From contig JBFGLM010000040.1 of NCBI GenBank assembly GCA_041576165.1, positions 1 through 41,473 on the forward strand: 41,473 nt of DNA, in the 5' to 3' direction. Every line of letters begins with the position of its first letter. Position 1 is the first letter of the stretch. Source of the stretch: Acidimicrobiia bacterium. GTDB taxonomy: Bacteria > Actinomycetota > Acidimicrobiia > Spongiisociales > Spongiisociaceae. A program made the translations under genes and the position numbers. Positions 1 through 41,473 of the stretch are shown one piece after another. The notes under the pieces are model-generated. The model saw only the letters and a program-made list of their open reading frames with translations, had not been told where the DNA came from and made no database searches.

Positions 1-48
1 ATGAAAGGCGGGCGGCGGGCGCTCGAAATGATCCAGCAGCTACCGTGA
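1..48 (+). CDS. 3' end of a gene entering from the left edge (…MKGGRRALEMIQQLP*), product unknown
   Basis: Frame 1 is open from base 1 to TGA at 46-48. That stop overlaps the GTG start of the next gene (GTGA 45-48), as in translational coupling. Confidence 0.45.
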   Translation: MKGGRRALEMIQQLP

Positions 49-467
49 TCGGCATGTCCGAGCTCCACCCGTTGCTCGCTGAAGTGCTGGTCGCAGACCA
101 GGCGATGTTGGAGCATTTCGGCATGGAGTTCGTTGAGGCAGGCGAAGGTCGGGCGGTCATTCGAGCACAGCCGCGGCCGGAGTTCGTCAACTCATTGGGG
201 ATTGCGCACGGCAGCTTTGCTTTCACGCTGGCCGACACAGCCGCGGCCTATGCGATGAGCTCCCAGGGCCTGCACGCCGCGACGGTGAACAGCAATATGG
301 CGTTCACGGGCCCGATCAAAGAAGGGGTGGAGGCCGTGGCCAATGCCGAGATCACGACCGCCGGCCACATCCTCGCCACGGTCACTTCCACCGTGACCAG
401 CGAGGACCGGGTCGTCGGCCACGCCACGTTCCAGTTCCACGTCTTGACCGACGGCCCAGCCGACTGA
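45..467 (+). CDS. PaaI-family hotdog-fold thioesterase
   Basis: 140 aa with NSLGIAHGSFAFTLADTAAAYA, matching the PaaI N-x-x-G-x-x-H-G…D motif. The start could instead be ATG 54. Confidence 0.9.
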   Translation: MIGMSELHPLLAEVLVADQAMLEHFGMEFVEAGEGRAVIRAQPRPEFVNSLGIAHGSFAFTLADTAAAYAMSSQGLHAATVNSNMAFTGPIKEGVEAVANAEITTAGHILATVTSTVTSEDRVVGHATFQFHVLTDGPAD

Positions 468-512
468 GGGGTCGGCGGCCCGCAGCCCTCGTGAAGCTGG
501 CACAATCGGCGC

Positions 513-1292
513 ATGCGTCCCAATCCGACACGCGAAAGATGGACGGCCGGGGAACTTTGCCTGGGGGGCTGGCTGTCAATCCCGAGTCCGATCAACGCCG
601 AAGTCATGGCGGCCACCGGCTTCGACTACTGCTGCGTCGACATGCAGCACGGCTTCAGCGATTTCTCCGATCTCGTGCCGATGTTTCAGGCCATCACAAC
701 CGGGTCGGCCACTCCCTTTGTGCGGGTGCCGGAGAACCTGTCGGGTCACATCGGGAAGGCGCTCGACGCAGGAGCGATGGGCATCATCGTGCCGATGGTC
801 AACTCGGTCGAGGAATGCGAGGCGGCTATCGCAGCCGGTCGTTACCCGCCATTGGGAACCCGCAGCTTTGGTCCGAGCCGAGTCGGCGCCGTCGAGGGTC
901 CCGACTACTGGGAACGGGCCAATCAGGACGTAGCGATCGTGCCGATGATCGAAACCGTTGAGGCGCTCGATGCACTCGACGACATCTTGGCCGTCGATGG
1001 TCTCGAAGCCGTCTACGTGGGGCCGGCTGATCTGTCGGTCAGTCTGGGGCTCCCGCCCCGGAGTGAGGCGCCGGCGCTGCAGGAAGCGCTGGATGCAATC
1101 GTTGCAGCGTGCAACCGCCACGGCATTGTGCCCGGCATGCACACCACAACCGCTCTCGCGCAGGATCGGATCGAGCGGGGGTTCCGGATGCTCACGATCA
1201 CGGCTGACCTCGCTGCGCTCCGCGCCAAACTCGCCGATGACCTGGAACTCGTCCGAAAAGGAGAGGCCGGCAGCGAGGGATCCATCTACTGA
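513..1292 (+). CDS. HpcH/HpaI aldolase/citrate lyase family protein
   Basis: Motifs GFDYCCVDMQHG, VRVP, KALDAGAMGIIVPMV, YPPLGTRSFG, MIET and YVGPADLS. Confidence 0.93.
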   Translation: MRPNPTRERWTAGELCLGGWLSIPSPINAEVMAATGFDYCCVDMQHGFSDFSDLVPMFQAITTGSATPFVRVPENLSGHIGKALDAGAMGIIVPMVNSVEECEAAIAAGRYPPLGTRSFGPSRVGAVEGPDYWERANQDVAIVPMIETVEALDALDDILAVDGLEAVYVGPADLSVSLGLPPRSEAPALQEALDAIVAACNRHGIVPGMHTTTALAQDRIERGFRMLTITADLAALRAKLADDLELVRKGEAGSEGSIY

Positions 1293-1312
1293 TCGGTCAA
1301 TCCTCGCGCTCT

Positions 1313-1475
1313 TCTTTGATTCGGTTGTGGTGAACCCGACGCCTGTGAGAGCGGATCTTGCCTGGAATCGGGCTGCCTCAAATGGCAAACCGGTCGCGAT
1401 CAGGGCCACGTGGGCGACGCGCTCGACCAGCAACGCCACCAGGACGACGAGAACGAGGCCCGAGATGGCGATCAT
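1313..1475 (-). pseudogene. Truncated N-terminal fragment of a TrkA-C (RCK_C) domain-containing membrane protein
   Basis: ATG 1475 gives MIAISGLVLVVLVALLVERVAHVALIATGLPFEAARFQARSALTGVGFTTTES, the characteristic start of this family. Similarity stops there and the frame runs antisense into the aldolase gene. Confidence 0.7.
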
Positions 1476-1483
1476 ATCGGCGG

Positions 1484-1523
1484 TCGGGGCGCCGGCTGCT
1501 GGTCCCGGGCTGGGGCGCCCCGA
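1484..1523 (-). terminator. GC-rich hairpin downstream of rimK
   Basis: TCGGGGCGCC (1484-1493) and GGCGCCCCGA (1514-1523) form a perfect 10-bp inverted repeat. There is no clear U-tract. Confidence 0.4.
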
Positions 1524-1563
1524 TCCGTGGGCGCGACAGTTGTGACGGCGCCTGTGCTCCGGC

Positions 1564-2766
1564 TCATCCGGTCGCGGCCTCGGTGCTGCCAAGCGGCTCT
1601 TCCGGGAGCGGCTGGACCTCCGGGCGGCGCCGGCGCCGGCGGGCGGGCACGAGATCGCGCATGGCCTCGAGCTTGCCGAAGCACAGTAACCGGTCCTCGA
1701 CCTCGAGAACCCGGCTGTCTCGTGGGTTGGGTATAACCGACGTGCCACGGTGGAGAGACAGCACTGCGACATCCCGGTCGCGCAACGATCCGATCGTGTT
1801 TCCGAGGACGTCCGCGCCCTCGTGGACTGCCAGCTCCGCTACGCCGTAGCCGGTGCTGACGCTCAGCCGCTGGCGAACATCCAGCTCCGGGAACGCCACC
1901 TGGCGCTCGATGTAGTCGACCACCGCGCCGGCGATGTCCAGCCCTGTCGCGCCTTCGATGCCTTCCAGGCCCGGCGAGGAGTTGACCTCCATCACCAAGG
2001 GCCCGTCCTCCCCTTCGAGCATGTCGACACCGGCGACCCGGAGGCCCATGATCTGGGCTGATCGGATCGCCGTCGTGGTGAACCGTTCATCGAGCTGGAC
2101 CGCCGCGGTGGTGCCGCCCCGGTGCACGTTCGATCTGAACTCGTCACCGCTGGCCGTGCGGCGCATCGCGCCGACGACCTGGTCGCCGACGACGAACGCA
2201 CGGACGTCGGTGCCCCGGCTTTCCGCAACGAAACGCTGGATGAGCACGTTCTGGCGGGTGCTTTGGAGGGTCTCGATGATTGCCTCTGCGATCTTCTTAT
2301 TGTCGGCCAGGATCACACCGATGCCTTGGGTGCCTTCCAGCAGTTTGATCACCACCGGCGCTCCGCCGACGCGCTCGATGGCGGGCAGAACGTCCTGGCG
2401 GTCGCGAACAAACGTCGTCGCCGGTAGGCCGATTCCGTGACGCGACAGAATCTGGAGCGCGCGCAGCTTGTCTCGGGCATTGGCGATGCTGTTCGAGGTG
2501 TTGGGGGTGTACACATCCATCTGCTCGAACTGGCGAACGACCGCCATCCCGAAGAATGTGATCGAAGCACCGATCCGGGGAAGGACCGCGTCGTAGTCCG
2601 AAAGCGGCCGTCCCCGGTAGTGCAGGTCGGGTTCGTCGGTGGATAGGTCGATTTCAAACCGCAATGTGTCCAGGACCTTGCACTGATGCCCGCGGTCGAG
2701 CGCCGCCGCCTTGAGCCGTCGCGTGCTGTAGCTGCGGGGCGCCCGGGAGAGAATGGCCAACTTCAT
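1564..2766 (-). CDS. rimK: RimK-family ATP-grasp alpha-L-glutamate ligase with C-terminal TrkA-C domain
   Basis: Begins MKLAILSRAPRSYSTRRL at ATG 2766; the ORF-track extension to 3168 is not homologous. Motifs: DAVLPRIG, RDKLRALQILS, KLLEGTQGIGV, FRSNVHRGG, EVNSSPGLEGIE. The extra C-terminal ~100 aa (…VAVLSLHRGTSVIPNPRDSRVLEVEDRLLCFG) resembles RCK_C. Confidence 0.92.
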   Translation of the reverse strand: MKLAILSRAPRSYSTRRLKAAALDRGHQCKVLDTLRFEIDLSTDEPDLHYRGRPLSDYDAVLPRIGASITFFGMAVVRQFEQMDVYTPNTSNSIANARDKLRALQILSRHGIGLPATTFVRDRQDVLPAIERVGGAPVVIKLLEGTQGIGVILADNKKIAEAIIETLQSTRQNVLIQRFVAESRGTDVRAFVVGDQVVGAMRRTASGDEFRSNVHRGGTTAAVQLDERFTTTAIRSAQIMGLRVAGVDMLEGEDGPLVMEVNSSPGLEGIEGATGLDIAGAVVDYIERQVAFPELDVRQRLSVSTGYGVAELAVHEGADVLGNTIGSLRDRDVAVLSLHRGTSVIPNPRDSRVLEVEDRLLCFGKLEAMRDLVPARRRRRRPEVQPLPEEPLGSTEAATG

Positions 2767-3160
2767 TCGATGACGCTCCAAACTCTTAGACGGATCCAGC
2801 GTAGGGGCACGGCGGCACCTCCGGGCCTTCACGGCGAGCTTGGCGGTGCACGACGGCATTATCGCCGATCGGGCACCAGCTCGACCCTGCTTTCGGCCCG
2901 GGTTTTCGTGCTCTGCGGGGAGGAAATGCGCGAGACCGCGGGATTCGGATTCCTTGCCTGGCGGGAGGGAGGTTGGGGCACGGGAGGCGTCGACCCGGCG
3001 GGTGAAGGGCGCTGCCCACCCGGCCCGCTTGATGACGACGATGGTGACCACGACCGCAAGGACCGCAAAAGACCAGCGACACGTGGTGACAGCCACCCCC
3101 ACAGGCATCACCATTGGAGGCCGCGGCGACGATGGCCGTGACGGAGGCTGGGACCACACC

Positions 3161-4477
3161 GTGAACAATCTGCGCAGTGACCCGGCACACCCGCTACCTT
3201 CGGCGGCTGTGGACCCACTCGACCGACTGCGTCACGCCAGCGCTGCGTTGCTCATCCATCGCGGGGAGGCCACCGTGCGGGCGCGGGCAGCCGAGGTCAT
3301 TGAGGCGTACGAAGATCTGGCCAGCGATGCCCGGACCGACTTCTTTCGGTTTCTGCTTGATGAGATGTCGGTCGATCACGAGGCGCTCGATGCCGCCACC
3401 CGGCGTTACCATCGAAGTCAAGACCACGGGGCGGTGGCAGCACTATCTGCCGCGGCCGAACCGATTCGGCGCGATTTCCTACGGCTGCTCAACACGGCTC
3501 CGGATGGAACACAAGCAGTCATCGCGATGCGGTCGCACCTCCTGGCCGTCCTCGACGGGGATCCAGAGCTGAGAGTGCTGGACCAGGATTTCTTGCATGT
3601 GCTCAGAACCTGGTTCAACCGGGGGTTCTTGACGCTCGTGCGGCTCGACTGGTCGACACCGGCGTTCATCCTCGAGAAGCTGATCGAGTACGAAGCGGTA
3701 CACGCCATCCGCGGCTGGTCCGATCTCCACCGGCGGTTGCAGGAGGACCGGCGCCTTTACGCGTATATGCATCCAGCCCTGCCTGACGAGCCGCTCATCT
3801 TCGTGGAGGTTGCGCTGGCCGACCGGCTCCTTTCATCCATCGAAGAAGTGCTACACCAGCCGGTTGCCGTTGGGGACGCGGAACCGACGAGTGCCATGTT
3901 CTATTCGATCACCAACACCCAGCCCGGGCTTCGGGGCATAACATTCGGGAACTTCCTCATCAAACAAGTGATGGCGGAACTCCAGGCGACGATGCCCTCG
4001 CTTCGAACATTCGCCACACTTTCACCCTTGCCCGGACTGTTGTCCTGGCTCCGTCGCCAGGATGCCGCCGGCGAGTTGGAGTGGATGCCCTCCGACAGCC
4101 GGCGCCGTCTCGCCGCGCTGGACGACACTGCGTGGGTGGACTTTCCCCAAACCCGTGAGGCATTGCGGCCGGGTCTCCTACAGTCGGCCGCGCGGTACCT
4201 CTATCTGCAAAAGCGACCCGGCACGGCGCCGCCCCAGCCGCTCGACCCCGTTGCCAGGTTCCACATCAGAAATGGGGCACGTCTGCATCGCTTGAACTGG
4301 ATGGGCGACCCGTCGCCCAAGGGCCTGGCGGAGTCCGCGGGCATACTGGTCAACTACGTCTATGACCCGGATCAGTCGACGGCGAATCTCGAACGCCACG
4401 CCGCCGACGGTTCGATCGCAGCGGGCGAGGAAGTACTCGCGCTGGTGCAAGGACCCGAAGATGACCTCGCTCCATGA
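3161..4477 (+). CDS. matA: Malonyl-CoA decarboxylase
   Basis: Motifs WFNRGFL, LEKLIEYEAVHAI, DRRLYAYMHPALPDEPLIFVEVAL, FYSITNTQPGLRGITFGNFLIK, TLSP and DPVARFH..NGA. Start uncertain (GTG 3161 chosen). Confidence 0.93.
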   Translation: MNNLRSDPAHPLPSAAVDPLDRLRHASAALLIHRGEATVRARAAEVIEAYEDLASDARTDFFRFLLDEMSVDHEALDAATRRYHRSQDHGAVAALSAAAEPIRRDFLRLLNTAPDGTQAVIAMRSHLLAVLDGDPELRVLDQDFLHVLRTWFNRGFLTLVRLDWSTPAFILEKLIEYEAVHAIRGWSDLHRRLQEDRRLYAYMHPALPDEPLIFVEVALADRLLSSIEEVLHQPVAVGDAEPTSAMFYSITNTQPGLRGITFGNFLIKQVMAELQATMPSLRTFATLSPLPGLLSWLRRQDAAGELEWMPSDSRRRLAALDDTAWVDFPQTREALRPGLLQSAARYLYLQKRPGTAPPQPLDPVARFHIRNGARLHRLNWMGDPSPKGLAESAGILVNYVYDPDQSTANLERHAADGSIAAGEEVLALVQGPEDDLAP

Positions 4478-5945
4478 CACCTTGCGGTCCGGGTGGGAGG
4501 CGGATCCCGACCGGGCCTTCCTGGAGGTGCCGGGAGGCCGCGCCTGGACCTACGGCGATATCGACCGGTTGGCCGGACAAATGGGGGAGGTGCTGCGCGC
4601 CCATGGGGCCGATCGCAGCGAACGGGTGATGGTGCAAGTCGACAAGTCGCCGCATGCGGTAGCGCTCTACCTGGCCGTGCTGCGCACCGGAGCAGTGTAC
4701 GTGCCGCTCAACATCGCCTACACACATGAGGAGGTCAAGCATTTCGTGGCGGATGCCGCCCCCGCAGTGTTCGTCGCGGCAAATGAGTCGGTGCGCGCGG
4801 CAGTACCGGATGCGGTGCCTGTGCTCACGCTGTCTGCGAACGACGGTGGGACGCTCGGGCAGGCCGCCCGATCGGTGGGGGAAGTCGGCGCGCCCGCTCC
4901 CGGGTCCGGCGACGCCGTGGTCGCCATGTTGTTCACGTCCGGCACGACGGGCAGGTCGAAAGGAGCGATGCTCACATCGGACAATCTGGTGTCCAACGCA
5001 GTCTCCCTGCACCGCATCTGGGGTTGGGAGAACGACGATGTTCTGCTGCACGTACTCCCGATCTTCCACACCCACGGCCTGTTCGTTGCGTTGCACTGCG
5101 CCATGCTCGGGGCTTCCCGGGTCTGGTTCCCGTCCCGCTTCGCGGTCGACGCGGTGAAACAGTTGCTGCCTGAATCGACCGTCATGATGGGGGTGCCGAC
5201 CTACTACGGGCGGCTGCTGGCCGACGACAATTTCGGATCTGGCCACACCTCAGGGATGCGCTTGTTCACCTCTGGATCATCCCCGCTGCCGGTCGCGGCA
5301 CATCGCGCCTTCGCCGCTCGGACCGGACACGAAATCCTCGAACGCTACGGGATGACGGAAACCGGAATGATCACCTCTAACCCGTACGACGGGGAACGTA
5401 TCGCAGGCACGGTCGGCTACCCGCTTCCCGACGTGGAGTTGCGTGTGGTGGACGACGATGGCCGGGAGCTGCCACCCGGTGCGCCCGGCGGCGTTGAGGT
5501 GCGGGGCCCCAACGTGTTCGCCGGGTACTGGAGGATGCCGGACAAGACGGCCGGGGAGTTTCGTGCCGATGGTTTCTATCGCACCGGGGACATCGGATTT
5601 CTGGCCGGGGACGGGCGGCTGACCTTGGCCGGTCGCTCGTCGGACCTGATCATCTCTGGTGGCCTCAACGTGTATCCCAAGGAGGTCGAACTGGTACTTG
5701 ATGAGGTGGCCGGGGTCGCGGAATCGGCCGTGGTCGGGGTACCGCATCCCGATTTCGGCGAGGCAGTGGTTGCCTTCATCGTGGGCACGGCGGATGAGGC
5801 CATGTTGCGCGACGGTTGCCGGCGGCTCGCTCCGTTCAAACGGCCAAAGGCCTATATCTTCGTGGACCAGCTTCCGCGTAATGCAATGGGCAAGGTCCAG
5901 AAGCAGACATTGCGGCAGTCGCACGCCGGCGTGTTCGTGGCGTGA
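4461..5945 (+). CDS. matB: Malonyl-CoA synthetase (AMP-binding acyl-CoA ligase)
   Basis: FTSGTTGRSKGAML, LPIFHTHGLFVA, ILERYGMTET, IISGGLNVYPKEVE and PRNAMGKVQK are typical of MatB. It overlaps the decarboxylase stop. Confidence 0.9.
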   Translation: MTSLHDTLRSGWEADPDRAFLEVPGGRAWTYGDIDRLAGQMGEVLRAHGADRSERVMVQVDKSPHAVALYLAVLRTGAVYVPLNIAYTHEEVKHFVADAAPAVFVAANESVRAAVPDAVPVLTLSANDGGTLGQAARSVGEVGAPAPGSGDAVVAMLFTSGTTGRSKGAMLTSDNLVSNAVSLHRIWGWENDDVLLHVLPIFHTHGLFVALHCAMLGASRVWFPSRFAVDAVKQLLPESTVMMGVPTYYGRLLADDNFGSGHTSGMRLFTSGSSPLPVAAHRAFAARTGHEILERYGMTETGMITSNPYDGERIAGTVGYPLPDVELRVVDDDGRELPPGAPGGVEVRGPNVFAGYWRMPDKTAGEFRADGFYRTGDIGFLAGDGRLTLAGRSSDLIISGGLNVYPKEVELVLDEVAGVAESAVVGVPHPDFGEAVVAFIVGTADEAMLRDGCRRLAPFKRPKAYIFVDQLPRNAMGKVQKQTLRQSHAGVFVA

Positions 5946-5978
5946 CCGGCGCGGCCTGCCGGCGCGGGGGAATCTGAC

Positions 5979-8135
5979 GTGAGGCCCGTAGAGCTGGTGG
6001 ATCCCTTCGTCGGAACCGATTCGGAGCGGGAATTCAGCAACGGGAACGTTCTCCCGATCATGGCGCTCCCGTGGGGAACCCACCACTACAGCCCATCCAA
6101 TGCCGAACCCGATGGCTGGTTCTTCCAGTACCGGGCTCGCAACTTCACAGGGTTGCGCCTCACCCATTCCCCCAGCCCGTGGATGGGTGACTGGTGCGCG
6201 GTCACCTTCCTGCCGCAGGCCGGCCCGCGTCGGGTTGCCCGCCGGTCCCGCGCTGTGAATCTGTCAAGCGAACGGCTGCTGGTGCAGCCCCACCGGTTCG
6301 GCTGCCGGCTGCCCGGACTCGAGTGGACGGCGGCACCCACGATGCACGGCATTGCTATGGAGGTGCACGGTCCGGCAGGCCCCGCCCGGCGGCTGATCAT
6401 CGACACGGCACGCGCCGGGGACCATCTAAACCAGTTCGATACCTATGTGCGGGCGGATCTCGAGCGAGGCGAGGTGCATTTGCGTACGCGGGGAGGTGGG
6501 GGAGATATGCATCCCGAGTTCGCCCTTCACCTGGCAGTGCGCGCCGATCCGCCGCCGCTCGGCGCCGGCATTTTCGGTGACGCGGGCGAGGAGGCACACA
6601 AGACCGAGGGCCACGGAAATGCACTGGGTGCGTGGGTGGAGTGGCCGGAGGGCCCGGGAACAGTCCGGGTGTGGGCGGCGGGATCTTTCGTGGGAGAGGC
6701 GGCGGCCTGGGATCTGCTGGAACGCGAAGTGGCCGGCCGTTCTGCCGAAGACGTGGCTAGGTCCGCAGCGGAGGAATGGGACCGTTTACTGGGCCGGCTG
6801 GAGCTGCCGACTGCGTCGGAGACAGAGCGGCGTCTGGCGGCCACGATGACATATCGCACCCTGCTCTATCCGCGCCGTCTCGACGAGCCGGGGCCCGCCG
6901 GGACCCCTCGCTACCGCTGCCCAGACACCGGCCGGGTGCGGGATGGGGTGCGGGTCACCGACAACGGCTTCTGGGACACCGCCCGCACCGTGTACCCCTG
7001 GTACAGCCTGCTGTGTCCGGATGAGCTGCCCACGATTCTGGAGGGGTGGGTAGAAGGTGCTCGCGCCACTGGATGGCTGGCGAGTTGGGCCAGTCCCGGA
7101 CACCGAGCGTGCATGACCGGCAGCTACAGCGATGCGGTGTTTGCCGACGCGCTGAGCCGCAACATCGGCGGGTTCGACCCGGCCGAGGTGTTCGAGCATC
7201 TTCACCGCCACGCGTCAGAGCCCGTTGCCGACGGCTCACCCTTCGGCCGAGAAGGATTGGAGGCCTACCTGGAGTTGGGTTACGTGCCGGTCGAGCGGAT
7301 CGACAAGTCGGTGGCCCGGACACTGGACTACGCGTACGGGGATTGGTGTCTGGCGGTGTTAGCCGATGCGGCCGGTGAAGCAACGCTCGCAGAGGAGTGC
7401 CGCCGCCGCGCCGGTTGGTGGCGGCACGTACTCGATCCCGACACCGGCTTCTTTCGGGGACGCCGGCGCGATGGGAGCTGGCTGGAACCGTTCGATCCGT
7501 TCGAATGGGGCGGGCCGTATGTCGAGGGGTCCGCCTGGCAGTTTGCCTGGCACGTGCCGCATCAGCCCGAGGACGTGGTCGCGGCGCGTGGCGGTCCTGA
7601 GGCGGCCGCAGCATTCCTGCAACGGCTGTTCGCAGCCCCGGCCCGGTACGAGCTCGGAACGCATCCGGAGCCCATTCATGAAATGCGGGAGATGGCCTCG
7701 GTGGCTTTCGGCCAGTACGCCCATTCCAACCAGCCGAGCCACTTCACGCTGCCCTACTGGGGACACTGTGGCGATCCGGCCACGATGACACGCTTGACTC
7801 ACCGGGTGCTGGATGAGCTGTACGCACTCCGACCAGACGGACTACCTGGTGACGAGGACAACGGTGAGATGAGCGCCTGGTGGTTGTGCATGGCCCTCGG
7901 GCTCTTCCCCAGCTGCCCCGGCAACGGGTCGTGGCAGCTGGTCCGACCATTCTTCCGCCACGCCGTCCTGCGAGTGCCCGGGCGCACGCCGCTCGAGATC
8001 GAGGTCGAGGCGTCGGGCGACGGAGCGCCGGCGGATCGATGGCACGGCCCGGGCGGCCAGGTCCATGCGGCCGGCCAGCTGCTGGCACACTCTGCCGTGG
8101 CGAGTGGGGGCGGCTGGCGCGTCAAGGATGGGTGA
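5979..8135 (+). CDS. GH92 family alpha-1,2-mannosidase
   Basis: Motifs VDPFVGT, THSPSPWMGD, GFWDTART, ARTLDYAYGD, YVEGSAWQ, GQYAHSNQPSH and PGDEDNGEMSAW. No signal peptide is evident. Confidence 0.93.
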   Translation: MRPVELVDPFVGTDSEREFSNGNVLPIMALPWGTHHYSPSNAEPDGWFFQYRARNFTGLRLTHSPSPWMGDWCAVTFLPQAGPRRVARRSRAVNLSSERLLVQPHRFGCRLPGLEWTAAPTMHGIAMEVHGPAGPARRLIIDTARAGDHLNQFDTYVRADLERGEVHLRTRGGGGDMHPEFALHLAVRADPPPLGAGIFGDAGEEAHKTEGHGNALGAWVEWPEGPGTVRVWAAGSFVGEAAAWDLLEREVAGRSAEDVARSAAEEWDRLLGRLELPTASETERRLAATMTYRTLLYPRRLDEPGPAGTPRYRCPDTGRVRDGVRVTDNGFWDTARTVYPWYSLLCPDELPTILEGWVEGARATGWLASWASPGHRACMTGSYSDAVFADALSRNIGGFDPAEVFEHLHRHASEPVADGSPFGREGLEAYLELGYVPVERIDKSVARTLDYAYGDWCLAVLADAAGEATLAEECRRRAGWWRHVLDPDTGFFRGRRRDGSWLEPFDPFEWGGPYVEGSAWQFAWHVPHQPEDVVAARGGPEAAAAFLQRLFAAPARYELGTHPEPIHEMREMASVAFGQYAHSNQPSHFTLPYWGHCGDPATMTRLTHRVLDELYALRPDGLPGDEDNGEMSAWWLCMALGLFPSCPGNGSWQLVRPFFRHAVLRVPGRTPLEIEVEASGDGAPADRWHGPGGQVHAAGQLLAHSAVASGGGWRVKDG

Positions 8136-8213
8136 GCGTCGCCCCACCGCCGCGTCGGCGAGCGGGGGGTGAGGGCAAACTCACTCGAAACGGAAATACC
8201 AGGCAGGCTCGGT

Positions 8214-9047
8214 TCAGCTGAGAAGTGAAGCATGCGGTGCTTCTTCGCTGCGCAAGTAGAGGAAGAACACGCCGACGGCGGCGGCGCTGGTGAGATGCCA
8301 GAGCGCATGGCCCTGGAGCAAGGACTCCGGGGCGCACAGCGGGCCGTTGGTCCGCGAAAGCGTCCACACCACGTTGCCGGCCAGGTACAGGCCAAGGCCG
8401 GTCCAGAACAGACGTTGGTCCCGCCGGACCGGCCGGCTCATCCCGCGGCCGGTCGCGACCAAGCGGTTGAAAATCAGCGTCGCCACGATCAGAGCGGCAA
8501 ACACGAACTTCCCGATCCCGTTGTTGACCAGCCACTGGAAGCCCGCCAGCAGGACATTGGCCCAGACCCACATCCGGAGCAGCCAGTCGGCCGGGGCGTC
8601 CTGCCAGGTTCGGACTTCGTACAGCAAGAAGAACGTGATGAACAAATACATCGAGACCAGATCGGCCCAGCCGCCCCATTCAGTCATCGTGGCGTGAAAG
8701 GCCATGGAGCCGACTCCGAGACCGATCGCAATCCATCCATAGAGCCGGGTGATACGCGGATCGTCCCCGATGAGGTTGCCTCCCGCAGCAGGGCGGCCGA
8801 CGAACGTCAATATCCATAGCCCCACGGCGACGAACCCGAGGTTGCTGAGCGTGTTGGCCGGCTGCTCGACCAGATCACCGGTGAACGCCTCGCAATAGCA
8901 GTCACCCGCTTCGATGCATCCGGACGCCTCGCCCGGCCATCCCCCGGCGCCAACCACGGCCAAGGCCGCCAGTATGACTGCAGTCGTCACCGCGGCGACG
9001 ATGACGTCGCGTCGGGTCTTCGGGTCACGTATTGTGTCGCCGGCCAT
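8214..9047 (-). CDS. Ceramidase-family (CREST superfamily) Zn-dependent membrane hydrolase
   Basis: YCE…EQPANTLSN N-terminal motif, SMAFH (SxxxH), D in GWADL, HALWH (HxxxH), and 7-8 hydrophobic segments. Confidence 0.85.
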   Translation of the reverse strand: MAGDTIRDPKTRRDVIVAAVTTAVILAALAVVGAGGWPGEASGCIEAGDCYCEAFTGDLVEQPANTLSNLGFVAVGLWILTFVGRPAAGGNLIGDDPRITRLYGWIAIGLGVGSMAFHATMTEWGGWADLVSMYLFITFFLLYEVRTWQDAPADWLLRMWVWANVLLAGFQWLVNNGIGKFVFAALIVATLIFNRLVATGRGMSRPVRRDQRLFWTGLGLYLAGNVVWTLSRTNGPLCAPESLLQGHALWHLTSAAAVGVFFLYLRSEEAPHASLLS

Positions 9048-9298
9048 ACACCACTCGCAGGGTTTGGGTCGAACAGTACCCCGAGAAGGCCCAAGGGCGG
9101 CGGTCGTTCGGATCCGGTGCCGGGCGTGTCAGTCCAGTGAGTCGCGGAATTCGTATCCCGAGATTCGGGCCGCGTGCAGCACTGCCACTGCCATGTCCGG
9201 CGCCGATGGCTTCGTCCACTCGTCTGCATTGGCCGGACCGCGGTCCTTGGCCATGATCCGTCGCACGTGGGTAAGAAGATCATCGTCTGCGAAGCGAT

Positions 9299-9541
9299 AT
9301 GCATCGCCAGCCGGAACTGCTCGTCTGCACCGAAATGCTGCGGCTGTCCTTTGACTACCTCGAGGACGTCATGGCGGTGTCTGAGCTGCTCCGCTTCGAG
9401 CAGCACCCGACACTGTGTGATGGCTGCACGAACTTTTTGGGCAATCTGCGGCACATGAAGGCGGTCCGCAGGTATCGAGGACGAGGAGCTGCCGGAGGAC
9501 GTGAAGGCCAACTTCGTCAGCAGCTTCGTGTAGAGGCTTGA
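9299..9541 (+). pseudogene. zf-HC2 (anti-sigma-type zinc finger) protein, probably frameshifted
   Basis: C-x9-DYL…FEQHPTLCDGC zinc-finger motif. A family-like C-terminus (GIEDEELPEDVKANFVSSFV*) lies in the +1 frame from 9471 to TAG 9531-9533. Confidence 0.6.
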
Positions 9542-9662
9542 TTCTTCACAAGTTCACGGCCGCTGGTGCTGTCGCTCCCCTTCAGCCGACTGCGCTGGCC
9601 GACCCCGGAGGCCGGGGAAAGCTCGAGAAGTAGTAACCCTCCCAGCGTGAGCACCAGGTAGC

Positions 9663-12113
9663 TCAGTCGGTATCCAGGACTCCACGGATGGCCTCGATGA
9701 TCTCGGAGGGGTCGCACGGCTTCGAGAGATAGGCGTCGCAACCGGCCTCCAAGCACCGGTCCTCGTCGCCCTTCATCGCCAGTGCCGTCAACGCGATGAC
9801 GGGAATGTGCATGGTGGCCGGGTTGGTCTTCAACGCCCGAGTAACCGACAACCCGTCACGCTTGGGCAGCTGCACGTCCATGAGGATGACGTCTGGACGG
9901 AACTCTCTAACCGCGCCTTCGGCTTGATCGCCGTCCACTGCCACCTCGGTCACGTAGCCCTCAGATGCGAGCACATCGGTGAACATCATCCGGTTAGCCT
10001 CGTTGTCTTCGACCACCAAGACCCGGACGGCGCCGTCGGCTAACTCGGTGCCGTGCTCCGCGACCAGCGTCTCCGTTCCCCTGCCGGTACTGAGGGTGGA
10101 GGCCAGTGGCAGGGTGAAGGTGAACGCCGAGCCGTGACCGAGCTCGCTCTCCACTCCCAGCGTTCCTCCCTGCATTTCCACGAGCTTGCGGGTCAGTGCC
10201 AAGCCGAGGCCGGTGCCCTCGTGAGCCCTAGCGAGGGAGTTGTCGAGTTGTTTGAACGGGGCGAAGACGTCGTCGAGCCTGTCCTGGGGAATTCCAACGC
10301 CGGTGTCCCACACGATCACGGCGAGGAACGGCCCCTCGACCCGGGCGCGCACTTCCACGCGGCCGCCCGGATCGGTGAATTTGATGGCATTCGAGAGCAG
10401 GTTGAGCAGGATCTGCTTGGTCCGGCGCGGGTCCGCCACCACGCTCGGCAGCGACTCCGGACAATCGACGTCGAGGCCTATCCCTTTGGCAAGCGCCTGC
10501 TCATTCACGACCGCGACGGCGGCGGTCGTGATCGGGCCCACGTCGACCACCACCGGCTCCGGTTCCAGCTGGTCGGCGTCGATCTTGGCGAGGTCGAGGA
10601 TGTCGTTGATCAGTTCCAGCAGATGGCGGCCGGCTGCCTCGATCTGCTCGAGATACGCGCTCTGCTTGGCGTTGACCGGCCCGTGAGTCTCACGCCCGAG
10701 GATTGTGGAGAGGCCGATGACTGCGTTCAGTGGGGTCCGCAACTCGTGGCTCATCGCGGCCAGGAACTCGTCCTTGGCTCGTGCAGTGCGCTCGGCCGCT
10801 TCCTTCGCTTCGAGCAACGCTGTCTCGATGGCCTTGCGCTCGGCGATGTTGCGAACGATCGCGGTGATGATCGAACGGGTACCGAGCTCCGTCCGCCCGA
10901 ACGAGACCTCAACCGATAACGGCGAACCCGACCGATCCAGGACGACCAGTTCGCTGGTGGGTGCGGATTGGTCGGACACGAGTCTCCGGTACTCGTCGAG
11001 ATGGTCTTCGGGAATCAACTCGGTGACGCTCCGGCCCACCATCTCGGCTTCGGTGAAGCCGGTCATCTGCTCGGCGGCGGGATTGAAGGCTTCGATGACA
11101 CCGTCATCACCGAAGGCCACGACGGCTTCGGAGGCGTGCTCGACCACGGCCCGGTAGAGCTCTTCTCGGCTGCGCTCGCGTTTCTCTGCCGCACGGCGCG
11201 CCTCTTCGCTCCCGATGGCTTCGATCATGCCGCCCACGGTGGCGACGAGGGGCTGGAGGTAGTCGACGATCGCCTCGTCGTAGCCATGGGGACGGTTGGA
11301 AACTGCCAACACGCCGGCCACCTCACCCGCCTTCAACACCGGGATCGCCAGAAACGAGTCGAGAGGAGGGTGACCGTAGGGCCGGCCGCCCTGGCGCGGG
11401 TCGTGCACGGGGTCATTGGCGATGATGTGGGTCTTGTCGGTCACGGCTCGCCCGAACAGGTTCTCTAGGTTGTGGAACTCCATGCCCCGGGGCCCGTGCT
11501 CGGCGTACATCTGCCGGGTCGCCTCGTTCCAGGCGATGTTGGTCATCGCCCACGTGCGCAGGAACGGAGCCCCTTCGGCGTCGTGATGTACCTGGGCGAT
11601 GAAGCCGTACTCGCTTTCCGTGATCGAGAGAAGATCTTCGAGCAGGTGGTCGAACAGCTCGCCAGGGTCGACCCCGGCGATGAAACGGCTCTGTACGTTG
11701 GTGAGTGTGTCCAACAGGGCGTTGCTGCGCACCAACTCAGCGTCGGTGCGGCGGCTGGCCGTCACATCCTCCAGCACGCCCTGGTAGAAGACCACCTCGC
11801 CGGCGTCGTCGAACACACCAAACGTGCTCACCCGCACCCAGATGCTGCGCCCATCCAGCAGCCTCAGCTCGATCTCCTCGGGGGGGATTGCCCCGCTGGC
11901 GGCGACCCGGCTCATCATGCTGTCGCGGGCCTGCGGGTCGGCGTAGAGGGAGCGAACATCGACGTCGACGAGGTCAGCGACTGAGTCTGCGCCGACCAGC
12001 TCGGCCAATGCCGGATTGCCGGCCACGATCCGGCCATCCGGCGTCGTCCGGAAGACGGCGACCGGAAGCTCAGCAACGATCGAGTCAGCGTCGGTGATGG
12101 TGTTCTGTTTCAT
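9663..12113 (-). CDS. Hybrid sensor histidine kinase/response regulator (PAS-GAF-PAS-HisKA-HATPase-REC)
   Basis: H-box MSHELRTPLN, N-box NLLSNAIKFT, DTGVGI, GTGLGL, and receiver VVEDN…LMDVQLP…KP. N-terminal PAS and GAF (PYGHPPLDSFLAIP). No transmembrane segment. Confidence 0.95.
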   Translation of the reverse strand: MKQNTITDADSIVAELPVAVFRTTPDGRIVAGNPALAELVGADSVADLVDVDVRSLYADPQARDSMMSRVAASGAIPPEEIELRLLDGRSIWVRVSTFGVFDDAGEVVFYQGVLEDVTASRRTDAELVRSNALLDTLTNVQSRFIAGVDPGELFDHLLEDLLSITESEYGFIAQVHHDAEGAPFLRTWAMTNIAWNEATRQMYAEHGPRGMEFHNLENLFGRAVTDKTHIIANDPVHDPRQGGRPYGHPPLDSFLAIPVLKAGEVAGVLAVSNRPHGYDEAIVDYLQPLVATVGGMIEAIGSEEARRAAEKRERSREELYRAVVEHASEAVVAFGDDGVIEAFNPAAEQMTGFTEAEMVGRSVTELIPEDHLDEYRRLVSDQSAPTSELVVLDRSGSPLSVEVSFGRTELGTRSIITAIVRNIAERKAIETALLEAKEAAERTARAKDEFLAAMSHELRTPLNAVIGLSTILGRETHGPVNAKQSAYLEQIEAAGRHLLELINDILDLAKIDADQLEPEPVVVDVGPITTAAVAVVNEQALAKGIGLDVDCPESLPSVVADPRRTKQILLNLLSNAIKFTDPGGRVEVRARVEGPFLAVIVWDTGVGIPQDRLDDVFAPFKQLDNSLARAHEGTGLGLALTRKLVEMQGGTLGVESELGHGSAFTFTLPLASTLSTGRGTETLVAEHGTELADGAVRVLVVEDNEANRMMFTDVLASEGYVTEVAVDGDQAEGAVREFRPDVILMDVQLPKRDGLSVTRALKTNPATMHIPVIALTALAMKGDEDRCLEAGCDAYLSKPCDPSEIIEAIRGVLDTD

Positions 12114-12134
12114 GAGAATGTGGCGGTGACTCAG

Positions 12135-12162
12135 TCATCGGTACCGACGGATTCCGCCTTGA
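12135..12162 (-). promoter_or_regulatory. Putative sigma28/WhiG-type promoter of the hybrid kinase gene
   Basis: Minus strand TCAA (12162-12159)-N16-ACCGATGA (12142-12135), about 20 nt upstream of ATG 12113. Same spacing as the three other sites in the island. Confidence 0.5.
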
Positions 12163-12177
12163 ACACCGACGGTTCGC

Positions 12178-12741
12178 CTATGCACCCACCAGAACCGACG
12201 CGATGGCCCGATCGACGGCTTCGGCTTCGAGCGGCTTCTGCAGGACCATCGAGCCGACCTGGTCCGCCCGTTCCAGGAGGGACTGCTCGGTGGTGGCGGT
12301 GATGAAGATCACGGCGATGCGTTCCAGGCCCTCGACCTGGGCCAGCCGTTCGGCAACCTCGAACCCATCGAGACCCGGCATCATGATGTCGAGAAAGAGG
12401 ACATCGGGGCGGAGCACGCCACAGAGCAAGAGTCCCTCGACCGGGCTGGTGGTGGTGATGACGTCTCCCTGATGACGGCCGTGAGCGACGAGGTCTTCAA
12501 CGATGGCACATGACACCGGGTCGTCGTCGATGGCCAGCACGCTGAGGCCGGTACGCACCCCGAGACGCTTCGCCATCTCCAAGAGCTGGGCCACGTGGAC
12601 TCGGCGCGGCTCGGTTCGCCCCCGTTCCCAGGCGTTGACGGTGGCGAACGACACGCCGAGACGGCGCGCCAGCGCCTCCTGGCTGTCGCCGGTCTCGCGG
12701 CGGATGCTGAGCACGAGCTCGGGGATGGTCGGTGCGGGCAT
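12178..12741 (-). CDS. XRE/Cro-C1 helix-turn-helix regulator fused to a C-terminal receiver domain
   Basis: SQEALARRLGVSFATVNAWERGRTEP (XRE HTH), then IDDD…FLDIMMP…FITA…QKP (REC). Start ATG 12741 (MPAPTIPEL). Confidence 0.9.
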   Translation of the reverse strand: MPAPTIPELVLSIRRETGDSQEALARRLGVSFATVNAWERGRTEPRRVHVAQLLEMAKRLGVRTGLSVLAIDDDPVSCAIVEDLVAHGRHQGDVITTTSPVEGLLLCGVLRPDVLFLDIMMPGLDGFEVAERLAQVEGLERIAVIFITATTEQSLLERADQVGSMVLQKPLEAEAVDRAIASVLVGA

Positions 12742-12748
12742 AGCCACC

Positions 12749-12776
12749 TCTTCGGCCTCTGGTGGGATGAACTTTA
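12749..12776 (-). promoter_or_regulatory. Putative sigma28/WhiG-type promoter of the XRE-REC gene
   Basis: Minus strand TAAAGTT (12776-12770)-N13-GCCGAAGA (12756-12749), equivalent to TAAA-N16-GCCGAA. Seven nt separate it from ATG 12741. Confidence 0.65.
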
Positions 12777-12780
12777 TAGC

Positions 12781-12825
12781 AAGTACATAAAAAAATATCA
12801 AGTTCTATCGCGTTAGTGCCGATGC
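12781..12825 (+). promoter_or_regulatory. Putative sigma28/WhiG-type promoter module (copy 1) of the STAS-glycan operon
   Basis: TCAAGTT (12798-12804)-N13-GCCGATGC (12818-12825), 7 nt before ATG 12833. Segment 12781-12823 matches 18805-18847 at 34/43 positions without gaps. Confidence 0.7.
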
Positions 12826-12832
12826 CCCGGTC

Positions 12833-13378
12833 ATGAACACAGCACACATCGTCTCGCTCTGCGGCCGGCTCGACGTCCACCGCCTCGACGAGGTGCGCGC
12901 CCTGGGCCGACACCCCGTCATCGATGCCTCCGGCATCGAGTTCCTCGACGCTCACGCCCTCGCCCTGCTCGACGAGCTGGGCGCCATCATCGCCGCCCCT
13001 TCCGACGTGGTTCGCATCACCCTCGAGCTGACCGGCTCGACGCTCTCCTGCTTCCCGACGGTGGAGGCGGCGCTCGGTATGCAAGCCGAGACGGTTCCCG
13101 ACTCGAACGTACTCCGCCCCGGGAGCCGTCTCGATCTCGAGACCGCCGACCAGTTCCGTCGGGACGCTGACCGCTTCCTGGCGTCGCCGGCCACGCACGC
13201 GATCGTCGACCTGGGCACCACCACCGAGATGGACGTCGCCGGGCTTGCCGCCCTCGCCTTCTTTCTCATCCGGTGCCGCGCCCAGAACCGATCTGTTGCC
13301 ATCGCCGGTCCGATCTCGCCGCCCGTGGGCCGCCTCATCGACTACAGCGGGTTCGATCTGCTCTTCGAAGCCGCCTGA
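12833..13378 (+). CDS. Tandem STAS (anti-sigma-factor antagonist-like) domain protein
   Basis: Two SpoIIAA-like repeats: LCGRLD…IDASGIEFLD…VRITLELTG…FPTVEAAL and GSRLDLETA…IVDLG…MDVAGL…LIDYSGFD. Confidence 0.8.
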   Translation: MNTAHIVSLCGRLDVHRLDEVRALGRHPVIDASGIEFLDAHALALLDELGAIIAAPSDVVRITLELTGSTLSCFPTVEAALGMQAETVPDSNVLRPGSRLDLETADQFRRDADRFLASPATHAIVDLGTTTEMDVAGLAALAFFLIRCRAQNRSVAIAGPISPPVGRLIDYSGFDLLFEAA

Positions 13379-13382
13379 GCTG

Positions 13383-14558
13383 ATGACGGCAGCAGTCAGA
13401 ACCCGGCGACCCACCTCGGCGCGACCCTCCGGCGCCGCCTTCCTCGTGAGCGCCGCCGTCGTGCACGGGGGCAACTACCTGTTCAACGTGGTGATGGGAC
13501 GCGCCCTCGGTCCCGCCCCGTTCTCGGACCTCCTCGTCGTCCTCACACTGCTGCTGGCGATGACGCTCGTCTCGGGGACGCTCCAGACGGCAGCAGCCAA
13601 GCTGGCAACGGAGTCTGGAGGCGGGGCCGCCAGCCGCTGGCTGCGGAGCCGGGCCCTTGGCGCCGGCTCGGTGCTGGCGCTGGTGATAGCGGCCGGCTCC
13701 CCCATGCTCTCCCGGTTCTTCAACGTCGAGTCGCCGCTGCCGTTCATCATCATCGCAGCAGGCGTCCCGGCCCTCCTGGCCCAGGCTGTCGATCGCGGTG
13801 TTCTCCAGGGCTCGGTTCGCTTCGGCCGCCTCGCCCTCTCCTATCAAGCCGAGATGTGGTGCCGCCTCGGTGGTGCCGGACTGCTGGTGTGGGCGGGCCT
13901 GGGCCTCAACGGTGCGGTGGCCGCGCTGGCGCTGTCCTTCTGGGTCAGCTGGGCCCTCTCCCGCCCCCGGTCTCGCTCTGGGCCGGCCACCGGCCGACCG
14001 CCGGTCGGTGCCGTAGCCGGAGCCGCGCTCTTGGCGGCCGGCGAAGTGCTCGTCAATCACGCCGATCTGCTCATCGTCAAGCACTTCAACGAGGCTGCGG
14101 TCGCGGGAGCCTTCGGCGCCATCGCACTGGTGGGGCGGATCCCCTTCTTCGCGGCCTGGACGCTGGCCGCCCTGGCCTTCCCCTCTGTCGCCGCCGGCGA
14201 CGGCCGCGCTCGGCGCCAGACCCTCGGCGCCGTGGCGGTCATCGGGACCGGGGTGACCGTCGCCGGCTGGGTCTTCCCCGGGGTGGTCGAGCTGCTCTTT
14301 GGCGATGGCTTCTTCACCTACGCCTCCTACCTCGGGCCCTATACCGCCTCCACCGCGATGTTCGCCCTGGCCCGGACCGAGGCGCTGCTCGAGCTGGCGG
14401 CAGGCCGCCATCGCGGCACCACCTTGGTGCTGGCGGCGGGCGTGGTCCAGGCCGCCGCCCTGTGGTGGCTGGGAGCTGCCATCGGCACCGTGGTCGCGGT
14501 GCGGCTGGCAGTGATGGCGTTGCTGGCAGCGGCGCTCGTCGTCGGGAGGCAGACATGA
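13383..14558 (+). CDS. Oligosaccharide flippase / polysaccharide-biosynthesis (Wzx/MOP-type) membrane protein
   Basis: GNYLFNVVMGRALGPAPF, DRGVLQG and DLLIVKHF…AGAFGAIALVGRIPFF; about 11-12 hydrophobic helices. Start ATG 13383. Confidence 0.82.
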   Translation: MTAAVRTRRPTSARPSGAAFLVSAAVVHGGNYLFNVVMGRALGPAPFSDLLVVLTLLLAMTLVSGTLQTAAAKLATESGGGAASRWLRSRALGAGSVLALVIAAGSPMLSRFFNVESPLPFIIIAAGVPALLAQAVDRGVLQGSVRFGRLALSYQAEMWCRLGGAGLLVWAGLGLNGAVAALALSFWVSWALSRPRSRSGPATGRPPVGAVAGAALLAAGEVLVNHADLLIVKHFNEAAVAGAFGAIALVGRIPFFAAWTLAALAFPSVAAGDGRARRQTLGAVAVIGTGVTVAGWVFPGVVELLFGDGFFTYASYLGPYTASTAMFALARTEALLELAAGRHRGTTLVLAAGVVQAAALWWLGAAIGTVVAVRLAVMALLAAALVVGRQT

Positions 14559-17500
14559 GCCCGGCCGTGAGTTACCACGACGCCGGAGAACTCAGGGCAG
14601 CTCGGCGAGTCCACCGTTGGGTCGGCGCCGCCTTCTACGCCTTGTCGTTCCTGGTGTTCCGCGATGTCCTCTTCGCCATCCCCCAGATCCTCGCCGGCGA
14701 AGCAGTGATCAACGGCGACGAGTTGGTCCCCTTCTTCAACCCCACCAGTCAGCTCTTCGACCAGGCCCGGGGCGAGTTCAGCCACCTAACCAACGGCTAC
14801 GAATTCCGGGTCCGCTACTCGTTCCTCACCACCTGGCTGCGCCACTACCAGGTGCTGCCGTTCGCCATCCTGCTCGTCATCCCCACGGTCTTCTTCGGGG
14901 TCTATGTGGCCGTGTCCCGCTTCGTGTCTGCCGTGTTCCGGACGCTGTCGCCGGTGTCGGTGGCCCTGGGAGCGGCGTTCCCCACCACGCTCGTCTACTC
15001 GATCGTCACCTATGCGAAGGTCACTCACTTCTACACGCTGATCCTGGGCCTGGCGCTCATGACCATCGCCGTCCTGCTGATGCTCTATGGACTGCTGTTC
15101 GCGGCTGAGCGCTGGGTGCGCTACCTGGTGGGCGCCTGCCTCGTCACCCTCTTCAACCCCGCAGTCCACTACGTCGTGCTGTTCGGCGTGTTCTTCGCCG
15201 TCGCCGGGGTGACCCTGGTGTTGGGCGAGCTGGCCCGATGGATCAGGCGGGGTTGGCCACGGCGCCTCCGCACCGTGCCCGCCCGCGCCAAGGCGGTGCT
15301 GCGCTCCCCCCGAGGCCTGCGAGATCTGGTAGCCGGCAACGTCATCCTTCGGGGCGTGGTCGGCGGGCTGCTCTTCCTGTGCATGACGGTCATCCCCTAC
15401 GCCCTCTTCGTGAAGTTCGTCGCCCTGCGCGGCATCGAGAACCTGTCGGTGACCGTTCCCGGGGACTACTACTTCATCCGCGACGCCTCGGTGTCCTGGC
15501 TCCACGTCATGTCGTGGGACCTGGCCGGGATCATGGACAAGATCCTCTTCGGCGACTACCTCGCCAAGGTCCCCCGCTATCCCAACGTCGTCTACTCGCT
15601 GCTGCTGGTTGCTCCCCTCGTGCTGCCTCCGGTGCGGCGCACCCTCTTGGCTGGCCGCCCCCACCGCCAGCTCTTCGGTGTGGTCTCTGTGACCGCGGCC
15701 TTCGCCGTCTGGGCCACCATCGGGTACGCCGAGCCGCAGTGGTTCCCCACCTTCCACCGCTCGATGGCGGCACTGGCCCGGGTGACCGCCCAGACCCCCC
15801 TCGGCGATCTGGCCCTGAAGGTGACCTCGACGGTCGTCCAGGTGCTGCGATTCCCCCATCGCTTCCAGCTGATCCTGTTCGTGCTGGCCCCGGTGCTCAT
15901 GACCCTCGGCCTCGCCTGGTCCATCGATGTGCTGCACGCCCACTGGATGCGCAGGCGCCCTGCAGCGGGAGGCGACACCCGACGCGCCGGCATCGCCTTG
16001 CGAGGAGCGGCAACACTGTGGGTCGCCACCTTCTTCTTCCTGCCCTTCTGGTCCAACGCCCCGTACCGGGAGGTGTTCGGGTCTGGCAACTTCGGCAACT
16101 TCGCCACGCCCATCCCGGTCGCCGACCTCCAGGAGTTGAAGGCCGAGCTGCTGCGGCTCCCCGAGGGCAAGACCGTCGTGTTGCCGCCTACCGAGAGCGG
16201 CAAGCTGGTGACGGACGGCAACGGCATCGATCACCGCTTCAACGACAAGTTCTTCATCTACTACCTGGATCAGCCGAGCTTCTACTACGGCCTCACCGGC
16301 GAGGCGGACAACAAGTTCGAGTTCTTCCTCATCTTGCGGGGCATCTACTACCAGCAGGACTGGTGGATCAACCCGGCCCGCGACATCGGCATCCGCTATC
16401 TCGTGGTCAACAACGAGTTGCGGGACAATCGCGGCGTCGGTGCCGAGTACCTGCCCGACGTCGAGTCCTATGCCGGGCCGGCCCTGGAGCGGCAGGTGGA
16501 CAACGGTTTCGTCGAGCTCCTCTTCGAGAACGACACGTACGTGCTCTACGAGCTGGTGGACGGTCCGCCCGAGGATCGGGAGACCCTGCTCATCGATTCC
16601 AGCTGGTCGGAGTACCTCGACCTCGTGTTCGACCGGCTGGCTCTCAGCCGCTGCTACGACTTCGAGTACCTGCCGTACTACGACCCGCCGGCGGCACCGG
16701 ATCAGCCGGTCAACCTGTTCACCACCGACGCCCACTCGGCCGCCGTCGACCTGCACGCTGTCAACGGTGCGTTCTTCCCGCCGACCTCCCGGGGGTTTGC
16801 CTTCGACTCCGACATCGTCACCTCGGCCTACTACCAGTCGCCGATGTTCCGGCTGTTCCTGTTCCTCTCCAACACCAAATGGAACCGAACCGAGATCATC
16901 ACGCCCGGCCTCTTCGGGACCGTGCGCGGGGGTTTCGCGGCCGCCCCGCGCTCCACCCGCCTCACCGTGCCGGTGTCGCTGGACCAGTCCGGGCGCTACC
17001 GGGTGCTGCTTCGGGGAGCGGCCACCGCCAACACACTCGAGGTCGCCGCCCCGAGCCTGGGGTACGAGAGGAATGTCGAACTCCGCTCGGGGACCGACTC
17101 ACTGCAGCTCTTCACCGAGGACACCGTGTACTCCGAAAGGCGAGTGGCCGTCGATATCTCGGCCATGTCCGTGGCCGATCTGGAGGACCGCATCGGCACC
17201 GACCTGGTGCCGGTCAACCTCCGCTACCAATACCACGACCTGGGCTGGGTGGAGGGATCGGCCGGGCTCCATCACGTCACCATCGACAAGACCGACGACA
17301 ACCCCATCCTCATCGAGGGCCTGGTACTCGTCCCCGCCGACGACTACCTCTGGCTGGAGCTTCCAGACCACGTGCACGTCGTCACCGACCCCGGGCAGCT
17401 CTCCTGCGGCGACCGCTACGACGTCTTCGACAGCCGCGAGCTCGACTACGTCGACCCCGCTGCCAATGCCGAGCACCGGAACCTCAGCAACGAGGAGCTG

Positions 17501-17668
17501 CTGTCGCTGGCGGCCGCCGGCGTCCCCGGCCTCGAGCCCGAAGAGGGCGGGGGCCTCCGTTACGACTGGCTGGTGCTGGCGCTCACCGCCGGGCTGCTCG
17601 TCGCCGCCACCTTGACAGTCAGGTCCCACACCCGCCCCCGCGCCGACGAGGAGAATGGCCATGCATGA
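14555..17668 (+). CDS. 1037-aa multi-pass membrane protein, probable GT-C-fold glycosyltransferase (AftD/YfhO-like layout)
   Basis: ATG 14555 overlaps the flippase stop. The first TM is followed by an acidic NGDE motif, then about 10 TMs including LRFPHRF, a large extracytoplasmic domain and a C-terminal TM anchor. The CDS is secure; the function is inferred. Confidence 0.7.
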   Translation: MSPAVSYHDAGELRAARRVHRWVGAAFYALSFLVFRDVLFAIPQILAGEAVINGDELVPFFNPTSQLFDQARGEFSHLTNGYEFRVRYSFLTTWLRHYQVLPFAILLVIPTVFFGVYVAVSRFVSAVFRTLSPVSVALGAAFPTTLVYSIVTYAKVTHFYTLILGLALMTIAVLLMLYGLLFAAERWVRYLVGACLVTLFNPAVHYVVLFGVFFAVAGVTLVLGELARWIRRGWPRRLRTVPARAKAVLRSPRGLRDLVAGNVILRGVVGGLLFLCMTVIPYALFVKFVALRGIENLSVTVPGDYYFIRDASVSWLHVMSWDLAGIMDKILFGDYLAKVPRYPNVVYSLLLVAPLVLPPVRRTLLAGRPHRQLFGVVSVTAAFAVWATIGYAEPQWFPTFHRSMAALARVTAQTPLGDLALKVTSTVVQVLRFPHRFQLILFVLAPVLMTLGLAWSIDVLHAHWMRRRPAAGGDTRRAGIALRGAATLWVATFFFLPFWSNAPYREVFGSGNFGNFATPIPVADLQELKAELLRLPEGKTVVLPPTESGKLVTDGNGIDHRFNDKFFIYYLDQPSFYYGLTGEADNKFEFFLILRGIYYQQDWWINPARDIGIRYLVVNNELRDNRGVGAEYLPDVESYAGPALERQVDNGFVELLFENDTYVLYELVDGPPEDRETLLIDSSWSEYLDLVFDRLALSRCYDFEYLPYYDPPAAPDQPVNLFTTDAHSAAVDLHAVNGAFFPPTSRGFAFDSDIVTSAYYQSPMFRLFLFLSNTKWNRTEIITPGLFGTVRGGFAAAPRSTRLTVPVSLDQSGRYRVLLRGAATANTLEVAAPSLGYERNVELRSGTDSLQLFTEDTVYSERRVAVDISAMSVADLEDRIGTDLVPVNLRYQYHDLGWVEGSAGLHHVTIDKTDDNPILIEGLVLVPADDYLWLELPDHVHVVTDPGQLSCGDRYDVFDSRELDYVDPAANAEHRNLSNEELLSLAAAGVPGLEPEEGGGLRYDWLVLALTAGLLVAATLTVRSHTRPRADEENGHA

Positions 17669-18824
17669 CCGGCCCCGCGTGGTGTTCCTCGGAACCCACG
17701 GCCAGTACAACCTCGGCGACGAGCTGCTGTTAGAGACCTTCCTCCACCAGCTCGGCCCTGATCCCCACTACGTCATCAACACCTACGACAAGGCGTTCAC
17801 CGCCGCCCAGCTCGGCGGCCGCTACTCATACGACCTGGTCGACACTGGCGGCGACCGAGTGAAGCTGCTGGGGCACCTGCTGCGGGCCGACCGGGTGGTG
17901 TTCGGCGGCGGCAGCATCGTCAAGGAGCTGTATTCGACGACAGGACGCAATCGGTACGCCACCCTCATGATGATCCTGGCCATCGTCACCTTCGCTCGCT
18001 GGGTGGCGCGACGCCCGGTGGCGATGCTCAATGTCGGCGTCGGGCCTATCACGACGTCGATGGGCAGGCGCCTGGCCCGCCTCATCCTGCGCCAGGTGGA
18101 CCTGGTGACCGTGCGCGACCCCGGTTCCTGGGAGCTGTGCCGATCACTCGGGGTCGACGCCCGACTCGCCGCCGACGCCGTCTTCTCTGCCGAGCCGCAG
18201 TGGCTCCTGGGCGGTCCGCCGCCGCGCCGGCACCCCGGTCCCCTCCGGATCGGCCTCAACCTCAATTACGACATCGCCAACCCGGCCAACTGGGACCACT
18301 TCACCGGCCGGCTGGCCGAGGCTCTGTGCCGCATCGGGACCACGCGGCCCATCGAGATCCACAGCCTGCCGATGCAGTGCGGCTTCAAGGATCACGACGA
18401 CGCCGACGTGCTGGGCGTCTTCGCCCGCCGCCTCCCCGAGATCGGCTTCATCCACCACCGGCCCACCACCCACCGCGAGGCGGCGCAGGTGATCGCCAGC
18501 TGCGACCTGGTGCTGAGCGAACGCCTCCACGCCCTCATCATGGCGTCCATCCTCGCCGTCCCCGCCTTCGCTCTCGCCTACGACGTCAAGGTCACCGAGC
18601 TGTCGTCGCTGCTCGGGCTCGACGACCACACCGTCGACATCAACCAGCCCTTCTCGGTGGCCGAGCTGGAGGCGCCGTTGCGCCACCTCATCGACCACCT
18701 CGATGAAGCCCGAGGTCGCCTGGCCTCTGCCACCGACCGGATTCGCTTCCAGGCCGACCGCTCCTTCGCGGCTGCCCGCCGCTGGCTTGGAGTTCGATCT
18801 CCAAAACTTCATAAAAACATATAA
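17661..18824 (+). CDS. Polysaccharide pyruvyl transferase family protein (CsaB/WcaK-like)
   Basis: Motifs GQYNLGDE, FGGGS, GVGP, TVRD and ERLHALI…AYDVKV. RBS GAGGAG at 17648-17653; alternative start 17655. Confidence 0.9.
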   Translation: MHDRPRVVFLGTHGQYNLGDELLLETFLHQLGPDPHYVINTYDKAFTAAQLGGRYSYDLVDTGGDRVKLLGHLLRADRVVFGGGSIVKELYSTTGRNRYATLMMILAIVTFARWVARRPVAMLNVGVGPITTSMGRRLARLILRQVDLVTVRDPGSWELCRSLGVDARLAADAVFSAEPQWLLGGPPPRRHPGPLRIGLNLNYDIANPANWDHFTGRLAEALCRIGTTRPIEIHSLPMQCGFKDHDDADVLGVFARRLPEIGFIHHRPTTHREAAQVIASCDLVLSERLHALIMASILAVPAFALAYDVKVTELSSLLGLDDHTVDINQPFSVAELEAPLRHLIDHLDEARGRLASATDRIRFQADRSFAAARRWLGVRSPKLHKNI

Positions 18825-18849
18825 AGTTATATGAAGTTAATGCCGATCT
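18805..18849 (+). promoter_or_regulatory. Putative sigma28/WhiG-type promoter module (copy 2), internal to the glycan cluster
   Basis: TAAAGTT (18822-18828)-N13-GCCGATCT (18842-18849). It contains the inverted repeat AACTTCATA/TATGAAGTT and the tandem ATATAAAGTT-ATATGAAGTT. Confidence 0.7.
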
Positions 18850-18866
18850 CCTGGAAAAGGAGATTC

Positions 18867-19634
18867 ATGACCTACCACGACTTCGACGCCTGGCGCTCGA
18901 CGCCTTCCGAGGAGACTCCGCTTCTCTCGGTGGTGGTGCCCACCTATAACGAATCCGAACGTTTGCTCCCCAGCCTGGCCGCCATCGCCGCCCACGTCTC
19001 GGCCCTGGGCGAGCCCTGGGAGCTCATCGTCTCCGACAGCTGCTCCACCGACGGCACCGCCGACCTGGCCGAGGGGCTGGGCTGGCGCAACACCACGGTG
19101 CTGCGGGTCGACCGGCGTGACGGAAAGGGCGCCGGGGTGGCCCGGGGAATGCTCGCCGCCCGCGGTGACTACGTGCTCTTCGCCGACGCCGACGGCTCCA
19201 CCCCCATCGCCGTCGTCAACCACTTCCTCGATCTCGTGCGCTCCGACGCCGCCGATGTCGTCGTCGCCTCCCGTGCCCACCTCGCGGAGGAAGCGAACCG
19301 CTCCCACCTGCGCCGCCTCCTCAGCGGTGGCCTGCGCGTCCTCACCCGGGCCGCCCTCAGCCTCGGGGTCGACGACTCCCAGTGTGGATTCAAGTTGTTC
19401 CGGCGCGACCTCGCCCACGCCGTCTTCAGCCGCCAGCACATCACCGGCTTCGCCTTCGACCTGGAGGCGCTGTACGTCGCTCGCAAGCTGGGTGCCCGCA
19501 TCGCCGAGGTACCCGTGGCCTGGGTCGACGCTCCCGGCTCCAAGGTCGAGCCGTTAGCGGAAGTGGGGCGGTTCCTCCAGGCCATTCTCGCCGTCCGCGG
19601 CAACGACCTGAGAGGGGCGTACGCACATGGGTGA
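18867..19634 (+). CDS. GT2 polyprenyl/dolichyl-phosphate glycosyltransferase (Alg5/DPM1-like)
   Basis: SVVVPTYNE, GKGAGV..GM, LFADADGSTP, DSQCGFKLF and GFAFDLE. Start ATG 18867 follows AGGAG. Confidence 0.9.
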   Translation: MTYHDFDAWRSTPSEETPLLSVVVPTYNESERLLPSLAAIAAHVSALGEPWELIVSDSCSTDGTADLAEGLGWRNTTVLRVDRRDGKGAGVARGMLAARGDYVLFADADGSTPIAVVNHFLDLVRSDAADVVVASRAHLAEEANRSHLRRLLSGGLRVLTRAALSLGVDDSQCGFKLFRRDLAHAVFSRQHITGFAFDLEALYVARKLGARIAEVPVAWVDAPGSKVEPLAEVGRFLQAILAVRGNDLRGAYAHG

Positions 19635-20802
19635 GCACATCGCGGTGGTCACGGCTTTCCCGCCGTCGACTGCCACCCTCAACGAGTACGGCTACCATCT
19701 GGTGACCGCCCTCGCCGCCAAGCCCGAGGTCGACCGGGTCACCGTGCTCGCCCCCGAGCTCGACAGCGACACCTATCCCGAGCTCGACGGGATCACCATC
19801 GTCGAGGGGTGGCGCTTCGACGCAGTCGGCACGCCGATGCGGATCGCCCGGACGCTGCGCCGCCTCCGTCCCGACGCCGTCATCTTCAACGCCCACTTCT
19901 CGAGCTTCGGCACCGGACGAGTTGCCGCGGCCACCGGCCTGATGGCTCCGCTGCTGGCCCGCGCCGGCGGGGTGCGCACCATCACGCTGCTGCACAACAT
20001 CGTCGAGGCCGTCGACCTGTCCCAGGCGGGGTTCCGGTTCGGCAGGGTGCTGGAGTCGGCGGTGCGGGCCATCGGCACCGTCCTCACGTGGGCGGTGCTG
20101 CGCTCCCACATGGTGACGGTGACCATCCCCGCTTACGTCGAGGTGTTGCGCTCCAAGTATCGGGCACGCAATGTGGCGCTGGTGCCCCACGGAGCCTTCG
20201 AGATCCCGCCTGAGCCCTCCTTTTCGTGGCAGGCCGGTGAGCCCCAGCGCATCCTCGCCTTCGGCAAGTTCGGAACGTACAAGCGGGTGGAGGATCTCAT
20301 CAAGGCCTACCGGGAGCTGGCACCGACCCGCAATCTGGAGCTCGTCATCGCCGGCACCGATAGCCCCAACGCTCCCGGCTACCTGGCCTCCATCGAGCAG
20401 CGTCTCGGGGGCGACGGCATAAGGTTCACCGGCTACGTGGAAGAGGACGACGTGCCGCAGCTCCTCGGCAGCGCAACCGTCGCTGTCTTCCCCTACACCG
20501 CAACCACCGGCAGCTCCGGGGTGCTCCACCAGGCCGGCAGCTACGGTTGCGCGGCGGTGTTGCCCAACATCGGCGACTTCGCCGCCGTGATCGAGTCGGA
20601 GGGATACCGGGGCGAGTACTTCCGGCCCGGAGATCCCGCCGATCTCGCCCGGGCTCTGGCCCGGGTCATCGACGAGCCCGCTCACGCGGCGGCGCTGGGG
20701 CGGCGCAACTACCTCGCTTCCCGCGGCTTGCCCATCAGCGAGGTCGCCGACTGGTACCTCGTCCATGCAACCGATTCGCGGCGCCAACGGGCTGCCGCCT
20801 GA
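19627..20802 (+). CDS. GT4-family (GT-B) glycosyltransferase
   Basis: TAFPPS..TLNEYG, AFGKFGTYKRVE, FTGYVEEDDV and FPYTATTGSSGVLHQA. Confidence 0.88.
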   Translation: MGEHIAVVTAFPPSTATLNEYGYHLVTALAAKPEVDRVTVLAPELDSDTYPELDGITIVEGWRFDAVGTPMRIARTLRRLRPDAVIFNAHFSSFGTGRVAAATGLMAPLLARAGGVRTITLLHNIVEAVDLSQAGFRFGRVLESAVRAIGTVLTWAVLRSHMVTVTIPAYVEVLRSKYRARNVALVPHGAFEIPPEPSFSWQAGEPQRILAFGKFGTYKRVEDLIKAYRELAPTRNLELVIAGTDSPNAPGYLASIEQRLGGDGIRFTGYVEEDDVPQLLGSATVAVFPYTATTGSSGVLHQAGSYGCAAVLPNIGDFAAVIESEGYRGEYFRPGDPADLARALARVIDEPAHAAALGRRNYLASRGLPISEVADWYLVHATDSRRQRAAA

Positions 20803-20833
20803 TACAGGTCCTCCTGAAGAAAGGAACTCGACC

Positions 20834-22252
20834 ATGACCTTCATCCCCGTCATCCTCTCAGGAGGAGCGGGCAGCCGCTTGTGGCCCCGCTCCCGCGAGC
20901 TCACCCCCAAGCAGCTGATCGCCCACCACGGCGAGGACTCGTTGTTGCAGCAGACAGCGGCCCGGCTGCGCAGCCTTCCTGAGGCAGAGGCCCCGATGGT
21001 GGTGTGCAACGTCGCCCACTGCCCCGACGTGATGGCACAGCTTGGCGACGTGGCCATCGCGCCCCAGCTCGTCATCGAGGAGCACACGGGGCGCAACACG
21101 GCTCCGGCGATGGCCGCCACCGCCTTGGCAGCCGGCGAGCGGGGGGACGACCCGGTCCTGCTCTTCGCCCCAGCCGACCACCTCATCGAGGACGAGGTCG
21201 CCCTCAAAGAGGCGGTGCTGACCGCCCTCGGCCACGCCGAGCGGGGCCGCCTCGTCACCCTCGGTGTGGTGCCGGACAGCCCCCACACCGGCTTCGGCTA
21301 CATCCGGACCGGAGACCAGCTCACCGAAGACGCGTTTCGAGTTGCTCAGTTCGTCGAGAAGCCCGACGGCAGCCGGGCCGAGCAGTACCTCGCCTCGGGC
21401 GACTACCTGTGGAACAGCGGCATGTTGATGGCGAAGGCCTCGACGATCCTCCAGCAGCTGCGCATCCACGCCCCGGCAGTGGTGGCGGCCGCCGCAGCTG
21501 CCGTCGAAGCCGCCCGGAGGGAGGACAATCGCATCGTCCTCGACCCGGCTGCCTTCGATACGGCTCCGGCGGTGTCGATGGAGTACGCCGTCCTCGAGCA
21601 CACCGACCTCGGTGTCGTCGTGCCGCTGCGGGCGGCGTGGAACGACCTCGGCTCGTGGAAAGCGATGTGGGAGGTCGGCGCCGCCGACGACAGCGGCAAT
21701 GTCCTCAACGGCGATGTGGTCGCCATCAACGCCCGCAACACCTTCGTGTCCGCCGAGTCCCGCCTGGTTGCGACCGCCGGCGTCGACGACATCGTGATCG
21801 TCGAGACCCCCGATGCTGTCCTCGTGGCTCATCGCGACAACGCCGAGGACGTGAAGGCGGTTGTCGGCGAGCTGCGCCGCGAAGGCCGCCCCGAGGTCGT
21901 CACCCATCGCCGGGTGCGGCGCCCCTGGGGCAGCTATGAGGTCCTCGACACCGGCGCCCGCGACCAGACCAAGCGCTTGGTCGTCCGCCCCGGGGCCCGG
22001 CTGTCGTTGCAACGCCACCTCCACCGCTCCGAGCACTGGGTGGTCACCCAGGGAACGGCCCTCGTCCAGCTTGGTGATGAGGAGACGACGGTCCACGAGA
22101 CCTGGTCGGTGTTCGTGCCCGCCGGCGTCGCCCACCGCATCACCAACCCCGGTCTCATCCCCCTGGAGATCATCGAGGTGCAGGTGGGCGGCTACGTGGG
22201 CGAGGACGACATCGAGCGTTTGGACGACGATTTCGGCAGGGCCGGCTCATGA
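20834..22252 (+). CDS. manC: Mannose-1-phosphate guanylyltransferase / mannose-6-phosphate isomerase
   Basis: ILSGGAGSRLWPRSR..PKQ, GRNTAPA, FVEKP, WNSG, WNDLGSW and the C-terminal cupin RPWGSY…SLQRHLHRSEHW…EDDIER. Start ATG 20834. Confidence 0.95.
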   Translation: MTFIPVILSGGAGSRLWPRSRELTPKQLIAHHGEDSLLQQTAARLRSLPEAEAPMVVCNVAHCPDVMAQLGDVAIAPQLVIEEHTGRNTAPAMAATALAAGERGDDPVLLFAPADHLIEDEVALKEAVLTALGHAERGRLVTLGVVPDSPHTGFGYIRTGDQLTEDAFRVAQFVEKPDGSRAEQYLASGDYLWNSGMLMAKASTILQQLRIHAPAVVAAAAAAVEAARREDNRIVLDPAAFDTAPAVSMEYAVLEHTDLGVVVPLRAAWNDLGSWKAMWEVGAADDSGNVLNGDVVAINARNTFVSAESRLVATAGVDDIVIVETPDAVLVAHRDNAEDVKAVVGELRREGRPEVVTHRRVRRPWGSYEVLDTGARDQTKRLVVRPGARLSLQRHLHRSEHWVVTQGTALVQLGDEETTVHETWSVFVPAGVAHRITNPGLIPLEIIEVQVGGYVGEDDIERLDDDFGRAGS

Positions 22253-23769
22253 CCGGTCCCGACTGGGTGCTGCTGCTCGACGACGACCCGTGGGCGCTGG
22301 AGATCACCTCAGAGATGCTCACCCGCCACGGCATCACCGTGCACGCGACCAGGACGGAGGCCGCAGCCCTCGCCGCCATCGAGCGAGACGGGGCGCCCTC
22401 GGTGCTCCTCCTGGACGTGATGATGCCCGGTGCCGACGGCTACAGCGTCTGCCGGCGGCTGCGCGCCAACGAAGTGTTGCGCCACACCCGGGTCGTGTTC
22501 GTCACCTCTCTCCACGACGAGCCCAGCCGCCTCGCCGCGCTCGGAGCCGGAGCCGACGATCTCATCGCCAAACCGATCAGCGAAGCGATCCTCATCGCCC
22601 GCATCCGCTCGCTCATCGAGCTGGCCCGGCTTCGGGACCGTAGCCATGCCCGCATGGAATACGAGGTGGTGCTCGACTCCATCGGCGAAGGCGTGCTCAC
22701 CATGGATGCCGCCGACCGTATCCTCAAAGCCAACGGACCTGCCCGCCGCCTGCTCGGCCTCCCGGCCGGACCGCTGGCCGGTTCCTCTCTGACGGAACGT
22801 CTCTCTGAAGGATGGAAGGTTGAACGGGGACAGCTCGGCAGCTCGACGACCGCCCGGCTGGTGGCGTCCGAGCCGCGTTCGGTAGCCGCAATCGATTGGA
22901 CCTCCCACGAGCTTCCTCCGGGAGAGGCCACCGAAGCCGCTTGGACGGTGATCATCCGCGACGCCACCGACGCCTGGGAACAGGACCGGGCACTCGGCCG
23001 GCTCATCCGCACGCTCAGCCACAAGGTGCGCACCCCTCTCACGGGACTGGGTACGAGCCTCGAACTGGTGGCCGAGTCGGGCGAGCTCGACGCCGAGTGT
23101 CAGGAGCTGATAGATGTGGCCCGGTCGTCGGCGACCCGGCTGAACGACACGCTGTTGCGCATCCTCGACTTCGTTGCCGCCCACACCAGCCAGCAGAGGG
23201 GGACACCCGAAACCGTCCAGGCCGGTTCGATGCGGTCGCAGCTGGGCCTTTCTGACGACGTCGAGCTAGGAGCAGTTCCAGCCCGGCCCATCACCATCGA
23301 ACTGGCGCTGGCACGTGGCTGCGTGGCTGAGTTGACGGCGAACGCATTCAACGCCGGCGCCACCAGGGTGACCCTGGATGTCGGGGTCGCGTCGGATGAC
23401 GCCGTGACCTTCGCTGTGACCGATGACGGCCCCGGCCTGCCTCTGGGCAGCGCCGAGCGCATCTTCGAGCCCTTCTATCAGCTCGACCGTTCCGGTGAGG
23501 CCGAGGGGACCGGCCTGGGACTTGCGATGGTGGCCGCTGAGGTCAAGAGCCGGGGCGGAGCGATCGGCGCCACGACACCAGCCGGTGGCCCCACGACGGT
23601 GTGGTTCCGCATCCCATGCCTGGCGCCACGTGGAAGTGGCGGCGGGGCGCCTGTAGAGCTCCCGGCGACACGTGGTGGTGGGGAACGGTCAGGGTGGAGC
23701 GTTGGCACCTCGGTCCTGTCGTCTCCGCCGGCGGCCTTGGGGAAGCGCCAGAGTCAAACGTCAGCATGA
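22249..23769 (+). CDS. Hybrid REC-PAS-histidine kinase with atypical H-box
   Basis: N-terminal receiver (LDDD, LLDVMMP, AKP), PAS (LDSIGEGV), H-box SHKVRTPL, DDGPG, IFEPF and GTGLGL. ATGA overlap with manC. Confidence 0.88.
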   Translation: MTGPDWVLLLDDDPWALEITSEMLTRHGITVHATRTEAAALAAIERDGAPSVLLLDVMMPGADGYSVCRRLRANEVLRHTRVVFVTSLHDEPSRLAALGAGADDLIAKPISEAILIARIRSLIELARLRDRSHARMEYEVVLDSIGEGVLTMDAADRILKANGPARRLLGLPAGPLAGSSLTERLSEGWKVERGQLGSSTTARLVASEPRSVAAIDWTSHELPPGEATEAAWTVIIRDATDAWEQDRALGRLIRTLSHKVRTPLTGLGTSLELVAESGELDAECQELIDVARSSATRLNDTLLRILDFVAAHTSQQRGTPETVQAGSMRSQLGLSDDVELGAVPARPITIELALARGCVAELTANAFNAGATRVTLDVGVASDDAVTFAVTDDGPGLPLGSAERIFEPFYQLDRSGEAEGTGLGLAMVAAEVKSRGGAIGATTPAGGPTTVWFRIPCLAPRGSGGGAPVELPATRGGGERSGWSVGTSVLSSPPAALGKRQSQTSA

Positions 23770-23874
23770 ATGTTGATGGTTCTGCTCGGCGCAAGTAGCG
23801 TTCGAAGAACGCGACATGCACCATCACCGCCCCATCGACCCGCCGACCGCCCATGACTCGCAAGGCGAGGATGT

Positions 23875-24203
23875 GTGACGGCGACCCGGACCCTGGATGC
23901 GGTCTTCGATGCACTCGCCAACGGGACTCGCCGAGACATTGTCGTCCGACTCAGCCGAGGTCGGGCCACCACCCCAGGATCTCAGCCGCGACTACCAGAG
24001 GAGCAAACAGGCCCTGGCAAGCCACCTACGACGTGCTGGAGGGCGCCGGGTTGATCGAGCGGCGCCTCGTCGGCAGGGTCCACGAGCTCAGCCTGGTGCC
24101 GGATCAGCTCGAAAGCGTGACCCGTTGGGCGAGTCTCATCAGGGAGAATTGGTCCCTCAACGTCGAGTGACTCGAGACCGTGCCGGAGGGCGACGATAAC
24201 TGA
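23875..24203 (+). pseudogene. ArsR/SmtB-family regulator, decayed
   Basis: Three frames join to TLDAVFDALANGTRRDIVVRLSRG / DLSRDYQRSKQALASHL / DVLEGAGLIERRLVGRVHELSL…WSLNVE*LETV. That requires two frameshifts and an internal stop at 24168-24170. Confidence 0.85.
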
Positions 24204-24612
24204 GCGAATATTGCCGGAACGTCACCTCCCCTACCCGCCCGGCCGTGTTTTCGAGGCATAAACTCGCATCCAGATCCTCAATCGCTGGTTCGGATGTGGC
24301 GTCGACACGTTGTGTGACATCCATGAACGGGATGTCCGGGTCGGCGGAGTGATCCGGGTCAGTCTCGACTACGACGGCGTCCCGTTCGTGGTCAAGGGGC
24401 GAGTACCTGGCGGCGGTGCGGCCACATCATCTGCGGTGTCGATGGAGCGACGAAACCGTCGACGTCAGCTTCACTGCTGACGACGAAGCCGCTTGATCAC
24501 ATTGCGCCACGAGAGAATCGCCACCGACGAGCTGTGTGGGATTCTCACCACCGGCTGGACGGTGAGCCTCGCCCAACTTCGAGAGACGATGACGATGGAG
24601 GATGCGCTATGA
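24196..24612 (+). pseudogene. SRPBCC/AHSA1 (START-like) domain protein, decayed
   Basis: Reconstructs as ERHLPYPPGRVFEA*T…RWFG…DVRVGG…VKG/EYL…RP…/ITLRHE…GWTVSLAQL. Start is mutated to ATA after GGAGG, TAA 24259-24261 replaces the conserved Trp, and there are two frameshifts. Confidence 0.8.
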
Positions 24613-24752
24613 AGTTCACACCGTCGACGAGGCTTGTGATCTGTTGGGTCGTTAGTTCCAGCATGGCTTCTAGGTATCCGACCCTGCCAACCTGGGCCAG
24701 AGGAGTGTGACCCGGATCGCAGTCGGGCAACGGTCCGATGACCCTGTCCGAC

Positions 24753-25865
24753 TCAGCCCATCAGCTCGAACTGGCCGCCCGGAAGCACGTTGCCGTTCAC
24801 TTGGATTTCGATTCGATGGTGGCCGGGAAAATGGGTGCGGGTCGTATGTTGGGCGAGTGAGATCGACTTGCTCACGGTGGCTCGCCCGTGCCCCGGCAGA
24901 GTGCGTTCGGCACCTTTGAAGACCTTGGCGCTGGTACCGCCGTTCGATTTCACGAAGTGCACGATCAGATCCACCAGCGCACCGTGGGCGGCCGCGTCCG
25001 GGTTCTCGAGATCGACCTCGATTCGAACCCGCTCGCCGATCTTCACCCGGCCAGGGGTGATCCGCACATTCGCCACTCGGACCGCCGACTCCGGTCCGTA
25101 TCCGAGCACCGCAAGTGCACCCGGATACGCTTGTTTGACGAGCGTGCGCAGCCCGTGCCGTATGAGGCGCGTTCGGTTCGGATCGGCGCCCTCAGCCCAG
25201 CGCCGAGCTGTCGCCACGACCAACTCGGGATGGTCCTTGGCGATGTCGTTCAGGTTGTTGGCCACTGAACGCCGGACGTACTCCTCAGGATCGTCCTTGA
25301 GGAGTTCGAGCAGTTCGAGCACGGGCGCCGGGTCGTCTTGAAACCGGCGCAGCCGGGGCGCCCAGGGCAGTCTCGGGCGGGTCCCCTCGGAAACAAGGCG
25401 CCGCACGTGCACGTTCGGGTCGGCGGCCCACTCCCGCAGCCTGGCGAGCGTGCGGGTCTCGTGCTTGGTGAGGAAAGCCCGGATGCTGAACTCAGCGGTG
25501 AAGCGCTTAGTCAGCTCATACTGGGCGGTCATGGCCGCCTCGTAGTGGTCGAGGCCGTGCTCCGCGACGAAAAACACATGCGGTAGGTAGCGGAATGCAT
25601 CCATGCCGCTCAGCTCGGCGTCCTCGATCTCGGGTCCGAGCGAGCGTGTGAGGATTGTAAGGGCGTCGCCCCGGTCCGCCGGCAGGAACTCCGCCAGCGC
25701 CTGCGCAATGTGGTGTGCCCTCGGAGTCAATTCGAGCTCGTCGTACCCGTCGAGACACGCGGTGATGAAACCCTTTCGGTCGAAAGAGGGGTAGGCGTCC
25801 CGAATCATGTCGGCGATGAGCCCGGGAATGTCGCTACCGAACGAGTTCTTGAGTGGTTCGGCCAC
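24753..25865 (-). CDS. DNA alkylation repair protein (AlkC/AlkD-like HEAT repeat) with C-terminal beta domain
   Basis: ELTKRFTAEFSIRAFL, HVRRLVSEGTRPRLPW, YVRRSVANNLNDIAKDHP and TTRTHFPGHH. Start GTG 25865 (AEPLKN). Confidence 0.88.
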   Translation of the reverse strand: MAEPLKNSFGSDIPGLIADMIRDAYPSFDRKGFITACLDGYDELELTPRAHHIAQALAEFLPADRGDALTILTRSLGPEIEDAELSGMDAFRYLPHVFFVAEHGLDHYEAAMTAQYELTKRFTAEFSIRAFLTKHETRTLARLREWAADPNVHVRRLVSEGTRPRLPWAPRLRRFQDDPAPVLELLELLKDDPEEYVRRSVANNLNDIAKDHPELVVATARRWAEGADPNRTRLIRHGLRTLVKQAYPGALAVLGYGPESAVRVANVRITPGRVKIGERVRIEVDLENPDAAAHGALVDLIVHFVKSNGGTSAKVFKGAERTLPGHGRATVSKSISLAQHTTRTHFPGHHRIEIQVNGNVLPGGQFELMG

Positions 25866-26022
25866 TGTCGCACATCTGCGTCGGGGGGAGCAATCTATCG
25901 TGTCGGGCCATACCCCAGGTGCCTTGCTCCTGTTGGTGGAACCGACGGTCGGGGGCCGTCTCCGGCACCGTAGACTCGGGCTTCGTGCGGGTGCGGTACG
26001 ACGTCCTGCGTGGGAGGTGGAC

Positions 26023-26763
26023 ATGGCAGACATGGACGGCCAGGTTGCGCTCGTCACCGGCGGGGCGCGAGGCATCGGCCTGGCAATCACACGCCGCTTC
26101 ATCGCTCGCGGCATGCACCTGGCCGTCGGTTACTCCCGTGACGCTGCCGCAGCCGATCGGCTCTGTGCCGAGCACCCGGCCGCCAAGGTTTCGACTCACC
26201 AGGGCAACATTGCCAACCCCGACGATTGCGCCCGGGTGGTGGACGAGGTTCTCGCCGAGCACGGGCAGATCGATGTGCTGGTCAACAACGCCGGTGTCAC
26301 CGTCGACAAAACGGCCCGCAAGATGACGCCCGCCGAGTGGGACCACGTCATACAGATCAACCTCAACGGCGCGTTCTATATGGCCAACCGGGCGCTGCAA
26401 TGCATGCTCGATCGCGGCACGGGGCGCATCATCAATATCAGCTCTGTAATCGGGGAGAAGGGCAACATCGGGCAGGCCAATTACGCGTCGGCCAAGGCCG
26501 GGCTCTTCGGGCTCACCAAGTCACTCGCGCTGGAGACGGCCCGCAAGGGGATAACCGTCAACGCCGTCGCGCCCGGCTTCATCGCGACCGAGATGGTCGC
26601 CGCTGTTCCCGACAGCATCCTGGAGGGCGTCATCAGTCAGATCCCGGTGGGACGGCTGGGAGATCCCGACGAGGTGGCGAGAGTCGTCGAGTTCCTGGCG
26701 GATCCGGATTCCGCCTACATCACCGGGGCCGTATATTCGATCAACGGCGGCTTGTACATGTGA
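26023..26763 (+). CDS. phaB: Acetoacetyl-CoA reductase (SDR)
   Basis: TGGARGIG, NNAGVT.D, NISSVIGEKGNIGQANYASAKAG and PGFIATEMV. RBS GGAGG before ATG 26023; immediately upstream of the PHA synthase. Confidence 0.85.
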   Translation: MADMDGQVALVTGGARGIGLAITRRFIARGMHLAVGYSRDAAAADRLCAEHPAAKVSTHQGNIANPDDCARVVDEVLAEHGQIDVLVNNAGVTVDKTARKMTPAEWDHVIQINLNGAFYMANRALQCMLDRGTGRIINISSVIGEKGNIGQANYASAKAGLFGLTKSLALETARKGITVNAVAPGFIATEMVAAVPDSILEGVISQIPVGRLGDPDEVARVVEFLADPDSAYITGAVYSINGGLYM

Positions 26764-26770
26764 GGTTGGA

Positions 26771-28489
26771 GTGACGGGACGGTTCAGCGACATGAGCGAC
26801 GTAGCCGGCCGGGCGGCGGAAGCGCTCGCGCCCGAAAGCGGCATCCTCGGTCAGGCGGATCCAATCGATCTGGCCGGTACGTTGGGGCGGGCCGCGCTGG
26901 CGGCGGCTGCGCATCCGGTCGAGGTCATGGGTGCCGGCGCACGCTTTGGTGCCAATCTCCTGCGGGCGGCAGTCCGAGCCGCCGCCCTGACGGTCGGCGT
27001 CGACTCGGATCCCGTGGTCGAACCCCAGCCCGGCGACCGACGCTTCACGGATGCGACATGGCGCGAGAACCCGCTTTATCTGTGGTACTTCCAGCGCCAC
27101 CTCTTGTTCGAGCAGCTGACCGCCGAGCTGGTGGAGGCGGCCCATCTCGACCGGGCGGCCGCCGCCAAACTCAGTTTCTTGCGGGATGTGGCCGTCGCAG
27201 GGATATCTCCAACCAACTTCCTGTGGAGCAACCCGGTCGCCGTCAAGCGGGCGTTCGAGACCGGCGGACGGAGCGTCGTTCGCGGGTTGCGCAACATGGC
27301 GCACGACATCATGAACAATGGAGGGTGGCCACAACAGGTCGACGCAACGTCGTTCGAGGTGGGCAAGAACCTGGCCGCTACCCCGGGCCAGGTCGTGTAC
27401 CGCAACGAGCTGATGGAGCTCATTCAGTACCGGCCGCAGACCGAGACCGTCCATGCCGTTCCGATCCTGTGCTCACCACCCTGGATCAACAAGTACTACG
27501 TGATGGATCTGGCGCCCGGACGCAGCTTCATCGAGTGGGCGGTCCAGCACGGCCACACCGTGTTTGCCATCAGCTACCGCAACCCGGATCCATCCATGCA
27601 CCACTTGACGCTGGAGAGCTACCTGGTGCACGGCCCGAGAGCCGCCCTCGATGTAATCAAAGACATCACAGGTTCCGAGCACGTGAATGTCGTGGCACTG
27701 TGTTTGGGCGGCACGCTGGCGATGATGCTCCTCGCCTACCTAGCTGCGATCGAGGACGACACCGTGTCCTCGGTCACCCTGCTCAACACGCTGATCGACT
27801 TCGGCGACCCGGGCGTCTTGGGGGCGTTCACCGATCGGACCACGATCGAACGGCTGGAGAAGCGACTCCAGCGCGACGGAATCTTGCCGGCCGACAACAT
27901 GCGCCGGACCTTCGACTTGCTCCGACCCGATGATCTCGTGTTCAACTACATCGCCCGCAGCTGGCTGATGGGCGAGCCCCCGCCGGCGTTCGACATCCTG
28001 GCCTGGAACGAGGACAGCACGAACATGCCGGCCGCCATGCACTCCTTCTACCTCCGATCCTGTTACCTCGAGAACCGTTTTGCCGGCGGTGAGTTGGAGC
28101 TGTGCGGTGAGCGGCTCGACCTCTCTGCAATTGATGCCGACACGTTCATCGTTGGTGCCGTCAATGACCACATCGTCCCCTGGAAGTCGTCATACCGGAC
28201 GACTCAGCTCCTGCCCAAAGCCAACGCCAAATACGTGCTGAGCTCCGCCGGGCATATCGCCGGGATCGTCAATCCACCGGGACCGAAGGCCACCTCCCAA
28301 ACCCGCTCCGATAACCCAGCCGATCCCGAGGCATGGCGGGAGGGCGCAACGGAGGAACATCGGTCATGGTGGGAGCTGTGGGCCGAGTGGGCGGTCGAGC
28401 GCGGGGGACCGATGCAGGAGCCGCCCCCGCTCGGTAGCGAGGTGCATCCTCCGCTGGGGGAGGCGCCCGGCACCTACGTTCACGGCTGA
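26771..28489 (+). CDS. phaC: Polyhydroxyalkanoate synthase (single-subunit class I/II type)
   Basis: DRRF, SPTNF..NP, FEVGKNLAATPG.VV..N, PPWINKYY, lipase box ALCLGG, AWNED, DHIVPW and SAGHIAG. Confidence 0.95.
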   Translation: MTGRFSDMSDVAGRAAEALAPESGILGQADPIDLAGTLGRAALAAAAHPVEVMGAGARFGANLLRAAVRAAALTVGVDSDPVVEPQPGDRRFTDATWRENPLYLWYFQRHLLFEQLTAELVEAAHLDRAAAAKLSFLRDVAVAGISPTNFLWSNPVAVKRAFETGGRSVVRGLRNMAHDIMNNGGWPQQVDATSFEVGKNLAATPGQVVYRNELMELIQYRPQTETVHAVPILCSPPWINKYYVMDLAPGRSFIEWAVQHGHTVFAISYRNPDPSMHHLTLESYLVHGPRAALDVIKDITGSEHVNVVALCLGGTLAMMLLAYLAAIEDDTVSSVTLLNTLIDFGDPGVLGAFTDRTTIERLEKRLQRDGILPADNMRRTFDLLRPDDLVFNYIARSWLMGEPPPAFDILAWNEDSTNMPAAMHSFYLRSCYLENRFAGGELELCGERLDLSAIDADTFIVGAVNDHIVPWKSSYRTTQLLPKANAKYVLSSAGHIAGIVNPPGPKATSQTRSDNPADPEAWREGATEEHRSWWELWAEWAVERGGPMQEPPPLGSEVHPPLGEAPGTYVHG

Positions 28490-28575
28490 ATCGCGCAGGG
28501 TGGACCCCGGTCTGCCGGGGCCGGTGCGGAGTGCAGGCGATACCCGAAGCTGTGCTTGAAATATTGACCGTTTGC

Positions 28576-28604
28576 TCGACAAACCGCCCAAGGGTTGATA
28601 TAGT
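28576..28604 (+). promoter_or_regulatory. Housekeeping sigma70-type promoter of the phasin-like gene
   Basis: TCGACA (28576-28581)-17 bp-TATAGT (28599-28604) with extended -10 TG. A second TGnTATAGT lies at 28608-28616. Confidence 0.6.
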
Positions 28605-28618
28605 GCTTGGTATAGTTA

Positions 28619-28653
28619 ACGCGACCAAACACGCGACCAAACACCGCGACAAC
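28619..28653 (+). repeat. 12-bp tandem repeat ACGCGACCAAAC x2 plus a degenerate third copy
   Basis: 28619-28630 and 28631-28642 are identical; 28643-28653 is ACCGCGACAAC. It sits between the promoter and RBS AAGGAG. Confidence 0.8.
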
Positions 28654-28667
28654 AGAAGGAGTCTCAC

Positions 28668-28964
28668 ATGGCAGCAACCAAGGGTGCCGGCGCCACCAAG
28701 ACGGTGGAAGAGGCCGTTGCGAAGGCACAAGACCAGTACATCGCCGCAGTCGAACAGGCGCAGGGCCTGGCACTGGAGGGCTACAAGGCGTGGCTCGACA
28801 TGGTGGCCAAGATGGGTATGCCCGCCGTTCCTGGACTTGCCGGCATGTACAAGCTGCGCGCGGACATGTTCGAGGGTCTCTTCGATTTCAGCGCCGCCAT
28901 GATCGAGAATCAGCGGACATTCGCCAAGAAGATTCTCGAGACGGCCGAAGCCACCCAGAACTGA
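28668..28964 (+). CDS. Small Ala-rich helical protein, putative phasin (PHA granule-associated)
   Basis: 98 aa, predicted amphipathic helical, strong RBS AAGGAG, own promoter and terminator, next to phaC. Function inferred from context. Confidence 0.65.
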   Translation: MAATKGAGATKTVEEAVAKAQDQYIAAVEQAQGLALEGYKAWLDMVAKMGMPAVPGLAGMYKLRADMFEGLFDFSAAMIENQRTFAKKILETAEATQN

Positions 28965-28988
28965 GAAAGCGGTCTGACCGCTACCGTC

Positions 28989-29022
28989 AGAGCCGCAGGA
29001 GCAACACTCCTGCGGCTCTTTC
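28989..29022 (+). terminator. Intrinsic terminator
   Basis: AGAGCCGCAGGAG-caaca-CTCCTGCGGCTCT is a 13-bp perfect stem, followed by a short T run. Confidence 0.8.
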
Positions 29023-29037
29023 ACTACGGGAGCCGGA

Positions 29038-29400
29038 GTGACGTCAGACGAGGTTTGGCAACGGCAGAAGGATGCGCTCGGTGCGTTCATCCGCGCCCAG
29101 CGCGAACTGGCAAACCTGTCGCTGCGACAGCTCTCCGAAATGGCCCACGTGTCAAACGCCTACCTCAGCCAGATCGAGCGCGGCTTGCACGAGCCATCCA
29201 TCCGGGTCCTCAAAAGTGTCGCCACTGCGCTTGGGATCTCGGCGGACACATTGCTGGAGCAGGCCGGGCTGTTGGAAGAAGAGGAAATGCCGGAGCGGGT
29301 TGCCACGGAGGATGCCATCCGGTCGGATCCGCATCTCACCGAAGAAGAGAAGCAAGCCCTGATCGCGGTCTACCGCAGCTACATCGCCGGGCGGAAATAG
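29038..29400 (+). CDS. XRE-family HTH transcriptional regulator (Rv0474-like)
   Basis: LGAFIRAQRELANLSLRQLSEMAHVSNAYLSQIERGLHEPS, with C-terminal AIRSDPHLTEEEKQALIAVYRSY. Confidence 0.9.
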   Translation: MTSDEVWQRQKDALGAFIRAQRELANLSLRQLSEMAHVSNAYLSQIERGLHEPSIRVLKSVATALGISADTLLEQAGLLEEEEMPERVATEDAIRSDPHLTEEEKQALIAVYRSYIAGRK

Positions 29401-29416
29401 CCGGGCGCTCGCGGCG

Positions 29417-30991
29417 CTAGCCGGAGGTGGCTTCGATCCCGATTGCCCGCGTCGCAGCCTGCCGCACTGCCGTGTGCGTGGCCGCGACCACGGCTGCAAG
29501 ATGGCCGTCGGGGCGTACTACGACAGCCTGGCCGGGGCCGAGCTCGAGCGCTTCGCGCAGCACGTTGCCGCTGTCGATGAGGTCCAGCTCGTAGATGTCG
29601 ATCGGACCGACATTCTCTCCGGGATGAACATCCGACCCGCCGGTCGACAGGATCACTAGGCCCTCGCCGAACAGCTCCCGCAGCCGCGTCACATCAGGCC
29701 GCTCCGGTACGTGACATGGCCCATCGGGGCAAAGGACTCCGGGCCGGACCGGCCGGGGGACGCCCGGCGCGGTGGGGAACTCAGCGACGTCGGAACCCGG
29801 AGTCGTGAGTGGGGAATCGAGATACCAATAGGGTTCGGCGAGCCTGCCGGAGTCAACCAGCTTGGCCGCAGCCTCGTCGGTCACGGCTTGCTCGAGCACG
29901 GAGCGCCTCACCTGCCACTGCTCCTCAGTGTGGGGGACCAGGAATTCCATGGTCCGGGAGGTCACGGCGAGGTTCTCGACGGCCGCCGGGCGGCGCTCGG
30001 CCTCATACGTGTCGAGCAACGCATCCGGCGACCAGCCGTTCAGCACGTACGCCACCTTCCAGGCGATGTTCTCGGCATCCTGCACCCCTGAGTTCAGTCC
30101 CCGCGCCCCGAAAGGCGCATACAGGTGAGCGGCGTCGCCGACCAGGAAGGTACGGCCAACTGTGAACCGATCGGCGATCCTCTGGTGGAACCGGTACACC
30201 GACATCCACACGATCTCGTAGTGCTGGTCGCCGACGATCTTGCGTATTCGCGCGTCCAGTGCGCCCGATGCTCGCTCGGTCTCGACGTCGTAATCAGGCG
30301 GGACCTGCCAGTCGATGCGCCACACCGAGTCGGCCTGCGGGTGGATCAAGACCTGGCGGTCGGGATTCCACTGCGGATCGAAGAAGAAGCGGCGTTCGTT
30401 GGTGAACGGCAGCTCGGCCCGGATGTCGCAGATCAAGAACTGGTCGTCAAACGAATAGCCAGGAAAATCAATGCCGAGTTGCTTGCGGGTGACGCTGCGC
30501 GAACCGTCGGCCCCAATCGCGTAGGCGCCACTGATCGTGACTTCGCCGTCCGGCCCGACGGCGGTGACCTCGACATGATCCTCGCCGTTGTAGATCCGAG
30601 TGGCTTCGTGGCCGTAGCGGATGCGGGTCAGAGGTTGCACCTCGACGGACTGCTCCAGCCAGAACTCGGTGCGATCCTGGCCGATGTTCACGAACGGCGG
30701 AAAGTGGGCGCGCCCGGCATCGTGAAAGGTGATCTGAAACAGCTCATGCTCGCGAAAGTAGGTGCGGCCCATCTGCCAGGTCACTCCCTCGGCCACGAGC
30801 TGCTCCCCAGCATCGACCCGTTCGAGGATGTCCAGCACGTCGCGTTGCATGCACAGCGCTTTCGACCCCAGCGCCTCGCGTTCTGCTTTAGCCTCCAGCA
30901 TGATCGAAGAGTTGCCCAACTTGCCAAGGATCAGCGCCGCTGTCATCGCCACCGGGCCGCCGCCGATGATGACAACCTCGGTGTCAAGCAT
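29417..30991 (-). CDS. FAD-dependent aromatic monooxygenase (MhpA/PheA-TfdB-like)
   Basis: IIGGGPV, GADGSRS, GDAAHLYAPFGARGLNSGVQDA, Y..ERRP and C-terminal VRPDGH. Confidence 0.92.
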   Translation of the reverse strand: MLDTEVVIIGGGPVAMTAALILGKLGNSSIMLEAKAEREALGSKALCMQRDVLDILERVDAGEQLVAEGVTWQMGRTYFREHELFQITFHDAGRAHFPPFVNIGQDRTEFWLEQSVEVQPLTRIRYGHEATRIYNGEDHVEVTAVGPDGEVTISGAYAIGADGSRSVTRKQLGIDFPGYSFDDQFLICDIRAELPFTNERRFFFDPQWNPDRQVLIHPQADSVWRIDWQVPPDYDVETERASGALDARIRKIVGDQHYEIVWMSVYRFHQRIADRFTVGRTFLVGDAAHLYAPFGARGLNSGVQDAENIAWKVAYVLNGWSPDALLDTYEAERRPAAVENLAVTSRTMEFLVPHTEEQWQVRRSVLEQAVTDEAAAKLVDSGRLAEPYWYLDSPLTTPGSDVAEFPTAPGVPRPVRPGVLCPDGPCHVPERPDVTRLRELFGEGLVILSTGGSDVHPGENVGPIDIYELDLIDSGNVLREALELGPGQAVVVRPDGHLAAVVAATHTAVRQAATRAIGIEATSG

Positions 30992-30997
30992 GACCCA

Positions 30998-31951
30998 TCA
31001 CGTCTGGAGCTGGTCCCAAACCGCCCGATCCCTCGCGGCCGTCCAGATGGTCGGCCGGGAGCCTGCCAGCTCGTCCCACATCCGGGACACATCGAACGGT
31101 AGGCAGTGTTCGAATATGGGCCACCGACCGTAGCGCGGTTCCAACGCATCGTGGGCAGCGTCGAACGCTGCCTTCAGGGTGCCGCCGCGGGCCTGAACGG
31201 CCTCCACGGCGTCTTTGAGCGTCAGCAGAAACCCGCGTGTCTGCTCGATCGCCTCGTTCACTCCTCCCTCACGAACCACGCGGCCCCGACCGCCGACCAG
31301 CGTTTCGGCTCCCAGCGCCTTGACCCGGTCGAGGGTGGTGGACATCCACTCCAGGTGATAGGCGTCGCCGGTGTACAGCGCAGCTTCAGACTCGACGAGA
31401 TCACCGGCGAAGAGAATCCGCTGCTGCGGCATCCAGGCCACGATGTCGCCGGATGTGTGCCCGCGCCCCATGAACCGGAGTTCGACCGAGCCCCGACCCG
31501 CTCCAAGCTGGATCGTCATGCTGTCCGAGAAAGTGAGATCGGGCCACGTCAAGCCCGGAATCGTCTCCGCCCCCGCGAAGAGGCGCGGCATGCGGCCGGC
31601 TTCCGAGTCCCAGTCTTCCTGCCCGCGTTCGGCGATGAGCCGTCGAGTTTCATTCGAGGAAACGACGGCATCGGCATCGAATGCAGCGGCGCCCAGGGTA
31701 CGAACCGCGTGGTAATGCGACAGTACGAGATAGCGCACCGGTTTCTCGGTGTGCTCGCGCAGCCGATCCAGCCACTGGCCCGCCATATACGGCGTCGCCC
31801 GGGCCTCGAAGCACACGAGGAAGTCTTCTGCTTCGATCGCGCCGACGGTCGGGTCGCCGCCGGCAGTGAGGGCATAGATACCGTCGCCGAGGATCTCGAG
31901 AACGTCTTGCTTCGGCTCGAGGTCTTCGGCAGAAGCGAAGGGTCTAGGCAC
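30998..31951 (-). CDS. MBL-fold metallo-hydrolase-like protein
   Basis: LSHYHAVR, GRGHTSGD and LFAGDLVE. This family is typically found next to fahA/hmgA. Confidence 0.88.
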   Translation of the reverse strand: MPRPFASAEDLEPKQDVLEILGDGIYALTAGGDPTVGAIEAEDFLVCFEARATPYMAGQWLDRLREHTEKPVRYLVLSHYHAVRTLGAAAFDADAVVSSNETRRLIAERGQEDWDSEAGRMPRLFAGAETIPGLTWPDLTFSDSMTIQLGAGRGSVELRFMGRGHTSGDIVAWMPQQRILFAGDLVESEAALYTGDAYHLEWMSTTLDRVKALGAETLVGGRGRVVREGGVNEAIEQTRGFLLTLKDAVEAVQARGGTLKAAFDAAHDALEPRYGRWPIFEHCLPFDVSRMWDELAGSRPTIWTAARDRAVWDQLQT

Positions 31952-31954
31952 AGC

Positions 31955-33151
31955 TCAGCGCGCTCCGTGTGGCCGGATGATGCCGGAGACCGGACCCAGG
32001 GGAATCGGACCATCCGGACCGGGAGCAGATCCACGCAATGTGACCTCATCGCCGTCCTCCAGGAATGAGCGGGTGACACCCTCCACCTCGAGCGGCTCGC
32101 GCCCGGCCCAGCTGAGTTCGAGGAGGCTGCCCCGCTGATGCCGCTCCGGACCGGACACGGTTCCCGATCCGAACAGGTCGCCGGGTCGCACCGTGGCGCC
32201 ATTGACCGTCATGTGGGCCAGTTGCTGTGCTGCATTCCAGTACAGGCCCTCGGCGGCGTTCACCTGCGCAATGCAGGCGGCGGCAGCGGCCTCAGCCGGA
32301 CGTAGCCACACCTCGAGATCCAGCGACAGCGCCCACGGTACGTCAGATCGCAGATATGGCAGCGGCTCGGGGTCGGTTTGGGGCGGGCCCGGAACCCGGG
32401 CCTCTGATAGAGCAGCCATCGGCACCACCCAGGCCGACACGGATGTCGCGAAGGACTTTCCAAGGAAAGGTCCCAACGGCACGTACTCCCATGTCTGAAT
32501 GTCGCGGGCGCTCCAGTCGTTCAGCAACACCACTCCGAACAGGTGCTCCTGGGCTGCTTCAATGGGAACCGGATACCCGAGAGAGCTGTGCCCTCCCAGC
32601 ACGAACCCGACCTCCAGCTCGATGTCGAGCCGGACGCTCGGGCCGAACACGATCTCGCCTTCGGGCGTCTGCCGCTGGCCGGCCGGGCGCTGGACGGGTG
32701 TGCCGTCCACCACGATGGTTCCGGTCCGACCGTGGTATCCGGCCGGGAGATGCAGCCAGTTGGGAGTCAACGGATGCTCGTTGGGGCGGAACAGCGCGCC
32801 GATGTTCTCGGCGTGGTAGCGGGACGAGTAGAAGTCGACGTAGTCGGGGACATCCCACGCCAGCTGCATCACGACGTCGGATTGGGCGGTTCCTGTATCG
32901 AGCCGGCCCTCGGCGACGGCGGCAACCAGCTCCTCCCGAAGCGCGTCCCAGGCCGGTCGCCCGGCGTCGAGAAGCTCATTGAGGCGGCCGGTAGTCAAAA
33001 GGCTCGGATTCACCGAGGTCACGTGGCCATCGCGAGCGAGGCCGTCGAGGTCGATGATGTGATCCCGGAGTGCAACTCCGAGCCGGCGGCGGCCATCATC
33101 CTGACTGAACACGCCGTAGGGCAACGCGGCAGGCGGAAACTCCATCATCAT
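31955..33151 (-). CDS. fahA: Fumarylacetoacetase
   Basis: LPYGVFS, DYVDFYSSRYHA, YHGR, LDIELE, NDWSARDIQTWEYVPLGPFLGKSF and GDLFGSGTVSG. Confidence 0.95.
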   Translation of the reverse strand: MMMEFPPAALPYGVFSQDDGRRRLGVALRDHIIDLDGLARDGHVTSVNPSLLTTGRLNELLDAGRPAWDALREELVAAVAEGRLDTGTAQSDVVMQLAWDVPDYVDFYSSRYHAENIGALFRPNEHPLTPNWLHLPAGYHGRTGTIVVDGTPVQRPAGQRQTPEGEIVFGPSVRLDIELEVGFVLGGHSSLGYPVPIEAAQEHLFGVVLLNDWSARDIQTWEYVPLGPFLGKSFATSVSAWVVPMAALSEARVPGPPQTDPEPLPYLRSDVPWALSLDLEVWLRPAEAAAAACIAQVNAAEGLYWNAAQQLAHMTVNGATVRPGDLFGSGTVSGPERHQRGSLLELSWAGREPLEVEGVTRSFLEDGDEVTLRGSAPGPDGPIPLGPVSGIIRPHGAR

Positions 33152-33984
33152 GCGCCTGCCCCCACCGGGAGGAGACCGAGCGTGTGAAGGTAGAGGGCCG
33201 GCTCATCGAAGCTGCACGAGCCGAACGACCGGAACGTTCCCCGCACATGGGCCGGGTCGATTGTTTCTCCCACTCCCCGCCAGGTCGCCGTCGCCGGGTC
33301 GAAGTCCTCGGGCTCGGTTGCGGCGAGCACCTCTCGCACGCGCTCCCACTCGCCGGCCAGAGCCGCCCGCACGGCGGCCATGACGTTGATGAATCCGTGC
33401 TCCTTTGCTCCGTCGATATCCGAGGCATGCCGGAAGGGATGGTGGAGCCCGGCGGTTGCCTTGAACGGTACGTCGAGGGCGAGGCTGGCCGCGATGAAGT
33501 CCGCCAGCTGCTCGACGCTTGGAAACGCCGCCGCCGTGGTCCCGCCGGTTCTCACTTTGCCTCTCACATCCAGTCCGGCCGCGCGCAGCTCCGCAACCTC
33601 GTTGAGATACGTGTGGTCGCCGGAATCGATGTTCTCGGCATAGACAGTCGAGGTTCGGGCCAGGATCGGGCGCACCTGCTCGGCGACCGAACCGGCTTGC
33701 ACCTTCATCTCAACCTGGGCCAGTTGGAAGCGCGTGTCCATCCGGCTAACGGGCATGTCCAGCACAGCGCCAAGCATTCTGGGCGCCGAGCGGCGCGCCA
33801 GCTCCGTGAGCTGGCTCGCTTTCAACAAGCACGGCCCAAGCACCCAACCATCGTCGCCAGACCGGGCGTGTTCGTATCGGGTCAGCGCCTCATCCAGCGC
33901 GAGTTCGGCCGGGGGGAAAACGCCGGCGTAGTCGATGAGGCCTTCCAGTAGCACCTGCTGCGCAGTCTCCGTGTTTCTCTCCAC
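33148..33984 (-). CDS. Conserved hypothetical protein of fahA/hmgA neighbourhoods
   Basis: Motifs LIDYAGVFPPA, KVRTGG, FKATAGLHHP, HGFIN and SFGSCSFDEP. Its stop overlaps the fahA start. Start uncertain (GTG 33984). Confidence 0.8.
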   Translation of the reverse strand: MERNTETAQQVLLEGLIDYAGVFPPAELALDEALTRYEHARSGDDGWVLGPCLLKASQLTELARRSAPRMLGAVLDMPVSRMDTRFQLAQVEMKVQAGSVAEQVRPILARTSTVYAENIDSGDHTYLNEVAELRAAGLDVRGKVRTGGTTAAAFPSVEQLADFIAASLALDVPFKATAGLHHPFRHASDIDGAKEHGFINVMAAVRAALAGEWERVREVLAATEPEDFDPATATWRGVGETIDPAHVRGTFRSFGSCSFDEPALYLHTLGLLPVGAGA

Positions 33985-34098
33985 GGAGCGGACTCTAGTT
34001 ACAGGCCATCCCGAGGAGCCCCACAACGGGCGCTCGGCGCCGGTTGCTCGGCTGCGAGTCCAGCGGGTGCCTGTGTCCCACTGGTAGCTTCACGGTTC

Positions 34099-36372
34099 AT
34101 GGTGGGGCGGCTTGGGATGTTGCGGCGCTGCGGACACATGCCGCTGGCCCTGTGCATGATGCTCGTAGTCGCCGCCTGCTCGTCCCGCACGTCCACCACG
34201 ACAACTGCCGAAACAGTGGCGCTGGAGACGACTACCACGACACTGGTGGACGTCGCCGACGTTACCGGACACCTCGTCGAAATCCGGGCCGAGGGCCTGT
34301 TTGCGCCGGCTGGACAGTTCGAGACGGGGACGGGGACTGGTGTGATCGTCTCCTCCGACGGACTGATCCTGACTGTGGCCACGGCAGTGGTCGGGGCCGA
34401 TCGCGTCAACGTTTTCGTTCCAGGCGAGCAGTTCCCGCTCGAAGCCACGATCCAGGCTGTGGGGCAGTGCGCCAACCTGGCGCTGCTGAAGGTAGATGGC
34501 TCGTACAAACCGCCGGAGCTGGGCGAGGCGGGGACGCCCGCAGCGATTCTCTCGGTGATTGACCGGGAGCCGCACCTCGATGCCGAAACTCGTGAGCTGG
34601 ACGCATCAGGGGCGCCGGTCGGTGACTGGTCGGCCGGCGGTGTCGCCATCGATTCGAGCGGGCGCATCGCCGGGATGGTGGTCGGTCAATCCGGCACCCA
34701 GCCTGCGCTCATGCCCATCGACGATCTCGTGAGCTGGCTGAACAGGATGCGATTACGCGAGGTGGTCGACCAGCTGGGATTCGCTGCTCTCGACGGCGAC
34801 GACGGCGTCATCGTGACCGGTGTCGACGCCGGGTCAGACGCGGCAACCGCCGGTCTGCAGGCGGGCGACGTGATCACGCGTGTAGTCGGGGGCTCGGCGA
34901 ACGTGCCGGCGCTCTGCCAGGCGTTTGCAGCCGGCGGGCCTATCGGCATCGAGCTGATTCGCGATGGCCGGCGTCATCTTGGAGAGATCCGGGGAACCTC
35001 GATCCGGGTGGCTTCGGCCCGCACCCAGCAGCAGCTGCGGGAGGCCGTGGTCCGCGTCGACGCGTTCGTGCCCGGTTTTGAAGCGCCCGGAACCGGCACG
35101 GGATTCTTCATCTCGGACGACGGCTTGGCCGTGACGAACTATCACGTCGTCGCAGGAGCCGACCGGGTGGAGCTGGTCTTCGACGGCGGTGAGCGGCGGG
35201 TGGATGCGGCAATCGTCGGCCGTTCGATGTGCCACGACCTTGCGGTGATCCGCGCAGAGGGGGTCGGCTACACGTTTCTCGAATGGGCGCCGGACCCGCC
35301 GGTGCTCGAGGAACCGGTGCGGGTCATCGGGTTCCCATTGAGCACCGACAACCTCACGATTCAGACCGGAGCCGTGGCCAAAGAACGCGGCGACGAGGTG
35401 AGCTTTGCTCCACTGCTCCCGCTATTCGAGCATTCGGCTGAGGTCAACCGGGGCAACTCGGGGGGTCCGGTCGTCAACGAACTAGGCGAGGTGCTGGGTG
35501 TGACCAATGCCATCAACGTCACAGGCCCATCGGTTCAGGAGCTGGCCATTGTCGGGCTCCAGGCGGCGTCGGTTGTTGAAGAACTTCGATCGGGTGATTT
35601 GATTCATCCCGGATTCTGGTCGTTCATCGACGTCAATACGTCTGAGCGTTTTCTCGGTCGGACGAACTTGACAGTCGACCGGGTGGACCCAGGCGGCCTG
35701 GCCGACCGAGCCGGGGTGGTAGCCCGCGACGATGTAGTCGACATTGGGGCCGCCCGCGATCTGACGGAAGGTCTCGACATCAGCGGGACCTGCGCAGTCA
35801 TGAGCTCCGCCGAGACGGCCGAGCTTCCCGTCATCGTGCATCGGTGGCTGACGGGGGACCACTACCGGGGTCGGCTGGGGCAAGCGCTCAACCTGATCCC
35901 GCTTCCTTTTGTCGGCTTCGATCCCACCTTCTCGATCACGGCGTCGATCCCCGGTGACTGGGCCGATCTGCAACCGATCGTTCCCGCGGAGGACAACGAC
36001 TGGAAGGGGTTCCGCGCGGGCGTCAGCGTCGAGGAGTTTCTCGACGACTTCGGACGCAGCCCCGGGACACGGGTGCTGTTGTCGCAGCAACTGTTCCACC
36101 AGGAGACAACCGAGGCGTACCTGCAAGAGACCATCTACGGACAATGTGTCCCTTCCCCAATCGACGCCGCCCGAGTGGATGATCTGGTGGGTCATCGACG
36201 GGTGTGGAGCAACTGTTACGGGCGTGGCTTCGAGATCCGGAGCTACGCCTTCGACACGCCCGAGGGTCTACGTATTCTGGTTCTCACCGCTGCGGACTCA
36301 GTGGAGATCGACTGGGTGACCGACCTCGTTTTGGGTTCCTTGAGTTACGAGGCGGCTCTCCTCGAGGAGTGA
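34099..36372 (+). CDS. Lipoprotein with tandem trypsin-like (S1C/HtrA) and PDZ modules
   Basis: Lipobox VAAC and Thr-rich linker. The second protease domain has TNYHVV, DLAVI and GNSGGP; two PDZ-like segments (AGLQAGDVI, AGVVARDDV). The start may be 34117 or 34138. Confidence 0.88.
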   Translation: MVGRLGMLRRCGHMPLALCMMLVVAACSSRTSTTTTAETVALETTTTTLVDVADVTGHLVEIRAEGLFAPAGQFETGTGTGVIVSSDGLILTVATAVVGADRVNVFVPGEQFPLEATIQAVGQCANLALLKVDGSYKPPELGEAGTPAAILSVIDREPHLDAETRELDASGAPVGDWSAGGVAIDSSGRIAGMVVGQSGTQPALMPIDDLVSWLNRMRLREVVDQLGFAALDGDDGVIVTGVDAGSDAATAGLQAGDVITRVVGGSANVPALCQAFAAGGPIGIELIRDGRRHLGEIRGTSIRVASARTQQQLREAVVRVDAFVPGFEAPGTGTGFFISDDGLAVTNYHVVAGADRVELVFDGGERRVDAAIVGRSMCHDLAVIRAEGVGYTFLEWAPDPPVLEEPVRVIGFPLSTDNLTIQTGAVAKERGDEVSFAPLLPLFEHSAEVNRGNSGGPVVNELGEVLGVTNAINVTGPSVQELAIVGLQAASVVEELRSGDLIHPGFWSFIDVNTSERFLGRTNLTVDRVDPGGLADRAGVVARDDVVDIGAARDLTEGLDISGTCAVMSSAETAELPVIVHRWLTGDHYRGRLGQALNLIPLPFVGFDPTFSITASIPGDWADLQPIVPAEDNDWKGFRAGVSVEEFLDDFGRSPGTRVLLSQQLFHQETTEAYLQETIYGQCVPSPIDAARVDDLVGHRRVWSNCYGRGFEIRSYAFDTPEGLRILVLTAADSVEIDWVTDLVLGSLSYEAALLEE

Positions 36373-36393
36373 CCGGTCGTCGCGGGAGCTTGC

Positions 36394-36834
36394 TCACAGT
36401 GGGGACGGCCGGTGTCCGCTCAGAAACGCTCGCAAGGGGTCTGGAAGGGGAGCCGTTGATAGGCGTGACGGGTCATCGGCGTGAGGCCGGGCGAAAACCC
36501 GGATCTCATGGCCGCTCGCCAGATCATCGCTCCCCCGGGCGAACACGTGTGCAATGCGAAAACTCCGCCCGCGGATCTCGACGACCGAAGAGGTAACCAC
36601 CAGTTCGTCGTCATAGTACGCGGGGGCCGTGAAGCGGCACGCTGCCTCGACGATCGGGAGGGCATAGCCGGCCTCGGCGAACAAGTCGGCAAAGCGGCTG
36701 GTCGGGGTGCGGAAGAACTCGTGGGTGGCCTGGTCCATCCACGTGTAGAAGTTGGGGTAGAAGACGATGCCAAAAGGATCCGTTTCACCCCAGCGAACCC
36801 GTATTCGGTATTCGACGCTTCGTCCCGTGGTCAT
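36394..36834 (-). CDS. 4HBT/YbgC-family acyl-CoA thioesterase
   Basis: RVRWGETDPFGIVFYPNFYTWMD and LPIVEAACRF..PA.YDD. RBS GGAGG before ATG 36834. Confidence 0.9.
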   Translation of the reverse strand: MTTGRSVEYRIRVRWGETDPFGIVFYPNFYTWMDQATHEFFRTPTSRFADLFAEAGYALPIVEAACRFTAPAYYDDELVVTSSVVEIRGRSFRIAHVFARGSDDLASGHEIRVFARPHADDPSRLSTAPLPDPLRAFLSGHRPSPL

Positions 36835-37061
36835 GTCCTCCACCCGGAACAGTCTGGTCGACGCAGCCCATGGTGGTGCGGTCCGCCGGAGAACAAGCTC
36901 CGGACTGGCGGAACGTCGGATGCAACGTTTCGCGGATGGGGCTGCTGGAGAACACCCGGGAGGCCCACAAGCCGTTGTGAGATCGGGCCTGGCGCGTCGC
37001 CGCTCAATCCCGCTCGGCATTGAATGCGAACTCTCTCGGCTGGCGGTGCGGCCGCTTCCGA

Positions 37062-38435
37062 TCAGGCGACCAGGGTCATGGCACGATCCGGCTGTAACAG
37101 GAACGGGGGCAGATAGGCGGGGATGTTCGAGAATGGCAGGACATCCGGATGCAGCTCGATGCCAAGAGAGTCGCGCATGAAGCCCCGGCGGGCTCCGATG
37201 CGCTGCCAGGCATCGGGATAGCGACGGGCGAACTCATTCCTGAGCGTCTCGTCCGCCAATGCAATGCCGTCTTCGATGTTGGTCGTGAAATACTCGGTAC
37301 CGGTCGCCGGTATGACGTCCACCTGGAAAGCCATGCCCGCTGCCAGCGGGATCGTCGATCCGGCGTATACGGGAGAGTTGACCCACTCGTCGAGATGGAT
37401 CTGGTGGCCCGGGTTCAGGAAAATGCCGAAGAATGGGTCTCCCAAGTGGCGCTCGATGATTTCGAAGAGCACACCGCCGGTTTGGCCGATGTGGAGGGCG
37501 CCGTACCACTCGGCGATCGCCTCGAAATAGGGGCGGACGAGCCGGTCGACGTAGTCCCGGATATCGGTGGGCAAGTCGTCTGGTCCGGTCGCCACGAAGC
37601 CGGCCCGGCAGTTCAACGCGCCCCAGATACCGAAAGCCACGGTGAACCGATCACCTTGTTGGATCTTGCGGTCGCCCGGGCTGAGGAGCCCGAACGACGC
37701 CCGTTCGCCGGCGGTGAGCATCAGATGGCATGAGAGCGGCATCCCGTTCCATTCGAGCAGCCGGACCGCCTCGTCCTCACGCAGACCGGGATGCAGCCCG
37801 AAGATCAACCGCCGCACGCCCTGGGACGTGTGACAGGCCGCGTATTCGAACGCGGCCAGCTGCTCGATCTCGTTGATGACTCGCAGCCCATCTGCCGCCC
37901 CGATCAGCAGGTCGGTCGCATTCCACACGCGTCCGTCGGTGCCGGTGAGCCGGCGTAGCTCGTCGACTATGTACGCAGGTGTCTCGATCGTCGAGGGGTC
38001 GGCGAACTGTTTCCAGCCGATGACCCCGACGCGGCCGCCCGACCCGATGCCCTCCTCGGCCAGGATGTCGGCGAGCGGGCGTGACCGATCCCGGGGCTGT
38101 CCCGGCAGACTGAAATCCTGGAACATGTGGCGGCGCATCGGGAGCGGAGCGGCACCCGCCATCCCGTAGCACTCGTTGCCCACCAGCAGGGCCGGCTCAT
38201 CGTCGGGGCCGAGTACGAGCATCGCCTCCTCGAAGCGCGGGTCGAATCCGGTCAGATAGGAAAGGTTGGCGCTGTGCTCCCGATCGGCGTAGACGACGAT
38301 GTGATCCCATCCCTCATCGTCCATTCGCTCCCGGAGCAGCCCGACCCGCCCGTGATAGACCGCATCCGGGATTTCGGGAATCGCGTCCGGCATACCGAAC
38401 TCGGGCAGATCAATCTGGGCAAGGTTCGCGGTCAT
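37062..38435 (-). CDS. Creatinase/Xaa-Pro aminopeptidase (M24 pita-bread fold)-like protein
   Basis: N-domain VVYADREHSANLSYLTGFDPRFEEA; C-domain NPGHQIHLDEW, GMAFQVD and NIEDGI. ATGA overlap with the upstream gene. Confidence 0.8.
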   Translation of the reverse strand: MTANLAQIDLPEFGMPDAIPEIPDAVYHGRVGLLRERMDDEGWDHIVVYADREHSANLSYLTGFDPRFEEAMLVLGPDDEPALLVGNECYGMAGAAPLPMRRHMFQDFSLPGQPRDRSRPLADILAEEGIGSGGRVGVIGWKQFADPSTIETPAYIVDELRRLTGTDGRVWNATDLLIGAADGLRVINEIEQLAAFEYAACHTSQGVRRLIFGLHPGLREDEAVRLLEWNGMPLSCHLMLTAGERASFGLLSPGDRKIQQGDRFTVAFGIWGALNCRAGFVATGPDDLPTDIRDYVDRLVRPYFEAIAEWYGALHIGQTGGVLFEIIERHLGDPFFGIFLNPGHQIHLDEWVNSPVYAGSTIPLAAGMAFQVDVIPATGTEYFTTNIEDGIALADETLRNEFARRYPDAWQRIGARRGFMRDSLGIELHPDVLPFSNIPAYLPPFLLQPDRAMTLVA

Positions 38436-40150
38436 CGGGCCTTCGCTCCCGTCGGCAAGTCGGTTCCCGGTGTCCATATGGCGGGTTCGGCGGCGTTGCG
38501 TTCGATGACCGCAAACCGGTTGGCCTCGAGCATCTGCCAAGGGCCCAGCTCACCATCGGGCCACCGCACTCGAATTCGAGCCGCATCCGCGGCGCCCAAG
38601 CCGAAGTGGACCCAACCCTGCTGGTCGCCCCCGTGGCCGCCTCCGATCGTGAGTTCACGCTCCACGGTCCCGCCGCCGGCGTCCACCTCGATCCATGCCC
38701 CTACCGCGTCGATGTTGGGAGGGGTCTGCGACAGTCGGATCGCGATCCAATGGCCCATGGCACCGGGCTGATAGCCCGTCCCCGTGCCGGCATTTCGCCA
38801 CAGGGTGATGTTCTCCCGTCGGTTGACCTCGACCAGATCCAACAGTCCGTCCAGATTGAAGTCGGCCAGGGCTGCACCCCGGGTCCGGCGGTAATTGGCG
38901 AGGCCGGCCTCCATCGCGCCCTCGATGAACGAGCCGTCGGCTTGGCCCAGCAGCAGGTTGTTGGGATCGTCGGTGGCAGCTTCGACCATCGCCTCGACAT
39001 TCCCCTTGGAGATGTAGAGATCCATCAAACCGTCGTTGTTGACGTCCTGGAATTCGGGATGCCACGCAGTTGACGGCAGAACCTCGTCGCCCGTGTAGGG
39101 CCGGTGGGCGGTGGCCCCCAGTTCGAGGGCGATATCGACGTATTCCGGCCCCGTAGCCGTCTCGTCGAGGATCTGTAGCTTGTTGTCGCCCATGCTGGTC
39201 AAGAAGACCTCCGGGCGGTTGTCTCCGGTGAGGTCCTGGCTGGCGATCCCCATGCCCCAGATCTGCAAGGGCCGCCAGCCCTCGTCATCGGTGTAGAGGA
39301 CAGGGTCGACCCCCTCCTCGATTCGCCACAGCTGCTCCTGGCCGTCCCGGTAGTACTGGCGGTCGTTGCTCACCCTCAGGTCGCCGCCGCCCGACCGATC
39401 CCAGTCGCTGAACAGAATCGAGAGACTGCACCACCCGGGCTCCAGCAGAATGGGCTCCTGGTAAGTCCCCGTAGAGTCGGGCCGGATGAGGACATTGGGT
39501 TGGCACGTTCCGGTTCGCTCTCCGGAATCCGTCAGACCGAGGTAATTCCCGAACGCCATGGTGGGCCGGGCGGATGAGCCTTCCCACCTCGCAGTGAAGC
39601 CGGTGGTCCACGCCGCACCGCCATCCACCGACCATGCCTCGTTCGCCCGCTCGAACCGGCAGTCGCCGCGCCCGCGCAGCATGACGTTCTCTCCGAGCCG
39701 CAGGACGGCCAGATCCATGTGCCGGTCCGAGTCGACGTCGAGGGGATACGCGCCCACCACCCCGGTCAGGTCGATGACGCTGCTTGCGGACTGCTCGAAT
39801 TGGAGGCGACCGCCGACCATGCTGGCGTTCCGATACAGGGCGGCCGGATTTGCACCGCCGGCAAAGAACAGGTCGGGCCGACCATCGAGGTCACAGTCCA
39901 ACACAGCCACACCGCCTCCGACGAAGTGCGTGAATTCACCGTCGTATTCGTGATCAATGCCGGCCGCTGTCGCCTCTTCGACGAATCGCGGCGCGATCGA
40001 CGGGTCACTCGTATCAGTGGGGGAAAACCATTGAAACCCCAACCAACCGATCAGAGCCGCGGCGAGTACGACGCCCACGACGATCCGCAGGAGACGCCGC
40101 AGTGGTGAGGGATGGCCGGCCGGTCGTTCGAGGATGGGTGTTTGCGCCAC
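38432..40150 (-). CDS. CRTAC1-family protein (FG-GAP/VCBS repeats plus C-terminal ASPIC/UnbV domain), membrane-anchored
   Basis: N-terminal TM; repeated DxDxDGxxDL motifs (DCDLDGRPDL, DLTGDNRPEV, DVNNDGLMDL, DFNLDGLLDL); AVGAWIEV…HFGLG…VRWPDG. Confidence 0.9.
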   Translation of the reverse strand: MAQTPILERPAGHPSPLRRLLRIVVGVVLAAALIGWLGFQWFSPTDTSDPSIAPRFVEEATAAGIDHEYDGEFTHFVGGGVAVLDCDLDGRPDLFFAGGANPAALYRNASMVGGRLQFEQSASSVIDLTGVVGAYPLDVDSDRHMDLAVLRLGENVMLRGRGDCRFERANEAWSVDGGAAWTTGFTARWEGSSARPTMAFGNYLGLTDSGERTGTCQPNVLIRPDSTGTYQEPILLEPGWCSLSILFSDWDRSGGGDLRVSNDRQYYRDGQEQLWRIEEGVDPVLYTDDEGWRPLQIWGMGIASQDLTGDNRPEVFLTSMGDNKLQILDETATGPEYVDIALELGATAHRPYTGDEVLPSTAWHPEFQDVNNDGLMDLYISKGNVEAMVEAATDDPNNLLLGQADGSFIEGAMEAGLANYRRTRGAALADFNLDGLLDLVEVNRRENITLWRNAGTGTGYQPGAMGHWIAIRLSQTPPNIDAVGAWIEVDAGGGTVERELTIGGGHGGDQQGWVHFGLGAADAARIRVRWPDGELGPWQMLEANRFAVIERNAAEPAIWTPGTDLPTGAKAR

Positions 40151-40254
40151 GACCGTAGTATCGCTCAGCGTTCCCGCTGCTGTGCGAGTTGCGGAGTTGC
40201 CGCCCAGTGACGCGATCCGTCGTGGACACGTTCCAAATCCGCGGAACGCTACGA

Positions 40255-40282
40255 TTGACTAGTCCCTTCCCGGGACAGTCAA
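40255..40282 (+). promoter_or_regulatory. Hairpin abutting the RBS of the sugar-binding protein gene
   Basis: TTGACT-A-GTCCC / TTCCC / GGGAC-AGTCAA is an 11-bp stem with one bulge, ending at AAGGAGG (40281-40287). Confidence 0.45.
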
Positions 40283-40295
40283 GGAGGAAGCAACT

Positions 40296-41408
40296 TTGCT
40301 CAATCGGAAACTGATCGCCCTTTTTGCGGCCCTCATGCTCGTACTCGCAGCATGTGGCGGTGATGACGAGGGCGGCACGACGGATACTGCGGCCGAAGGC
40401 GATACCGCCACCACCGCCGCGGCAGCGGGCGGCGACGACGAAATCATCGTCGGCGTCTCCTGGAACAACTACAACGAGGAACGGTGGGCCAAGTCCGACG
40501 AGCCGGCCATCCAGGCTGCACTCGACGCGGCGGGCGCGAGCTACATCTCGACCGACGCCGGGTCTTCGGCGGAGCAGCAGCTAGCAGATGTCGAGCAGCT
40601 GATCTCGCAAGGGGCCGATGCGTTGATCATCCTCGCCCAGGACGGCACGGCCATCCTGCCGGCGGTGGAAAGCGCTCTCACTCAGGGTGTACCGGTGATC
40701 GCGTATGACCGTCTGATCGAGAACCCAGGCGCGCTGTACATCACCTTCGACAACGTCGAGGTGGGCAGGATGCAGGCGCGGGCCGTCTACGAATTGGTGC
40801 CCGAAGGCAACTACGTCTTCATCAAAGGCAACCAGGCTGATGCCAACGCCGACTTCCTGCGCGGCGGCCAGCAAGAGGTGCTGCAGGAGGCCATCGACTC
40901 TGGCGCCATCGTCAACGTTGGTGAGTCCTACACGGACAACTGGGACCCGGCCATTGCCCAGACCAACATGGAGCAGTTCCTGACCCAGAACAACAACGAG
41001 GTGGATGCCGTTGTCGCATCCAACGACGGCATGGCAGGCGGTGTGGTTGAGGCGCTCCGTGCGCAGGGTCTGGCCGGTATCGTGCCTGTGTCGGGCCAGG
41101 ACGGCGATGCGGCCGCCCTCAACCGGGTGGCGCTCGGCGAACAAGCCGTGTCGGTTTGGAAGGATGCGCGGGAGCTCGGTGAGGCGGCCGGAGAAGCGGC
41201 GGTGGCGCTCGCCCAGGGCACGCCGCTGCCAGATGTCTCCGGCGTCGTCGACTTCGAGTCGCCCGGCGGAAACACCATGACGTCGATCCTGCTGGAGCCG
41301 ATTCCCATCACGCAGGACAACCTGAACGTCGTGCTGGAAGCCGACTGGATTGACGAGGCGACGCTGTGCCAGAACGTGCCATCCGGCTCGGTGGCGGCTT
41401 GCCCCTGA
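40296..41408 (+). CDS. xylF: Sugar ABC transporter substrate-binding lipoprotein (D-xylose XylF type)
   Basis: Lipobox LAAC, GVSWNNYNEERW, IAYDRLI, FDNVEVG, ASNDGMAGG, SGQDGD and SVWKD. TTG start after AGGAGG. Confidence 0.85.
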   Translation: MLNRKLIALFAALMLVLAACGGDDEGGTTDTAAEGDTATTAAAAGGDDEIIVGVSWNNYNEERWAKSDEPAIQAALDAAGASYISTDAGSSAEQQLADVEQLISQGADALIILAQDGTAILPAVESALTQGVPVIAYDRLIENPGALYITFDNVEVGRMQARAVYELVPEGNYVFIKGNQADANADFLRGGQQEVLQEAIDSGAIVNVGESYTDNWDPAIAQTNMEQFLTQNNNEVDAVVASNDGMAGGVVEALRAQGLAGIVPVSGQDGDAAALNRVALGEQAVSVWKDARELGEAAGEAAVALAQGTPLPDVSGVVDFESPGGNTMTSILLEPIPITQDNLNVVLEADWIDEATLCQNVPSGSVAACP

Positions 41409-41436
41409 TCGGCTGAAAACTGGCAATTGACCAAGA

Positions 41437-41473
41437 CGCGTTGCGCTCACGGAACTAACGTGAGCGCAACGCG
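41437..41473 (+). terminator. Strong stem-loop after the binding-protein gene (terminator or mRNA stabiliser)
   Basis: CGCGTTGCGCTCACG-gaactaa-CGTGAGCGCAACGCG is a 15-bp perfect stem that reaches the window edge. Confidence 0.75.

Follow-up and report, generated by a model that had tools for sequence, protein, structure and literature searches.

What is made by an island of ten contiguous genes in an Acidimicrobiia bacterium, and how much of that island is a conserved system? The island occupies positions 9663..23769 of the window, by which we mean the whole 41,473-nucleotide stretch that was analysed (positions 1 to 41,473 of contig JBFGLM010000040.1, assembly GCA_041576165.1). A preliminary description had read it as a candidate ten-gene, sigma-28-driven system for a pyruvylated manno-glycan, with a layout matching no characterised system known to its author. 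All ten genes are present, with domains assigned using Pfam and NCBIfam, and the ORF coordinates give four overlapping junctions (flippase/GT-C, 4 nt; GT-C/pyruvyl transferase, 14 nt; GT2/GT4, 8 nt; ManC/HK2, 4 nt); literature searches found no description of this layout. We consider it slightly better than an even chance that the island holds a rare five-gene pathway which builds a pyruvylated glycan on a lipid carrier, and to which this lineage has added a gene for GDP-mannose supply and a transcriptional circuit.

A five-gene module shared by two phyla

The conserved system comprises five of the ten genes, encoding a Wzx-like MOP flippase, a 1037-aa GT-C-fold protein, a pyruvyl transferase, a DPM1/ArnC/GtrB-like GT2 and a GT4. 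Among well-flanked loci (at least 20 kb of sequence), the other four genes lie within 10 kb of the GT-C gene in 44 of 49, from Actinomycetota and Chloroflexota (29 of 34 Actinomycetota or other, 15 of 15 Chloroflexota). The GT2 and/or GT4, or the flippase, is not nearby in 5 of the 34 actinobacterial loci, and the flippase was found in 68 of 79 other loci. Gene order is shuffled between loci, at identities of 31-59% (43-59% for the pyruvyl transferase), and GT2 and GT4 are fused as one gene in three other loci (L007, L034 and L038). A PIG-V-like (Dol-P-Man-type) GT-C gene also occurs in 14 of the 15 Chloroflexota loci. The preliminary description had named failure to co-occur elsewhere as what would refute it; since the core genes do co-occur in other loci, its biosynthetic core survives. 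The module is rare, the big GT-C protein being absent from all 400 other genomes sampled from the phylum, and has probably spread horizontally.

Biosynthetic proteins of the island

The 1037-aa membrane protein (14555..17668, plus strand) matches nothing in Pfam or NCBIfam, and was assigned from a structure model, a transmembrane (TM) scan and invariant columns. The model has an N-terminal GT-C fold at about residues 5-670 and a CBM35/CBM6-like beta-sandwich at about residues 700-935 (Z about 11, rmsd about 3 Å, 118-142 aligned residues), a domain shared with AftD and other glycan-handling enzymes; the TM scan adds a C-terminal anchor at residues 1004-1025. D55-E56, directly after the first TM helix, is invariant in 20 homologues. 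In an unbiased search of 48,161 chains, all membrane-domain matches in the top 50 are GT-C enzymes that use lipid-linked sugars, led by AftD (Z 12.6, 407 aligned), DPY19 (12.3) and STT3 (12.3) and followed by AglB, ArnT, Pmt1/4, PglB, ALG9/12 and AftA/B, with Z of about 12-13 being borderline for helical bundles. The model is only of moderate confidence (pLDDT 65.3, pTM 0.59), least so in the most conserved loops (55-90 and 291-344). These searches support the GT-C-like fold suggested earlier, and the modelled protein is predicted to be a GT-C of an undescribed family.

The flippase (391 aa, 13383..14558, plus strand) has no Pfam match of its own; 11 of 22 homologues match Polysacc_synt, and its model (pLDDT 90.2) is matched by Foldseek to WzxE (TM-score 0.73), MATE and MurJ. 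The polysaccharide pyruvyl transferase (389 aa, 17655..18824, plus strand; PF04230, 117.5 bits) is the sole PF04230 match in the 5.1-Mb assembly and scores 145 bits against the NCBIfam CsaB model, under the cut-off of 213. The GT2 (255 aa, 18867..19634, plus strand; Pfam) has its longest ORF from 18831; homologue alignments begin at residue 13, and AAGGAG stands 4 nt upstream of ATG 18867. Its family profile has near-full-length PDB matches only to PfDPMS (3.3e-25), ArnC (2.8e-20) and GtrB (3.3e-18), a family-level similarity far under any NCBIfam equivalog cut-off (best NCBIfam match AglJ, 1.4e-13) that agrees with its earlier assignment to the polyprenyl-phosphate type. The GT4 (GT-B; 391 aa, 19627..20802, plus strand; Pfam) follows, and the TM scan finds no TM-like segment in either transferase.

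ManC (20765..22252, plus strand), a bifunctional mannose-1-phosphate guanylyltransferase/mannose-6-phosphate isomerase that may start at ATG 20834, matches TIGR01479 at 574 bits against a cut-off of 373. It adjoins the module in the window only, with no convincing case in 79 other loci. The gene on which a manno-glycan was proposed is in the island, but no other locus shares this linkage, which leaves mannose a weakly supported choice of sugar.

Proposed pathway and its lipid carrier

Most likely the product is a pyruvylated oligosaccharide that is assembled on a lipid carrier and flipped, after which the GT-C protein transfers it on the outside; the order of steps, the sugar and the acceptor are those that we infer. 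Working at the membrane's inner face, the GT2, free of TM segments, would charge polyprenyl phosphate with a hexose, plausibly mannose supplied as GDP-mannose through ManC, and the GT4 would add a second sugar, a step presumably coupled to the first because GT2-GT4 fusions occur. PEP is found in the cytoplasm, and those pyruvyl transferases that have been characterised modify lipid-linked precursors; the island's enzyme would therefore next use PEP to place a pyruvate ketal on the lipid-linked saccharide. The MOP protein, Wzx-like in fold, would flip this presumed substrate, and the GT-C-fold protein would take it as donor outside the membrane, transferring the saccharide onto an acceptor held by the CBM35-like ectodomain, most likely a cell-wall or surface glycan.

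A diphosphate-linked Wzx pathway is possible, if rather unlikely. Here a phosphoglycosyl transferase encoded elsewhere would prime Und-P, the GT2 and GT4 would be ordinary elongating transferases on Und-PP-sugar, the pyruvyl transferase would cap the unit, Wzx would flip it, and the 1037-aa protein would be an unusual outer-face enzyme, a polymerase or ligase substituting for Wzy, WaaL or LCP. Wzx-family flippases usually carry Und-PP-linked units, WzxE is among the best structural matches of the flippase, and four Bac_transf and two MraY/WecA-type genes, potential primers, lie elsewhere in the genome; a monophosphate-linked route is therefore not required. The precursors that CsaB and WcfO pyruvylate in the cytoplasm are lipid-linked through Und-PP (PMC6801904). 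However, tblastn with these six host proteins as queries finds no linked priming enzyme in 80 loci, though the five genes travel together across two phyla, and domains of a priming phosphoglycosyl transferase, Wzy or Wzz are absent from every window ORF scanned, as the preliminary description had noted. Moreover, the sole near-full-length structural relatives of the GT2 family are polyprenyl-monophosphate enzymes, and in structure searches the big protein is matched best by GT-C enzymes of the STT3/DPY19/AftD/ArnT/PMT kind.

Control of the island

The regulatory genes are less constant than the module. The hybrid histidine kinase HK1 (816 aa, 9663..12113, minus strand; PAS-GAF-PAS-HisKA-HATPase_c-REC in Pfam) has no clear TM segment apart from one borderline window inside its GAF domain, and HK2 (506 aa, 22249..23769, plus strand; REC-PAS-HisKA-HATPase_c in Pfam) has none, in keeping with the proposal that both kinases are soluble. 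Control by a phosphorelay was not borne out, as Pfam finds no Hpt domain in the island. Full-length HK1 orthologues (about 43-51% identity, 81% coverage) adjoin the module in nine Microbacterium-type loci, and HK2 copies (56-61% identical) do so in L044, L104 and L105. The XRE-REC response regulator (187 aa, 12178..12741, minus strand; N-terminal HTH_3 and C-terminal receiver in Pfam) has orthologues in 10 loci (46-51% identity over at least 88% of its length) and is 87% identical over residues 1-171 in L099. For this gene, ATG 12741 is preferred as the start over TTG 12801.

The remaining regulatory protein (181 aa, 12833..13378, plus strand) matches STAS in Pfam only in its C-terminal half; a genuine STAS protein from a relative can be aligned with each half (E 2e-9 and 5e-4), which makes it a tandem STAS. 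Neither half has the canonical phospho-acceptor serine (DAHAL and DVAGL versus DS[SAT][GA]L in relatives), and D-S is kept at this site in 52 of 54 module-linked STAS proteins, as read from the alignment. Most loci contain kinases, receivers and a STAS/RsbW/PP2C partner switch whose genes are embedded in the clusters; the set varies between loci, and the partner switch had not been foreseen. tblastn with the RsbW of L104 finds none in the window's genome. With the STAS halves fused, the phospho-serine lost and no RsbW found, transcriptional control seems to have taken the place of the switch in the window; in most other carriers the switch would probably gate the pathway at the protein level.

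The four promoter-like motifs of shared geometry reported before were found by pattern search (8+12+8, T[AC]AAGnnn-N12-[GA]CCGA[TA]nn), each of them shortly before the start of a gene. The HK1 site (TCAAGGCG-N12-ACCGATGA, 12135..12162, minus strand) has one -10 box mismatch, with the central CGA intact, and ends 21 nt before the ATG. The XRE-REC site (TAAAGTTC-N12-GCCGAAGA, 12749..12776, minus strand), which L099 retains with an 11-nt spacer, stops 7 nt short of the ATG, so that the transcript is probably leaderless. The site before the STAS-flippase-GT-C-pyruvyl transferase genes (TCAAGTTC-N12-GCCGATGC, 12798..12825, plus strand) also ends 7 nt before the ATG, and both its boxes are retained, with different spacers, in L099, L104 and L105. 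The internal GT2 site (TAAAGTTA-N12-GCCGATCT, 18822..18849, plus strand) overlaps the pyruvyl transferase stop codon. All four satisfy the search rule for actinobacterial WhiG (T(A/C)AA-N16-GCCGA, at most one -10 mismatch outside CGA, at most 200 bp from the start codon; Denis et al. 2026).

A FliA/WhiG sigma (272.9 bits against an NCBIfam cut-off of 189.6) is encoded between an integrase-family gene and rpsB-tsf, and the sigma gene of the flagellar cluster is preceded, at 35 nt, by a similar site. T[AC]AA-N16-GCCGA occurs 148 times in the 5.1-Mb genome, 30 of them promoter-positioned as judged from rough gene calls, and three of those 30 are in the island; T[AC]AAGT[TC]-N13-GCCGA[AT], a tighter pattern defined after the sites were seen, occurs three times, always inside the island. 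The motif, in part defined once the sites had been seen, is confined to the window's close relatives and does not occur in the other 79 loci. The sites and the encoded sigma fit the proposed sigma-28/WhiG control, within those relatives: sigma-28-type promoters, like ManC and GH92, are specific to the window's Acidimicrobiia lineage. Four such promoters would drive HK1, XRE-REC, the STAS-flippase-GT-C-pyruvyl transferase genes and GT2-GT4-ManC-HK2, with expression tuned by the two soluble kinases and XRE-REC. Many of the genome-wide motif matches resemble chance and stand before housekeeping genes.

There is some, fairly low, probability that the motifs are instead promoters read by some other alternative sigma, or operators of XRE-REC or a further factor. 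XRE-REC or receiver genes are likewise common to the relatives that carry the motif, L099 conserves the divergent XRE-REC/STAS intergenic region in its entirety, and the putative regulon is mostly signalling genes and holds no flagellar or pilus genes. However, the boxes are kept at fixed spacing while the spacer sequence differs wholly between the window and L104/L105, which fits a promoter better than a contiguous operator; these two loci carry the motif with a plain receiver and no XRE-REC orthologue. The boxes also equal the published WhiG consensus (the Denis et al. 2026 rule), and their distance to start codons (7-21 nt) suits promoters.

The acceptor of the glycan

It is unlikely that the product serves here as the pyruvylated cell-wall ligand that anchors SLH-domain surface proteins, in functional replacement of the canonical CsaB-dependent secondary cell-wall polymer. 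Such a role would suit the 48 SLH-domain matches in about 30 open frames of this 96.5%-complete assembly, whose one pyruvyl transferase is the island's own, and the coupling of SLH to CsaB is established (PMC6801904, PMC6030368). Among 30 other genomes of the same order, a pyruvyl transferase is present in 12 of 12 with at least 10 SLH matches (10 of 10 without the unpublished genomes G407 and G416), in 1 of 6 with 2-9 and in 2 of 12 with none. Yet SLH matches are absent from five further genomes that carry the module (Microbacterium, Agreia, Mycolicibacterium, Actinokineospora and Anaerolineales), so the module does not in general belong to an SLH system. The CsaB-like enzymes of the relatives are just 24-30% identical to the island enzyme, itself below the CsaB equivalog cut-off, and five SLH-rich relatives lack the big protein; the usual CsaB of the lineage is therefore a different gene, which may be missing from this 96.5%-complete, 7.5%-contaminated bin.

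In the Haloferax Agl pathway, AglR resembles Wzx, and both AglS and AglB belong to the GT-C enzymes. Despite the likeness of that gene set, the AglJ match of the GT2 and the presence of STT3/OST, PglB, AglB, DPY19 and Pmt1/4 among the best structural matches, we regard it as improbable that the GT-C is an OST- or PMT-like protein glycosyltransferase placing a short pyruvylated glycan on secreted or surface proteins and not on a polysaccharide, as the module neighbourhoods share no conserved gene for an acceptor protein, the fold search does not distinguish acceptor classes, and the CBM35/CBM6-like ectodomain is of the kind found in AftD and other glycan-handling enzymes.

Gene content of the island

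Genuine genes in the window, whose G+C content is ~66%, were told from many spurious open reading frames by codon-position G+C. Between 9663 and 23769 lies a contiguous run of ten genes (the island), and searches against Pfam and NCBIfam recovered the domains that a preliminary description had assigned to it. The minus strand encodes the kinase HK1 (PAS-GAF-PAS-HisKA-HATPase-REC) and XRE-REC, a regulator with an N-terminal XRE-type HTH and a C-terminal receiver domain, while the plus strand carries, in order, genes for a 181-aa STAS protein, a 391-aa polytopic membrane protein, a 1037-aa membrane protein, a pyruvyl transferase, a GT2, a GT4, ManC and the kinase HK2 (REC-PAS-HisKA-HATPase). The start of XRE-REC is corrected here to the ATG at 12741. 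The GT2 most likely starts at the ATG at 18867, since this codon is preceded by AAGGAG and the alignments of homologues open at residue 13, and ManC may start at 20834. The overlapping junctions noted earlier are four in number, with 4-14 nt shared at each in ORF coordinates. The STAS protein was rightly called tandem, because a true STAS protein with one domain, taken from a relative, can be aligned with either half (E 2e-9 and 5e-4). ManC is likewise secure, as its score against TIGR01479 (GDP-mannose pyrophosphorylase/PMI) is 574.1 bits with an equivalog cut-off of 372.95. A transmembrane scan found no membrane segments in the two kinases, the GT2 or the GT4.

The island has a G+C content of 0.65-0.71, compared with 0.62-0.69 in its flanks, and a negative GC skew. 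A scan of 9000-25000 for sigma-70-type promoters found no site where 1.1 were expected, and terminator-like sites in the same interval number four, with 5.5 expected. Just upstream (5979-9128) lie a gene of the GH92 alpha-mannosidase family (5979-8135) and one for a ceramidase-family membrane protein (8214-9128); the GH92 gene, adjoining an island with ManC, may be a sign that this lineage turns over a glycan containing mannose. Past HK2, ~1 kb of lower G+C (23770-24752, 0.62) holds just short open reading frames with no Pfam match and may represent decayed genes or a regulatory or insertion remnant. Further downstream, a short-chain dehydrogenase and a PhaC-type polyhydroxyalkanoate synthase (25807-28489), followed by a small XRE-type HTH gene (28978-29400), appear unrelated to the island.

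A five-gene module in two phyla

The preliminary description proposed that the island encodes a distinct glycan pathway whose genes should recur together. When one genome per species was screened with a pattern scan, 119 places with a relative of the 1037-aa protein came up, and the best 80 of these were taken with 10-kb flanks. Among these 80, carriers belong to the Actinomycetota (Microbacterium, Agreia, Nakamurella, Mycolicibacterium, Actinokineospora, Actinophytocola, Acidimicrobiia and Ca. Microthrix) and to the Chloroflexota (Anaerolineae, Caldilineae and Thermoflexales). Linkage was counted by tblastn with the window proteins in the 49 loci of at least 20 kb. The 391-aa protein (a putative flippase), pyruvyl transferase, GT2 and GT4 were all encoded beside the gene for the 1037-aa protein in 44 of the 49, comprising 29/34 actinobacterial or other loci and 15/15 Chloroflexota loci. 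The core proteins are 31-59% identical to those of the window and the order of their genes is shuffled. The five exceptions (L006, L008, L009, L010 and L032) have flanks without the flippase or without one or both of the GT2 and GT4. Co-occurrence therefore holds for these five genes, hereafter the module, and fails for ManC, for which the other 79 loci gave one match at 25% identity; neither the GH92 gene nor the ceramidase-like gene stands beside the module in any of these 79. In three Acidimicrobiia/Actinomycetota loci the GT2 and GT4 are fused into a single protein of 646-663 aa (L007:5932-7872, L034:13142-15088 and L038:8414-10405). Our searches of the openly accessible literature found no published description of this gene set.

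The module is rare among relatives of its host. The 1037-aa protein was found in none of five same-family or same-order genomes and in 0/400 other sampled genomes of the phylum, the latter count being a floor, with a stricter first look used in that survey. This rarity, the patchy taxonomy and the high identity of the proteins, taken together, suggest that the module has spread horizontally. Two loci whose record titles name Synechococcus and Pseudomonas synxantha MAGs (L012 and L027) are of Microbacterium type, with the same gene order and 59% identity in the 1037-aa protein, and these contigs are probably mis-binned. In Chloroflexota loci (L050 and L054-L080) the module is followed by a gene for a protein of ~850 aa with a 3-keto-disaccharide-hydrolase (DUF1080-type) domain (e.g., L050:12891-16846) and by a homologue of PIG-V-like GT-C mannosyltransferases. 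These two genes, present in 23 and 22 loci, respectively, are confined to Chloroflexota and missing from the Actinomycetota loci.

The 1037-aa protein belongs to an unnamed GT-C family

The 1037-aa protein has at least 306 relatives of like length, almost all of them annotated as hypothetical. It has no match in Pfam or NCBIfam, none of 20 homologues matches a relevant GT-C Pfam family, including YfhO, at E<=1, and a family profile searched against the sequences of the PDB retrieved nothing meaningful. The protein thus falls outside every named GT-C sequence family tested (YfhO, PMT, AftD, ArnT, STT3 and others); the labels "YfhO family" and "DUF998" are source-given names of single homologues. 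The ESM Atlas gave feature-level neighbours only, with some clusters containing DUF6311 or GT-C_AftD in a minority (24-30%) of their members.

Structure comparison places the protein more closely. With a model of moderate quality (pLDDT 65.3, pTM 0.59), the best Foldseek match is AftD (E 1.1e-5), followed by STT3, DPY19, AftA and Emb proteins, and re-alignment to STT3 gave a Z of 13.6 (rmsd 5.6 Å, 429 residues aligned). In a search independent of Foldseek against 48,161 representative chains, the membrane-domain matches among the top 50 were all GT-C enzymes that use lipid-linked sugars, led by AftD (Z 12.6), DPY19 (Z 12.3) and STT3 (Z 12.3), then AglB, ArnT, Pmt1/Pmt4, PglB, ALG9/12 and AftA/B. 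Since Z values of this size are borderline for helical bundles, the mutual agreement of the matches outweighs any single value. This agreement supports the earlier call of a GT-C-like protein and points to a multi-helix membrane domain of GT-C fold. Residues 700-935 are predicted to form a CBM35/CBM6-like beta-sandwich (Z ~11, rmsd ~3 Å, 118-142 residues aligned), and a final transmembrane helix (1004-1025) anchors the C terminus.

In GT-C enzymes, catalytic acidic residues lie at a position after the first transmembrane helix. Immediately past this helix in the 1037-aa protein, the stretch G54-D55-E56-L57-V58-P59-F60-F61 is invariant in 20 homologues, and the Arg-rich N terminus, read by the positive-inside rule, would place the D55-E56 loop outside the cell. 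Across 20 sequences from different classes the mean column identity is 61%, and identity between the phyla is 43-49%. The family is therefore very strongly conserved, and it is one with no name, Pfam model or solved relative. Among its structural parallels, the mycobacterial AftD and Emb arabinosyltransferases are also large GT-C proteins with carbohydrate-binding ectodomains. However, profile comparison with the PDB detects no sequence similarity to them, they differ in domain content and size, and the gene context of the 1037-aa protein (pyruvyl transferase, Wzx and GT4) is unlike theirs.

A putative pathway on a lipid carrier

The remaining module proteins could be assigned with varying precision. 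The 391-aa protein itself has no match in Pfam or NCBIfam; among 22 homologues, 11 match PF01943 (Polysacc_synt, best 1.2e-13) and ten match PF13440. Its model (pLDDT 90.2, pTM 0.87) superposes on the lipid III flippase WzxE (TM 0.73), with further matches to MATE (E 1.8e-6) and MurJ (TM 0.75) and a 12-helix MOP fold, from which we conclude that it is a Wzx-like protein of the MOP superfamily. The pyruvyl transferase belongs to the broader PF04230 family (117.5 bits, cut-off 25.3), scores 145.2 bits against the CsaB equivalog TIGR03609, under its cut-off of 213.1, and has no sequence relative in the PDB at E<=0.001. The family profile of the GT2 matches PfDPMS (3.3e-25, positions 19-246 of 258), ArnC (2.8e-20) and GtrB (3.3e-18). 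Only these three match near full length, whereas other GT2s match just the N-terminal half. The aligned portion covers the GT-A domain and the interface region that follows it, which places the enzyme in the polyprenyl-phosphate class (DPM1/ArnC/GtrB) that had been proposed for it, judging from the profile alignments. The transmembrane scan shows no C-terminal anchor of the kind present in ArnC, GtrB and PfDPMS; however, forms without transmembrane segments exist, such as human DPM1 and mycobacterial Ppm1, so the anchorless enzyme may still have this activity.

A pathway of five steps is consistent with the linkage of the five genes in both phyla, with the folds and families assigned to the proteins, with the GT2-GT4 fusions and with the lack of a linked priming enzyme. 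The GT2, whose nearest relatives are PfDPMS, ArnC and GtrB, would load a sugar onto polyprenyl phosphate, and the GT4 would extend this lipid-linked sugar. The pyruvyl transferase would then cap the saccharide in the cytoplasm using PEP, and characterised pyruvyl transferases of the same family are reported to require lipid-linked acceptors (PMC6801904). The Wzx-like protein would flip the capped saccharide, and the GT-C protein would transfer it to an outside acceptor gripped by the CBM-like domain. Mannose is suggested as the sugar by the ManC and GH92 genes of the window and, in Chloroflexota, by the second GT-C, which is PIG-V-like.

The main rival to this scheme is a diphosphate-linked route primed by a transferase that is not linked to the module. 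The genome does encode four Bac_transf and two MraY/WecA-type proteins; tblastn with all of these found no priming enzyme in the 80 loci. Among the window ORFs, too, there is no priming phosphoglycosyl transferase, Wzy or Wzz/PCP, as first reported, and the Wzx-like protein is the only component of such a system. A further possibility concerns the last step, where the acceptor of the GT-C protein may be a protein; the fold matches include AglB and PglB as well as AftD and Emb proteins. If the GT2 and GT4 do build on polyprenyl monophosphate, the module would give bacteria an equivalent of the oligosaccharide assembly that is based on dolichol phosphate. A predicted complex of the GT2, GT4 and tandem STAS protein scored 0.64, and 0.56 when an unrelated protein was swapped for the GT4, so that the score counts neither for nor against such a complex.

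By analogy, the working logic of the module seems closest to that of the three-component glycan modification systems and of the archaeal Agl pathway. Three-component systems include GtrB/GtrA/GtrC, CsbB/GtcA/YfhO (lipoteichoic acid glycosylation), ArnC/ArnEF/ArnT and mycobacterial PpgS/Rv3632/Rv3779. Like the module, they co-encode a cytoplasmic GT2 of polyprenyl-phosphate type, a flippase and an outside-acting GT-C enzyme. The module differs in its flippase, which is of the 12-helix Wzx/MOP type rather than the small GtrA/GtcA or ArnEF type, in a GT-C of unnamed family (no match to YfhO or another such Pfam family in 20/20 homologues), in the signalling genes (partner-switch or two-component) embedded in the cluster, and in an additional cytoplasmic GT4 and pyruvyl transferase, which imply an oligosaccharide with a pyruvate ketal and not a single sugar. 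In Haloferax volcanii N-glycosylation (AglJ, AglG/I/E, AglR, AglS and AglB), a GT2 likewise starts the glycan on polyprenyl monophosphate, other transferases lengthen it, its flipping has been linked to a Wzx-like protein, and GT-C enzymes transfer it outside. That pathway is archaeal and protein-directed, and although AglJ is the best NCBIfam match of the GT2, the score of 50.9 bits is far under the cut-off of 325. Pyruvylation is not known in the Haloferax Agl pathway.

SLH proteins in the host genome

Pyruvylated secondary cell-wall polymers made with CsaB are reported to anchor SLH proteins in Bacillus anthracis and Paenibacillus alvei (PMC6801904, PMC6030368). The host of the island is itself rich in SLH domains, with 48 matches in ~30 open frames of the assembly (e.g., C31:7840-8298, C1:129725-130024 and C35:27915-28379), and its only pyruvyl transferase gene is that of the island. 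In 30 other genomes of the same order, a pyruvyl transferase was present in all 12 with at least ten SLH matches (10/10 when the unpublished G407 and G416 are left out), in one of the six with two to nine matches, and in two of the 12 with none.

SLH anchoring as the general function of the module is ruled out, as five other carrier genomes contain no SLH domain (0/5). Moreover, the CsaB-like pyruvyl transferases of SLH-rich relatives in the order are only 24-30% identical to that of the island, and five SLH-rich genomes of the order lack the 1037-aa protein (0/5), so that the module is not a general SLH system. Either this lineage uses the module in the stead of CsaB, or a canonical csaB is missing from the bin (96.5% complete, 7.5% contaminated). 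Like the CsaB systems, the module has a PF04230 enzyme, which probably works on a lipid-linked saccharide that a Wzx-type protein then flips. Unlike them, it has an enzyme below the equivalog cut-off, no linked TagO/TagA genes, a GT-C protein in place of a Wzy-like protein, and carriers free of SLH domains.

A partner switch embedded in the module

Regulators were counted by clustering the ORFs of all loci and annotating representatives. SpoIIE-type PP2C phosphatases occur at 40 loci, small STAS proteins at 38, single receiver domains at 31, RsbW-like HATPase_c_2 kinases at 27, histidine kinases at 40 and H-NOX (HNOB) proteins at 10. Among the 49 well-flanked loci, rough gene calls gave PP2C at 32 and RsbW at 22. 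Chloroflexota loci usually run GT2, GT4, STAS, PP2C, RsbW, STAS, REC, flippase, pyruvyl transferase and GT-C, which puts the partner switch inside the biosynthetic cluster, and no sigma factor gene was found near these clusters. An alignment of 54 module-linked STAS proteins, read by eye, shows Asp-Ser at the canonical phosphorylation site in 52.

A close relative of the window locus is L104, whose GT-C protein is 74% identical and which retains the full STAS/RsbW/PP2C set, with HK, REC-HK and REC genes and, divergent from them, genes for STAS, PP2C, RsbW, flippase and GT-C. In the window and in L099 (GT-C 85% identical), PP2C and RsbW are gone. In the whole assembly, tblastn with the RsbW of L104 gave no match and its PP2C gave distant matches only. 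The window thus lacks a complete partner switch and keeps STAS alone, with DAHAL and DVAGL at the phosphorylation sites of the two halves and a serine in neither. Because these halves resemble the two STAS types of Chloroflexota loci, the protein appears to join the two in one chain that is locked in the unphosphorylated state. The phosphorelay control proposed at the outset has its hybrid kinases and XRE-REC, but Pfam finds no Hpt domain in the ten island proteins. Orthologues of XRE-REC (46-51% identity) are found in ten Microbacterium-type loci, nine of which also have an orthologue of HK1.

In Anabaena, the HenR partner switch is reported to act directly on All4160, a priming glycosyltransferase fused to a STAS domain (PMC13555669). 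As described there, STAS proteins, RsbW-like kinases and REC-PP2C proteins sit near polysaccharide genes with no linked sigma factor, as they do at module loci; in cyanobacteria the STAS domain forms one protein with a Bac_transf priming enzyme, which the module does not have, and in the window neither the phospho-serine nor the kinase is left. Only recently, with this Anabaena heterocyst polysaccharide, has it begun to be asked what partner switches without a sigma factor bind, and the STAS/RsbW/PP2C set embedded in the module is a second, widespread system in which to ask it. The Vibrio fischeri syp locus (SypA/SypE) is a further parallel among polysaccharide loci under partner-switching control.

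At ten loci, in Mycolicibacterium and some others (L039, L046 and eight more), genes for an H-NOX (haem-NO-binding) protein, a histidine kinase and an OmpR-type regulator adjoin the module, which hints at gas-responsive control there.

Putative sigma-28-type promoters of the island

Four promoter-like motifs of one geometry had been pointed out in the island, and all four are present. On the plus strand, the site of the STAS gene (12798-12825) reads TCAAGTTC-N12-GCCGATGC and that of the GT2 gene (18822-18849) TAAAGTTA-N12-GCCGATCT; on the minus strand, those of XRE-REC (12776-12749) and HK1 (12162-12135) read TAAAGTTC-N12-GCCGAAGA and TCAAGGCG-N12-ACCGATGA. They end 7, 17, 7 and 21 nt, respectively, before the start codons, so that two of the transcripts would be leaderless. 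The actinobacterial WhiG2 consensus is given as T(A/C)AA-N16-GCCGATAA (Denis et al. 2026, bioRxiv 10.64898/2026.01.14.699351). For its searches, that study used T(A/C)AA-N16-GCCGA, tolerated a single -10 mismatch provided that the central CGA was intact, and required a site to lie no more than 200 bp ahead of a start codon. Three of the island sites fit this pattern without a mismatch, and the one before HK1 fits with the single mismatch permitted.

Genome-wide, the exact pattern occurs 148 times, with 30 occurrences positioned as promoters by rough gene calls; three of these lie in the island, where ~0.07 would be expected for ten genes (calculated from ~4,480 called genes). The tighter pattern T[AC]AAGT[TC]-N13-GCCGA[AT], which was set after the sites had been seen, occurs three times in 5.1 Mb, each time in the island. 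GCCGATR alone is enriched (32, with 18 expected), yet mostly within coding sequence, and its count was dropped as a promoter test. In the close relatives L099, L104 and L105 both boxes are kept in place while the spacers are wholly changed, which argues for a promoter rather than a contiguous operator. No clear motif of this type was found at the module promoters of the other 79 loci, where 17 matches in 1.46 Mb are at background level. We conclude that the four motifs are real shared cis-elements of sigma-28 type and, from their sequence and placement, putative promoters. The window would then be a natural experiment, in which sigma-28-type promoters, together with a double STAS that is phospho-dead, have taken the place of the partner switch.

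These results define a compact, testable glycan pathway whose key enzyme belongs to a strongly conserved, unnamed GT-C family. The pathway, switch and promoter readings can be tested because several carriers are cultivable (Microbacterium and Agreia). A reading that joins them all, and that we think unlikely to hold as a whole, would be a self-contained pathway of archaeal or eukaryote style in two phyla, in which GT2 and GT4 assemble a pyruvylated oligosaccharide on polyprenyl monophosphate without a phosphoglycosyl transferase, a Wzx-like protein flips it, an unrecognised GT-C family transfers it en bloc and a sigma-less STAS partner switch gates the process at the protein level, and which in this Acidimicrobiia lineage has been rewired to WhiG (sigma-28) as the sole source of a pyruvylated wall ligand for ~30 SLH proteins.

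Twenty other genes behind exact matches were examined. They include four histidine kinases, two GGDEF cyclases and one receiver, together with a DUF4388 protein, a GT4-GNAT protein and a secreted repeat protein; the remaining ones look like chance matches before housekeeping genes, and none of the 20 is a flagellar or pilus gene. In promoter consensus and in its signalling and c-di-GMP genes, this genome resembles the WhiG/FliA regulons predicted for Actinomycetota (Denis et al. 2026). Neither 'polysaccharide' nor 'glycosyltransferase' appears in the main text of that study, which thus does not describe a glycan island as a WhiG target. A secreted protein encoded on C45 behind a similar motif was considered as an SLH protein and rejected, as Pfam finds only CarboxypepD_reg-type repeats, in its first 400 residues and equally across all 502; it is also absent from the results of the genome-wide SLH search.

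A FliA/WhiG sigma factor is encoded at C14:15284-15952 (272.9 bits, NCBIfam cut-off 189.6), between an integrase-family gene and rpsB-tsf (C14:14275-16976). Flagellin_N has a single match in the assembly, which looks like FlgL, and no separate flagellin gene was found there. A second, weaker sigma-28 homologue (170.9 bits) adjoins FlgK/FlgL-like genes (C82:8945-12099) and is itself preceded by TCAAGTTC-N12-GTCGA.
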